Shown here one piece after another: positions 1 to 64,000 of a DNA stretch of 64,000 nucleotides. This DNA is from Haliotis rufescens (lineage: Eukaryota). How positions within the stretch are numbered: position 1 is the first letter of the stretch; every line of letters starts with the position of its first letter. The notes under the pieces were generated by a model, which searched no databases, had not been told where the DNA came from, and saw only the letters and a program-made list of their open reading frames with translations. The stretch is taken from assembly GCF_023055435.1 (NCBI RefSeq), contig NW_025964223.1, positions 27,900,001 to 27,964,000 on the forward strand, given 5' to 3'. The position numbers were made by a program, and so were the translations under genes.

Positions 1-512
1 GACATGTAATTAACATGAGTATAGGGTTTCCTGATTAATAATTAAAACCAGTTGACACGTTGGTGGAGCCTTGTCTATCGGTTTAAGAAGCCAATGTTGG
101 TGATTCACTCGCATAATAGAAACCTACATATACAAAGGAAATAAGGATTAAAAGCTAATATATCCAGGTAAGGAGTACGAGTTGTATTAGAAAGTGGCGT
201 GCATCTTGATATATCCGTGTGTGTTTGTTCACAGATTCAACATGTTACCAGTGAGTCCTACTATCCAGGGTGTCGGGACATCTATAAGTGGTGTTGGGTG
301 GGTGGCTGGGGTGGGGGTGAGGGGAGGGTGGTGAAGTGCAGTGACAATACATCGAGCTATCCATAGTTCTACTTGCTTTATATTATTCTCCCTATATTAC
401 ATTGCGTGTTAACGCGTTACTCATGCTAGGCATTTACGTGACTGTTGTCGCTGAACCTCTTGACGTTTATAAAAATTAATTAATGTCATTAATCTGATAC
501 AAAGTTTTGGGG

Positions 513-604
513 ATAAGATGAGATGAGGTGAAATGGGGTTTAACGTCGAAGAGTATTGCACTTTTATAGCGATCGAAGTGCATGCACGTCTGTGCGTGTA
601 TGCG

Positions 605-669
<65 letters not shown>

Positions 670-927
670 CTGCTTGTACCAGTCCGGACTAATGCCGATT
701 TTTATACGCTAGCTCACTGAGATACCATGCCGCAGTTTAACATGAAAAACCCACTCAGACACAGTATACTGACTCCGAGCCGACTCGTCCTTGTTTCAGT
801 CCCTTAATGCCGAGCGCCAGACAGGGTAACAACAAGTACCATCTTTTAACGTCTTTTGGTATGACGCGAACGGGGATCGAACCCCGGACATTCCGCTCTC
901 CGGGCGGACACTCTACCACTAGAGGTC
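513..927 (-). mobile_element. tRNA-derived SINE (family A) with an internal (GT)n expansion
   Basis: The minus strand has Pol III A-box (TAGTGGTAGAG) and B-box (GGTTCGATCCCC) motifs. The body is shared with copies at 7370, 25404 and 44415. It ends in a (TCACC/TCATC)n tail and is flanked by TTTGGGG on both sides (506-512, 928-934). Confidence 0.85.
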
Positions 928-980
928 TTTGGGGGCCTGAGCAGTACAACTACATGTAGTAAGCGATTAACACGTATATA

Positions 981-2322
981 ACCCCTACGACGTGTTACCG
1001 TACCCTTACGGCGTGTCACCGTACCCCTTACGGCGTGTCACCGTACCCCTTCGACGTGTCCATGTACCCCTACGACGTGTTACCGTACCCTTACGGCGTG
1101 TCACCATACTCTTTCGACGTGTCCACGTACTCCTACAACGTGTCTTTCTACCCTTACAGCGTGTCACCGTACCACTACTGCGTGTCATCGTACCCCTACG
1201 ACGTGTCACTGTACCCCTGTGGCGTGTCACCGTATCACTACGACGCGTCATCGTATCACTACGACGTGTCACTGTACCCCTGTGGCGTGTCACCGTATCA
1301 CTACGACGCGTCATCGTATCACTACGACGTGTCAACGTACCCCTTTAGGGTGCCACTGTTCCCCTGTGCCGTGTCATTGTAGCCATATGGCGTGTCACTA
1401 TACCCATATGGCGTATTACCGTACCCTTACAACGTGTCACGTATCAGCGTATCACGATGACGTGTCACCGTACTACTACGGCCTGTCACCGTACCCCTGT
1501 GGCGTGTCAGCGGACTCCTACGACGTGTTTCCGTACCCCTACGACGTGTCACCGTACCCCTACGATGTGTTATCGTACCCCCCTACGACGTGTCATCGTA
1601 CCACTACGGCGTGTCACCTTACCCCTACGACGTGTTATCGTACCCCTACGGCGTGTCGCCGTACCACCACGGAGTGTCACCGTACCCCTACGACGTGTCA
1701 CTCTCCCCCTATGGATTGTTAGCGTATCACTATGACGTGTCAGCGTACCACAACGGCGTATAACCGTGACTCTGTGGCGTGTCAGCGTACCCCTGTGACG
1801 TGTCACTGTACCCCTGTGGCGTGTCAGCGTATCACTACGACGTGTCAGCGTACCACTACGGCGTATCACTGTACCCCTTTGGCATGCCACTGTATCCCTG
1901 TGCCGTGTCTCTGTACCCATATGGCGTGTCACTGTACCCCTACGGCGTGTCACCGTACCCCTTTTGCCGTGTCACTGTACCCATATGGCGTGTCACTGTA
2001 CCTCTATGACGTGTCACCGTACCCTTGTGGCGTATCACCGTACCCCTACGGCATGTCACCGCACCCCTTTTCCCGTGTCACTGTACCCTTGTGGCGTATC
2101 ACCGTACCCCTACGGCGTGTCACCGTACCCCTTTTGCCGTGTCACTGTACCGATGTAGCGTGTCACTGTACACACATGGCGTGTCACTGTACCCATGTGG
2201 CGTATCACCGTAACCCTACTGCGTGTCACCGTACCCCTTTTGCCGTGTCACTGTACCGATGTAGCGTGTCACTGTACCCATGTGGCGTGTCACCGTACCC
2301 ATACAGCGTGTCACTGTACCCA
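981..2322. repeat. Degenerate CpG-rich minisatellite, ~21-bp unit (CACCGTACCCCTACGGCGTGT-like)
   Basis: Directly visible tandem periodicity; it generates 7-aa-periodic ORFs in several frames. Confidence 0.95.
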
Positions 2323-2943
2323 CTGTATTTGTGTTGTCCTGACTTAATTATTTAAGTCGTCATATAGCTGGAATGTAGATAAATGCGGCGTAAAACAACA
2401 AAACAAAAACCCAAACAAACATTAATCTTGAATATAGATTCTGATTTATGTCACAGCGTGACTTTCACTGCGGGACTGATACCGGTTCGCGTGTTACATC
2501 ATGCGTGTCGGGGATGCCCAGAAACAATTGTTTTGAACCTCTGTAACATTTCGGATGTACCTTTATGGAAGTAGAGTGTATACATTTCGTCAGGGCAGTG
2601 TACACCGTGACATTTAATAAACGCCGATACCATGAGCATGACAACACTGCTTAACATCGCTGCTTTTCGAATACGGAACAAGCTGTCACAGCGAAAATCA
2701 ATGTTGTATTACGAATCACTGAATTTCGGCTTAAAGTTGTTCAATAAACGAGTAGCAAAAGACATTATTATTATTGCGTAAGATGCACACAAAATGCGGG
2801 AGAATTACATACGTATAGAAAACCCCAAATACGGCGTCCTACGAAGTTCTTATGAACATAATATAAAATGAAGAAACTACATAATAATTATCATTTATTC
2901 TTTTATTAGTAAAATTTTACAGTTCAGTTTATAGTCGTTTTGA

Positions 2944-3200
2944 TCAGAGTGTCGCTGTAGATCTGGAAGAAGTGCAAGTAAATGACAGTGAATCACATTT
3001 GTTTATCATATACTATGTATTGCATGTATCTTTAAACTATTGTACGTGTAACAGCGATCTTAATCTATTCGATATATACATAGAGAATAACGTGAACAGG
3101 CTGGTAGGAAGCAGACCCGGGCGCCTTCGACATGTGGTGTGTAGGTACATGGGAAATGGACATAACTCGATTGTGTTATGTCTGAAGTTTGGTGTGTGTG

Positions 3201-3244
<44 letters not shown>

Positions 3245-5376
3245 TGTGTAACAAATCTAGACTACAAAGCGAATTTGACGCCTGTGATGTGATTGTTTGG
3301 CTTAAGAAATTGTTAACCGCGAAGAGGTTACGCTATGTTTTATGAATGAAAAAAGGTTCCAGTGTGACCTTACGTATGTGAACTGTCATGAACGAGGTCA
3401 CGGTTATTCAATCAAAACATTGTATTTAAAGGAAATCGAGCTCGGGCATGTTAAGCGAACTCTATACCCCCTAATGTGTTCTGGACAGTTATGGAAAGGA
3501 CATCAGTCGAATACGCGATACAGTTGCAAGGTCCAAGTACGATGAATATATATAATGCCGTTAGTCATACCTCCTCTCGCACAAGTAGTCATATTTTCTT
3601 TGGCATGGAATATCATGCCACTTATAGTTGTCGCGGGCCACGAGTGCAAGGCAGTCTTGATCAGTAGTGACACCGCCCACTCCTTGGTTTGGTTCGCCGG
3701 GTGCCCAGTTTGTGTTGGTGAAACTGGCCTGGTCAACGTCCCACACCCACAAGCCCTCTGACCTGAGGTCGCTAGCACCGACCCACACCGTGGCGTTATC
3801 TGGATAGACATTGTAGCGCTGTTTGTATCTTTTCATTTAGATTGTTTTCTATATCAATGACGCATGGGTAGATGAATATATATATATACAGGTAAGGTTC
3901 AATCGGCGAAATACTCACGGTTAACATACGTTAGGAAGGCTTGGACATTAGACGCTTTGCTAGTTGTGTTTAACGTTGCAAGATGACCACCGAATTCACG
4001 ACAGAAACTCTGAAATGTAATTTGTGCTTGTTTGAGTATCTTTAGACGAATTTCAGAACGTAATATGTCAGACAGATATGTTTCAAGGTTTCATATTTAA
4101 AGGTAATCGGGTCCCTCGGTAATCGGGACATCTTAAGTGGAGATGGGGTGATGGTTGACTGTTTGGGTTTGGCCATATACTTCAAATGAATTCGAAAACC
4201 TCTCAACAAAAGTATTTCAGTATTCGTCAATGAAATCGTATTTCGGAAACAGTCATAGCACTTCCACTGTCAGATAAGGTTGTATGGCATGTCGGATCTG
4301 TGGAGCCATTAAATTGAGGTGAGTTGTGCCGAAGGGAACAGGTGTTGACGTTTACCACTGTGATGCTAACATGAGCAGGGTTATGGTGCTGACAGATTAA
4401 GAACCACAATCTATCATATTCAAGTACAGTAAACTACGTTTATAACGAACACGCTTTTATCGAACCGACGGATATAACGAATTGTTTTGGGGTCCTTTGC
4501 TGTATATGTGCTTGTAACGAACTACGGTTATAAGGAACAAAGAATAGTGGCCCCATTGAGTTCGTGATAACCGTAGTTTAGTTTATAAATCTGCTAAGCG
4601 TATACTAACGTTTCGGTTCTTACAGCATTAACTCTATAAAAACAATGTCCTTTCAAAATGGTTAGCCATCTTAAGCTCCAGTTTTGACTACTTTTATAAA
4701 TTCTGGTCATTGTGTCATAAACTATTTTTTATTATCTTTGCAAATTAAATGTAGAATGAAACTATGTGCATCCTGTACAAAAATATAACAACAACGACAA
4801 AAAGAATCACAATCGGAGCCAATGTCGGATCTGAGCGAACGATCCGACACGCCTATTTGACGCAACTCTTAACAGTGAATGGCGGCATTGGACCCATGAA
4901 TAGTGTACATGTAAAGCTTGAAATATTTGATGTATACCTAACATTTGTAGATGTTTGTGTCAACATATAAAACTGAATTTTAAATTTTACAACACAATAT
5001 ATTATCTCACTAATTGTCTTTTACACTGACATGCATCTTAACTCACCCCGGCGTGCAACCACGACGTAAAACCCTGGTACAGTGTATAGCATGACTGGTC
5101 GTATTTCGTCCATCCGTCTGGACACACTGCAAAATAACTTCAGTTTTGTTCACAACTAAACGATTAATCTACAGTAAATGGAATTCAATAACAAAAATAT
5201 AAAGAAACCTAAAAACACTTATCTCCCAAATGCAATATCCAAATGCATTACAAAGGCAATAACACCCATAATGATGATGAGAATGGGATAACGAGACAGC
5301 ATGACAGCGACAAGGTCTTACCTGCGAATGTAAAAGAGGAAATTATACTTAATGACAAGAAAAAATTCAAGATCAT
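2944..5376 (-). CDS. Secreted C-type lectin 1 (perlucin-like, long-form CTLD, ~157 aa); exons 5376-5322, 5126-5047, 4009-3919, 3799-3571, 2962-2944
   Basis: GT-AG junctions join in frame: MILNFFLSLSIISSFTFA-VCPDGWTKYDQSCY...FCREFGGHLA...VWVGASD...WAPGEPN...DC...WHDIPC...YLCERRSTATL*. It has six CTLD cysteines and a signal peptide, with AATAAA on the minus strand at ~2894-2907. Confidence 0.9.
3192..3249. repeat. (GT)n/(GCGT)n compound microsatellite
   Basis: Visible in the sequence, in the last intron of lectin 1. Confidence 0.95.
4427..4584. mobile_element. Short TA-flanked MITE (Tc1/mariner-pogo type)
   Basis: Starts TA|CAGTAAACTACGTTTATAACGAAC and ends with its imperfect inverted copy GTTCGTGATAACCGTAGTTTA. 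A related relic lies at ~5771-5845. Confidence 0.6.
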
Positions 5377-7369
5377 TTCGAGAAGCTACTTCTTGCTCGA
5401 CCCCGTTCTCTCAGGAGAATGTTTTTAGTAGAAAAGGTTTGTCGCGTCTACATAGATAAGACACAGACATGACGTGGATCCGACACAAAAGACAAGCGTG
5501 ACAGAAGGAGTATTATGTTGTCATTGTAATTATATATTGTAACAGCCGGGCATAATATATAAATCATATAAATAAATGTTACAAAATAAATCCTTATGAT
5601 CTTTGTCATGCCTTTGTTATCCAATACTATTGTGTGACTCCCTCAGAGGAAAAATCACACCATCGGTCGTTTGATAAACACAAGCATAGTCACACGAAAG
5701 TACGTATATATCATGATTTACAAATCTTAAGTATAGGAGGTAAAGATTAGATAAATATATGTAAGAATTATACAGTAAACGGTTACGAACTCCACTTATT
5801 TTAGTTTGTTATAACCGTAGTTCGTTTTAAGCATTTTCGACTGTCAGCCATACGGAATTTTTTCACTCTAGTCGTCACATTTTACAGGCAGAATATATCC
5901 TTTTCAACGGCTATAGAAATCATTGTTTTACTATTGCTGATTGAGTAGTGTCAGTACTTAATCCAGTTAATCACTTGTAAACAGCCGCGATTTCTCTATA
6001 TCCATTATTTCGTTCTTGGCATGTTCGTTATATCAGTCAATTTCATATAATACATATACAGCAAATCTCCAGGATCGAAAGAATGTTGTTATATCCATCA
6101 GGGGTCATGGGGTCATGACAAAATTGGACCTTTCAGTTGTCTTTTTTAACCTTACATGTGCGCCAAACTCATATGGTGTATGTGCAAGAAATCTTTTCCC
6201 GGTATAGTTATATGAGTTAACGATGAGCAGTGGACCTAGGACATGCAACAAAAGTGTTCTGGAGATTTAACAAAAGAATATCCCAACTTGAATAAAGACT
6301 GCTAGCCATTGGGGCAGGAGACTGATCAGCATGTATAAAACATTGGGATCTTTTGTTGAGGTTTTATTCCTCCTATCCCACATAGAACATAATTATTACA
6401 AATGGTAGTATCTAAATATATAGTGAATTATTGCAACGTTAACCTTGGTATAGTACATATGAGTTGACAACTTGTGAGATTGTTCGCTGATGTTTGTTTC
6501 AGTTTGAGAACTTTATAAAAGAAAAGTGGATGATTTCATCATTTCATCATTTCATCATGCCAAGTCAAGTCAGGTGTTTTATACAAGATGTAGGCCACTT
6601 GTCATATATAATCTTATATACATTAAAAATATTGCATTACTATTCAAAGTGGTTAGGAATATCATGTTTTACAAAAGGTTCTCATTGTTCATATGCATAC
6701 GGCCATATACTAGTATATATTTACCGAAATGTCTCAGTATAGTGTTTGTTGTAGACATGCGATATATAATTTTGTAGATATTTGTCTTTGGGTAAAATAC
6801 ATGTGGTCACTTTTCCAATCTTTATATCACACAATTAAGATGTAAATCTAGAAATGGTATTCATCTTCTGTATCACGTCTACAAAATGGGCATTAACGTT
6901 GCGATACACCAATACCCAAACAACTGCCTTCGTTTAGTTTTAATCTTTATATACCACATCTTTACCTATTCAACATATTACGTAAGGGTAGTTATGAACT
7001 GTTAATCTTTGTATTCCTGCATTAGTACACTCATACCACACATAGCACATGCCCTTATCCTTGTGTAATAGATGCAAACAACGCTAATTTGATTAAGACA
7101 TTTGAAACCCACTGTCAGTTATCCATTTCATAATCACATCACGCTTTTCGAGACATTTGACTTGTTCTATGCCCGTATTTCATCACACTATGAACCATTT
7201 GATGCCAGGATGACCATATCTGATCTAATACGCGTAAACAACGCAGATCATTTACTGGACAAAATTGGATATGACATGTACCATACTGTGCAATGGACGG
7301 AGCCATGTTGATGTTCTGGCTAGCACGACACTGCAGGGCTGACATCTCAGGTGACACTGTCAGATTGTC

Positions 7370-7640
7370 GACCGCATTCGTGGTGTAGTGGATAGAAGCA
7401 TCAGCCCGGAGAGTGGAAGGTCATGGGTTCGATCCCCGTACGCATTATACCAAAAGACATCATAGATGGTAATTGTTGTTCAGGTGCCTGGCGCTAGCTA
7501 GGCTATATCAGTGGTCTGGCACTATATAATCGGCATTAGTCCGAACTAGTACAAGCAGACACACACAAGTGCATACACCTCACTATATAAGTGCAAACAT
7601 TTTGAACGCGACGTTAAACCCCATTTCACCTCACCCCACC
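7370..7640 (+). mobile_element. tRNA-derived SINE (family A), internally deleted
   Basis: A-box TGGTGTAGTGG and B-box GGTTCGATCCCC. The 3' end GACGTTAAACCCCATTTCACCTCACC matches the reverse complement of the 513 and 25404 copies. Confidence 0.8.
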
Positions 7641-8199
7641 AATGAACGTCCTGCAAGAGTTCGCAACATATCACTTCTGTATTTTGCCCTGAACACATGA
7701 ACTTCTGCGTGTGACGTTGACATTAGACACATATCAATTCGTTTTGTTCTGGAAAATCCACATATCTTCCTCCTATATTACATGCTGTAAACATCGTGCT
7801 GGATGCTTTATTCACAACATATTCAATATCCTTTTCATTTTATTGTGACAGGAGGGTATATAGTGTGATCTTAAGGCAATGATCTCTGGGCATACCATAC
7901 TCATCTTCAAGTATTCCAAGCACACGTAATGTACTTGATTACAAAGAGCAATACCATATCTTCTTCCGAAGTTTATCATTAATGACATCTACACGAGGCA
8001 AGAGTGTCCACTGTGGCAAAGTTTAGTTTCCTCCCTTGCCATTTTAATCACAGAACGTTTAACAAAATCAACATCCGTGTTCCGAAAACATGGTCGCTGC
8101 TATGGCCACAACCATTGTCTGTCGAATATTGAAACATTAAGCTATTATTAAAAAAACTATGACAAAAGCATAGGCATGCCACAAAACAAAATCTTAGCT

Positions 8200-8720
8200 T
8201 AGTCGCAATAGCTAACTACATCCTGCCATTAACAATCATCAGAAATAGTGTTTAACAATATATCCTACCCCATAACACTTTGGACATATGTTACTAGATG
8301 TTGATAACACTTTCACGCAATATCTCAGAAATCGTTTGTGACAGTCAACAAATAAACCGCAACTGCCACATCCAAGAACAGCAACATTTGACTCATGATA
8401 ACCCACGCATTTTGTATACTTTCACAACTGTATAACTGTATAAACCGCTCGATATATTCAATGTCCCACACACTTCACACGTATACAGTAATATTGGTTT
8501 AATATGCGCATCAGCTATTTTAAATATAACAGAGATTTTCTTTAACGTGTAGTGTACCTGTTTCACGGAAACTAAAGTTTTAGTAGCTTTATCAACAAGA
8601 ATATTAATTCCCTCGAACCAACACAACCAATTTGTAAACAGCAACCCTTGATAATTATAATACGTCGATATGTTTACATGTTTATATTCCCATGTATCTA
8701 TTTTCAGTGCTTGTAAGTTT
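8200..8720 (-). mobile_element. Degenerate LINE ORF2 (RT C-terminal region) relic
   Basis: ORF 8393-8725 contains YNYQGLLF and KIADAHIKPILLYTCEVCG, resembling the LINE YKYLG and 'I.PILLYGCEVWG' motifs. Boundaries are approximate. Confidence 0.55.
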
Positions 8721-9652
8721 TCCACGATTCCGAAAACCTAAGATTTCTGTGTTATCGTAATTAACATGTAATCACCATTTAATGCTAAATTCGTTGGGAA
8801 CATTTAGATATCTTTGCAAACCATAATAACAGGAAAACTTGTTGTCCCTTCAATGTTGCCCCATGTACACTCACCCCGCCCCTTTCAATGCACTAGCTTA
8901 CGTGTATTTGACCTTTTAGGTTTTATATTGGATGGGCCAAATGTTTTACTGTCGTTTCAAGAACAAAATAGTAAAGTCAAGCAGAGGAAGACTGCTGATC
9001 ATAAAGCACCTGGGAGACTAAAGCCCCCTGGGAGACTATACATGTACGACACTCAAGACATTTCAAATCAATGAATAAAAGATATGTTCTTATGAAAATT
9101 CTTTTTCTATTATTTTTGCCGACTGTACCACAATGTATCGTCACGTACACTGTGGGACACAAGGGACACATGGACGAACATGTTGATAGTGTTTAAGTCA
9201 CGTGTCTTCCAATCCATTAAGAGGGAACACATGAAAATATGGAAAATATACGAGTTTAATTGCCGTTTTCATGATCATATACACAATGACATGTTGTTTC
9301 AATCGAAAGAGTCTTCATCCGACAACAGGTAAAACCCCATTCAAACTGCAAAACAAAACGACAGAGGGAATATATTCCTACAAGATGGATTTAAGATACA
9401 TATAATGTAAATCTAACTGCAATGGTTGGTGTTTGATCATTTGAGACGATACTACATTTCTAAAATAAGGATTAACCATATATAAACATGAAACTATATG
9501 ATTAAGTATCAAGCATGATTGGAAATGTTTTTATTAGTTTTAACAGAACCCTCGGTCAATATCTTTCTAAGCTTAAGGATGTTGCAGTGTTAATAAGAAC
9601 ATTTTGAAAGCACAACTGCTTGACGAATCTTGCAAATGTCAGTGTCGTAGGG

Positions 9653-11387
9653 CTATTCAGATTTGCTAAGAGAACAAGAATACAAAACAAACTGGTAGAA
9701 ACCACGCGTGAATATGAAGGCCCGTTTAATATCAAGACTTTCTATCATTGTTTTATAGTTCCTACCCCAGATCCCTAAATAATAATGAGAGAGTTTACAG
9801 TGGAGGTTACGTACGGCCTTTCACACAGATAGGAGTACTTTATTTCACAGGCAGCATCGGCAAACGTGTGTTCTTGCCTGCCAAACAACATGACACAATC
9901 TTCTTGTAAATCTGCTGGTTGGTTTGGCTCGTGTTTACCCCAGGGGAGGAAAGTGGCAGTTTGTCGGGTTGATTCCCACACAAACACTCCTTCTTCTCGC
10001 ACATCAGAGAGTCCGATCCACACGTTGTCAGTCTCTGGTAACAAAGGGCGTATACTTTCCAATGTAATGTTCTACTATTTACAAATAGCACACATATGGA
10101 TTTACAGTAANNNNNNNNNNNNNNNNNNNNNNNNNNNNNNNNNNNNNNNNNNNNNNNNNNNNNNNNNNNNNNNNNNNNNNNNNNNNNNNNNNNNNNNNNN
10201 NNNNNNNNNNNNNNNNNNNNNNNNNNNNNNNNNNNNNNNNNNNNNNNNNNNNNNNNNNNNNNNNGGGTTGGAATAGATCCGCAGCAAACTCTTTCAACAA
10301 AAAAACATTACTATAATATTGTTATTGGAACACCATGGTAGAATTCATTTGTGGTCAGTATTATAATACTTACTAAGAACATTGGATTCTGCTATCAATT
10401 CCTGTAGATGGCCATTTTCAACTTTGGTCTCAATTGAAGCCAGAAACGCATCATGTTGTTCGCACGCAAACTGAAGACAATAACATCAGTCAGTTCAACA
10501 GAATAATTGTGACATGTTGTAAGTGACACATAAACGAAACAATTGACATGTTGGATGAACAGCAGCCATCACATGAATTTCAATTCAATTTGATACGACT
10601 CAGGATAAATATGCAGTTACCGTTACATCCACCATCATCTCCCCGATACCTTACTGTAACTGAGAGACCCGTGAAGGTCTTCAGCAACCCATGCTTGTCA
10701 TAATAAGCGATTAACGGGATCGGATGGTCAGGCTCGCTTACCTGGTTGATGCATGTCACCGTATCCCAATTGCGTCGATATAAGGCTCATGGTGTAAATC
10801 GCTGGATTGTCTGGTCCAGACTCGAATATTTACAGACTGCCGTCATATAGCTGGCATATTGCTGAGTGCGGCGTTAAACAAATAAACAAACAATTAAACG
10901 ATTGTTTTGGAAAACGACATTTTTGATAAAATGTTGATTCTTAAAACAACATGCTGTCAGTTTTTAATTACATCGATCAATTCATAACCGCTCCAAATGG
11001 GTGGGAGGAAACTTACCACTGCCTCTGGCCATGACTGAGGGCTTTGTCTGAACAGCCGATAGCAAGATTTGTCAAATCTAATCCAACCATTTGGACATTC
11101 GCCTGATACTGTTAAACATAAGCCAATGTTTAAAACGACATCATAATACACGTCGCAGCCAGTGTTGCTTATATTTTAGGAAAGGTATGGCAATGTTAAG
11201 TAAGATTGTGTTTTTTCCTGCTCGTTATTACAACAGTTAATAGTAAAAATAGTATCAATCGGAATTTGAACATGTATCTTCTAAATGATGTGCACACGCT
11301 TTTCGATGTCATGGATACACCCCTCAAAGATAACCTACCTGTGGTAAGTGAGATAATCACAGTCAGGAATAACGTTAGGGCAATCAT
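9653..11387 (-). CDS. Secreted C-type lectin 2 (~156 aa); exons 11387-11339, 11108-11017, 10470-10374, 10034-9815, 9665-9653 (last exon tentative)
   Basis: MIALTLFLTVIISLTT-VSGECPNGWIRFDKSCY...FACEQHDAFLASIET...VWIGLSD...EPNQ...EDC...FADAAC...YLCERP(KSE*). Intron phases match the paralogues. Confidence 0.88.
10111..10263. other. Assembly gap (153 N) inside intron 3 of lectin 2
   Basis: Run of N. Confidence 1.
10661..10892 (+). mobile_element. SINE (family C), 5'-truncated
   Basis: Ends in CATATAGCTGGCATATTGCTGAGTGCGGCGTTAAAC followed by an (AAAC)n tail. Related fragments lie at ~2330-2420, ~13310-13410 (minus) and ~36500-36595. Confidence 0.65.
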
Positions 11388-11477
11388 ATTCACAACTGCT
11401 CTTTTCTCTTTTCGTTGGCATATTAAACCCAATGAAGATGCAATCCAATTTATATGAATAGGCCAGGTCCCTACCAC

Positions 11478-11487
11478 TCACGTGACC
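11478..11487. promoter_or_regulatory. E-box TCACGTGACC in a promoter block conserved between lectins 2 and 3
   Basis: An identical 10-mer sits at 16902-16911 upstream of lectin 3, within ~90 bp of alignable promoter sequence that also carries a TATA-like motif. Confidence 0.45.
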
Positions 11488-13084
11488 AAATATCTCTCGT
11501 CGCCTCCTGTTACTGAAAGTACAATTCCCAGGTTCGATGACTTACTTATACCCCTAATGGGTTTACGAGGTTGTTATGATTTGTAATAAGACCTTTAAAC
11601 ATGTTTTCGTAACGAATATGTAGTAATTAGGCCATCCCAATGAAGGACAATTTTAATAAATCATGACGATGAAATGTTGAACCTGGTTTTGTGGGTTATA
11701 GCCGGAGCCAGACTCGGGACATTATCAGTCCCAGCACACTCCATTCGCGACCCTCAAACGTCACTTTGCGTGCGCTCGCTTAAACCTTATTATGTACATC
11801 CATGAAGCAATTAACGAGTGTCCTCATTAAACAGAAGCAGCAATTATAGCGTCAAGACGTAGACTGGAAATGGACAGCAAATCATAAAGTGCCCCTCTAA
11901 GATTGCCAACACATATGGCAGTGAAATAAAACCTCCAAACAAATTTGAAAACATGTTCATTACACAAACCACACTCAAGAAGGCCAAGGGCAGAGGTAAG
12001 CCATATAACATTCCACCATCTTTAAGCTCACGATAAAATTCTCTCCCAAGTGATGCAGCTGGGTTCTGACTAATCATGCATTGACATCATTTGGGACCTG
12101 TTGCATTAACACAATACGCGAGACATGCTTAAGGAAAAGCCAGTGCTGTCATATAGAAGTGACAGTTCACGATCTTGCCATGTGACGATACCATGGTGTC
12201 CTTCTCAGGAATGCCCCGTTGATAAAGCAGTGCCACCTTCACAAAGGTTGAAGTCCTTCAGTCAAAGGTTTTAGAGGTCGATAGGTGACCGTCATACGTA
12301 TCAGATTTGCGTATTATCTCGATATGCTTACAAAATTAGACACTTAGTTCCGCCCTTGATGCAATTACCTTCTAACCCGACCTTTCAGACGTCTGTTGAT
12401 GTCAGCATAAATACTGCATATATACAAAACCCTTTATAATGGCACTGTGTACATGCAGGCATAGAATGTAAAAAGTATCTTGCTTTATATTTTAATATTT
12501 TAATGTCCACTTTCTGTAATGTCAATGCATAGAAACGTGTGAACTTGAGTCATTTTATAATTTTCAGATTGACGAATCATGGATTATTTTCACCCGGCTG
12601 CTTTGTTCATATAACACGCTGTGTCTATGTGGCGGTATATTTCTTTGGTTAAGTAAATGTTCTAAGATGTTCCAACATGTGACCTGACATAATTTATATA
12701 CATGTACATGTTCCTGATTAGTACAACTCTTTTTCAGGTCATGACATATTTTTGTTCAGGAGAAAAGCCAAATGTTTTATTTATTATGTATTTTCATAGT
12801 GGTGTTAGTCTCAAAACCACAGTGTCAAATATCAGCGTAGAAGACTGAAAGGAGTTCAGAGCAGTTTTACTGGTGTGTAATACTGACTCATGATATATTT
12901 GATCACGTAATACACAACAGGTATCTGTAATAGCATACACACTTTACTGGTGCACGGATGGTGATCTTTCACTAACACTCGGGAGAATAGCGATCACAAC
13001 TGTTTGTTAAGCCCTTGAACGGCATTTAGAAGTGATACTAATAAGGAAGAGAATATATGGATGTCGACTTCCTAGTTATAAGGA

Positions 13085-13125
13085 ACACAACATTTCGGCT
13101 ATATACTTACTCCTTCATCAGGCGA
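13085..13125 (-). ncRNA. Degenerate minimal hammerhead-ribozyme-like motif (Penelope-type)
   Basis: The minus strand reads CGC-CTGATGA-A-GG...CC-GAAAT-GTT-GTG; stem II is weak. Confidence 0.4.
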
Positions 13126-13740
13126 ATAAATGCTATGAGGCAGAGAACATATATGTGTACCTGTAAGACCAAACAAGGTATTAAGGTAACAAAAGTGGAA
13201 ACTTAACAGGAGAAGCAAACAGACAATTGGCGCTGAAAGGTGATTAGCAATGGACAAATGGAAGCCATCACTCAACTTATCACTCATTGGTAATTGGTAA
13301 TTATCTATAAACTGTTTGTTGTTTTACGCAGCAGTCATTCATATTTCAGCTGTATCACAACAGCCTGTAAATAAACGATGACACGCAATGAGCCAAGTCA
13401 CCGAGACTGACGTCAGTGAGAAACAAACCGGTTTCGGTGCACTGACTGCGTCGATCCATTTCTATATATATGCAAACCGATTACAGTTGCGATAATTACT
13501 TCCAAGGAACAGAACTATGAGTATGTATGTATTGTAGGAATGTCATATTTCTGACGAGTCAGCACGAAGGAACATTCGTATAGAAACCGCAAATGCATGG
13601 TTTCGTAATGACAGTAAAAGTCATAGACAAATGGAAGGCTGTCGAGGTCAAGATAAATGTAAACTGCCACGTGGACACACTGTGTTTATCCTTAGAAAAG
13701 AGTGCAATGCGCTTTGGTCCGCATTCGCCCTTACACTAAA

Positions 13741-14570
13741 TACACTCTTGAAACGGAACGTATAATGACCCAAATTGCCCGAGATCTTCTGAGTACCTTA
13801 ATTGCACTACGTAATAGATTCAAATCTGTTCCTGGTATCAACTGAGAATTACGTACAATAACGGGAAGGCAAACTTAAATCTACCGATAAAACCGGCTCT
13901 ATGCAGCCGGCCTGTCAAGGGTTTGACCCTCCTAGCTTACCAGAGGCGACAGAGATTGGGGTTGCTAGGCACAACAAGGGACGGGCTGTGCGCCAACGGC
14001 GGTACATCATTTTACAGTAGAATCAAGGTTTTGTTTCCGATGCAAAGATGGCAGAAAATGTTGTTGGCGACCAAGCGGCGATCTGTATGCCAGGACAATA
14101 ATTCCTGATCTTGATCGGATTTAAGGGGGTGGAGTCATGGTTATAGGGCGGCATCACACATGACAGGCGAACGTATGCGGTTACTGAGAATGAACATTTG
14201 ACTGGCCGGCGATATGTTGAAAGTTTGCGTCCTGTCGTTGATCCATTCGCTGGAATTATCGGCAGAAATTTTGAACTGCAGGATGGCAATGTCATTTCAC
14301 ATTGTTCTCAGGTCGTCATCGGTTATCTCCGACGATAAGGCACCCGGACATTGGACTGGCCCACTGAGATGTCCTCAAATAAAGCTTCTTTAGGGACTCA
14401 GCCACGTGGCCCAGCTTGGGGTAGCTACTCAGGCGGAATGGCGGGCAATGCCAAAGGCAACCATACGCAAGTTAATCAACAGTGTGCCATCGAGGTGTCG
14501 TGAATGTATCGCCGAACATGGTGGACACACCAGGTAAAGATCTACACGCTCGAAACTAACATTTCACAGA
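13741..14570 (+). mobile_element. Decayed Tc1/mariner transposase relic
   Basis: Frameshifted fragments: GVMV.GGIT, LTGRRY, ELQDGN (QDDNA-like), LDWP, and a C-terminal RCRECIAEHGGHTR. Confidence 0.65.
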
Positions 14571-15050
14571 CATTTATCGGCAGGATATCGTCACTCTAAT
14601 TTCATCAGTTCCTTATTTTATACCCGTAGCATTTGTTATTGGTTACTTGTGTATGATCATTGCTCACTATAAGTGCTTCATTTTCGCACCGTATGTGTTA
14701 ATAGGACAGAATAATGTAACATACATATAAATATTATATCACCGTAAGATACCTGATCCAGTTGGAAATGATTATGATCAAATATGTTTATTAACCTTCT
14801 GTATTTACACAACGAAATGATGTTTCGATTTTAAGGATATTTTCACCCGATGACTGGTAGATTTTCATTCAATCTGAAAAAAAACCAAATTAAACGAAAG
14901 CATTATAACTTATAACAAAAATATCTCAGGCTTTAAGGATTTGTCTGTGTTCAGTTACAAATTTCGTATTGCAAATAAATCATCACACTAATGAAGTACA
15001 GTGAGGTACAGGGAACTATTGGACAAGGAACATCGTAAGTGAAGGCAGAC

Positions 15051-16826
15051 TTATGAATTTAGATTTCTGTATTCGTTCAATGCGAAGTTCTAGCACCTGC
15101 ACCGAAAAACCGCATTGCAAAAATAAAGAAATGTCAACTTTGTCTTCACTGACTCTGCAACGTTGAAAATGCCGCATTAAATGTCTCTGTGTGAATATAA
15201 CATTAAATACATCCATGATTAACTATGTACAACTGATGCCTCAGTGGAACAAAAGTACACCGGAAAAATTGCCTGATGTTCTCGATAGGTTACCGGTTAT
15301 ACTTATGATGTTAAATGTTTACATGTATGCACATAACTTTACTAGCAGGGTTGAACACATCTTCCCGAGGCAAGGGAGTTAACTCACTGTAAAAGTCCAC
15401 TTTCCACCCTTGCCACCCTTGCCAAGATGTAACTCCGGAATTCAAGCCTAGTTCGGTAAGGTTGAAAATTGGACTTTTATAGTAAGTTAACAGCCTTGCC
15501 TCAGGACGATGAGCTGAAAACGAATGTGATAGTTTTACACTGGATATCATCAACAATGATATGCAATATGCAAAAAGCGTATAAATAACGTACGGTCTTT
15601 CACACAGATAGTGATATTTCAGTGAACATTCAGCGTCGGCATACTTGTGTGCTCCCTTGCCATACAACTTGACACAGTCCTCTTGTTTCGTCTTCGGTTG
15701 GTTAGGCTCACCATGAGCCCAGTCAAGGAAAGTGGCATTTTTTCGGGTGGACTCCCACACAAACACACCCTCATGCCTCACGTCAGCAAGTCCGATCCAC
15801 ACGTCTTCAGTGGCTTGAAACAACGGAGGTGTAGCATTAAAAGTTTGAGTTATATCATTCATCAATGTATCTTTGTTGCCATACACGACTGTGATCTAAG
15901 TTTGTACGTAAGCCAGATAATAATGATGATGAAACGAATGAAGACATACAAATACATTTTCCTTGTGTTTCGTTTGATAGTTAATGAAGAACTACTAAGT
16001 TAGGAAGTCAGGCACAAATTCAGAGCTTTGAACACGAAGCTACACCAGCGTACATAATTAGTAAATCCATTAAAAGAAAGTACATGTACATTTACAGGAA
16101 ATTAAATGAAAGGTCGAAAAGTGTACATTGCGCATTCCAATTTATACACTTAAAGCTGTAATAGAGAGGTGGAGCTTAAACATAAATATCGGTGAAACTT
16201 TGTCTTGTTTTAGATACTTACTTAAAACATTAAATTCGGTGATCAATTCTTGCAGATAGCCATTTTCACGTTTTGTCTCAATAGACGCAAGATATCCTCC
16301 TTGTTCTTCGCACATAAACTAAAAACGGAAGAATGACAATGGAACAGACTGAGCACTGGTAGAGAGGGCGACAGCTTAATCATGAAAACTTGTACTTCGA
16401 CATTGTAAGTCATGATTATAAGGAAGCGCCTACTTTTGGTTGTAAAGCATACGTTAATGTCATATGCAATAACATTTAGTGGCGTGGACACTACACAATT
16501 ACTGAGGAAGGTGACGAATTAATAGAGACTATAGGTCAGAAGTATATTCAATTAACACATGTTCTTATGTCATGTACGTACCACGGCCTCTGGCCATGCT
16601 TGAGGGTGATTTCGGAACAGTCGGTAGCAGGAGTTGTCATACCTCACCCAACCATTTGGACATTCGCCAGATACTGTTGGACAACGTTACATTAAATATA
16701 TAAAGATCAAATAAAGAGAAATGCTTCACTACGACACAAATAATACAGTTCCATGCACATTTGCCAGTGTTACCTACCTGTTACCGATATAATAATCACA
16801 CAAAGTGCTGAAACAAAGACACTCAT
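15051..16826 (-). CDS. Secreted C-type lectin 3 (~157 aa); exons 16826-16778, 16673-16582, 16318-16222, 15813-15594, last exon tentative (15066-15051)
   Basis: MSVFVSALCVIIISVT-VSGECPNGWVRYDNSCY...FMCEEQGGYLASIET...VWIGLAD...EPNQ...EDC...YADAEC...YLCERP. Exon sizes 49/92/97/220 are identical to lectin 2. Confidence 0.88.
15358..15511. mobile_element. Internally deleted copy of the long-TIR MITE at 37128
   Basis: Same CATCTTCCCGAGGCAAGGGAGTTAAC... left TIR, with a degenerate right TIR. Confidence 0.7.
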
Positions 16827-17343
16827 ATCTGCTCTCCCGTTGGAATAATGTCCCCAACAACGATATAATCAGATTTATGTGAATGAGCCGGGCCTATATT
16901 TTCACGTGACCGACTATCTCGCCGCCTGTTTCCAGAGGTACATTTCCCAAAAAGATTCCGATTGATTTATTCCACCGTTTTGCATAAGCTACTGGACTGG
17001 CATCTACATCAATAAATTTTATTTATCGTTCACCAGAGTAAAGTATTCATACTCTTAACTTAAACATTGGCCTTTTTTGAATAATTGTAATGTTAAATTG
17101 ATTATAAATTATAATAATTGGCTTCTTCCAGAATTATATCTCCGGCTACCAACTTTAATACTCATGCAGTAAGAGATAGTAACACCCCTAAGGCACTACT
17201 ATCACCATATCTCTAACCTGGAAAGGGTAGTTGAGTGACAATTAATAGGCCAAAACCATATGTATATTTTCAGACTCAATCATATCTCGTAGGAAAGAAA
17301 AAAAGACATCGCACGAGGTGTATGATACCTAATGTTCGTGAAA

Positions 17344-20300
17344 CTAGCTGTATCGCATGGTGTGAAACTAGTGAACATGCTCTTTCCTAGCTGTATCGCA
17401 TGGTGTGAAACTAGTGAACATACTCTTTCCTAGCTGTATCGCATGGTGTGAAACTAGTGAACATACTCTTTCCTAGCTGTATCGCATGGTGTGAAACTAG
17501 TGAACATACTCTTTCCTAGCTGTATCGCATGGTGTGAAACTAGTGAACATGCTCTTTCCTAGCTGTATCGCATGGTGTGAAACTAGTGAGCATGCTCTTT
17601 CCTAGCTGTATCGCATGGTGTGAAACTAGTGAACATGCTCTTTCCTAGCTGTATCGCATGGTGTGAAACGAGTGAACATGCTCTTTCCTAGCTGTATCGC
17701 ATGGTGTGAAACTAGTGAACATGCTCTTTCCTAGCTGTATCGCATGGTGTGAAACGAGTGAACATGCTCTTTCCTAGCTGTATCGCATGGTGTGAAACTA
17801 GTGAGCATGCTCTTTCCTAGCTGTATCGCATGGTGTGAAACTAGTGAACATGCTCTTTCCTAGCTGTATCGCATGGTGTGAAACGAGTGAACATGCTCTT
17901 TCCTAGCTGTATCGCATGGTGTGAAACTAGTGAACATGCTCTTTCCTAGCTGTATCGCATGGTGTGAAACTAGTGAACATGCTCTTTCCTAGCTGTATCG
18001 CATGGTGTGAAACGAGTGAACATGCTCTTTCCTAGCTGTATCGCATGGTGTGAAACGAGTGAACATGCTCTTTCCTAGCTGTATCGCATGGTGTGAAACT
18101 AGTGAACATGCTCTTTCCTAGCTGTATCGCATGGTGTGAAACTAGTGAACATGCTCTTTCCTAGCTGTATCGCATGGTGTGAAACGAGTGAACATGCTCT
18201 TTCCTAGCTGTATCGCATGGTGTGAAACGAGTGAACATGCTCTTTCCTAGCTGTATCGCATGGTGTGAAACGAGTGAACATGCTCTTTCCTAGCTGTATC
18301 GCATGGTGTGAAACTAGTGAACATGCTCTTTCCTAGCTGTATCGCATGGTGTGAAACTAGTGAACATGCTCTTTCCTAGCTGTATCGCATGGTGTGAAAC
18401 GAGTGAACATGCTCTTTCCTAGCTGTATCGCATGGTGTGAAACGAGTGAACATGCTCTTTCCTAGCTGTATCGCATGGTGTGAAACTAGTGAACATGCTC
18501 TTTCCTAGCTGTATCGCATGGTGTGAAACGAGTGAACATGCTCTTTCCTAGCTGTATCGCATGGTGTGAAACGAGTGAACATGCTCTTTCCTAGCTGTAT
18601 CGCATGGTGTGAAACTAGTGAACATGCTCTTTCCTAGCTGTATCGCATGGTGTGAAACTAGTGAACATGCTCTTTCCTAGCTGTATCGCATGGTGTGAAA
18701 CGAGTGAACATGCTCTTTCCTAGCTGTATCGCATGGTGTGAAACGAGTGAACATGCTCTTTCCTAGCTGTATCGCATGGTGTGAAACTAGTGAACATGCT
18801 CTTTCCTAGCTGTATCGCATGGTGTGAAACGAGTGAACATGCTCTTTCCTAGCTGTATCGCATGGTGTGAAACTAGTGAACATGCTCTTTCCTAGCTGTA
18901 TCGCATGGTGTGAAACTAGTGAACATGCTCTTTCCTAGCTGTATCGCATGGTGTGAAACTAGTGAACATGCTCTTTCCTAGCTGTATCGCATGGTGTGAA
19001 ACGAGTGAACATGCTCTTTCCTAGCTGTATCGCATGGTGTGAAACGAGTGAACATGCTCTTTCCTAGCTGTATCGCATGGTGTGAAACTAGTGAACATGC
19101 TCTTTCCTAGCTGTATCGCATGGTGTGAAACTAGTGAACATGCTCTTTCCTAGCTGTATCGCATGGTGTGAAACTAGTGAACATGCTCTTTCCTAGCTGT
19201 ATCGCATGGTGTGAAACTAGTGAACATGCTCTTTCCTAGCTGTATCGCATGGTGTGAAACTAGTGAACATGCTCTTTCCTAGCTGTATCGCATGGTGTGA
19301 AACGAGTGAACATGCTCTTTCCTAGCTGTATCGCATGGTGTGAAACTAGTGAACATGCTCTTTCCTAGCTGTATCGCATGGTGTGAAACGAGTGAACATG
19401 CTCTTTCCTAGCTGTATCGCATGGTGTGAAACGAGTGAACATGCTCTTTCCTAGCTGTATCGCATGGTGTGAAACGAGTGAACATGCTCTTTCCTAGCTG
19501 TATCGCATGGTGTGAAACTAGTGAACATGCTCTTTCCTAGCTGTATCGCATGGTGTGAAACTAGTGAACATGCTCTTTCCTAGCTGTATCGCATGGTGTG
19601 AAACTAGTGAACATGCTCTTTCCTAGCTGTATCGCATGGTGTGAAACGAGTGAACATGCTCTTTCCTAGCTGTATCGCATGGTGTGAAACTAGTGAACAT
19701 GCTCTTTCCTAGCTGTATCGCATGGTGTGAAACGAGTGAACATGCTCTTTCCTAGCTGTATCGCATGGTGTGAAACTAGTGAACATGCTCTTTCCTAGCT
19801 GTATCGCATGGTGTGAAACTAGTGAACATGCTCTTTCCTAGCTGTATCGCATGGTGTGAAACGAGTGAACATGCTCTTTCCTAGCTGTATCGCATGGTGT
19901 GAAACTAGTGAACATGCTCTTTCCTAGCTGTATCGCATGGTGTGAAACGAGTGAACATGCTCTTTCCTAGCTGTATCGCATGGTGTGAAACTAGTGAACA
20001 TGCTCTTTCCTAGCTGTATCGCATGGTGTGAAACTAGTGAACATGCTCTTTCCTAGCTGTATCGCATGGTGTGAAACGAGTGAACATGCTCTTTCCTAGC
20101 TGTATCGCATGGTGTGAAACTAGTGAACATGCTCTTTCCTAGCTGTATCGCATGGTGTGAAACTAGTGAGCATGCTCTTTCCTAGCTGTATCGCATGGTG
20201 TGAAACGAGTGAACATGCTCTTTCCTAGCTGTATCGCATGGTGTGAAACTAGTGAACATGCTCTTTCCTAGCTGTATCGCATGGTGTGAAACTAGTGAAC

Positions 20301-20374
20301 ATGCTCTTTCCTAGCTGTATCGCATGGTGTGAAACGAGTGAACATGCTCTTTCCTAGCTGTATCGCATGGTGTG
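17344..20374. repeat. Highly homogeneous 43-bp tandem satellite, ~70 copies
   Basis: Unit CTAGCTGTATCGCATGGTGTGAAAC(T/G)AGTGAACATGCTCTTTC, with no spacers. Confidence 0.98.
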
Positions 20375-20879
20375 GAGATCGATGAGTTTGATGACGTTGT
20401 ACATTTAACCTAATTGCAACTACATATATTTGTATAAAGCATTTAGATGCATTAGAGTCAAATATTTGTTTAAAAAAACACCTGAGGGAACATCATTTTA
20501 ATATGTAGGGAGGGTGGTGGTGTATTTTGAGAAAAATCTATTTTTGCCCCAGCTATATCCAACAAACTATTTATTTACTGATCATGAACACCATCAAACA
20601 TTCTATTCATTTTCACAATGAACATAAAATGTTTTGTGACCTGGTTGAGGGCGTGATGTATTTCACCCCTGACCCATACTGGTGGTACATATCAAGGACA
20701 TCACATCTGTACCAGCCTCTAGATGGAATAATCACACTACCATCAAAGTGACTGCATTCCATTGCTAAAACTTCTGGTGCCTTTTCAAATTGGACCCGAG
20801 GCGCACAAACTGTCCTCAGTCCTTAACATCGTTCATTGGCGTGTTGGTTTCTGAAAGTACAGTGCTTTGATACATCCTT

Positions 20880-21680
20880 TACCAGGTATGAAGCAATTCC
20901 GGAAGTGTATACGCAGTATGTCCATCTCCGCCCCTATTCTGTTGGTCATTTGAATGGGGCGTCGGTAGCACTGTCCAACTTATCTTTGCAATGACTACTC
21001 TGTCCCGATAGACACAACTAGACACAACAAATAGGTTTGAAATATTCTTGAAGAAACAGATCAGCAAGAAGGGGATCACAGTTGGTGCCCATGGGGATGC
21101 CTACTTCTTGCCTAAAAGTCTTGTACCCAGCAAGCGTCATGGGGTTATAACGATCATCACAATATTCATCGTTGCGTCCACTTACGAACTTGAACTTCGT
21201 GTTGTACCAAGTTTACAGTTGTTAGATATGTCGTCTCAACCGATGCAATCTCGTGTAGTGAACCGTTCGTGCTCCGCGAGTGAACAGACGGTGATGGTGA
21301 TTACAACCAGTTCCATTGAAGATAAACCATCTGCTGACTCGGGGGAGTCGATCGTCTCGCGAGCCCCCCTCACCTACGCTGAACCGAGTTTGAAGCTTGA
21401 TTTTTGTGTAGATTAAATATATATGGTCGAAATATAAAATCAACTCCGGATGTTGTAATCACACGCCCTCCTTATACGAACAAGGTCTTCTTTCAATGTT
21501 GTCCCCGTCATATACTGTTTTGTTACAACGAGTATATTCAGAAACGTACATGTATCTCGCGAGTTTGATAGGTCTGAAATACACTCGTAATAAAACGGTA
21601 TCCAAAGGAGACGACCAGCTTGCACATTCACCCGTCCGTGCTATTGGCTCGACCATTGATCGTGATGTAAAGGGGTTATG
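20880..21680 (-). mobile_element. Decayed reverse-transcriptase relic (Penelope-like)
   Basis: The minus strand of ~21040-21101 encodes GIPMGTNCDPLLADLFLQEY, a typical RT motif of this group. The rest is broken by frameshifts and the limits are approximate. Confidence 0.65.
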
Positions 21681-22296
21681 ATGACGATGAGTGTTGTTCG
21701 TATTGTAGATAAGTCGCGACTCCTAGTGATGACAAGAATAAGGGAACTAAACATTGAAGGGTTACATTTCATTTTGTGTCCAGTTGCAACATTGCGTTCT
21801 AAATTTAATTCAACAAATGTAATATTTGTCAGAATCTTTCTATTTCTTTAGTACACATGCCTTACGTTTTAAGTCCTTGTATGTTGTTTTTGCTCGTTGA
21901 TCTTCCAATATTTACTCAATCGTGGATATCAAATAGTTTATTGATCTGGTTATGTATAATGCACTTGTCCGAGTCCATAAAGATTTCATGGACATATTGA
22001 GAAATGTTTTTCACAGGCTCAAGGATACGTTTTTATTCCATAAACTGTTTTTGTGTGTTTTTATTCAATCACGTGTATGGAGTAGGATTATTTACGCTTT
22101 AAGTGTAATTTCATGCACACATGAGAGTTGGAGGATAAACGTGTATGAACATACATGCACCAAATGTTTCATTATATAAGAGTCCAATGCAATAAACTTA
22201 GACATATCAATTGTGTGTTACGGAGTTTATTTCCTGAACGACTTGTAACAATGCATGATATTATACACGGGTGTCGCTGGTGACGGAATTCAAACA

Positions 22297-24256
22297 TTAT
22301 CCCGACACACTTGCTTGTAATCTGAAACGTAAAGTGAACATGAGTGATATTGAGACGAATATCATAATTGTAATTTCATAATATAAACTTTAATTCAGTA
22401 CGTGTTGAAATGGGTTTTTTAGGTTTTGGACCTAATCCCGTTATATATCAATCGAGAATTCAGAAATTCATCTACATTCATTCACTAATCTCATATTTCA
22501 GGTAATCAAAAGCTCTTACACGTGCCTTGTACCGCATGGTACGTTCTTACTAATGATGATGATACGTACGGCCTTTCACACAGGTAGTAGTACTTAATTT
22601 CACATCTATCATCGGCCCATGTATGTCCGCGTTTCCCGTACAGTATGACACAGTCTTGTTGAGTTGTTCCTGTTTGGTTAGGCTCAGTACTCCCCCAGTT
22701 GAAGAACGTGGCGTTCTTCCTGTCAACCTCCCAAACCCACACATTCTCCTCTCGGACATCTGACAGGCCGATCCACACGTTGTCGGTATCTATAGGATAT
22801 TCAAACATAATGATTCTGATTTTAAACAGACGTAAGAATCCAAATTATGAAGTAATGAATTTTCTATATTACATTCAAACATACTGAATCCGTGTTTAAA
22901 AAAACATAAGAATCCAAATTATGAAATAATGAATTGTCTATATTTCATTCAAACATACTGAATCCGAGTTTAAAAAGACGTAAGAATCCAAATTATGAAG
23001 TAATGAATTGTCTATATTACATTCAAACATACTGAATCCGAGTTTAAAAAGACGTAAGAATCCAAATTATGAAATAATGAATTGTCTATATTACATTCAA
23101 ACATACTGAATCCGAGTTTAAAAAGACGTAGGAATCCATATTATGAAATAATGAATTGTCTACATTACATTCAAACATACTGAATCCGAGTTTAAAAAGA
23201 CATAAGGATGCAAATTATGAAGTTTTAGTAAAAAATACATATCTAAATGTTCCGATGGCAGCTTTTAAGAACAATACACATGAATGTTTCTCTCCCTTGA
23301 AACCCTGCATATGGAGGACATGCAAATAAGCTACTTGCAACTGTCAGATAGTTAGATATACAAGTAACGATGGACTAACTCTACCTGCGAGGTTCAGCTC
23401 CGCAACCAGCGCATGGACGTTTGTGCTTTCACGCTGTGTCTCTATTGACGCCAGATAAGCGTCCTCTTTTTCACATTCAAACTTTCGTGCAACAGAAATA
23501 AATGTTTGTACATGGAATGGCGTGTGCATTTCATTAATGTATGGATTTATAATTATAAAACCGCCAACAATGATATATAAATTGCAATTTTATGTACACA
23601 GTTTGTCTTTGTCCACATGTTTGTATGAGCCATAAATGAGACTTCACTTTAAATGCAAAATCATAACACACACTTCAACAGATGCACATTATATTTCAGG
23701 CTGATAATGGTTGTACATACCACTGCTTCCGGCCAAATCTTTTTGGAATCTCTAAAGAGTCTGTAGCAAGAGTCATCATACCGTGTCCAGCCATTGATAC
23801 ACTCGGACCAAACTGATGTGTTGAATTAAGCATGATGGGACATACTTGCATTTAATGCACACATTAGCGGCAAATCAAGCTATTGAAAGTTAGCACAGAG
23901 TCACATAAAGACGTGTTGAAGCAAACCAATAAACAGAAATTGAAATATTTGAAGATTAGTTTTGTTTTATTGAATTAATGTTTTTTTCAGAATTTGTATG
24001 TAAATGTTAACAAGATTAACAAACAGGGAGGATACATTAATCTTTTAACTTTCAGACATTTAACATATTTTGCGAGCCTTATATCGACGTTAAAGGAATT
24101 AAGGTGTTCCATATGTGTGCAGCGTAACACAATATCTGCACTTACATTTGTAACGTTTCCTTTGTTTATATTACCTTATTGTGAATTAGTTACATATAAC
24201 TTACCAGGTCCTATAACGACTGAAACACAGAGGAATGCTAACACAATGGACGCCAT
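22297..24256 (-). CDS. Secreted C-type lectin 4 (~161 aa); exons 24256-24205, 23812-23721, 23481-23385, 22789-22570, 22321-22297
   Basis: MASIVLAFLCVSVVIGP-VWSECINGWTRYDDSCY...FECEKEDAYLASIET...VWIGLSD...EPNQ...QDC...WADDRC...YLCERPLQASVSG*. Confidence 0.9.
22796..23222. repeat. 74-bp AT-rich minisatellite (~5.5 copies) in intron 3 of lectin 4
   Basis: AAGAATCCAAATTATG recurs at 22834, 22908, 22982 and 23056, with further degenerate copies. Confidence 0.93.
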
Positions 24257-25403
24257 AGCTGCCTGACACACAGAGGTGACACCTGGGGGTGTGAGAACAC
24301 AGGTGGTGCGGTCATTACCCGATCAGGTGGTCATGTGACTGTATTGCACATGCTCTTGGAATTTCTCTCTCAACCAACACAGGCGAGGGGAAAATGAATT
24401 TAGTTTATACACGTTTTTTTTACAATTGAGCTTATTGGCAATTGAAACGTTAATAATGGAAGAAAGCAGTGACATCGTGAAATGGAGTAACATGGCTCCT
24501 TCCAAACTTTTTCTTTTGAAACAAATCTCTTCTGAAGAAAAAATGGGGCTAAGACATTGAGGCAAGAAGTAGGCATCCACGTGGACACCAATTGTGTTCC
24601 CCTTTTTGAAGTCTTGAAGTCTACGGTCATTATACTGTCTGAGTGTACGTAGAGTTAAAACCCTACCATTTCGGTACAGTCTGTATCAACCAAAGCGTGT
24701 CCAGCTGGACTATGACGTAGTAAAGGGCACTGATACGTTAAGCAGACAGATTTTATATCACTTTTAAAAATATTTCTTAGAGAGGTTGGATTAAACGTTT
24801 TAAAAGCATAGTACATATATTATGTCGTACGACGATGAGAGTGGTCGTCATGCTGGTTCAATCACTGGTTCGTCTGCTACAGTTTCGAATATTCACACGC
24901 TACCGCGGTATAGCCGTGATATTGCTGTGACACAGACAAAACTCATTACTACCTACTCAAATTATTATTCGATCCAAAAGCAGCAGTTTTTGGCAACTAC
25001 ATTTGTTTATGACACATGAATTTAAGTACGTAAGTACCTATACCCAAACCAAGGCGATTACTAAGCCTTCTGCGTCAGATGTCATGTTTTGTGAATAAGA
25101 TTAAATGGAAGATTGACCCTGATATATTTAGACTCACCGATTAGCTTTGATAAAACAACCCGTGCTCTGAAATTCTCACGAACGTCTTAATCAGTAGGTT
25201 GTCCCCGTGTCAGTTGGTAGTATGGTATTCCTTGTCGTACCATTGCAGGCATTGCACGGTAACAATGTGAAGCCTCAAAGTACCAACTGATATTATGTAA
25301 ACACCAATATCGCTCACAACAAGATACCTACACCTTTCGCCTATCTACTTTACTAGAATCACAACTTGAATAACCATTTGGATCATTAATTGTTCTGTTA
25401 AGG

Positions 25404-25759
25404 TGAGGTGAGGTGAAATTGGGTTTAACGTCGCGTCCAAGATTATTGCACTTATATAGCGACGTGCATGCACGTGTATGTTTGTGTGTGGCTGCTTGTA
25501 CTAGTCCTGACTGATGCCGATTTATAGTGCTAGCTCACTGAGATACCATGCCGCAGTTTAACATGAATACCCCACTCAGACACAGTATACTGACTCCGAG
25601 CCGACCAGTCCTTGTTTTAGCCCCTTAATGCCGAGCGCCAGACAGGGTAACAACAAGTACAATCTTTTAACGTCTTTTTGTATGACGCGGCCCGGGGATC
25701 GAACCCTGGACCTTCCGCTCTCCGGGCGGACGCTCTACCACAAGACCACGGAGGCGGTC
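25404..25759 (-). mobile_element. Full-length tRNA-derived SINE (family A) with a 12-bp TSD
   Basis: GTTCTGTTAAGG occurs at 25392-25403 and 25760-25771. A- and B-boxes and a (TCACC)n tail are present. Confidence 0.92.
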
Positions 25760-27208
25760 GTTCTGTTAAGGGTTGAGGACAGAAGTTAGTGAATAACTAA
25801 TTAGTGCATAACTAGCTGTTTATAAGAAATGAGTGGAAGCATTAGGGTAGCTGTGTTCATGTGTGCTTGCGTACGTGCGTGCAATTCAGCAATTCAGCAA
25901 TTCAGCAATTCAGCAATTTTATAACCCTATTTTATTTATGTCTTTGATTTGCCTCAAAGAACGCAAACGTTTCTGACACACATGTAAGTATCAAACTATG
26001 AAACAATCACAGCGTAGCAGTAATGGCTGTGATTGCATCTGTACACTCACATGAATGACAAACATTACATGTTTGTAGCGTAAATATTGTCAATATGAAA
26101 CCTGTGACATGATTTATCGATAACGTGTTTAAACAAAACGGAGAATGGTCTTACATGTACAGGGTTATAGCTAGAGTGTACAGTCATGTAACATAAACCG
26201 TTAACTATGGAGGAATCTTGTTAATGAAACTATCATTTATGCAAATACTAAGAACCATTATGACCCACACATGTATCAAATAAAGCAAGCATGTCCCGTT
26301 ATAAGAGAATTCATACGAAATTAACATATCATGTACCCGGAATATCGACCTGCTTTACAACTTTGTGTGAAAGTCTCTTTACGCAGTAAACTTTCGAAAG
26401 GGTGCACGTTCTGGAATAAGCATGCTTTCGACCCTGACAGCAACATTATTTAACATTGTGAAACGCTTATATCAGAAAGAACTGCGTTATTCTCTTCTCT
26501 CATTGAGTTACTTGACGTTCAAATATTTGTTGATTTCGAAATGTCAGACGAAACAGAAATGTCATCATTCTTATTTGGGGCTGAAACAGAATTTATTAAA
26601 AATCTGGATCAACACATCTGGGAAACTATCATGCTACAATTCGCCTAGTATCTTTACAAACTAAAGCATCTCTTGATATGTATCTTAAAGTGGATATCTG
26701 TCTTCGTATTGATATTTGAATTTCATAAGCTGTGCGGAATTGTAAAGATGCTATGCCTTTCTGTATTGTCATAGCCGCGTGTTATTGAATATATTTTCAT
26801 TGTAATCTTCGGAATAACATCTGTAAGAAATAAAGAATCTCTCTCGCCATGGAGTAAATGTTACATACTAGCACAGAGAACAGAACAAATGCATTCGTGA
26901 TACTGCGTTTACATTTAATTAACGTGGACTATATGAGTTTGCCTCATCGGGAATCGGTATACTAATGACGACTGTTGGTGTCATATTTTGCAAAACACAG
27001 AAATCTAGTTACTGCACTTCAGTTTAAACCATACGGTCGTGATGAAGAAGACGTGTATTGGACTGTACACTCTGTCAATTAAGTTAGGCAGCTTGAGCCT
27101 CCATCACCAGGAAGCTCTGGGTATAATTGGGGTCAGCTTCGGTGGAGCAGCCGACGTCCTTACGTCAGGGGAAATCTGACTTCCCAGGAGGGCATCAAAC
27201 CTGGGTGT

Positions 27209-29708
27209 TTACCTGTCCTCGGACATACGAACTGGGGGGATGTTTAGAATCTCACGAAGGGGAGGTAATTCCGACCACCTCTGTGGAACAAGCATTGCGT
27301 CCAAGTTCACATGATTGGCAGGACCAGCAGTTTTAGAAGCATCATGCTGTGCTTCATCTCTGGATATCTGAGAAGGATCTCGGGTTCGGGTGGCCCATGT
27401 TGTGCTCGTGGTTCTGTCTGAGCAGAAACACACAATAATCCGAAATACTGCATGTTGGTTTGGGGTCTGACGCATCTCTGACGAACCACAGGGACGTTGC
27501 TCGTTTAAGAAATACAAACTGCAATGTACAAATTGTATCAATCACTGGACTTTGTCACTGTACGTGAATATAGATTTCGATCAACAGATATGTGCCGTAG
27601 ATGAAGGCCATTCTGGTCACTTTGTCGACTAGTCAGGACAAAGGACACTGAAAGTAACTCATCATAGCTGTCAACACATCTGTGAAGGTTCTAAGTTACC
27701 TTCGTCAGCTTTTTCTTTTTGACGCAGTAGAGAACAACCAAGAAGATTATCCCAAGGAAGCAAATTCCCACAACAGCAATCACAGCAATCGTACCGGGCT
27801 GCATACTTGAGTCTTAAAGTACAAAAGCTTCATGCATATGTGTACTAAATAGCTTCATAGTTACACAGGAGGCTTACCTAGATTGTGTGTGATCACTGCT
27901 CGAATAGGGAGATCCTTTCAATACATTCATTTATACATCTGGTTAGCGATAACTGTCCTCAATGACGTGCAACGCCCGTTACAAACTGTTGTGAATAAAT
28001 AATGGTCCAACGTTCTTCACTCTCTGAACTTGTCTCTGCCCAATTGTCATCGAAATAGAATCAAAATATAATTTCTGTTACATTTTGTGCAACCTTTAAA
28101 CATCTTGATTCACCGTTAACCCGTTTGGGGAGATAACTAACAAGGGCTATGCACATAAGCCAGGGAAGCAACTCGTGGCGTCATAGCTGCACCGAAATGG
28201 AATTAACCGATTATCAAAATTATGTTACAGTATGCACAAAATACACATTAAAGTAAATACCTCCTGGAGTGTTTCTTGATGCATAAGCTGGTGCTGAGGC
28301 CATGAGTGACCTAGATATCAACATGTAACGCGTTGTTGTTGGAGTTGCCTGTGTTGTCACGGTTGGACACGCATGCGCTCTCTTTGGTTGCGATACAGCC
28401 GATAAACCTAGAAACATTATCGGGACGAATCGGGGTTCGACCCACGATCAAAGGTTTCGGGCGTGCCCAAGGGACGCAACTCCTGCACAACGAATTGCTG
28501 TGCCTTAGACGACCGGGACATCCATGCTCCCACCAATATACATTGACTGTAAGAATGAGGGCATGTGGTTACGTACAGTGTTGACATCGTTCTTCCAATT
28601 CATAGCATTGTGGTATAATGTATTGACCACTGACCATTGCTTTTCGGCCTTTTGGCAATGGCTTTCTCTTTATGTTGTGGTCACAGGTGCCCCTGTCGCC
28701 TAAGTGGTTTGATTCCTATGACGGGGTCTTCAAATACAAGGTTCGACCTGATAATGGTTCCTGATTTGTCGGCACCATACCTGTGCTCATGGGTTTCTAT
28801 TGATATAAAGCTGACACGCCGTGATATAACGGAGATACTCCCCACTGAATCAGTTTCCCATATTTTCAGTATGGTGTTCTTGATGAGATTTACATTTATT
28901 AACTTTTCCTTTTCAATTCAACCCTACGTATCGTACCATAGGCCGACCACGACAACAGTTGAATAGTACCCCAGTTACAAACAGAGACATGTGCAGGGCG
29001 TTGAAAAGGTGATCAAAATGTGACACTGCTTGTGTCTATTACCAACTCACCAGGTATGCAGTAGTAGTTCATAAGCATGTAACTAGTTTGTGTCAAGTGA
29101 GTAAGGAAGTCACATGGCCACCCTGCAGTGACCCTGTCAACTCTAAGCATACAGTCAGTTCTTCCAGTACAGTTGGTGTAAAACCCCAGGCCTTTGCTTG
29201 TCCGTGCAATTCAAACTGACAGTCGTCTTTTGCGTGTGTGCAACACTTTGTGCGGTTCCTGTTTAAGTCTGTTGATTCGCTGGGGCAGTTGATAGATTTA
29301 TTTTTAGAGCCAGCATAGAAATCTTTAAGAGCGATTATCTCCCCTGGTTGGCACTCCGGTTACAGAAAATCAAAATCTGAGGACCCTGTCCCAAAACAGC
29401 CCGAAGATTGCTTTGGTGTCCATAGGAGTGGATCTGCAGGGACAGATAGCAAGGGGAAGTTATCACTAGATGTGTTAAATAAATGTGTAATTCGACAATG
29501 TATATTGCCAAAACGTGACCACAAGACAAAGGTCCTTGATGCCGTGTATACATGCAGCACAATTGTGAATACTGTACGGTTATTATATGGTTACATTGTA
29601 TCATCAAATGTTTCTCTTAATTACATCTCGTAGGAAGGACATTGTTAAATACTCACTTGTCCTTGGACTGATCCACATGAGCAGTAGAACCCGTATTGCG
29701 CTGACCAT
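27209..29708 (-). pseudogene. Pseudogene of the SUEL-like/mucin/TM receptor family; signal exon 29708-29657, Cys-rich exon 29433-29051, stalk remnant ~28390-28261, TM exon 27812-27700, tail exon from ~27417
   Basis: Signal exon MVSAIRVLLLMWISPRT, then ...SGCFGTG...FL*PEC...INCP...KCCTHAKDDC (frameshift near 29190) FYTNCTGRTDC...YMLMNYYCIP. TM exon reads TIAVIAVVGICFLGIIFLVVLYCVKKKK. There is an in-frame TAA at 29360-29362 and no recognisable CUB exon. Confidence 0.8.
28397..28532 (-). mobile_element. 5' part of tRNA-derived SINE (family D) inserted in the pseudogene
   Basis: Aligns by eye with 49670-49802 and with the reverse complement of 40201-40330. Confidence 0.7.
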
Positions 29709-31360
29709 CTTCCTGTATGTTCTTATCCACATGTGATCACTGAAAGTCCAGCTTTTAATGTAATACATATTTGAAAACTCCAAACTAAAACCCTTCTTAT
29801 TACTTCGATAGTGTCAGTGTTATTTATAATCTTAATACCATTGATCAATGGAAGTCTCCCTGTCTCCAGCCTGACTGGGTGTCTGTGGCACGACATTGCG
29901 TGTTGATTATAAACCTCTCTCTTTGTTTGCAGACTTGTCTTGAATTTACAAGCATTGTTATCATTAATTTTAATCTGACTCCCAGAACCTCAGAGCTCAG
30001 AAGCAGATATTATGTTCTGCCGTTGGGTTAGAATTGAATGTATTTATTAGGTTGTTTTACAGGTATAGGCCTAGGTACACGTTTGAAGGTCGGTTCGCCA
30101 TGACTGTGTCTCTAAATGTGTGCCATATCCGTGATCACATTGGACTTTCAACCCGAACCAAGCCCACACGCTATGAAGTATTGTTAAAAGGCAATACATT
30201 CAACTCGATCACACATAATCTGAGACATGTTCATTTGTAAGCAAATGGCCTCTCCTATAGTGACATTAGTGTCTCGGACAGAGATATGTTTGTTCGCCTC
30301 ATAATCAGTTCTATAATGTGGAATATAACGCCTTTTCTTTCCTGGACCCTACAGAGATGATGCGTGTGAGTGAGTGAGTGAGATATGATGAACACCACTT
30401 TTAACCGTATGTTAGGCAGCTTAATATGGAAGTGTATTCCAGATGTCAAACATTCACCACTTGTTGAAAACCACGGACACTGATATGATGGAGACAAAAC
30501 GAAGAATCTTAATCAGGGCGCACGCGGTATCGGATGACACGCATGAGTATGCACCTGTCAGTATCAGACCAGTACGTATGTGCTTATTGATATACTGTGT
30601 GTAATGGGGTCTCCATCGAGATGTATACAATTATTAGTCCAGAGATATTAAAGTCATATTAGTCAGCAATCAATCGTTTTAGCAATACCCTTAACTATTA
30701 GTGTATAATGAGTTTCTGATAGCTGGGAAAACGAATATCGATGTTTTCCTCACAAATAATTAGTTACTTTATTGACCACTTCCCTGCAATACTTCAATGG
30801 TGTTCCGTTGGCGAGTGACGCAGCATACACAGTTCTATCATACTCGGATTATTGATAATTTCATTGGTAATTGGAACGAAAATAAATTTAAAGTTTATCG
30901 CAACCATTGAGGTGTCATTCAAATAATATGGTATTGTGTTTTTTTCCAAAGGTAATATATATGGTTACGTACTAGTTTTAAATCTAGTCCTTTGTCGACA
31001 TGTGTTATATAGTCTATATTTATGCATTATTAATGTATAATTTTTCTCTCGTCACGATATGGCTGAAATATTGCCGAATATTAGTAGATTGAGTATCAGC
31101 TCCAAACTCATGACGAATGAAAAGCAATACAGTCAATAGGATTTTGTTTGTTTTTTGTTTAACACAATAGTCCAGCTGTATGACGGCTGTCCGGAAGTCA
31201 GTGACTGAATCCGTTCAAAACAAACCTGTGACATAATGTCCAAACAAACTGTTACTTTGGCAGTCACCCGAGTATATTTCCTCAAGTTTATTGATAGAGC
31301 ACTTTGGTAGATGTTTGATGGTCTTTTCACTGCCAGTGACCACATGTAAAAATCGATGAA

Positions 31361-31361
<1 letters not shown>

Positions 31362-31425
<64 letters not shown>
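31362..31425. repeat. (GT)n microsatellite
   Basis: Visible in the sequence. Confidence 0.97.
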
Positions 31426-31431
<6 letters not shown>

Positions 31432-31487
31432 TTCTGTTTACATTTATATATTGTTTGATAGGCATTACTTAGAAGTAGGCGGATGAC

Positions 31488-31662
31488 AAAGTGGACACAA
31501 TTAATGTATAGCAACTTCTTTAATTACTGTAAAGCGACGTTTGGGTATAGATCCTTATACCATTGTCAAGCAGGGCTTACTTAACAACGGTATAAGGATC
31601 TATATTGAAACGTCGCCTTTACAGTAACTAAAGAAGTTCCTAGCCATTAATTGTGTCTACTT
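31488..31662. repeat. ~175-bp near-perfect palindrome; each arm carries a mutated hammerhead-like core (probable Penelope-like terminal repeat)
   Basis: The arm AAAGTGGACACAATTAATG...TTGTCAAG is complementary to CTTAACAA...ATTAATTGTGTCTACTTT. The same element and its left flank recur at 41024-41190. Confidence 0.85.
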
Positions 31663-33601
31663 TGTACGCTTATATAGTTTATTTGTTGTGTTTACATATT
31701 GTTGTTGACAATCCAGGTTTTTATGAACTGAACATGAAAACGGGGTTCGGATACAATATCTATTTGTGTGATGGAAGTATGTGATAAATCTAGTTTTGAG
31801 GTAATGAAGTCCCGGTCTGGTGGTACCTCCACTTTACAGAAAAAGAATGTTGATGAGTGCGATATTTTCGAAGTGCAATAGGGATATTGGTTACAGCAAC
31901 ATAAGACATCATACACTCATTGTTCACATTCGAGGGTATCGTGATCACACGTTAGACGCGTGAATGGGGAGTTGGACAATAAACTGTTTGCTGTAAAGGG
32001 GGCAGCGGCACGCACATTTATATGAAAGCAAGGTACTCACCGTTTATCAACATTTAATCAGTTCAAATCACCTGGACGCCCTCTTCCGTCAACCACTACC
32101 GACACTGACAGAAGTACTATTGTAAAAATATTACTTTTCACGGTGATGCGGCCGTCAAATCGGCTGTTTCAATCAGAGGGGGTTTATTGCGATTTGATAC
32201 TTCTGGTCGACCAAATGAAAGTATTTTCCAAATTTATCTTAGAATAATCTTCATATTTGAGTCTTGCATTAGTTGTACAGACCCGTGTCAAATCCATGTA
32301 GCTGGGGTCATTTCATGACTACATCTAGGCGCCAATAAGACATCTAGAAAAGACATGTTTTACCATGCTGCATTAACCACATCAAAGAATTCCTGCCTTG
32401 CATCAGATATTATTTGGACGCAACATAGTTTAAGGTGCTGGGGAGTAAATCAGAAAATGTGAAATATTCGAGGACCAATCGTCGTTAATTCGCAGCTGCA
32501 CGTACATTGCCAAAACTCTTCACAATTACGGAATAGCAAATTGGAACTCTAATATGAGTCGTTGAGTGAGTAGATGTTGTAACAGTTGATTTTTATATAT
32601 AATATGAAATACAGATCCAACTATTTCTTTGATCTTCTGATCGGATGAATGGGGTGTCATTGTGATTCCTTAACCCAGTGCAAAAGTCATCATGATACTT
32701 CATGTTGTTTGAAATACATCCATTGTAACAACTCACACTGCACTTGATGCTATTAAAGGATAACTCGTCAGAAAGGTTAACTTTTAAAAACATGATTTAT
32801 TTGTAGCTCATTTTTATGTTACAAGGTCATTCAAAATTGAAACGCATCGGTTAACCAAGGAATCGGTTCGTACACAGTGTCGTGTCTAATCAGTAATTAA
32901 CTACACACATAAATAGTTAACCAGTTGTAATCAAACACACAGTTTTAGGTTTACATTCAGAAAAGACAAAACATTGGGTCATATACGTGGGAGCAGCAAT
33001 TAATAACTGGCCCTGTAATAAATGTCACTGCACTCACGATCCGGAACCGCCAGGGACAGATAAATACCACCCCCATTTGGCATGTACACAAGTCGCAAGT
33101 CCGGTGCACGTTCGGTGTAGTCAAGGCACTAGATATTGTACGACTGCTTCATTCATTTGCTGCCACTAACAGTTATCACTGCCTTCAACAACATGTACTG
33201 CCACTAACAGTTATCACTGCCTTCAACAACATGTACTGCCACATGAGAATGATCATGTTTTATCTCACTCTATTTTGGTTACAGATGCCTCATTATGTGT
33301 TTGCATTAATTTTGTCAGCCGATCACCTGAGCCTTAGACTTTTATATCCATATAATATATGTTATGAAAAGATTTGTGTTATAAGTCGAAATAAGTTCAT
33401 ATAAACGAGAAACATATTCCATCAAGTAATGACCATAGATAGGGTTGAACCGGAACATCTTTAGGCGGAAACCAGCACCAAACAACAGTTCACCTGACAC
33501 GACTAAGTCCATATGTACACGTAGCGTTGTCACACGACAAATGCTTGCAGGCATGTTGCCTTCATGATTGTCTTTTTCTTTGTCGTCACTGCAGAGTTAC
33601 A

Positions 33602-36600
33602 CTATTTCCCTCGAGGTTCGAGATGCCAAACGTCTGTCTTTACTGCGCCATTTTTGGACAACTGCGTCGCTGCTTTGTTAACAGTGTATGCTGAACGGAC
33701 AGTGTGCCACATTTTAGGTACTGTGTCCACAGAAGGAGCCGCCGGAGAGTCATGTGAAGGGTCATCATCCAGCGGCTCAAGGCGCCTGGGGCGACGGACT
33801 AGTGCAGTTGTTGCAGGGGCTACTGGGGGTACTTCTGTACTCATCAGGGGAATAACCTCCCCCTGCAACACATGACAATAATCTCGGAATAAGCGACACA
33901 TTAAGTAAACAAAAGGATGCTTATGTCTTTTACAAAATGCCAAAGGCGTCTCTAAATGTTTGTTGAAACACTGTTGAAAAGTACCATATACCGTTCATAA
34001 ATATTCATGAAACGCAGTATGGTCCCAAATAGTCTAGGAAATACCTGTGTTTTTCTGAACTTCCTCTTAATAACGTATCCAGCTATGACAGCAAGAACCA
34101 ATACGACCAGTACTACTGCCACTGGTATCTGCCAAGAATCTGAAGAAGAAATGTAGGATCGTTTTGAATGTACATGTCATTATTGTTTTTCAATAAGACG
34201 AAAATAATAGAATATTACCAAACATGAGTACCGTTAGTCAGGGTCGACCTTTTTATCTCAGGGACTCCTGTATTTGAATTTAATATTTCTGTATAACCCG
34301 GAGATTGCATATCGTTAGGGTGTTTTGTTTATATATCTGGGGATAGTCCTGTAGGTCCAGGAGTGCTTGTACCCTGGGGTGGTTCTGTGGGGGTATTTGA
34401 TCCTGTAGACCCAGGAGTGCTTGTACCCTGGGGTGGTTCTGTGGGGGTATTTGATCCTGTAGGTCCAGGAGTGCTTGTACCCTGGGGTGGTTCTGTGGGG
34501 GTATTTGATCCTGTAGGTCCAGGAGTGCTTGTACCCTGGGGTGGTTCTGTGGGGGTATTTGATCCTGTAGGTCCAGGAGTGCTTGTACCCTGGGATGGTT
34601 CTGCTGATGTCCCTGTGGATCTGGGGTCGACGGTGGTTACTCGTTTATCGTTTTCACAGACAGAGTTAACATTATTAGAGTAGATGGAACCAGCAACGTC
34701 TTCGTCATAGGAACCAGAGCGAGTAGTGCCAGCTGTGCATGCTTCACCAGACGAAGCTTCTTCGGAATTGCAACTGATATTGATCACGTCACCGTTTGAA
34801 CCTTGAATACAATAAGAAGAGAATTAATTAAATAATTAATATTAGAGATCTATGACGAATCATTGTGTACTTCACAGGTATACATGGGTATTTCATGTAT
34901 AATAGCTATTTCTAAATATAGGAGGAAGATATTCTAGGGAGGGTGGTGTAAAAAAATGTTTTGGGGTTGGTAGGTTTTAATGGAGAAAATCTGTTCCAGA
35001 CAATAATGAAAAAAACCCCACCAAAATATTGCCCCAAGTGATACAACAAAATTACAGTTGACTGAAGTAGAGAAATATATTACATGCCTTGACGCTATGA
35101 CTGAAATCACCTTTGATTTGTACCCATAACCATGTTCCCTTAGTCATGTTAGATAGTGTTATCTGGACGGAGGAATTCTCGCTGGTGTAGGTGACTCCAG
35201 TGAAGTTATTCCCGGGACATAGCAATGTCTGAGAGTTGTTCCCATCAGTTATTTCCAGATTGGTGTGTGATCCGTTGGAATAGAAATGGATGCTTTCTAT
35301 GATGATTGATGTGTCACAGGGTGCTGCTACTCTACATGAAACATCGTTCCTGGAGGTCGTGTTCTCTTCGCTTTTAATAAATACTGTCGTATGACTTGCT
35401 GTCTGGTTAGACGTAGGATCCAGTATATACGTTTCTGAAAAACAGGAACATAATACGAGTCGGAAATTAGTAAAAATAATCAATGTAGTTATTAACATGT
35501 GATTTCGTCTTGATGAAGTATGTTTATGTCTGTACTACTACACATTCCATCCAAACTTCAGGAAATTGCGAGTGCTAAGCTACTTTTGTTATTCCTTATT
35601 TGGCACATGCATACTGCACACGCTTCATGTAAGGTGTTAGCATCACCATATGGCTCCTAATAATCGTGGATTATTCGTGGCACAGTCAGCGAACTCCAGC
35701 AATGACAGGTGTATCAGCAATGACAGACTAAATAATGAAACAAAGTAAAATTTACTTTACGAGTAATCTTACCCAGGACACAGGAGAAATCCATGACCAT
35801 GTATGTCGTGAAGGCCATGTAACCAGCGTCCACATACGTCATGTTTACTCCCTGGCGGGTCACTGGCCTCATGCACCTTGACTTCCCTACACACGCAGAT
35901 AGGTATTCAGAGAGAGATATTCCCTTATAAAGAGACTTGTAGTCGTTTGCATCGTACGTGCAACACTTCCCACGATCATAATCAGCTCCAAATGCTGCCA
36001 GGGCACACCCAAGATTTGCTTTCTTTGCAAATGCGTAAATATGTTCGATTACAATAACTTTAGGACTATCGCATGAAGGTGTAAAGAAATCCGATTCATC
36101 TGACCCATCACCATAGCAACCCACTAATTCATTTGTGAAGGATTCTGAAAATTAAAAAAAATGAAACAATATATTTTACTTTAGTTATCACTGAATGAGC
36201 GTGTTTAAGGTATATTACACGATCTGGGTAAAACGAAATACGTATAAATTACCCAAACCCGATTGATATGAGAATATATCAGTTTTGCACATGTTATCAA
36301 TAATACTGATCAGTTTGTCAACTAAACTAAACATACAATACTGTTACCGCCTATAGTTGTGGAGTAATACACTGGACCAATAGACACTTCCACAGAGTAC
36401 ATAAACAGCAACATACTCTGTCAAGTAAATAAGTTTGGCAGTGGAATAGAGTTGGTCCACAGCATTCTATAGCTATACTGGACGTACGAGGCAGTATAAT
36501 GGAGCAGGTGGTCAGGTTAGGTGACCCGATGATGTGAGTCGATGCACGCAACATCAATCATTGGATGATCATTACTGAGTGCGGTGTTAAACGCATAGCG

Positions 36601-38046
36601 TCTGGTTTAACGTCGCTTTGAACAGTATTTCGGTAATACCAATGAGGGTCAGCATGATGACGAGAGGTAGCTGAACATTTCTGAGCCTATCTGTGATGGA
36701 CTGTGTTGATAGAGTTGGTTGCTAATTATGTCATATCATATTATATATATTATTCTTTATAATTCCATCCGAGGTCTGCCAACGACACTGATAAATGTCT
36801 GGATCCAACTGGTATGACGACCTCCTCTTGGTGGTGTAAAACGTCATCCACAGCTGAAATTACGTCATGATTATTTGCATATTGCTTGTCAGATATTCAT
36901 TTCTTCAAGCCTTGATATTCTCCCGCAGTTGGAAAAGCAGCTTAACAGGATATTTGCCATTAATGATTTGACCTTTAGGGAGGTAGGATTCCTTTGAGAG
37001 CCCAGAAAAAAAGAAGCCATAACTTTGTCAGCTGATGGAACAGACTTTTCGTGAGTCGTCTGTCATCCATAATCATATCACGTATTTTAGCAACATTTTC
37101 GTTAATGGTGGCAGGTGAATGTCTTCCCATCTTCCCGACGCAAGGGAGTTAACTGACTTTTATAGTCCAGTTTCCACCCTTGCCGAACTAGGCTGCAATT
37201 ATGGAGTTATATTTTGGCTGGACTAACGAGTCGATGCATAGTCCAGTCGAAATCGCGCAACGAAATCCACATCCGGTTGGTAAACTGCCGTGCAGATTTC
37301 GGTCGACTGCAGGATTTGGAAAGCATGTGCTTCGCCAACTGAGCGTCGTCAGATATTTTCAAAATATTCTCATGTTTTTAATCAAGGTGGTCACGTGATT
37401 TGATGCACTTTGCTAAGTAAGGCCCGTTTTATTACAAAATAAATCTTGATTATGTATCGGATTGATCGCCATTTCGATTGAAACAAAAGCAAGTAATATG
37501 GGAGGTGGAATCTAACTGGTCAATAGGAGGGACATATAAGGGACATAACTCGTAATAGCCACTGATGACGCTACTATCGAACCCAGATATTCCGGCCTAG
37601 TTCGGCAAGTGTGGAAACTGGACTTTTCTAGTCAGTCAACTCCCTTGCCTCGGGAAGATGATGTCTTCCTGGCCCTTCACTTCCCATCTTCCCTTCTCAG
37701 TTTTGTTCAACATAGAATACCTAATCCTTTTTATGACTGCAGAGATATTCAGTCTGGTGGTGTATTTGGTTCAAATGCAGCATGTTAGTTGCGTAATTAT
37801 TGTACTTAGACGTGCACACTGATGATGAAATACTATATACCATTCGTATTCAGGCTCATGACTTTTCAGCCACTCTGCATATATCCCTCGAGCTCGCAAC
37901 ATCCTGCAGTTACTGTATTTACACAAGATCAAGGAATTATGCTTGTATTCGTGACAAATTCTGAGGAACGGTATTATACAGGCCTATGTATACTTACCCT
38001 GAAAGCAGATGAACATGGCCAGAAATGTGGCGGTACGTCCGTTCAT
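33602..38046 (-). CDS. Uncharacterised SUEL-like + CUB-like + mucin-stalk type-I membrane protein (paralogue 2) with an in-frame TAA before the TM exon; exons 38046-37998, 36144-35773, 35434-35111, 34801-34232, 34139-34045, 33862-33602
   Basis: Signal exon MNGRTATFLAMFICFQ (donor CAGG|GTAAGT). Cys-rich exon GCYG...SC...GC...KCC...ACVGKSRC...YMVMDFSC. A beta-rich CUB-like exon ending GTWLWVQIK, then a PTS repeat stalk, TM IPVAVVLVVLVLAVIAGYVI-KRKFRK and an 86-aa last exon. All phases are compatible; TAA at 34331-34329. Confidence 0.75.
34348..34605 (-). repeat. Exonic 54-bp tandem repeat (18-aa STPGPTGSNTPTEPPQGT), ~4.5 copies
   Basis: Visible in the DNA and in ORF 34329-34787. Confidence 0.93.
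37128..37660. mobile_element. Non-autonomous DNA transposon (MITE) with ~65-bp TIRs and a 9-bp TSD (Mutator-like)
   Basis: TIRs CATCTTCCCGACGCAAGGGAGTTAACTGAC... and ...GTCAGTCAACTCCCTTGCCTCGGGAAGATG. ATGTCTTCC occurs at 37119-37127 and 37661-37669. Confidence 0.85.
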
Positions 38047-38390
38047 TTTCAGAAGTATGTCGTACGGACCATGGGTCAGATAGCCGGTCGGGGTTGAGGA
38101 GGAATGTCAAGACTTCCTGATTTTCAGAACCTGCGAATACGTGTCAGCTGTGAAAAGACATTATATACTAGATGGTTACCTCTGTAGGTTGTCACACTCG
38201 AGTCGCCATTGCAGAAAGCGCTCAACAGCTATGTTTATGCGTGTAGGAATACAACAGTTGGCAGTAGTGCAAGATTGAAATGATATGGGACATTTGTGCT
38301 ACAAACATAAAGGACCGCCGAGTTATTATGTTTCATTACAGGTTGAGACTAAACCCAGTGCGTGTGTCCTGTGAGGCACGCATGCCCATA

Positions 38391-38598
38391 ACAGTGTGGT
38401 GTCAGTTTGCAGACTGTCCGTCATTCAGCGCATTGAACAGAGCCTGGATATACTGGTAACTCTCTACCTTTGCCTCGGCACGTGTTAGATAATGCCGATG
38501 ACAGTGTGGTGTCAGTTTGCAGACTGTCCGTCATTCAGCGCATTGAACAGGGCCGGGGTATACTGGTAACTCGCTACCTTTGCCTCAGCACGTGTTAG
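38391..38598. repeat. Two-copy 110-bp direct repeat upstream of paralogue 2
   Basis: ACAGTGTGGTGTCAGTTTGC...CACGTGTTAG at 38391 and 38501. Confidence 0.9.
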
Positions 38599-39481
38599 GA
38601 TAATAAAACAAAAATGCCATGGGTATTATCTAACTTAGACACTGTGAACGCCGTGGACGCCGTGGCAGTAGTTACCAAAGTTTTAATAAGTATCGGATGA
38701 AAGCAATAATAAAAACTTATATCCTTGATTAGTAATTAGACAGAACGAACGTTATATAGACGTTTATCTCTGTCGGATAGTTTGTTACAATAACCGATTT
38801 AATCTTAAAATTATATATTTTCCTTGTATAAAAAAATATTGGGAAAACACAACACGTAGTACACTACAATAACATGCACCTTGTCTTTCTATCACATATA
38901 CATGTTGTCGACATACATATAATAAAAGCATGTTTAGAAACCAATAGCAGCGTTATCAAAACCCACCAAATACAACCAGAGATGCAGCACACAAAATGTT
39001 GTCGATTGTTAAAGCAATTATCCTTTTAATGAGTCTCAAATTGTGAATGTAAACGACTGCTTCACATTGTGTCCATTTGGGGTCCCTTGTGGTGTTCTAA
39101 CTCGTCAGTAGAAACAAACAATTGGTGGAAGTTCCTGATATGTGGACCCTGATCTGGGGTAAGACCGACGGCGTCTTGGTGAGTCACGTGTTGCTTGCCT
39201 CTCTGCGGGATAGCGCTAATTCCACAGCAACGTCCTGACGTCATGTTACATATGATCTTATGCTTACATGCCTCAAGTGGGCAAGGGAGATAACTCACCA
39301 AATCACTTGCCTCCTATTTTCCATGTAGCTGCCAACCCAAGGGTTCTAATCAGTTGTTCAACTCCGTTGGTCATCATCAATACACTATTTCAAAACAAAC
39401 CTGTATATTTCTCTTGATTAACAACAGGCAATAATTGATGTTTGATTCTTTATTAACCTATTTGCATCCAGAGTTTCACGA

Positions 39482-41820
39482 TCAGAGACTTGCAGAAAGT
39501 CTGAAACGGAGAAATTGAGTTGGATTGGAGCGACACCTATAAATGTAATACAGTAAGTCTTTAAGGGACTGAGGCCTTGGTACTGGGGTGTTGGAATTAC
39601 CATACCTCCATGATCTCTATGGTTGAGATAACGGGCGATAGTTTAAACATACCTTTTTCATGCTTTTCATGAAATCATAATATGTTTAAACTAGAAAATA
39701 ATAACGGGACAGCATACATTGGAGTGACGTCACACATGTTTGCACACATCAGATCGATCAATTCTTTCTGTTTTGGAGAACGTATTTGCAACTCCCAGCA
39801 GCAATTACGTATTGCCACACTTTGTGCTTATTTATTTACAGATGTCGCAATATTCAAAATATCCATAACATTCTTGATATGGCGTTGAAAGAAGTCATCA
39901 AACGTTACGTCATTGTTACTTACGGTCTCTCGCAGAGATACTGGAAATGAGACGTGCATATATCATCAGCCCATTTGAAGTCATATTTGCCATACATCAT
40001 CACACAATCTTGCTGGGTTGAGCTGCTGCCCTGGTTGGGTTCCTTTCCACCCCAGTCAAATATAGTCACGTTCTGCCGACTGTTCTCCCAGACCCAAACA
40101 TTCTCGTGTCGAACGTCCGACGCTCCGATCCATATTTTATCATCCACTGAAACACAAATATGATGCGATTATATTCCGATGCAATTTCTTTCTACATAAA
40201 GGGACACAGGTGTCCCTGTCGTCAAAGGCGCCGCACCTCGCCACGCAGAGTTACGTCCCTTGGACACGCCAGAAACCTTTGATCGTGGGTTCGAGTCCCG
40301 GTTCGCCCCGATTATGTTTCGAGATTTGTCATCACCGTACCCGTGTTCATGGGTTTCACCAAAGTGGCTTTTCTCCCACACGCCGTGAAATAACTGGAAT
40401 ACTGTCCAAACACCAACTCTTCAGGCTTAACCTGCATTAATGTAGATAAATATAATCAAAATCACTTGGATGTTTTGGTCTACGTCACCACGACTTTGTT
40501 TTGACTTCTTGATGCCAAAAGATACATGAGGCAGACCCACATTTATTTTCGTATAAGATATGTACATGTTACTTTCAGGGGTACATAGACGTCATTTGTG
40601 CATATATTCCAGCAACTGACCTTTGCCATTGAGTTCTCTCATCAGTGCATGGGCGTTTTGTATCTTGCTTGCAGTCTCGAACTGCGCGAGGTAGCCACTC
40701 TTCTTCTCACAGTCAAACTATGTAAGAAACGATCAAAACCTAATATACATATGTAACATTGTACTTTGTTCCACGCGTCGACATATATACACATTCTACA
40801 CTTCTACCCACACACCTCTCGACATCAATCGCCTCGGCCAGTTGTACAAGTGTGACCACAATGTTGGGAACTACGTACGACTAAAGTAGAACAAAAGATT
40901 TATCTTTATTGTTTGAGTCTTGCTGTGTTGTCAGATTAGTCTTTGAATAATGTTAAAGTACTCACAATCCCATTAACTTTTATACAGTTCCAATATACAT
41001 ACATAACATACTATTTTACTGAATTGTTTGATAGACATTACTTAGAAGTTGACGGATGACAAAGCAGACACAATACTGTAAAGGCAACGTTTCGGTATAG
41101 CTCCTTATACCGTTGTCAAGCTTGATCTTATACCGAAACGTCGCATTTACAGTATTAAAGAAGTTGTTATCCATACGTTGTGTCTACTTTACTATTTTAT
41201 TACTCTGTTCATAATTTATGCATGTTCGTTATATAAAATAAGATTTGCTGGCTCTGTTTAGATGACATATGACACTGAGGTCATTCTTTAGAAACATATA
41301 CCACTCACAAATATTCTGTATATTTATATGTTTTATTCTTTATATACGCGCTCAGAATACCTACAATTCGGGTTTCTAATCAAACAGACACGCTAACATC
41401 GGCTTCCCGTTATCGCGGCCCTTGGTAGTGTCATTGTCACACAAACATTTGATATATTTTCTCACCCCTGAAGGTTACGTAACCTCATTCAACTCTCCCA
41501 CCCTCCTACTCCGTCTCATCCATGTATCACGGACATACCACTGCCAGCGGCCATTCGGTTCCGTTTCGGTACACTCTGTAGCATGAGTTGTCAAACCGTG
41601 TCCAGCCATTCAGACAGTCGGCCGCTACTGAAATACGCGAGGAAACACATTTCACCACAGTTTTTTACGTGTAACGGCTGTCAAGTTAAATTATTAGTTT
41701 GAGTTTGATAGCGTGTGGAGAAACTTTGGATCCCTTTCAACATTTAAAATATGTGTTGAGAATTTATTTACCTGATGGAAAGACCAAACAAACTGCTAAG
41801 ACTGCTGTTATAGGTGACAT
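39482..41820 (-). CDS. Secreted C-type lectin 5 (~158 aa); exons 41820-41772, 41627-41539, 40717-40621, 40146-39924, 39500-39482
   Basis: MSPITAVLAVCLVFPS-VAADCLNGWTRFDNSCY...FDCEKKSGYLAQFET...IWIGASD...EPNQ...QDC...WADDIC...YLCERPLSASL*. AATAAA on the minus strand at ~39449-39454. Confidence 0.9.
40201..40420 (+). mobile_element. tRNA-derived SINE (family D), internally deleted, in intron 3 of lectin 5
   Basis: B-box GGGTTCGAGTCCC; reverse complement of the 49513-49802 element. Confidence 0.75.
41081..41123 (-). ncRNA. Minimal type-I hammerhead ribozyme-like motif (U3-A8 core variant) in intron 2 of lectin 5
   Basis: The minus strand reads AAGC-TTGACAA-C-GGTATA-AGGAGC-TATACC-GAAAC-GTT-GCCTT: core, 6-bp stem II, GAAA and a GUH site. 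Confidence 0.55.
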
Positions 41821-42291
41821 CTTGGTTGGCAGAGAGAACGAGTGACCAAGATCAGATATACCTTGTCTTACTGATAAGCGTCTGGAACATTCGGTATGGT
41901 GCCCTCAAAACTCGTCATGTACCTAGAAAGGGAGTTTTATCGTAGGAAATTGCATGATATATATACATTTCAAACAAACACCGACAAACGAAAACACCAC
42001 ACTAACATGTGAAATTAAATCTATTTTAATCTATTTTTATTTTGTCAATGTTCCTTTAAAATTTATAACCCAGGATTTGCCCTGATTATGATCCTTGGAT
42101 TGTCAGAATCAATTCGGAACTTCAGGGATTTCGCCAAAGTGGTAAATGTCTAAGATCTTGATTAATTAGGGATGTCCTCACATACTGTTCAACGCGGCGT
42201 TAAACTATACCCACTCACTCACCAACTCACTCAAAAGCTACACAGCACGATTGATTACACTAAACACAAAACATTGATTCCAGCCTAACTG

Positions 42292-42878
42292 ACCATTCAA
42301 CCTTTGAATCATCAGGCCAGTGCGCACACGTTGAATGCCCATTCAACCTTGAATCATCACGACAGTGCGCACACGTTGAATGCCCATTCAACCTTAAATG
42401 ATCACGCCAGTGCGCACACGTTGAATGCCCATTCAACCTTGAATCATCAGGCCAGTGCGCACACGTTGAATGCCCATTCAACCTTGAATCATCAGGCCAG
42501 TGCGCACACGTTGAATGCCCATTCAACCTTGAATCATCAGGCCAGTGCGCACACGTTGAATGCCCATTAAACCTTGAATCATCAGGCCAGTGCGCACACG
42601 TTGAATGCCCATTCAACCTTGAATCATCACGCCAGTGCGCACACGTTGAATGCCCATTCAACCTTGAATCATCAGGCCAGTGCGCACACGTTGAATGCCC
42701 ATTCAACCTTGAATCATCAGGCCAGTGCGCACACGTTGAATGCCCATTCAACCTTGAATCATCAGGCCAGTGCGCACACGTTGAATGCCCATTAAACCTT
42801 GAATCATCACGCCAGTGCGCACACGTTGAATGCCCATTCAACCTTGAATCATCACGACAGTGCGCACACGTTGAATGA
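42292..42878. repeat. 45-bp minisatellite, ~13 copies, upstream of lectin 5
   Basis: Unit CCATTCAACCTTGAATCATCAGGCCAGTGCGCACACGTTGAATGC. Confidence 0.97.
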
Positions 42879-44414
42879 CCTCCACCGTGCGGGTAAATCA
42901 GCAATATCGTGGGATCCTCCGTGAGATAGCATGCCCCTACTGTTCACATTACTTAATATCAGTTGTTGTCTTCTTGGACGCAATACCCCATCTACGGGAA
43001 TGAATTAGTAGCAATTAACACCCATCCTACTACGTAATGCATAATTGAAGGGGTGGTTCATTCAAAATAGAATAATACGAGTTATTTCCCTTAGATCAGA
43101 AAAATTATAAATACTTGAAATCTTTTGACAGCGGTTCCTTGAGCAGTTGGTTATAAGGACACTTCTAGCAATATTCCAGCAATATCACGGCAGGGCCGAC
43201 CGCTGATGGGGAGGGTGCGGGGAACCAGCTTTCAATCACTAGATTTAATGAGTTCAAATACAGTTTGGACTCCCCATACATCCGTGCAGGTAAATAGACC
43301 CACACAACATATGTTAGTCCTGCACCACGACTGTGGAATATATTTATTTTATGAAAATAAAACAATCGAAAAACGTATACAAAAGCAAGGCTAGGGAAAA
43401 TTATTTTTTTAGAGTCGAGAAGGGTATTGTGTAATATAAGATTTCATAGACTAAATGTTAGTCTAAACAGAAGGATGTTTATTTTGCATGAATACTTTCA
43501 ATTACAGTAATAGCTTGAGGACGATAGCAACCCACTAAATATTTCGTCTATACTTTTATAAAATACAAACCCACTTTTATTCTACATATTTTGTAACGGT
43601 TATATACTGCAAATGGGATCAGATATTATTCCCTCAGCGTCCGAGGAATCTTTAAATTGAATCTGAAAAGAACATAATTAGATAGTTGATGTACAGATAT
43701 ACGTTTTGGATGCATAATAGTTGCCACTGAATTATAAAAACAAACAAACTACCGTACCTCTATAACCTTATCACAAACACATCAATAGCTAAACACACGT
43801 CCTGTAAAAGTAATGAAGATTGCCAGTGTACATACATACATGCACATACGTCTGTTTCACAGTCCACGAACCATATTATTGACCCTTACAACCGGGTCTA
43901 ACTGTTATGCTGTAGTCCCAAATGAAGCAAGTCCCGTCTCATTGTGGCCCCTTTTCACTTTCAATGTAATTGCTGGTTTCTATCAAAATGTTATATAGTC
44001 AGAGATCAAGCGTTAGTCTAACGTACTCCCATAAGTTCCCAAGGGAAGCACACGTTGTCAGAGGAAATATAGGGATTCACGCATATGTAAAATACTTCAT
44101 ACGTGACATATTCATTCTTATCTTGAAAGCACTGATAAGGTCGAACATCAATTTTATTCACCATGTGCCCAAAACACATGAAAGTAAACACACACACACA
44201 ACTCCTTTTATCCCCTCCAGGTCAACCCCTACTTTTATACAGAGTATTTTCTGCACAACCTATATTTTAATCAGTTTAGTTCTATATGCATATGCTCAGA
44301 TTATGTTTTTTTTAGCTTTTGTCTTTTGATTTGTCTCTCGCTAAGATTCTGAATCAGTGCCCGTGGTGACGCGGGACAAGAGGACTGCACCCCAGCCCCC
44401 AATACTGACCTACA

Positions 44415-44632
44415 GATGTGTGTGTTTCGATTCTGCACCCCTAACCCTCTGGACTGATGCCGACTTATAGTGCTAGCCCACTGAGACACCATGCCGCAGT
44501 TTAACATGAATCCCCCACTCAGACAACAGCGTACATCAAGTACCATCTTTTCACGTCTTTTGGTATCCCGCGGCCTGGGATCGAACCACGGACCTTCCAC
44601 CCTGTGAGCGGACGCTCTACCACTAGACAACG
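44415..44632 (-). mobile_element. tRNA-derived SINE (family A), partial
   Basis: Same head and body as 25404-25759, with an internal deletion. Confidence 0.8.
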
Positions 44633-45109
44633 GACTTTTGAACTAATGTATTTGAGCACATACCATCAAGACAGAATATCTGTGTGAGGAGAACGCCGGT
44701 TTCCCTGAATGTCGCTTGCTATTTTAGAACACTTGATACCAGACCTAAGGGTGCGCTATCATACAGATATGGGAACAGAAAAATATCTACAAAGTGTACA
44801 GAGCAGGTGCGCCGGATGCTAGAGCATTCCTTCTGCCAGGTGGCCCGACACCTGATGATAGCAGCAGGCCAAAGTCCCCTCCCAGCGTACAGCGGTGCAC
44901 GTACTGGGGGGCACGGCGACCACATGACCCACTCGACATGTTCATAAAGACTATCTATCTACATCTTTGTCCACACGAAAGGTGAAGACATTTATTAAAC
45001 TCATCAACGCAGATGACTTTTATAGCTCTTTGGTTATCTAGGACGTTGTTTAGATACACTTTGAAATTATTGCTGTTATGGTGAACGCCATTTGAGCGTC
45101 CCTTGAACT

Positions 45110-45265
45110 AGACTGACTGAGTATGGTTTTACGCCGCTTTCAGCAATATTCCAGCAATATCACGGCAGGGGACACCAGAAATGGTCTTCACACATTGTAC
45201 CCATGTCGGGAATCGGACCCAGGTCTTCGGCATGACGTGCGAACGCTTTAACCACTAGGCTACCT
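45110..45265 (-). mobile_element. Short tRNA-derived SINE (family B)
   Basis: The minus strand reads GGTAGCCTAGTGGTTAAAGCG (A-box)...GGGTCCGATTCCC (B-box)...GCGGCGTAAAACCATACTCAGTCAGTC tail. A fragment lies at 43165-43200. Confidence 0.8.
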
Positions 45266-46229
45266 GAACCTGGAAATAGAAAGTTAACGAGAACGATGGT
45301 AGTCATTAATTAGCGACTTCCTCTCGGTCAATGCACATACTTACAATGCTTGTCGGAATTAATATGGCCAGAGGTCATTAGCTTGTTGTAAGTGTGCACA
45401 AATGTGTTCAATATATTACAATTCCTTAAATTATTTAAATTGGTACACATCACATCGACCTTCAATATTTAGATAATCATTGTTAGGACAAACCTCCACT
45501 CTCCACAGATACACTGCAGGTGTTTAGAAGTTTGTTTTTCTGAGTACTTAGATACGGTATCAACAAAATGTACAATCTTTCTGGCACGTACTAGTGCTGG
45601 TATGTTAACAGTTAGATAGCGGTGATGTCTGGTAAGACAGAAGTGACAGTCAGTTAAACTTCACAGATAATGACAACTGAGCAAATTCTCATTCCCACTC
45701 CTGACCAATCGTCAAACGTGCATCTTGGTCTGGTTATTTGAAAATATCACTTGTTCATTGAAAACATATAGGCTCCTTCTCACATATTTTAATAGTTCCC
45801 CGTGTAGGTACATGGGCAGACTTTGCCCCTAGTTCCCTATGTTTGTCATAAGCGCCAGCTACACGTAAAACTGGGATTGGATGTTGACGTGGCTGTTGAC
45901 GTGGCTGTTGACGTGGCTGTTGACGTGGCTTTCACAGAGAGGATTTTTCCTCATCTGGTCCATTATCGCAAACTGGCTTCTCACTAAAAGGAAAACAAAA
46001 ATTCACTTTTCAAAAGAAAACCTTTCACTCGAGTATACTTTCCAAAACAATAATACCATAAACTCCACAATTTGCGTGCTGGAAAAACTCATATTTGACA
46101 AAAGAATTCAAGGTACTGGCCAAGCTGCCATTTACTCCTCTCTTAAAGTACAATAACTTTGTGGGTAATGTACACAGCAGTGAAATGAAAATGCCACACA
46201 AATAGAAAGTTTTAAAACAAACAGTTGAC

Positions 46230-46630
46230 AAGCGACATACTATGTATAGTAAAGTTTTCTGAATGTCTATCATTAAATCTTGAAAAAAGTAAAATTAATT
46301 TGTCCTTGAAATTTGAATGCAATGTACTTCCTCTCAAGTACCTCAGCAACTGAGAAATGTAGACGCCAGAAGCTGTAGCCGATGGTATTTTGCTCGCACA
46401 ATTTGAAAATCGAACCATCACTCTTGTCATACAGCTTCATACAGAAGGAAGGTTCTATCTTTTTAAGTTTCTATGTAGATGGGACACTAAAAATGGTTTC
46501 TCAGTGTTAACTTTCATGTCCATCTCTGGTGGATAGATGAAGTAAAGATGGGTTTTCATGTTGGCGTTGTTGATATATATGAGGACATCTGTATGTCTGA
46601 TAGGTCGCGATAAAAGTCAAAGCCTGAAGG
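46230..46630 (-). mobile_element. Decayed reverse-transcriptase relic (Penelope-like)
   Basis: RHTDVLIYINN...LYFIYPPEM (YIDD...IYP.EL region) and SKIPSATASGVYISQLLRY (thumb region). Confidence 0.7.
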
Positions 46631-47438
46631 GTTTCATATTCATGACACGACTGCACGTGCAAACTGAAAGTACAGAGACGGGTATTTTATTACATGGGCT
46701 CAGCATATCATGAACCTATGTATGACTCGGCAGACTCTGTATAGTGGGTTGTAATCAATTGTTCACGGCACTTTAGATACATTTAAAATATGTGTTTTCG
46801 AAGACATCTCCCCCCCCCCCCCCCCATATCATATGCTGGCATTGGCAAGTACTACAATTGGTTTACATCAACCCCTATCTTCATATATACACAATGATAA
46901 CAGAATACAATACTTACACATCTACTACATCTTCATCCAACGGAAATATTCCTGAAGTCAAGGTTGGTTTGTATATATGAACTTGTTTATTCTTGTGATG
47001 TCATGGGGATATTTATTACTTAATTACTATCTTGTGTACAGTAGTTTTCGAAAGTACAGGTGTGAGTCATCTTTGTGGAAAATCCTCATTAACGTGTGAG
47101 GTGTATTCAACGCCGTATTCAACGCCGTTCGCATTTCAGTTAAAAATTCTCACCTCGTTCGTTCAATCGCTTGTTTAAATTTAATTTGACGCATAGCAGA
47201 AAAAAATGACAAAAAAGATGACGGTGTGGAAAACTTAAGATGAAAGGGAATCGATGCGCACTGTGGGAACATTGTGATGACGTTGTAAACTGATATGACT
47301 ATTTTAGGCAATATAGTGACGGAGGGGAGACGACCGTGGGTATTATTATGATGATTGACGCCCTCAAACCCGGAGGAAAACAACAGACAGGTTCTAGGGT
47401 CTCTAAAGCATAAACGGTTTGCATAAACGACAGATGTA

Positions 47439-48477
47439 TACTGAACCGTAAAAGAAACATTACCATGGATAGATATATGAGAAACCTTATTTGTCCAAAC
47501 ACTGTAAACATACTTTGAGACATATTAAAAGGATGAAACTTAGCAAAACTGATCATCAAGGTTGAAATTAAAGTGTCAAATATTTTTAAAGTGAAACGCA
47601 ACACTAGTCTCTGAGAAAATGGCGTCACAAGCCAGTATTCCGTGTGTCCGCCATATGCAGTGATGACTGTCGTGCAACGTCGATACATGGAATGGATGAG
47701 GCGGTTGATGATAACGCCCGAGCCACACGCAGTGCATCCGAACAACGTTCCCCATGGCGTCTCTGCAATCTGCTGTTGAGATGCAGTAACGGCTCTCGTC
47801 TGACTGCTGGTGGCGATGGCGTGGTGTCAGTGTGGCCTGTGACAGTGGAGTCGTCTGCTCGTTAATCGTCGACGCACGGTGTCCGCACTGATGTGTCGCG
47901 GGTGTGTCCCCATGGTCTGTCGAGCAGTAACAAAGCGATCTTGAGGATGCTGTTGCCCAATCTGACGATCCTGACGTCGGGTGGTGACCTTTGGTCTTCC
48001 AATACGTGGTATACGCTCCATACGCTCATCAGTAGTGATGGTGGTCTGGTACCTGGTAGCCTATATATGGTCCTTACGTGGACTTAAAATGCATTGGCTA
48101 CTTGCCGGACGGTTTGTCCTGCTTGCAATCGTCCAAGTGCTTGGTGTCGCTGATTTCTTGTCAATCTTGGCACATAAACGAATGAATGTTATCCGATCTG
48201 GGTGGATTTTATTAGGGCAAGAAATGAGGGAACGCATGTGCATTTCAATTTGCACGGAACCCACGTGCATCGGGTTAGCATGCGCATGGCCGTTGCCGTG
48301 TTGCGTTTGGGCAATCGGTTTTATTGTCATCTCCTTTGTTTTTTTTATCATCAAATTTCATTTTTCCGGACAAGGTAATGTTAAATTTTAGAAATTTTGA
48401 CGAACATTACCCAGATATTTAAATGACAACTTTTCATGCAATTTTACTTTGGGTGACGTTTCTTTTGCGGTTCGGTA
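47439..48477 (-). mobile_element. Internally deleted Tc1-family DNA transposon (~1.04 kb)
   Basis: TIRs TACTGAACCGTAAAAGAAACATTACC and GGTGACGTTTCTTTTGCGGTTCGGTA. Transposase fragments GRPKVTTRRQDR...ISADTVRRRL and SMYRRCTTVITAYGGHTEY. Confidence 0.85.
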
Positions 48478-49388
48478 TGTATAACCGATAGATTGGTCTT
48501 ATGCAGAGTTACGGAGTCTTGCGGAACATATGCGTCAAGGTAACTTTCTACACATGCTATGTAAGTATTTTTCAATTTATTTCAATTGAACGTTTATTTG
48601 GAATATTGACAATATGTACGAGTGAGAGTGACTGAGCGAGTGAGAGTGAAGGAAAGAAGGAAGAAGCATGGACGACTCAAATTGGACGCATAGAATAGAG
48701 TCCTCCCCTTATGCCCTTGTAGACGCTACCATATCACCAACAGATACAAGTAACCATTAGCTTAGGGCTGAAAAAGAATGAATTTACATGATTATTCAAT
48801 CAGAAATAAATCTTGTAAAAATCATATGAAACAAACATTTCTGCTCAATTTTAGATGTGCCATGTGTTCGCTCAAACATGATAATTGTTACTCCATTTCT
48901 ATGAATAATACATAGCTAGTCACTTGAATATGTTTTTATCACACCTTCGATAAGCTATCAGGCGTGGGTGAGATGAAGCAGCTGCTGTGATGTATTTCAA
49001 CTGCTGCGTTAGGCCTGCAAGCAAGCAATCTGCATGTGTGTGAAGGTGAGAAACACAATATAATGAAATTCATTAATATCTGATACTAGTCTACTCTTTC
49101 AAGAATAATTATATAGCAATATACATCGGGGAAAAGTGGAGGTTAGCTTATACGAGCATTTAACACGTTTATAAGTCACCGATATCTTACACTATGAACC
49201 GGGCTATACGGTTATAAATAGATAAGTTGGATGTCAACAAACTGACACGTATATTCATGTTCATATCTACTCTTTCTGTTAAAAAATCTATGCTTTTTCA
49301 GCCTTATTATAACTTATATTGACATCAGAGTATGCAATGAATTAATTATACTTTATCTTGTCTACAGGCGCCATTATCAACCCGGGAC

Positions 49389-52300
49389 ATGTCTCCATTA
49401 TTCTTCATTTTGTCATTATTACAATGTAAGTGAGATATTTTCCATTTTGTTATCCATATTGAGCCGACACAACCCATTAAACTGCAACATGAGAACTTGA
49501 TCCATAAAATCTGAGTGAGCGAGTGAGTTGGGTTTTTCACGTCGCTTTTAACAGTATTCCAGTTATATCGTGGCGTGTCAGCTTAATGTGGGAGGAAAGC
49601 CCGAAGTGATGTGATGCAGGTCTCAGACGTTTACCACTTCGGTGAAACCCACGAGCACGGGTATGGTGCTAACAAACCTAGAAAGATAATCGGGGCGAAC
49701 CGGGATTCAAACCCACAATCATAGGTTTCTGACGTGCCCAAGAGACGCAACTCTGCACATCGAATCGCGACGCCTTAGACGACTGGGCCACCCGTGTCCC
49801 CCGTGTTCCCCGTTAGCATCAATATCACGTCATCTGAACCGAATCGAAAAACTACAGTGGATCATAGCATGAACACCGATCCACGCCATCAGGTACAATT
49901 GTACTCCTTGATCTGGACATGTTTTACGCGTTTTGGTTTCAGTAAATACTGTATAAGAACGAGTTATTAGGGGTCTTTTCGCCCACAGAAAGGGCCGGAT
50001 TAAACTATTTTGATGTAATAATTACTCGCTAATATATAAGTATTGGTGCAAAGTGACAAAACGCTTGTCATAATCAGTAGAAAGTTCTGCTACAAGCAGA
50101 GTCCAGTGTACGATTCCCACAATGTCATAAGCATTTGTATGGAACACAGTCAGCAATCACCATCGTCTTTGTCTTACAGGTTTATATCTTCTACACGGAC
50201 TAAACCATACAGCCTGCTACAATTCCGAGTTAATCATTGATTCCCCTCTCTGTGGAAATAGTGGGAATCTTGCACCGAAGAAGTTCCTGCTTGGGCAATT
50301 GTCCCCAAATAGCACATGTCGCACAAGACTCAGCGGACAACGGGACTATCATATTGTCCGTGACTGTTGCAAATTCCACGGCGGGGATACCGTCATCGAG
50401 GAGGTGTGTATTCCAGGACAGAAAATGCGGTTGTCAAGTCCCCTGTCTCACATGGCAAGGTACTGTAGTCGTGGACATCGCTGTGATTCCGGGAAGCGGT
50501 TGACGAGCAAGGAACTACATTCAGGAGACTATGTGTCTCTGGAATATGACTGTGTACATGGCAAGTAGAAATTAAGTAATATTTCTTATGAAACGTACGT
50601 ATCTATGGTTCGCGACAAATTGAAAGAAAATGTACTGTGAAAATTGAACTGTGCGTCGTCGCTCTTTTACATATAAATGTGTTTGTCTTTGTTAGGAACA
50701 TTATTTTTCACTACACATAATAACAAGTGTTATAACATTAACAGATACATTATCTCATCGATAAAAAACACCAGAGCCTGATAATAACCAGTTCCGATTA
50801 TCCGCCGAACCACAATCCATTGGGCGTAAAATAACTGAAAATTATATGAATAGATCACGGAAAATCAGCGATGACACCAAGTGTTAGCGAATAGAGAAAG
50901 CATGCCCTGCCCTTCCGGTAGCACCGCCACTCACAATGAGTTTCATAACAAAGTAAGTGTTTGTTGCGTGACGTCACACAGCAGTACTCCCGTGAACAAA
51001 CAAGACAATCAAGTAATCCATGGACCAGTGGTACGATAGCACATCCACTGATATTGTGAAGCCAAAATCTACGTTAATTTTAAATCTGCTGCACGCAAAC
51101 AGATATTCTGCTGCTTCTTAAGAAAGAAAAACCGTTGAAGAAATATGTTTGGTTTGCATGGGACAGCAGCTCCTGCGCTGAACATCCGTGATTTAAATGG
51201 TTAGCCTGACCACAGCCATGGCATAGAGCAGTCCTGTGCATTTGTGTCACTGTCGGTTGTTTGAAAGTGCAGGTGTGGGCAATTGAACTGTGAGAATATT
51301 TCCTTGGCGCCGGACTACTGCATGTTTCATTAACAACCTTTTCATCACTATTTATTTCATTCTTTCTTCTTTGTCAGTAAAAGAAGAAATCCATTTTAAT
51401 TCCGATGAGGTGCTTAATGGAAGAAAGGTTTACCTGATAAGCGATCAGAAGGATGGAAGTGTCCGAGATGCTAAATGTGCTGCCTACAAAACAAATCCCC
51501 GGTCATCCATCATCGTCACTCTCGTAGACAACATTGTTTCCTCGGGAGCGTGTACAGTCTCCTTCGCTAGTTCAATGTATGGGAGTACAAATATTAATTG
51601 TGCCAAAACAGAGATTGTGAATGGTTGCAATAACGTGCTGTATAGCAGCAACACCAGCAGGGTAGATATTAATCTGACCATGACAGTTATTGCTGACGGC
51701 AGTGATCGCCAGTTTTTGTGGATGGTTGTTACAGGTAGGCATGATTAATTTTATTGTTATGAATTCTCAATATGAAATAGTTTTTATTCACATGTAAACC
51801 AAGTGTTATTGTTTATGTTGATACGGTTTACCGTAAGTTTTACATTTAGGTTTGACTACCAAAACCTGACAAATCTTGTTTTTTTCTGCTCAACTACATT
51901 CATGAAATATAAGTCAGAGGCATGATCCCTCACCTGCGTCTTTTGTAGCTTCTGATGGAGGTAACCTGACAGTGGCTTGTGGGACGAAGATACCACCGGA
52001 TGATTACACAACAGCCTCAGCAACACAGTCCACAAGAAGCCGCCTGACGACTCAAAAGAGTTCACCTAATTACACGACTACGTCTTACTCAAAATCGACA
52101 TCAGATTATCCTGCTACTATCAGGGCAACAAATAGCAGGGGGATTTCAAAATCATCGACTTTGTCCACCTCCGCTATAGCTACTGGGTTAACGATCCCAC
52201 ATTCAATCTCAGGGTCTGGAGGAAGCACGAAAATACATTTGAGCAAAACAAACTCCATGTCTCATTCATCTACTGGCTTACAATTGACCATGTCTTCCTC

Positions 52301-55300
52301 ACCTTTACTCACAACGTTTGGTAGAATACAGGCTTCAAGTACAACATCAACCTCATTATCTACAAACATGCCATCTTCACTTCCACCAACGTCTTCGCAA
52401 TCACATTCCACAACAGAAACATTTTCCCCTTCCCTGACACATTCGACCACAGGAGGTCGACTACAGTCTTCCAGACACACATCATACTCGACTCGTCCCA
52501 CTCAAGGGCAATCTTTATCTTCGTTTAACGCGTTATCGTCTTCAAACGTTACACTATTTCGTCTCATAAAAACAACAAAACCATCTTTACATCCACTGAC
52601 AGTGTCGATCGCGGGAGGCTCTGAAACTGCCCATACATCGACAACGTCAACGAGTGCATCAACCTCAACAAAATCTTGGCAAAGATTGTCGTCAACTACA
52701 GTGACATCCAAGCCACCTGTTGATGAAACAACACGGGACACAAGTAGGTAATATACATAACATATTATGGGAAAATGAAACAAAGATTGGACTGCCAGTG
52801 TGCTTGCTGTTATGCCCTTGTTTAACATCCCAGAGAATGAATGAAGAATGATTTTGACATTCGTGGGAAGACCGTACATACTCTATCGAAAAAAATAATT
52901 ATAATGATTGTATAGTTTTTGGAATGACAGATTCGTACTGACTATAAAACGTACCATTACAATTTACCCAAAACACTTATTGCATGTATTATAATTAACT
53001 TTGTATCATTCCCCTATCGCAAAGATAATGTGCAAGGTTTGTATTGCTGAATCATACTGAATAGTATCATCAAACATAAGAACATACATAGTAAATCATT
53101 TGCCGTTTCCTCGACAACGTCAACGAGTGGAAGATTAAGGTTTACAAACACCACATCATTCTCACCAGTAGACACAGAAGGAAAAGGCTCATCTTCTCCA
53201 ACTGTGTCAACGATTGGAAGGATGCAGTCATCCAAAGCCACATCCGTTTCCTCGGAAACCGGGCAGGAAACATCCTCATCCACAACAACGCCTATGCCAT
53301 CAACACAGGGTGGAATACAGCACTCGACAACCACATCTTCATCTTCCATCACTGACAACGGCAAGCCCTCCAACATCTCTACTCACACTTCAGCAACCCA
53401 ACATATGCTAACAGCTTTAATGTTCGGTGCATCAACCTCAACAAAATCTTGGCAAAGATTGTCGTCAACTACAGTGACATCCAAGCCACCACCTGTTGAT
53501 GAAACAACACGGGACACAAGTAAGTAATATACATAACCTATTATGGGAAAATGAAACAAAGATTGGATTGCCAGTGTGTTTGCTATTATGCCCTTGTTTA
53601 ACATCCAAGAGAATGAATGAAAAATGATTTTGACATTTTTTGGAAGACCGTACATACTGTATCGCATAAATAACTATAATAATTGTATAGTTTTTGGAAT
53701 GACAGATTCGTACTGACTATACAACGTACCATTGCACAACACATGTATTTCGTCTTCAGTGTCATTGATATATGTTTACCCAAAACACTTATTGCATGTA
53801 TTATAATTAACTGTGTATCATTTCCCTATCGCAAAGATAATGTGCAAGGTATATATTGCTGAATTATACTGAATAGTATCACCAATCATCTGCAAACGTT
53901 ACACTATTTCGTCTCATAAAAACAACAAAACCATCTTTACATCCACTGACAGTGTCGATCGCGGGAGGCTCTGAAACTGCCCATACATTGACAACGTCAA
54001 CGAGTGGAAGATTAAGGTTTACAAACATCACATCATTCTCACCAGTAGACACAGAAGGAAAAGGCTCATCTTCCACAACTGTGTCAACGATTGGAAGGAT
54101 GCAGTCCTCCAAAGCCACATCCGTTTCCTCGGAAACCGGGCAGGAAACATCCTCATCCACAACAACGCCTATGCCATCAACACAGGGTGGAATACAGCAC
54201 TCGACAACCACATCTTCATCTTCCATCACTGACAACGGCAAGCCCTCCAACATCTCTACTCACACTTCAGCAACCCAACATATGCTAACAGCTTTAATGT
54301 TCGGTGCATCAACCTCAACAAAATCTTGGCAAAGATTGTCGTCAACTACAGTGACATCCAAGCCACCTGTTGATGAAACAACACGGGACACAAGTAGGTA
54401 ATATACATAACCTATTATGGGAAATGAAACAAAGTTTGGTCTGCCAGTGTGTTTGCTATTATGCCCTTGTTTAACATCCAGGAGAATGAATGAAGAATGA
54501 TTTTGACATTTGTGGGAAGACCGTACATATTGTATCGAAAAAAATAATTATAATGATTGTATAGTTTTTGGAATGACAGATTCGTACTGACTATAAAACG
54601 TACCATTACCATTTACCCAAAACACTTATGCATGTATTATAATTAACTTTGTATCATCCCCCTATCGCAAAGATAATGTGCAAGGTTTGTATTGCTGAAT
54701 CATACTGAATAGTATCATCAAACATAAGAACATACATAGTAAATCATTTGCCGTTTCCTCGACAACGTCAACGAGTGGAAGATTAAGGTTTACAAACACC
54801 ACATCATTCTCACCAGTAGACACAGAAGGAAAAGGCTCATCTTCTCCAACTGTGTCAACGATTGGAAGGATGCAGTCATCCAAAGCCACATCCGTTTCCT
54901 CGGAAACCGGGCAGGAAACATCCTCATCCACAACAACGCCTATGCCATCAACACAGGGTGGAATACAGCACTCGACAACCACATCTTCATCTTCCATCAC
55001 TGACAACGGCAAGCCCTCCAACATCTCTACTCACACTTTAGCAACCCAACATATGCTAACAGCTTTAATGTTCGGTGCATCAACCTCAACAAAATCTTGG
55101 CAAAGATTGTCGTCAACTACAGTGACATCCAAGCCACCACCTGTTGATGAAACAACACGGGACACAAGTAAGTAATATACATAACCTATTATGGGAAAAT
55201 GAAACAAAGATTGGATTGCCAGTGTGTTTGCTATTATGCCCTTGTTTAACATCCCAGAGAATGAATGAAGAATGATTTTGACATTTTTGGAAGACCGTAC

Positions 55301-58300
55301 ATACTGTATCGCATAAATAACTATAATAATTGTATAGTTTTTGGAATGACAGATTCGTACTGACTATACAACGTACCATTGCACAACACATGTATTTCGT
55401 CTTCAGTGTCATTAATATATGTTTACCCAAAACACTTATTGCATGTATTATAATTAACTGTGTATCATTTCCCTATCGCAAAGATAATGTGCAAGGTATA
55501 TATTGCTGAATTATACTGAATAGTATCACCAATCGTCTGCAAACGTTACACTATTTCGTCTCATAAAAACAACAAAACCATCTTTACATCCACTGACAGT
55601 GTCGATCGCGGGAGGCTCTGAAACTGCCCATACATCGACAACGTCAACGAGTGGAAGATTAAGGTTTACAATTATCACATCATTCTCACCAGTAGACACA
55701 GAAGGAAAAGGTTCATCTTCCACAACTGTGTCAACGATTGGAAGGATGCAGTCCTCCAAAGCCACATCCGTTTCCTCGGAAACCGGGCAGGAAACATCCT
55801 CATCCACAACAACGCCTATGCCATCAACACAGGGTGGAATACAGCACTCGACAACCACATCTTCATCTTCCATCACTGACAACGGTAAGCCCTCCAACAT
55901 CTCTACTCACACTTCAGCAACCCAACATATGCTAACAGCTTTAATGTTCGGTGCATCAACCTCAACAAAATCTTGGCAAAGATTGTCGTCAACTACAGTG
56001 ACATCCAAGCCACCACCTGTCGATGAAACAACACGGGACACAAGTAAGTAATATACATAACCTATAATGGGAAAATGAAACAAAGATTGGACTGCCAGTG
56101 TGTTTGCTATTATGCCCTTGTTTAACATCCAAGAGAATGAATGAAGAATGATTTTGACATTTGTGGAAAGACCGTACATACTGTATCGCATAAATAACTA
56201 TAATAATTGTATAGTTTTTGGAATGACAGATTCGTACTGACCATACAACGTACCATTGCACAACACATGTATTTCGTCTTCAGTGTCATTAATATATGTT
56301 TACCCAAAACACTTATTGCATGTATTATAACTAACTGTGTATCATTTCCCTATCGCAAAGATAATGTGCAAGGTATATATTGCTGAATTATACTGAATAG
56401 TATCACCAATCGTCTGCAAACGTTACACCATTTCGTCTCATAAAAACAACAAAACCATCTTTACATCCACTGACAGTGTCGATCGCGGGAGGCTCTGAAA
56501 CTGCCCATACACCGACAACGTCAACGAGTGGGAGGTTAAGGTTTACAAACATCACATCATTCTCACCAGTAGACACAGAAGGAAAAGGTTCATCTTCCAC
56601 AACTGTGTCAACGATTGGAAGGATGCAGTCCTCCAAAGCCACATCCGTTTCCTCGGAAACCGGGCAGGAAACATCCTCATCCACAACAACGCCTATGCCA
56701 TCAACACAGGGTGGAATACAGCACTCGACAACCACATCTTCATCTTCCATCACTGACAACGGCAAGCCCTCCAACATCTCTACTCACACTTCAGCAACCC
56801 AACATATGCTAACAGCTTTAATGTTCGGTGCATCAACCTCAACAAAATCTTGGCAAAGATTGTCGTCAACTACAGTGACATCCAAGCCACCACCTGTTGA
56901 TGAAACAACACGGGACACAAGTAAGTAATATACATAACCTATTATGGGAAAATGATTATGCCCTTGTTTAACATCCAAGAGAATGAATGAAGAATGATTT
57001 TGACATTTTTTGGAAGACCGTACATACTGTATCGCATAAATAACTATAATAATTGTATAGTTTTTGGAATGACAGATTCGTACTGACCATACAACGTACC
57101 ATTGCACAACACATGTATTTCGTCTTCAGTGTCATTAATATATGTTTACCCAAAACACTTATTGCATGTATTATAACTAACTGTGTATCATTTCCCTATC
57201 GCAAAGATAATGTGCAAGGTATATATTGCTGAATTATACTGAATAGTATCACCAATCGTCTGCAAACGTTACACCATTTCGTCTCATAAAAACAACAAAA
57301 CCATCTTTACATCCACTGACAGTGTCGATCGCGGGAGGCTCTAAAACTGCCCATACACCGACAACGTCAACGAGTGGGAGGTTAAGGTTTACAAACATCA
57401 CATCATTCTCACCAGTAGACACAGAAGGAAAAGGCTCATCTTCCACAACTGTGTCAACGATTGGAAGGATGCAGTCATCCAAAGCCACATCCGTTTCCTC
57501 GGAAACCGGGCAGGAAACATCCTCATCCACAACAACGCCTATGCCATCAACACAGGGTGGAATACAGCACTCGACAACCACATCTTCATCTTCCATCACT
57601 GACAACGGCAAGCCCTCCAACATCTCTACTCACACTTCAGCAACCCAACATATGCTAACAGCTTTAATGTTCGGTGCATCAACCTCAACAAAATCTTGGC
57701 AAAGATTGTCGTCAACTACAGTGACATCCAAGCCACCACCTGTTGATGAAACAACACGGGACACAAGTAAGTAATATACATAACCTATTATGGGAAAATG
57801 AAACAAAGATTGGATTGCCAGTGTGTTTGCTATTATGCCCTTGTTTAACATCCCAGAGAATGAATGAAGAATGATTTTGACATTTGTGGAAAGACCGTAC
57901 ATACTGTATCGCATAAATAACTATAATAATTGTATAGTTTTTGGAATGACAGATTCGTACTGACCATACAACGTACCATTGCACAACACATGTATTTCGT
58001 CTTCAGTGTCATTGATATATGTTTACCCAAAACACTTATTGCATGTATTATAACTAACTGTGTATCATTTCCCTATCGCAAAGATAATGTGCAAGGTATA
58101 TATTGCTGAATTATACTGAATAGTATCACCAATCGTCTGCAAACGTTACACTATTTCGTCTCATAAAAACAACAAAACCATCTTTACATCCACTGACAGT
58201 GTCGATCGCGGGAGGCTCTGGAACTGCCCATACATCGACAACGTCAACGAGTGGGAGGTTAAGGTTTACAAACATCACATCATTCTCACCAGTAGACACA

Positions 58301-61300
58301 GAAGGAAAAGGCTCATCTTCCACAACTATGTCAACGATTGGAAGGATGCAGTCCTCCAAAGCCACATCCGTTTCCTCGGAAACCGGGCAGGAAACATCCT
58401 CATCCACAACAACGCCTATGCCATCGACACAGGGTGGAATACAGCACTCGACAACCACATCTTCATCTTCCATCACTGACAACGGCAAGCCCTCCAACAT
58501 CTCTGCTCACACTTCAGCAACCCAACATATGCTAACAGCTTTAATGTTCGGTGCATCAACCTCAACAAAATCTTGGCAAAGATTGTCGTCAACTACAGTG
58601 ACATCCAAGCCACCACCTGTTGATGAAACAACACGGGACACAAGTAAGTAATATACATAACATATTATGGGAAAATGAAACAAAGATTGGTCTGCCAGTG
58701 TGCTTGCTATTATGCCCTTGTTTAACATCCAAGAGAATGAATGAAGAATAATTTTGACATTTGTGGGAAGACCGTACATATTGTATCGAAAAAAATGATT
58801 ATAATGATTGTATAGTTTTTTGGATGACAGATTCGTACTGACTATGAAACGTACCATTACCATTTACCCAAAACACTTATTGCATGTATTATAATTAACT
58901 TTGTATCATTCCCCTATCGCAAAGATAATGTGCAAGGTATATATTGCTGAATCATACTGAATAGTATCATCAAACATAAGAACATACATAGTAAATCATT
59001 TGCCGTTTCCTCGACAACGTCAACGAGTGGAAGATTAAGGTTTACAAACATCACATCATTCTCACCAGTAGACACAGAAGGAAAAGGTTCATCTTCCACA
59101 ACTGTGTCAACGATTGGAAGGATGCAGTCCTCCAAAGCCACATCCGTTTCCTCGGAAACCGGGCAGGAAACATCCTCATCCACAACAACGCCTATGCCAT
59201 CAACACAGGGTGGAATACAGCACTCGACAACCACATCTTCATCTTCCATCACTGACAACGGCAAGCCCTCCAACATCTCTACTCACACTTCAGCAACCCA
59301 ACATATGCTAACAGCTTTAATGTTCGGTGCATCAACCTCAACAAAATCTTGGCAAAGATTGTCGTCAACTACAGTGAAATCCAGTCAACCACCTGTTGAT
59401 GAAACAACACGGGACACAAGTAAGTAATATACATAACATATTATGGGAAAATGAAACAAAGATTGGTCTGCCAGTGTGCTTGCTATTATGCCCTTGTTTA
59501 ACATCCAAGAGAATGAATGAAGAATAATTTTGACATTTGTGGGAAGACCGTACATATTGTATCGAAAAAAATGATTATAATGATTGTATAGTTTTTTGGA
59601 TGACAGATTCGTACTGACTATGAAACGTACCATTACCATTTACCCAAAACACTTATTGCATGTATCATAATTAACTTTGTATCATTCCCCTATCGCAAAG
59701 ATAATGTGCAAGGTATATATTGCTGAATCATACTGAATAGTATCATCAAACATAAGAACATACATAGTAAATCATTTGCCGTTTCCTCGACAACGTCAAC
59801 GAGTGGAAGATTAAGGTTTACAAACATCACATCATTCTCACCAGTAGACACAGAAGGAAAAGGTTCATCTTCCACAACTGTGTCAACGATTGGAAGGATG
59901 CAGTCCTCCAAAGCCACATCCGTTTCCTCGGAAACCGGGCAGGAAACATCCTCATCCACAACAACGCCTATGCCATCAACACAGGGTGGAATACAGCACT
60001 CGACAACCACATCTTCATCTTCCATCACTGACAACGGCAAGCCCTCCAACATCTCTACTCACACTTCAGCAACCCAACATATGCTAACAGCTTTAATGTT
60101 CGGTGCATCAACCTCAACAAAATCTTGGCAAAGATTGTCGTCAACTACAGTGAAATCCAGTCAACCACCTGTTGATGAAACAACACGGGACACAAGTAAG
60201 TAATATACATAACCTATTATGGGAAAATGAAACAAAGATTGGACTGCCAGTGTGTTTGCTATTATGCCCTTGTTTAACATCCAAGAGAATGAATGAAGAA
60301 TGATTTTGACATTTGTGGAAAGACCGTACATATTGTATCGAATAAAATAATTATGATGATTGTATAGTTTTTGGAATGACAGATTCGTACTGACTATAAA
60401 ACGTAACATTACCATTAACCCAAAACACTTATTGCATGTATTATAATTAACTTTGTATCATTCCCCTATCGCAAAGATAATGTGCAAGGTTTGTATTGCT
60501 TAATCATACTGAATAGTATCATCAAACATAAGAACATACATAGTGAATTATTTGCCGTTTCCTTCCAGGAAAATCAGACAACACTGATGACAAGGTTGCC
60601 TTTAGTAAGTATACTTATAAAGAATATTGAATGTTTACGGCAGTTGTGTTTCATGTGTTGACGGGGATGAATATAGTAAACTACATGGGAGCTAAACGTC
60701 TAAGAGAATTCCTTCCGTTCCAGTACTGGAGGTGATCACAAGCTTGACGGGAGCAGCCCTCCTCCTTCTGATGGTGATCACTACAGCAATGTGCTTGTGC
60801 TACAACAAAAGGTATTATATATCTTGTGAGAGAGTATTTATTGCCCATTGTAAGATCGTGGATCCTCAATCAATAAGAGCTGCAATATTAATTTACGAAT
60901 TGTGTGTAGGTCCATTTCCTTGTACGAGAGTAACAAGTGATTTTAACAGAATTATAAAATATGTTTCTTGTACATTGAATGCGATTTTAATAAGGTTTAC
61001 AAACATATACGTTAATGCGATACATTATCCTACTTACATCTCTGATAACCATGCTGAATCACAGCGTACCAAGCTGAGAGTCGTGCAGCCATAGAATAGC
61101 AATTCTGTCTGACATGTTAGTTGCAGCGTTAAAGTGACCGTATCATGAAAACAGCAATAGATTTTTCTCACACCATTATGTAGGCAGTATAATGTACAAT
61201 ACGATTGCCTAGGAACAAAGTGTAAAAACATCAAGTTACCGCTGTTGCGCGTAATTAAAAATACGATTTGTGTGGTCTCTATTTGTAAGAACCCAAACTA

Positions 61301-63586
61301 TGGAATAATTGCCCTTACAAAAGCAAGTATAAAGTGTCAAAACTAACCAAAGCAGCACTGCGACATGTTGGCCATTTGTCGCAATGTCGCGTTGACACAT
61401 TGTCGCGCTTTGAATCATATAGTTTTTAGTTAACAAAAGGGCGACAATGCGACAATGTGACATTTTTTCAAGGTCAAAATATGTCGCATTGTCGCTCTTT
61501 GGTAAAATAAAAATGATATTATTCAAAGCGCGACAACTCGAAAAATGGCCAAAATGTCGCGTTGTCGCATTGTCGCTCTTTTGTTAATTTTGACACTTTT
61601 TACTTGTTTATGTAAGGGCAACAATGCGACAACGTGATAGTGTCCCTTCTAGGATTCCATACAAAAGGAGGCGTGGTTTACTTAGCCTGCAGGCTGATTG
61701 GGTATTACCACCAGCCGGGTACAGAATATACCTATTCGTTTCATTAGTTGTTGGGAGGCCTGTGTATATATACTCTTCCAAAAAAAAAGAAACTATACAT
61801 GCATAAATTTGATAACACTGGACCTGATCGCTTTTGCATGGCAGAATTTGTTTTCTTAAATAATCGTTAAATTTCATTAAATTTTCGAGTAAACATGCAG
61901 ATTGCCGAAACGTAATGTTGTGACGTCGCAACGGAGCAATTTGCCAAAACGCAGCTGCAATGCCATATACCGGCATCATGCAAATTTCTGAACTGTCGTG
62001 ACAATACCTGTCATCAGCCTCACAAGTACCCAGACTACGTCGAATACCGCTCGCCAGACTTGTCCCCTATTGAACATCTACGGGACGTGCTGGATCGTTG
62101 GGTCCGTCAACGTCAACCACCGCCACAGACACTTCAGGAACTGTTTGTGGCGCTTGAGCAGGATTGGCAGAACATCCCCCGCAGTGTTATTCGGACTTCG
62201 CTGCCAAGAGGTGATAGCAGCTCGAGGAGGCCAAAATCGTTACTTTCCACCTACCCCGGGTGTTTTTGTGCCTGTATTTGTTACATGCATATTGTACAAT
62301 AATTAACCTATAAGTACCACTTGTTACACTATTTATGAAATCTAAACTCGAAAAATAAACCCAGTTGCAATCCTGATGTATAGTTTCTTTTTTGAAGAGT
62401 ATAATAGAAAAATTGAATGGATTTCACATATGTCAAGAGTATGGCTAGTGGTGGCGTGTCAAGTAACCTTGGTTTAACGTGAATTATAATTTTCACGTAA
62501 AATATTTTCCTTTTCAATTTTAGGGGCGCGGGTTCCAAAACAAAACAAATGAGATGAGTACCGTAACGCGAAGAATAAACGCATTAAAGAAATAGCATGT
62601 TTCGCACATCGTTTTCTCACCGAATATTGACAGTTTGTGACATTATGTCCGGTTAATCGTTAGACCGTAAGTACAGTCAAGACTCGTTAAACCGACACTT
62701 GTTAATCCGACAATCGGCTTTATCCGACACTAATGATGGGAACCGATTAAATCAGTACTATTTAGACCCGTTAATCCGACAGTGTCGCACTCCGACTCCG
62801 ACACACTTAATTTGCAACGAATTACCGAAATCTCTCATATAACAACGGCTCCAGAGATAAACTTGCTTAACAATAAACAATTAATGCTTTAAATAAAGAA
62901 AACAGTATTAATCACATGCTTGGATTACCTCAATCGCATTGAAATCAGATACAAGTTCTCGCTGTCGCCGAGGATATCCCATTACAGCTTTTCGCGAACT
63001 ATGACCTGCCAATGAAATGACTAACAGGAAGTCAACGTTATTAGCCACTTAGAAAGCAGCTTTCCTAAGCTTTGCGGTTCCAGTATCAAACTTGCGACTG
63101 CCATTCCAGACTATGCTTTTTAAAGTATTTTAAATAAGTCATACAGTCCGTTTAATAGTCGAGCTTTAGAGGTTGTATGATTAGAAAACATATTCCACTA
63201 ACAATGTAACATAACAATATGAACATTTCATTTTTATTTTTTATTACGTGTTTGTATCGTTATCTATCGTGTAGTTGTTCGATTTTCTATCACGAACGTT
63301 GATACTACTTAATTTCGTTTATCCGACATACTCGTTTATCCGACATAATCGTATGCATCAACCATGTCGGATAAACGGGACTTGACTGTATAAGAATCAG
63401 TTAGACAGGTCAACTCATTTTGAGTTTAATATCAATGCCTTGTACTGTTGCAGGATGCACGAGCTGCAACGGAATTCTCGAAAAAGGAAGAAACTGTCAG
63501 GAACCAACGTATCTGCATTGGAATTAAAGAGGAACTCTGTTGTATCATTAGAATCTGGATATGATTCCATTTCAGCGTTGCGCTGA
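49389..63586 (+). CDS. Uncharacterised SUEL-like + CUB-like + mucin-stalk type-I membrane protein (paralogue 1, intact; ~608 aa without array exons); exons 49389-49425, 50180-50560, 51378-51734, 51949-52743, [optional array exons], 60569-60604, 60724-60811, 63454-63586
   Basis: Signal MSPLFFILSLLQCLYLLHG. Cys-rich exon ACY...LC...TC...DCC...YCSRGHRC...DYVSLEYDC. CUB-like exon ending QFLWMVVT, then a Ser/Thr stalk, TM VITSLTGAALLLLMVITTAMCLCY-NKR and tail ...SGYDSISALR*. Exons sum to 1827 nt in frame; AATAAA at 63661. Confidence 0.82.
49513..49802 (-). mobile_element. tRNA(Leu/Ser-like)-derived SINE (family D)
   Basis: Minus-strand head GGGACACGGGTGGCCCAGTCGTCTAAGGCG...GTGGGTTTGAATCCC and an (ACTC)n tail; three copies in the window. 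Confidence 0.75.
52540..60562 (+). repeat. Tandem array of mucin-exon 3' part plus following intron; 10 donor copies, units of ~775 bp (A) or ~846-877 bp (B)
   Basis: Donors ACAA|GTA(A/G)GT follow 52743, 53519, 54393, 55167, 56043, 56920, 57766, 58643, 59419 and 60195. The units carry near-identical S/T-rich ORFs. Confidence 0.95.
61355..61640. repeat. Unclassified element built of direct and inverted TGTCGCATTGTCGC motifs
   Basis: Multiple TGTCGC(A/G)TTGTCGC and GCGACAATGCGACA copies. Confidence 0.55.
61990..62245 (+). mobile_element. Tc1 transposase C-terminal relic
   Basis: SPDLSPIEHLRDVLDR...TLQELFVALEQDWQNIP...RCQEVIAARGGQNRY. Confidence 0.85.
62674..63388. mobile_element. TA-flanked MITE (Tc1/mariner-pogo type) in the last intron of paralogue 1
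   Basis: TA|CAGTCAAGACTCGTTAAACCGACA ... TGTCGGATAAACGGGACTTGACTG|TA. Confidence 0.85.
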
Positions 63587-64000
63587 GGTGGCTGTTCAGT
63601 TCATATGACAATTTATCTGTAGTCAGCTTGTAGTGTATAGTGAAAGGGTTGCCTTACAGAAATAAACGCTGTCTTGGGAGTTATATCAGTTATCAGACAT
63701 CACCACTTTTCGTAAACCCAAAGAAGAAACCTAAAAAGGTCTGGAACGTATAAACTTGCCCCGCATGTAACTATTATTAAGTCACACTGTTCATTGTGAT
63801 GTAGAATGTAAGACGTCGCCGTCGGATATTGCAAAGCGCCAAATTTAAGTTCTGTTGTTGCTCAAAATTGACATACACTCTCCCGTTCCATTGTTTTCTG
63901 CTGAATATGCTTTAAATATTGTAGTAATTGCAACTTTGCAATGTGTCACCTGTACTAGTACATACCATTATTCAAAATGACAACCGTCAATGACTGAGAA

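Follow-up and report, generated by a model that had tools for sequence, protein, structure and literature searches.

Rhamnose-binding lectins of the SUEL type carry the motifs YGR and DPCxGTxKYL (PMC3269628). For latrophilin-1, PMC2430599 reports that binding is abolished by the exchanges E42A, E42R, K120R and K120A, and that even conservative replacements of this Glu and Lys lower binding by a factor of about 80 or eliminate it (Table 1 therein). Receptor-attached SUEL domains without the sugar residues are described in the same paper and are proposed to bind proteins, which is also thought of EVA-1 (EVA1C, C21orf63), a single-pass receptor of this kind. Both such sugar-blind SUEL domains and CUB receptors are known, and the mechanism discussed below is not new in that respect. 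Compared by description only, a further likeness is seen to the GRC/PTC2 proteins of Biomphalaria, which according to PMC7494358 are clustered, divergent, single-pass proteins with a proposed role in non-self recognition; the words lectin, SUEL and CUB do not occur in the main text of that paper.

The window analysed here is a stretch of 64,000 nucleotides from the abalone Haliotis rufescens. Its positions 27,209-63,586 hold three paralogues, gene A (minus strand, 38,046-33,602), the broken copy gene B (minus strand, 29,708-27,209) and gene C (plus strand, 49,034-63,586). The three paralogues named in the preliminary description are indeed present, but the family is much larger and comprises at least 32 domain-1 exons in the genome, including two tandem clusters of 13 genes each. 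Domain 1 of A and C is identical at 18 of 110 aligned residues. In both genes the signal, domain-1, domain-2 and stalk exons are joined in phase 1, and the phase-1 domain exons, noted before, are spliced in RNA-type contigs. The matching H. rufescens models in RefSeq are 'uncharacterized protein LOC124153106' for A and, for C, 'serine-rich adhesin for platelets-like', a low-complexity name; both names are automatic, in line with the earlier remark that no characterised gene was recognised. A few bivalve members are already auto-labelled 'CUB domain-containing' or 'SUEL-type lectin domain-containing' in UniProt. Between A and C sits a secreted C-type lectin gene with an EPN motif that is outside the family (39920..41820, minus strand; Pfam Lectin_C E 2.9e-10).

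Gene A (LOC124153106) starts with a signal peptide exon that ends at a phase-1 donor (37998..38046, minus strand like all exons of this gene; spliced in runs X1 and X2). Exon 2 (35773..36144, phase 1-1) encodes the domain that AF2, Foldseek and VIA point to as divergent SUEL, and exon 3 (35111..35434, phase 1-1) the predicted CUB-fold domain. Exon 4 (34373..34801) comprises a Cys-bearing cap strand followed by a Ser/Thr/Pro stalk; RefSeq has isoforms of 455, 491, 491 and 509 aa. This exon has five in-frame phase-1 donors, after 34,589, 34,535, 34,481, 34,427 and 34,373, and overlaps a 54-nt coding tandem repeat (34347..34603; units of 18 aa, 4.8 copies). Every unit of the repeat carries a donor site, and an in-frame TAA lies behind it at 34,329-34,331. 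Exon 5 (34045..34139) encodes the transmembrane helix with basic stop-transfer residues and the last coding exon (33602..33862) a disordered cytoplasmic tail. RNA-type contigs join exons 1-2-3-4 in two runs (X1, X2) and, in X9, exons 2-3-4, whereby none of the sequencing runs behind these contigs is recorded as RNA; the DNA-like run X15 reads through the introns. A homodimer prediction for the ectodomain scored 0.02.

In gene C (plus strand) the signal peptide is split over two 5' coding exons (49,034-49,045 and 49,368-49,425; RefSeq P0060-P0062). The SUEL-type domain-1 exon with nine Cys (50180..50560) ends at a GC donor and is followed by the CUB-type exon (51378..51734), both domains being recognised through the family's profile HMMs (E 4e-15 for domain 1, E 1e-3 for domain 2). 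Behind a first stalk exon of 265 codons with 45% Ser+Thr (51949..52743) lie nine near-identical phase-1/phase-1 stalk exons of 348-351 nt (53169..60195) in repeat units of 774-877 bp, some with an alternative upstream acceptor. A juxtamembrane mini-exon (60,569-60,604), the transmembrane exon (60,724-60,811) and a last exon for a short basic cytoplasmic tail ending SGYDSISALR (63454..63586) complete the gene. Exons 2-3-4 are joined in one of four runs (X1), across the GC-AG intron 50,561-51,377. The ITIM-like SGYDSI of the tail is absent from the orthologue in H. asinina, and we regard it as a chance occurrence. Among the RefSeq models, X3 for gene A and X16 for gene C have the look of artefacts of mapping or of allelic differences.

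Gene B retains a signal peptide exon with weak alignment to the N-terminus of P0025 (29657..29708, minus strand as for the whole gene), a domain-1 exon with a frameshift and an in-frame TAA stop (29051..29433), and the remnant of a stalk exon, a Cys followed by a Thr-rich run (28260..28400, boundaries approximate; ORF 28,220-28,447), which adjoins a high-copy repeat. The transmembrane exon (27700..27812) has an acceptor deduced from phase, and the probable last exon (27209..27417) is uncertain in frame. That the pseudogene lacks the CUB-like exon agrees with our searches, as neither tblastn with P0025, the H. asinina orthologue, which has this exon, nor the domain-2 HMM found a CUB remnant between its exons. 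No spliced contig of gene B is among the contig pieces listed, which is no evidence of silence.

Domain 1 is predicted to adopt the SUEL/rhamnose-lectin fold (PF02140), as the preliminary description had suspected; its suggested check by AlphaFold and Foldseek gave SUEL-type matches for gene A, the sole member modelled (AF2, pLDDT 94 for domain 1). In a VIA search of 48,161 chains the best eight matches read as SUEL-type with Z 7.8-4.9, the next and unrelated one having 4.1, where ranks 6-8 (P113, the RIPR complex and a rice beta-galactosidase) are presumably of this type. SUL-I (5h4s; Z 7.8, rmsd 3.3, 84 aligned), CSL3 (2zx0; 7.8) and the latrophilins (latrophilin-1 7.5) span Z 7.0-7.8, which is middling on VIA's own scale, with the same predicted alpha/beta fold. 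Foldseek lists 14 matches among its ranks 1-15, which make up this SUEL set again, with none of them reaching E 0.001, and ESM Atlas gives SUEL_Lectin 0.90. By hhalign (P 85%, E 5.9e-6) the family matches single-exon SUELs of the same genome, relative to which it has 16 additional residues in front of the CC. Differing from SUEL/RBL domains, the family never exceeds the Pfam cut-off for SUEL, in scans of single exons as well as of 31 full proteins (0/31, best E 0.52). Foldseek with the whole 455-aa model was dominated by beta-rich matches (Cry toxins and others) at TM about 0.1 and rmsd over 12, which were rejected as noise; a profile search of PDB sequences matched only the transmembrane region, to CD166, and gave nothing with alignment A2; and in the profile search with alignment A1 (four proteins only) candidates were crowded out.

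Judged from 35 aligned domains, the family-typical scaffold of domain 1 has ten Cys (exactly ten in 25 of them; A has eight and C nine), and the positions C85 and C120 change together in A and C. Typical members show the eight canonical Cys positions (paired 1-3, 2-8, 4-7 and 5-6 in SUEL/RBL domains) and the C-x-G-x-x-x-C and Y-x4-Y-x-C strands of SUEL/RBL domains, from which they differ by the insertion of about 16 residues and two more Cys. Covariation and hhalign suggest the Cys pairing, in which the extra loop is probably closed by a C63-C77 disulfide. The Cys pattern given in the preliminary description matches the window twice (A and C) and none of 100 triplet-shuffled windows; it omits D-C85 and C120, however, because a Cys pair of the ten-Cys scaffold has been lost in both genes, in A the pair C85/C120.

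The sugar motifs reported as missing are indeed absent at their motif positions, where SUEL/RBL domains have them: literal YGR and DPC each occur in one of the 35 domains, both elsewhere, and KYL in none. The key Glu and Lys are gone as well (0/35 each), the residue at Cys1+1 being Y, H, F or R and that at the Lys position of loop 2 N, D, T or other. As the tip lacks the residues that grip the sugar, recognition of other proteins is likely; the titles of the Foldseek matches include solved complexes of SUEL domains with teneurin and TOL-1. On balance we lean towards type-I membrane proteins with a predicted SUEL tip and a predicted CUB domain on a Ser/Thr-rich stalk, which would act as recognition or adhesion receptors or co-receptors and bind proteins, not rhamnose or galactose. 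Given the drastic effect that conservative changes at Glu and Lys have in latrophilin-1, and the lack of any conserved acidic pair that takes their place at the site of the 35 domains, it seems unlikely that domain 1 is still a lectin with a pocket rebuilt for another glycan (algal, microbial or host), the proteins being glycan pattern-recognition receptors. Such a role would fit the kept fold, the aromatic residues Y27 (28/35), W113 (19/35) and Y131 (32/35), of which the conserved Tyr and Trp close to the site might make stacking contacts with sugars, and the eight C-type lectin exons interleaved with the cluster, five of them inside the window; PMC2430599, too, leaves room for other glycans as ligands.

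Loops that correspond to the sugar site differ among paralogues, which would suit a rebuilt pocket too. Among 12 intact young paralogues of cluster C2, pN in these loops is 0.178 vs 0.053, a result also attained with 96 of 20,000 window pairs placed at random, the loop region having been drawn after the alignment had been seen. pS is also raised (0.257 vs 0.111); omega is 0.86 vs 0.45 and not above 1. Positive selection in the variable loops of the C2 paralogues is not indicated, omega = 1 not being rejected. Over the whole domain 1 of the C2 clade mean dN/dS is 0.52 (12 copies, the stop-bearing copy excluded; dN > dS in 3/66 pairs), and over domain 2 it is 0.44 (13 copies; 2/78 pairs).

Domain 2, described before as CUB-like, is predicted to be a CUB beta-sandwich. 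For the gene A model VIA finds CUB2 of C1s at Z 10.1 (rmsd 2.7, 102 aligned), a spermadhesin at rank 3, and at ranks 1-22 proteins which we take to contain CUB domains; C1s/MASP CUB2, spermadhesin, neuropilin, NETO and Kremen are known proteins of this fold. Atlas places CUB first with 0.85-0.87, and Pfam CUB stays below cut-off in 31/31 proteins (best E 0.002) as well as in scans of single exons. Ca2+-binding CUBs carry the acidic ligands C-x-Y-D and S-D, whereas by eye the family has C-x-Q (19/21) and Asn (16/21) at these places. Many members show the elements N-x-x-Y-P and C...C, and the following exon contributes another Cys pair.

Relatives were found in 13 gastropod and bivalve species, including oysters, scallops and freshwater mussels; P0011 (4,275 aa) was dropped, its match being limited to a repeat stretch. 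At five of six examined single-exon SUEL loci of the same genome the next exon is found by the family domain-2 HMM, one of them above the Pfam CUB cut-off, so that less-derived genes bridge the gap to canonical SUEL and CUB domains. A literature search, which covered mainly the main texts of open-access papers, listed no work on molluscan SUEL-CUB-transmembrane proteins as a family, nor any on six LOC ids of the family; this snail-and-clam cell-surface family is apparently undescribed. It is rather doubtful that its members are pan-molluscan self/non-self receptors with dozens of tandem paralogues per genome, a remodelled SUEL pocket for protein ligands, loops that diversify from copy to copy and a reach tuned by the number of stalk units spliced in. 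The GRC/PTC2 alleles of Biomphalaria are hyperdiverse according to PMC7494358, whereas the abalone orthologues are well conserved; the head of gene C, 98.9% identical to that of H. cracherodii and 74.6% to that of H. asinina, is not hypervariable.

A transmembrane helix is present in 18 of 30 family proteins checked. Different from latrophilin and PKD1-like proteins, P0001 and P0062 have a single helix and a short tail instead of a multi-pass region, and no GAIN/GPS domain was found in a Pfam scan of P0001. The stalk, by its composition, is probably O-glycosylated, and its length is modular, by nine frame-symmetric exons in C and by the 54-nt repeat with a donor per unit in A; as contigs break inside the stalk repeats, stalk-length isoforms are predicted ones. 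The long Ser/Thr/Pro tandem-repeat stalk that characterizes membrane-tethered mucins is present in gene C, where amplified exons provide 46% Ser+Thr over about 1,400 residues, and short in A (38-40% over 37-91 aa). That the proteins serve chiefly as membrane mucins in the coat of epithelium or mucus, with the SUEL-CUB head as a structural cap or cross-linker and not a specific sensor, would also fit tails that show no conservation and no common signalling motif (an ITIM-like hexamer in 2/18). It is nevertheless quite improbable, as most members have short stalks, the SUEL-CUB module itself is repeated two or three times in some bivalve members (P0006, P0008, P0009), and across the 13 species the head is conserved and not the stalk. 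Developmental guidance or gamete-surface co-receptors, comparable to EVA-1 or to spermadhesin-like CUB proteins, are most improbable. EVA-1 as a single-pass co-receptor for Slit without sugar residues (PMC2430599), the spermadhesin match (Z 9.8) and the clear one-to-one abalone orthologues of several paralogues would speak for them. Against them, lineage-specific tandem expansion with pseudogenes (gene B; 1/13 in C2) is less usual among guidance receptors that are conserved, and EVA-1 has two SUELs and no CUB where the present family combines a single SUEL and a single CUB with a mucin stalk and occurs in dozens of tandem copies.

For the protein-binding receptors which we favour, the mode of action is most likely, by analogy, that of EVA-1 or of the latrophilin lectin domain. 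The inserted loop (C63-C77) together with the two former sugar-site loops may form a paralogue-specific binding face, whose reach above the cell coat would be set by the stalk and tuned by exon or repeat number. Because the tails are unconserved, signalling would proceed via partner molecules. The family evolves by tandem birth and death alongside C-type lectin genes, which makes recognition of self, microbes or surfaces our leading guess for its role.

Since none of the 31 members reaches the Pfam cut-offs, the family would escape surveys that identify immune and adhesion genes of molluscs by their domains. A survey of Aplysia, whether or not this genus has the family, lists only three SUEL genes by InterPro (PMC9334734). 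With a predicted fold and a likely binding face, more than 30 'uncharacterized' abalone genes become testable receptor candidates, which in farmed species may be of use for disease resistance, settlement and cell adhesion.

None of the 31 proteins passed the Pfam cut-off for SUEL or CUB, and neither domain is named there. An AF2 model of gene A, built from a 29-row alignment, shows two confident domains, a disordered stalk and tail, and a single helix (342-368). The segment 148-251 matches CUB domains (C1s CUB2: Z 10.1, rmsd 2.7, 102 aligned). Domain 1 folded alone has a pLDDT of 94, and its model matches SUL-I and CSL3 (Z 7.8) and the lectin domains of latrophilins (7.0-7.5), followed by P113, the RIPR complex and rice beta-galactosidase (Z 6.7-4.9); unrelated chains begin at 4.1. 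Foldseek gives the identical set at the top, none of which reaches E 0.001, and the Atlas is consistent with SUEL for domain 1 and CUB for domain 2. On these models, the SUEL-like and CUB-like domains proposed in the preliminary description appear to be correctly assigned.

Independent support for both folds comes from the genome itself. Ten SUEL matches were found by Pfam, and the six with a single-exon domain were taken for a check of their neighbours. At five of these six an exon found by the family's domain-2 HMM lies within 10 kb downstream (one passes the Pfam CUB cut-off), which indicates that the pairing of SUEL and CUB exons in abalone extends beyond this family. At L091 (G000:C423:1,920,001-1,930,000), L093 and L094-L096, less-derived SUEL exons lack the CC insertion and precede CUB-like exons. 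These loci are part of a wider SUEL+CUB superfamily, of which the family of genes A-C is a derived branch with an insertion of ~16 residues preceding the CC. Two domain-1 cysteines, C85 and C120, are altered together in A, C and their relatives; this is compatible with the canonical 4-7 pair and makes C63-C77 the likely new bond. The cysteine pattern described before occurs twice in the window and in none of 100 shuffles.

On the minus strand, gene A is divided into six coding exons, which encode the signal peptide, domain 1 (372 nt), domain 2 (324 nt), the stalk, the transmembrane helix and the tail. Its domain-1 exon is identical letter for letter to Haliotis rufescens LOC124153106. Exons 1-4 are joined in contigs of the sequencing runs X1 and X2 and exons 2-4 in X9, while the DNA-like run X15 reads through the introns; the RNA nature of the runs is a guess, although the joins do coincide with predicted splice sites. 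The exon order of A recurs in gene C (plus strand), whose exons 2-4 are joined in a contig of X1, the only one of four runs compared to show such a piece. The join spans a GC-AG intron (50,561-51,377, plus strand), where the relatives on contig C2 have a GT donor. Gene B (minus strand) retains the exons for the signal, domain 1, the transmembrane helix and the tail, together with part of the stalk exon. It was described as a pseudogene lacking the CUB exon, which is confirmed, and one stop and one frameshift were found in domain 1 as well. Its H. asinina orthologue P0025 (78% and 71% identity in two pieces of domain 1) reads open through domain 1 and into domain 2. Since a high-copy repeat near 28.4-28.8 kb sits at the gap, a repeat-linked deletion of the CUB exon is plausible. 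Gene B looks broken in X15 too, which carries another organism label, with partly different lesions, because in its domain-1 exon 1 nt is inserted and 4 nt are deleted relative to the window (29,192 and 29,291).

A phmmer search of 1.84 billion representatives gave 32 matches, namely the query, 30 relatives and one spurious repeat protein, which was set aside. Names were sought for 20 of the 31 non-self matches, and one more was identified in another search; all 17 of these that carry a name, from 13 species, are gastropods or bivalves, and protobranchs, oysters, scallops and unionids are among them. In some bivalve members the module is present in two or three copies, and CUB is missing from some members. 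The H. rufescens genome contains at least 32 domain-1 exons, 13 at C445:27.89-28.13 Mb (the contig of the window, which spans G000:C445:27,900,001-27,964,000), 13 at C2:44.02-44.20 Mb and six scattered. The C2 group is a young tandem array of 13 genes (G000:C2:44,021,090-44,199,790), with domain 1 ~83-91% identical; one copy contains a stop and one is inverted. Lineage-specific expansions are seen in a tree of 57 domains, whose base is not resolved; gene C clusters with the C2 array and two C445 copies (support 99/99) and gene A with its downstream neighbours (97/86).

Eight C-type lectin exons, most of these genes with an EPN motif, are interleaved with or adjoin the SUEL-CUB genes. Their tandem cluster has five exons in the window (3,573-3,788; 9,814-10,029; 15,593-15,808; 22,569-22,784; 39,923-40,144; all minus strand) and three more at G000:C445:27.865-27.876 Mb; one of the upstream copies carries a stop. 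Satellite arrays with periods of 43, 21, 45 and 74 nt occupy 17,344-20,374 (70.5 copies, 98% match), 981-2,321, 42,293-42,877 and 22,799-23,221. Dispersed repeats of high copy number and inverted-repeat (MITE-like) elements are found at 28,350-28,850, 31,480-31,670, 37,130-37,660, 49,535-49,800 and 61,300-61,620. Decayed ORF fragments at 47,560-48,090 (minus) and 61,860-62,250 (plus) presumably resemble Tc1/mariner transposase. Two downstream paralogues contain 58-nt minisatellite arrays (L016:5,010-6,900 and L017:5,155-6,420), and the RefSeq model P0037 has a false C-terminus derived from one of them.

Rhamnose binding by RBLs involves Glu at Cys1+1, Tyr of YGR and, from the DPC loop, Gly and Lys (PMC3269628), and substitution of Glu42 or Lys120 sharply lowers or abolishes binding by latrophilin-1 (PMC2430599). 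Among 35 aligned domains of the family, Cys1+1 is Tyr in 28 and otherwise His, Phe or Arg, never Glu; the loop Lys position is Asn in 21 and otherwise Asp or another residue, never Lys. Since both residues are missing, canonical rhamnose or galactose binding is unlikely. That a glycan site was rebuilt in domain 1 is possible, if doubtful. In the 12 intact C2 copies, amino-acid change is concentrated in the two loops equivalent to the sugar site, where pN is 0.178 vs 0.053 elsewhere, in a region delimited post hoc with the alignment already viewed. This concentration is matched by 96 of 20,000 random window pairs; synonymous change is also raised there, omega is 0.86 vs 0.45, and positive selection was not shown by the pN and omega comparison of these copies. 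Either relaxed constraint or variability of a binding face would fit the pattern. The head of gene C is conserved among abalones (98.9% and 74.6% identity).

A structural mucin is improbable as a reading of the family. In the stalk of gene C, nine phase-1 exons of 348-351 nt are nearly identical, and the frame would be preserved with any subset of them; at least 17 isoforms are listed in RefSeq, including three of 1,648-1,794 aa. In gene A each of the five units of a 54-nt repeat has a phase-1 donor, followed by a stop, and the RefSeq isoforms differ in steps of 18 aa. Because contigs end within the stalk repeats and some RefSeq models are not simple exon choices, the length differences may be due either to splicing or to allelic repeat number. 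A guidance or gamete role is highly improbable.

The most likely function, held with modest confidence, is that of protein-binding recognition or adhesion receptors. Their mode of action would resemble that of the sugar-blind SUEL domains in EVA-1 and the latrophilins, although the family belongs to neither. The models matching gene C are called 'serine-rich adhesin for platelets-like' in RefSeq, where the names of genes A and C are both automatic, and no description of the family was found among the papers searched, in line with the earlier view, in which no named gene with this architecture was recognised. Genes A-C belong to a real molluscan receptor family, apparently undescribed, which is assembled from known parts.
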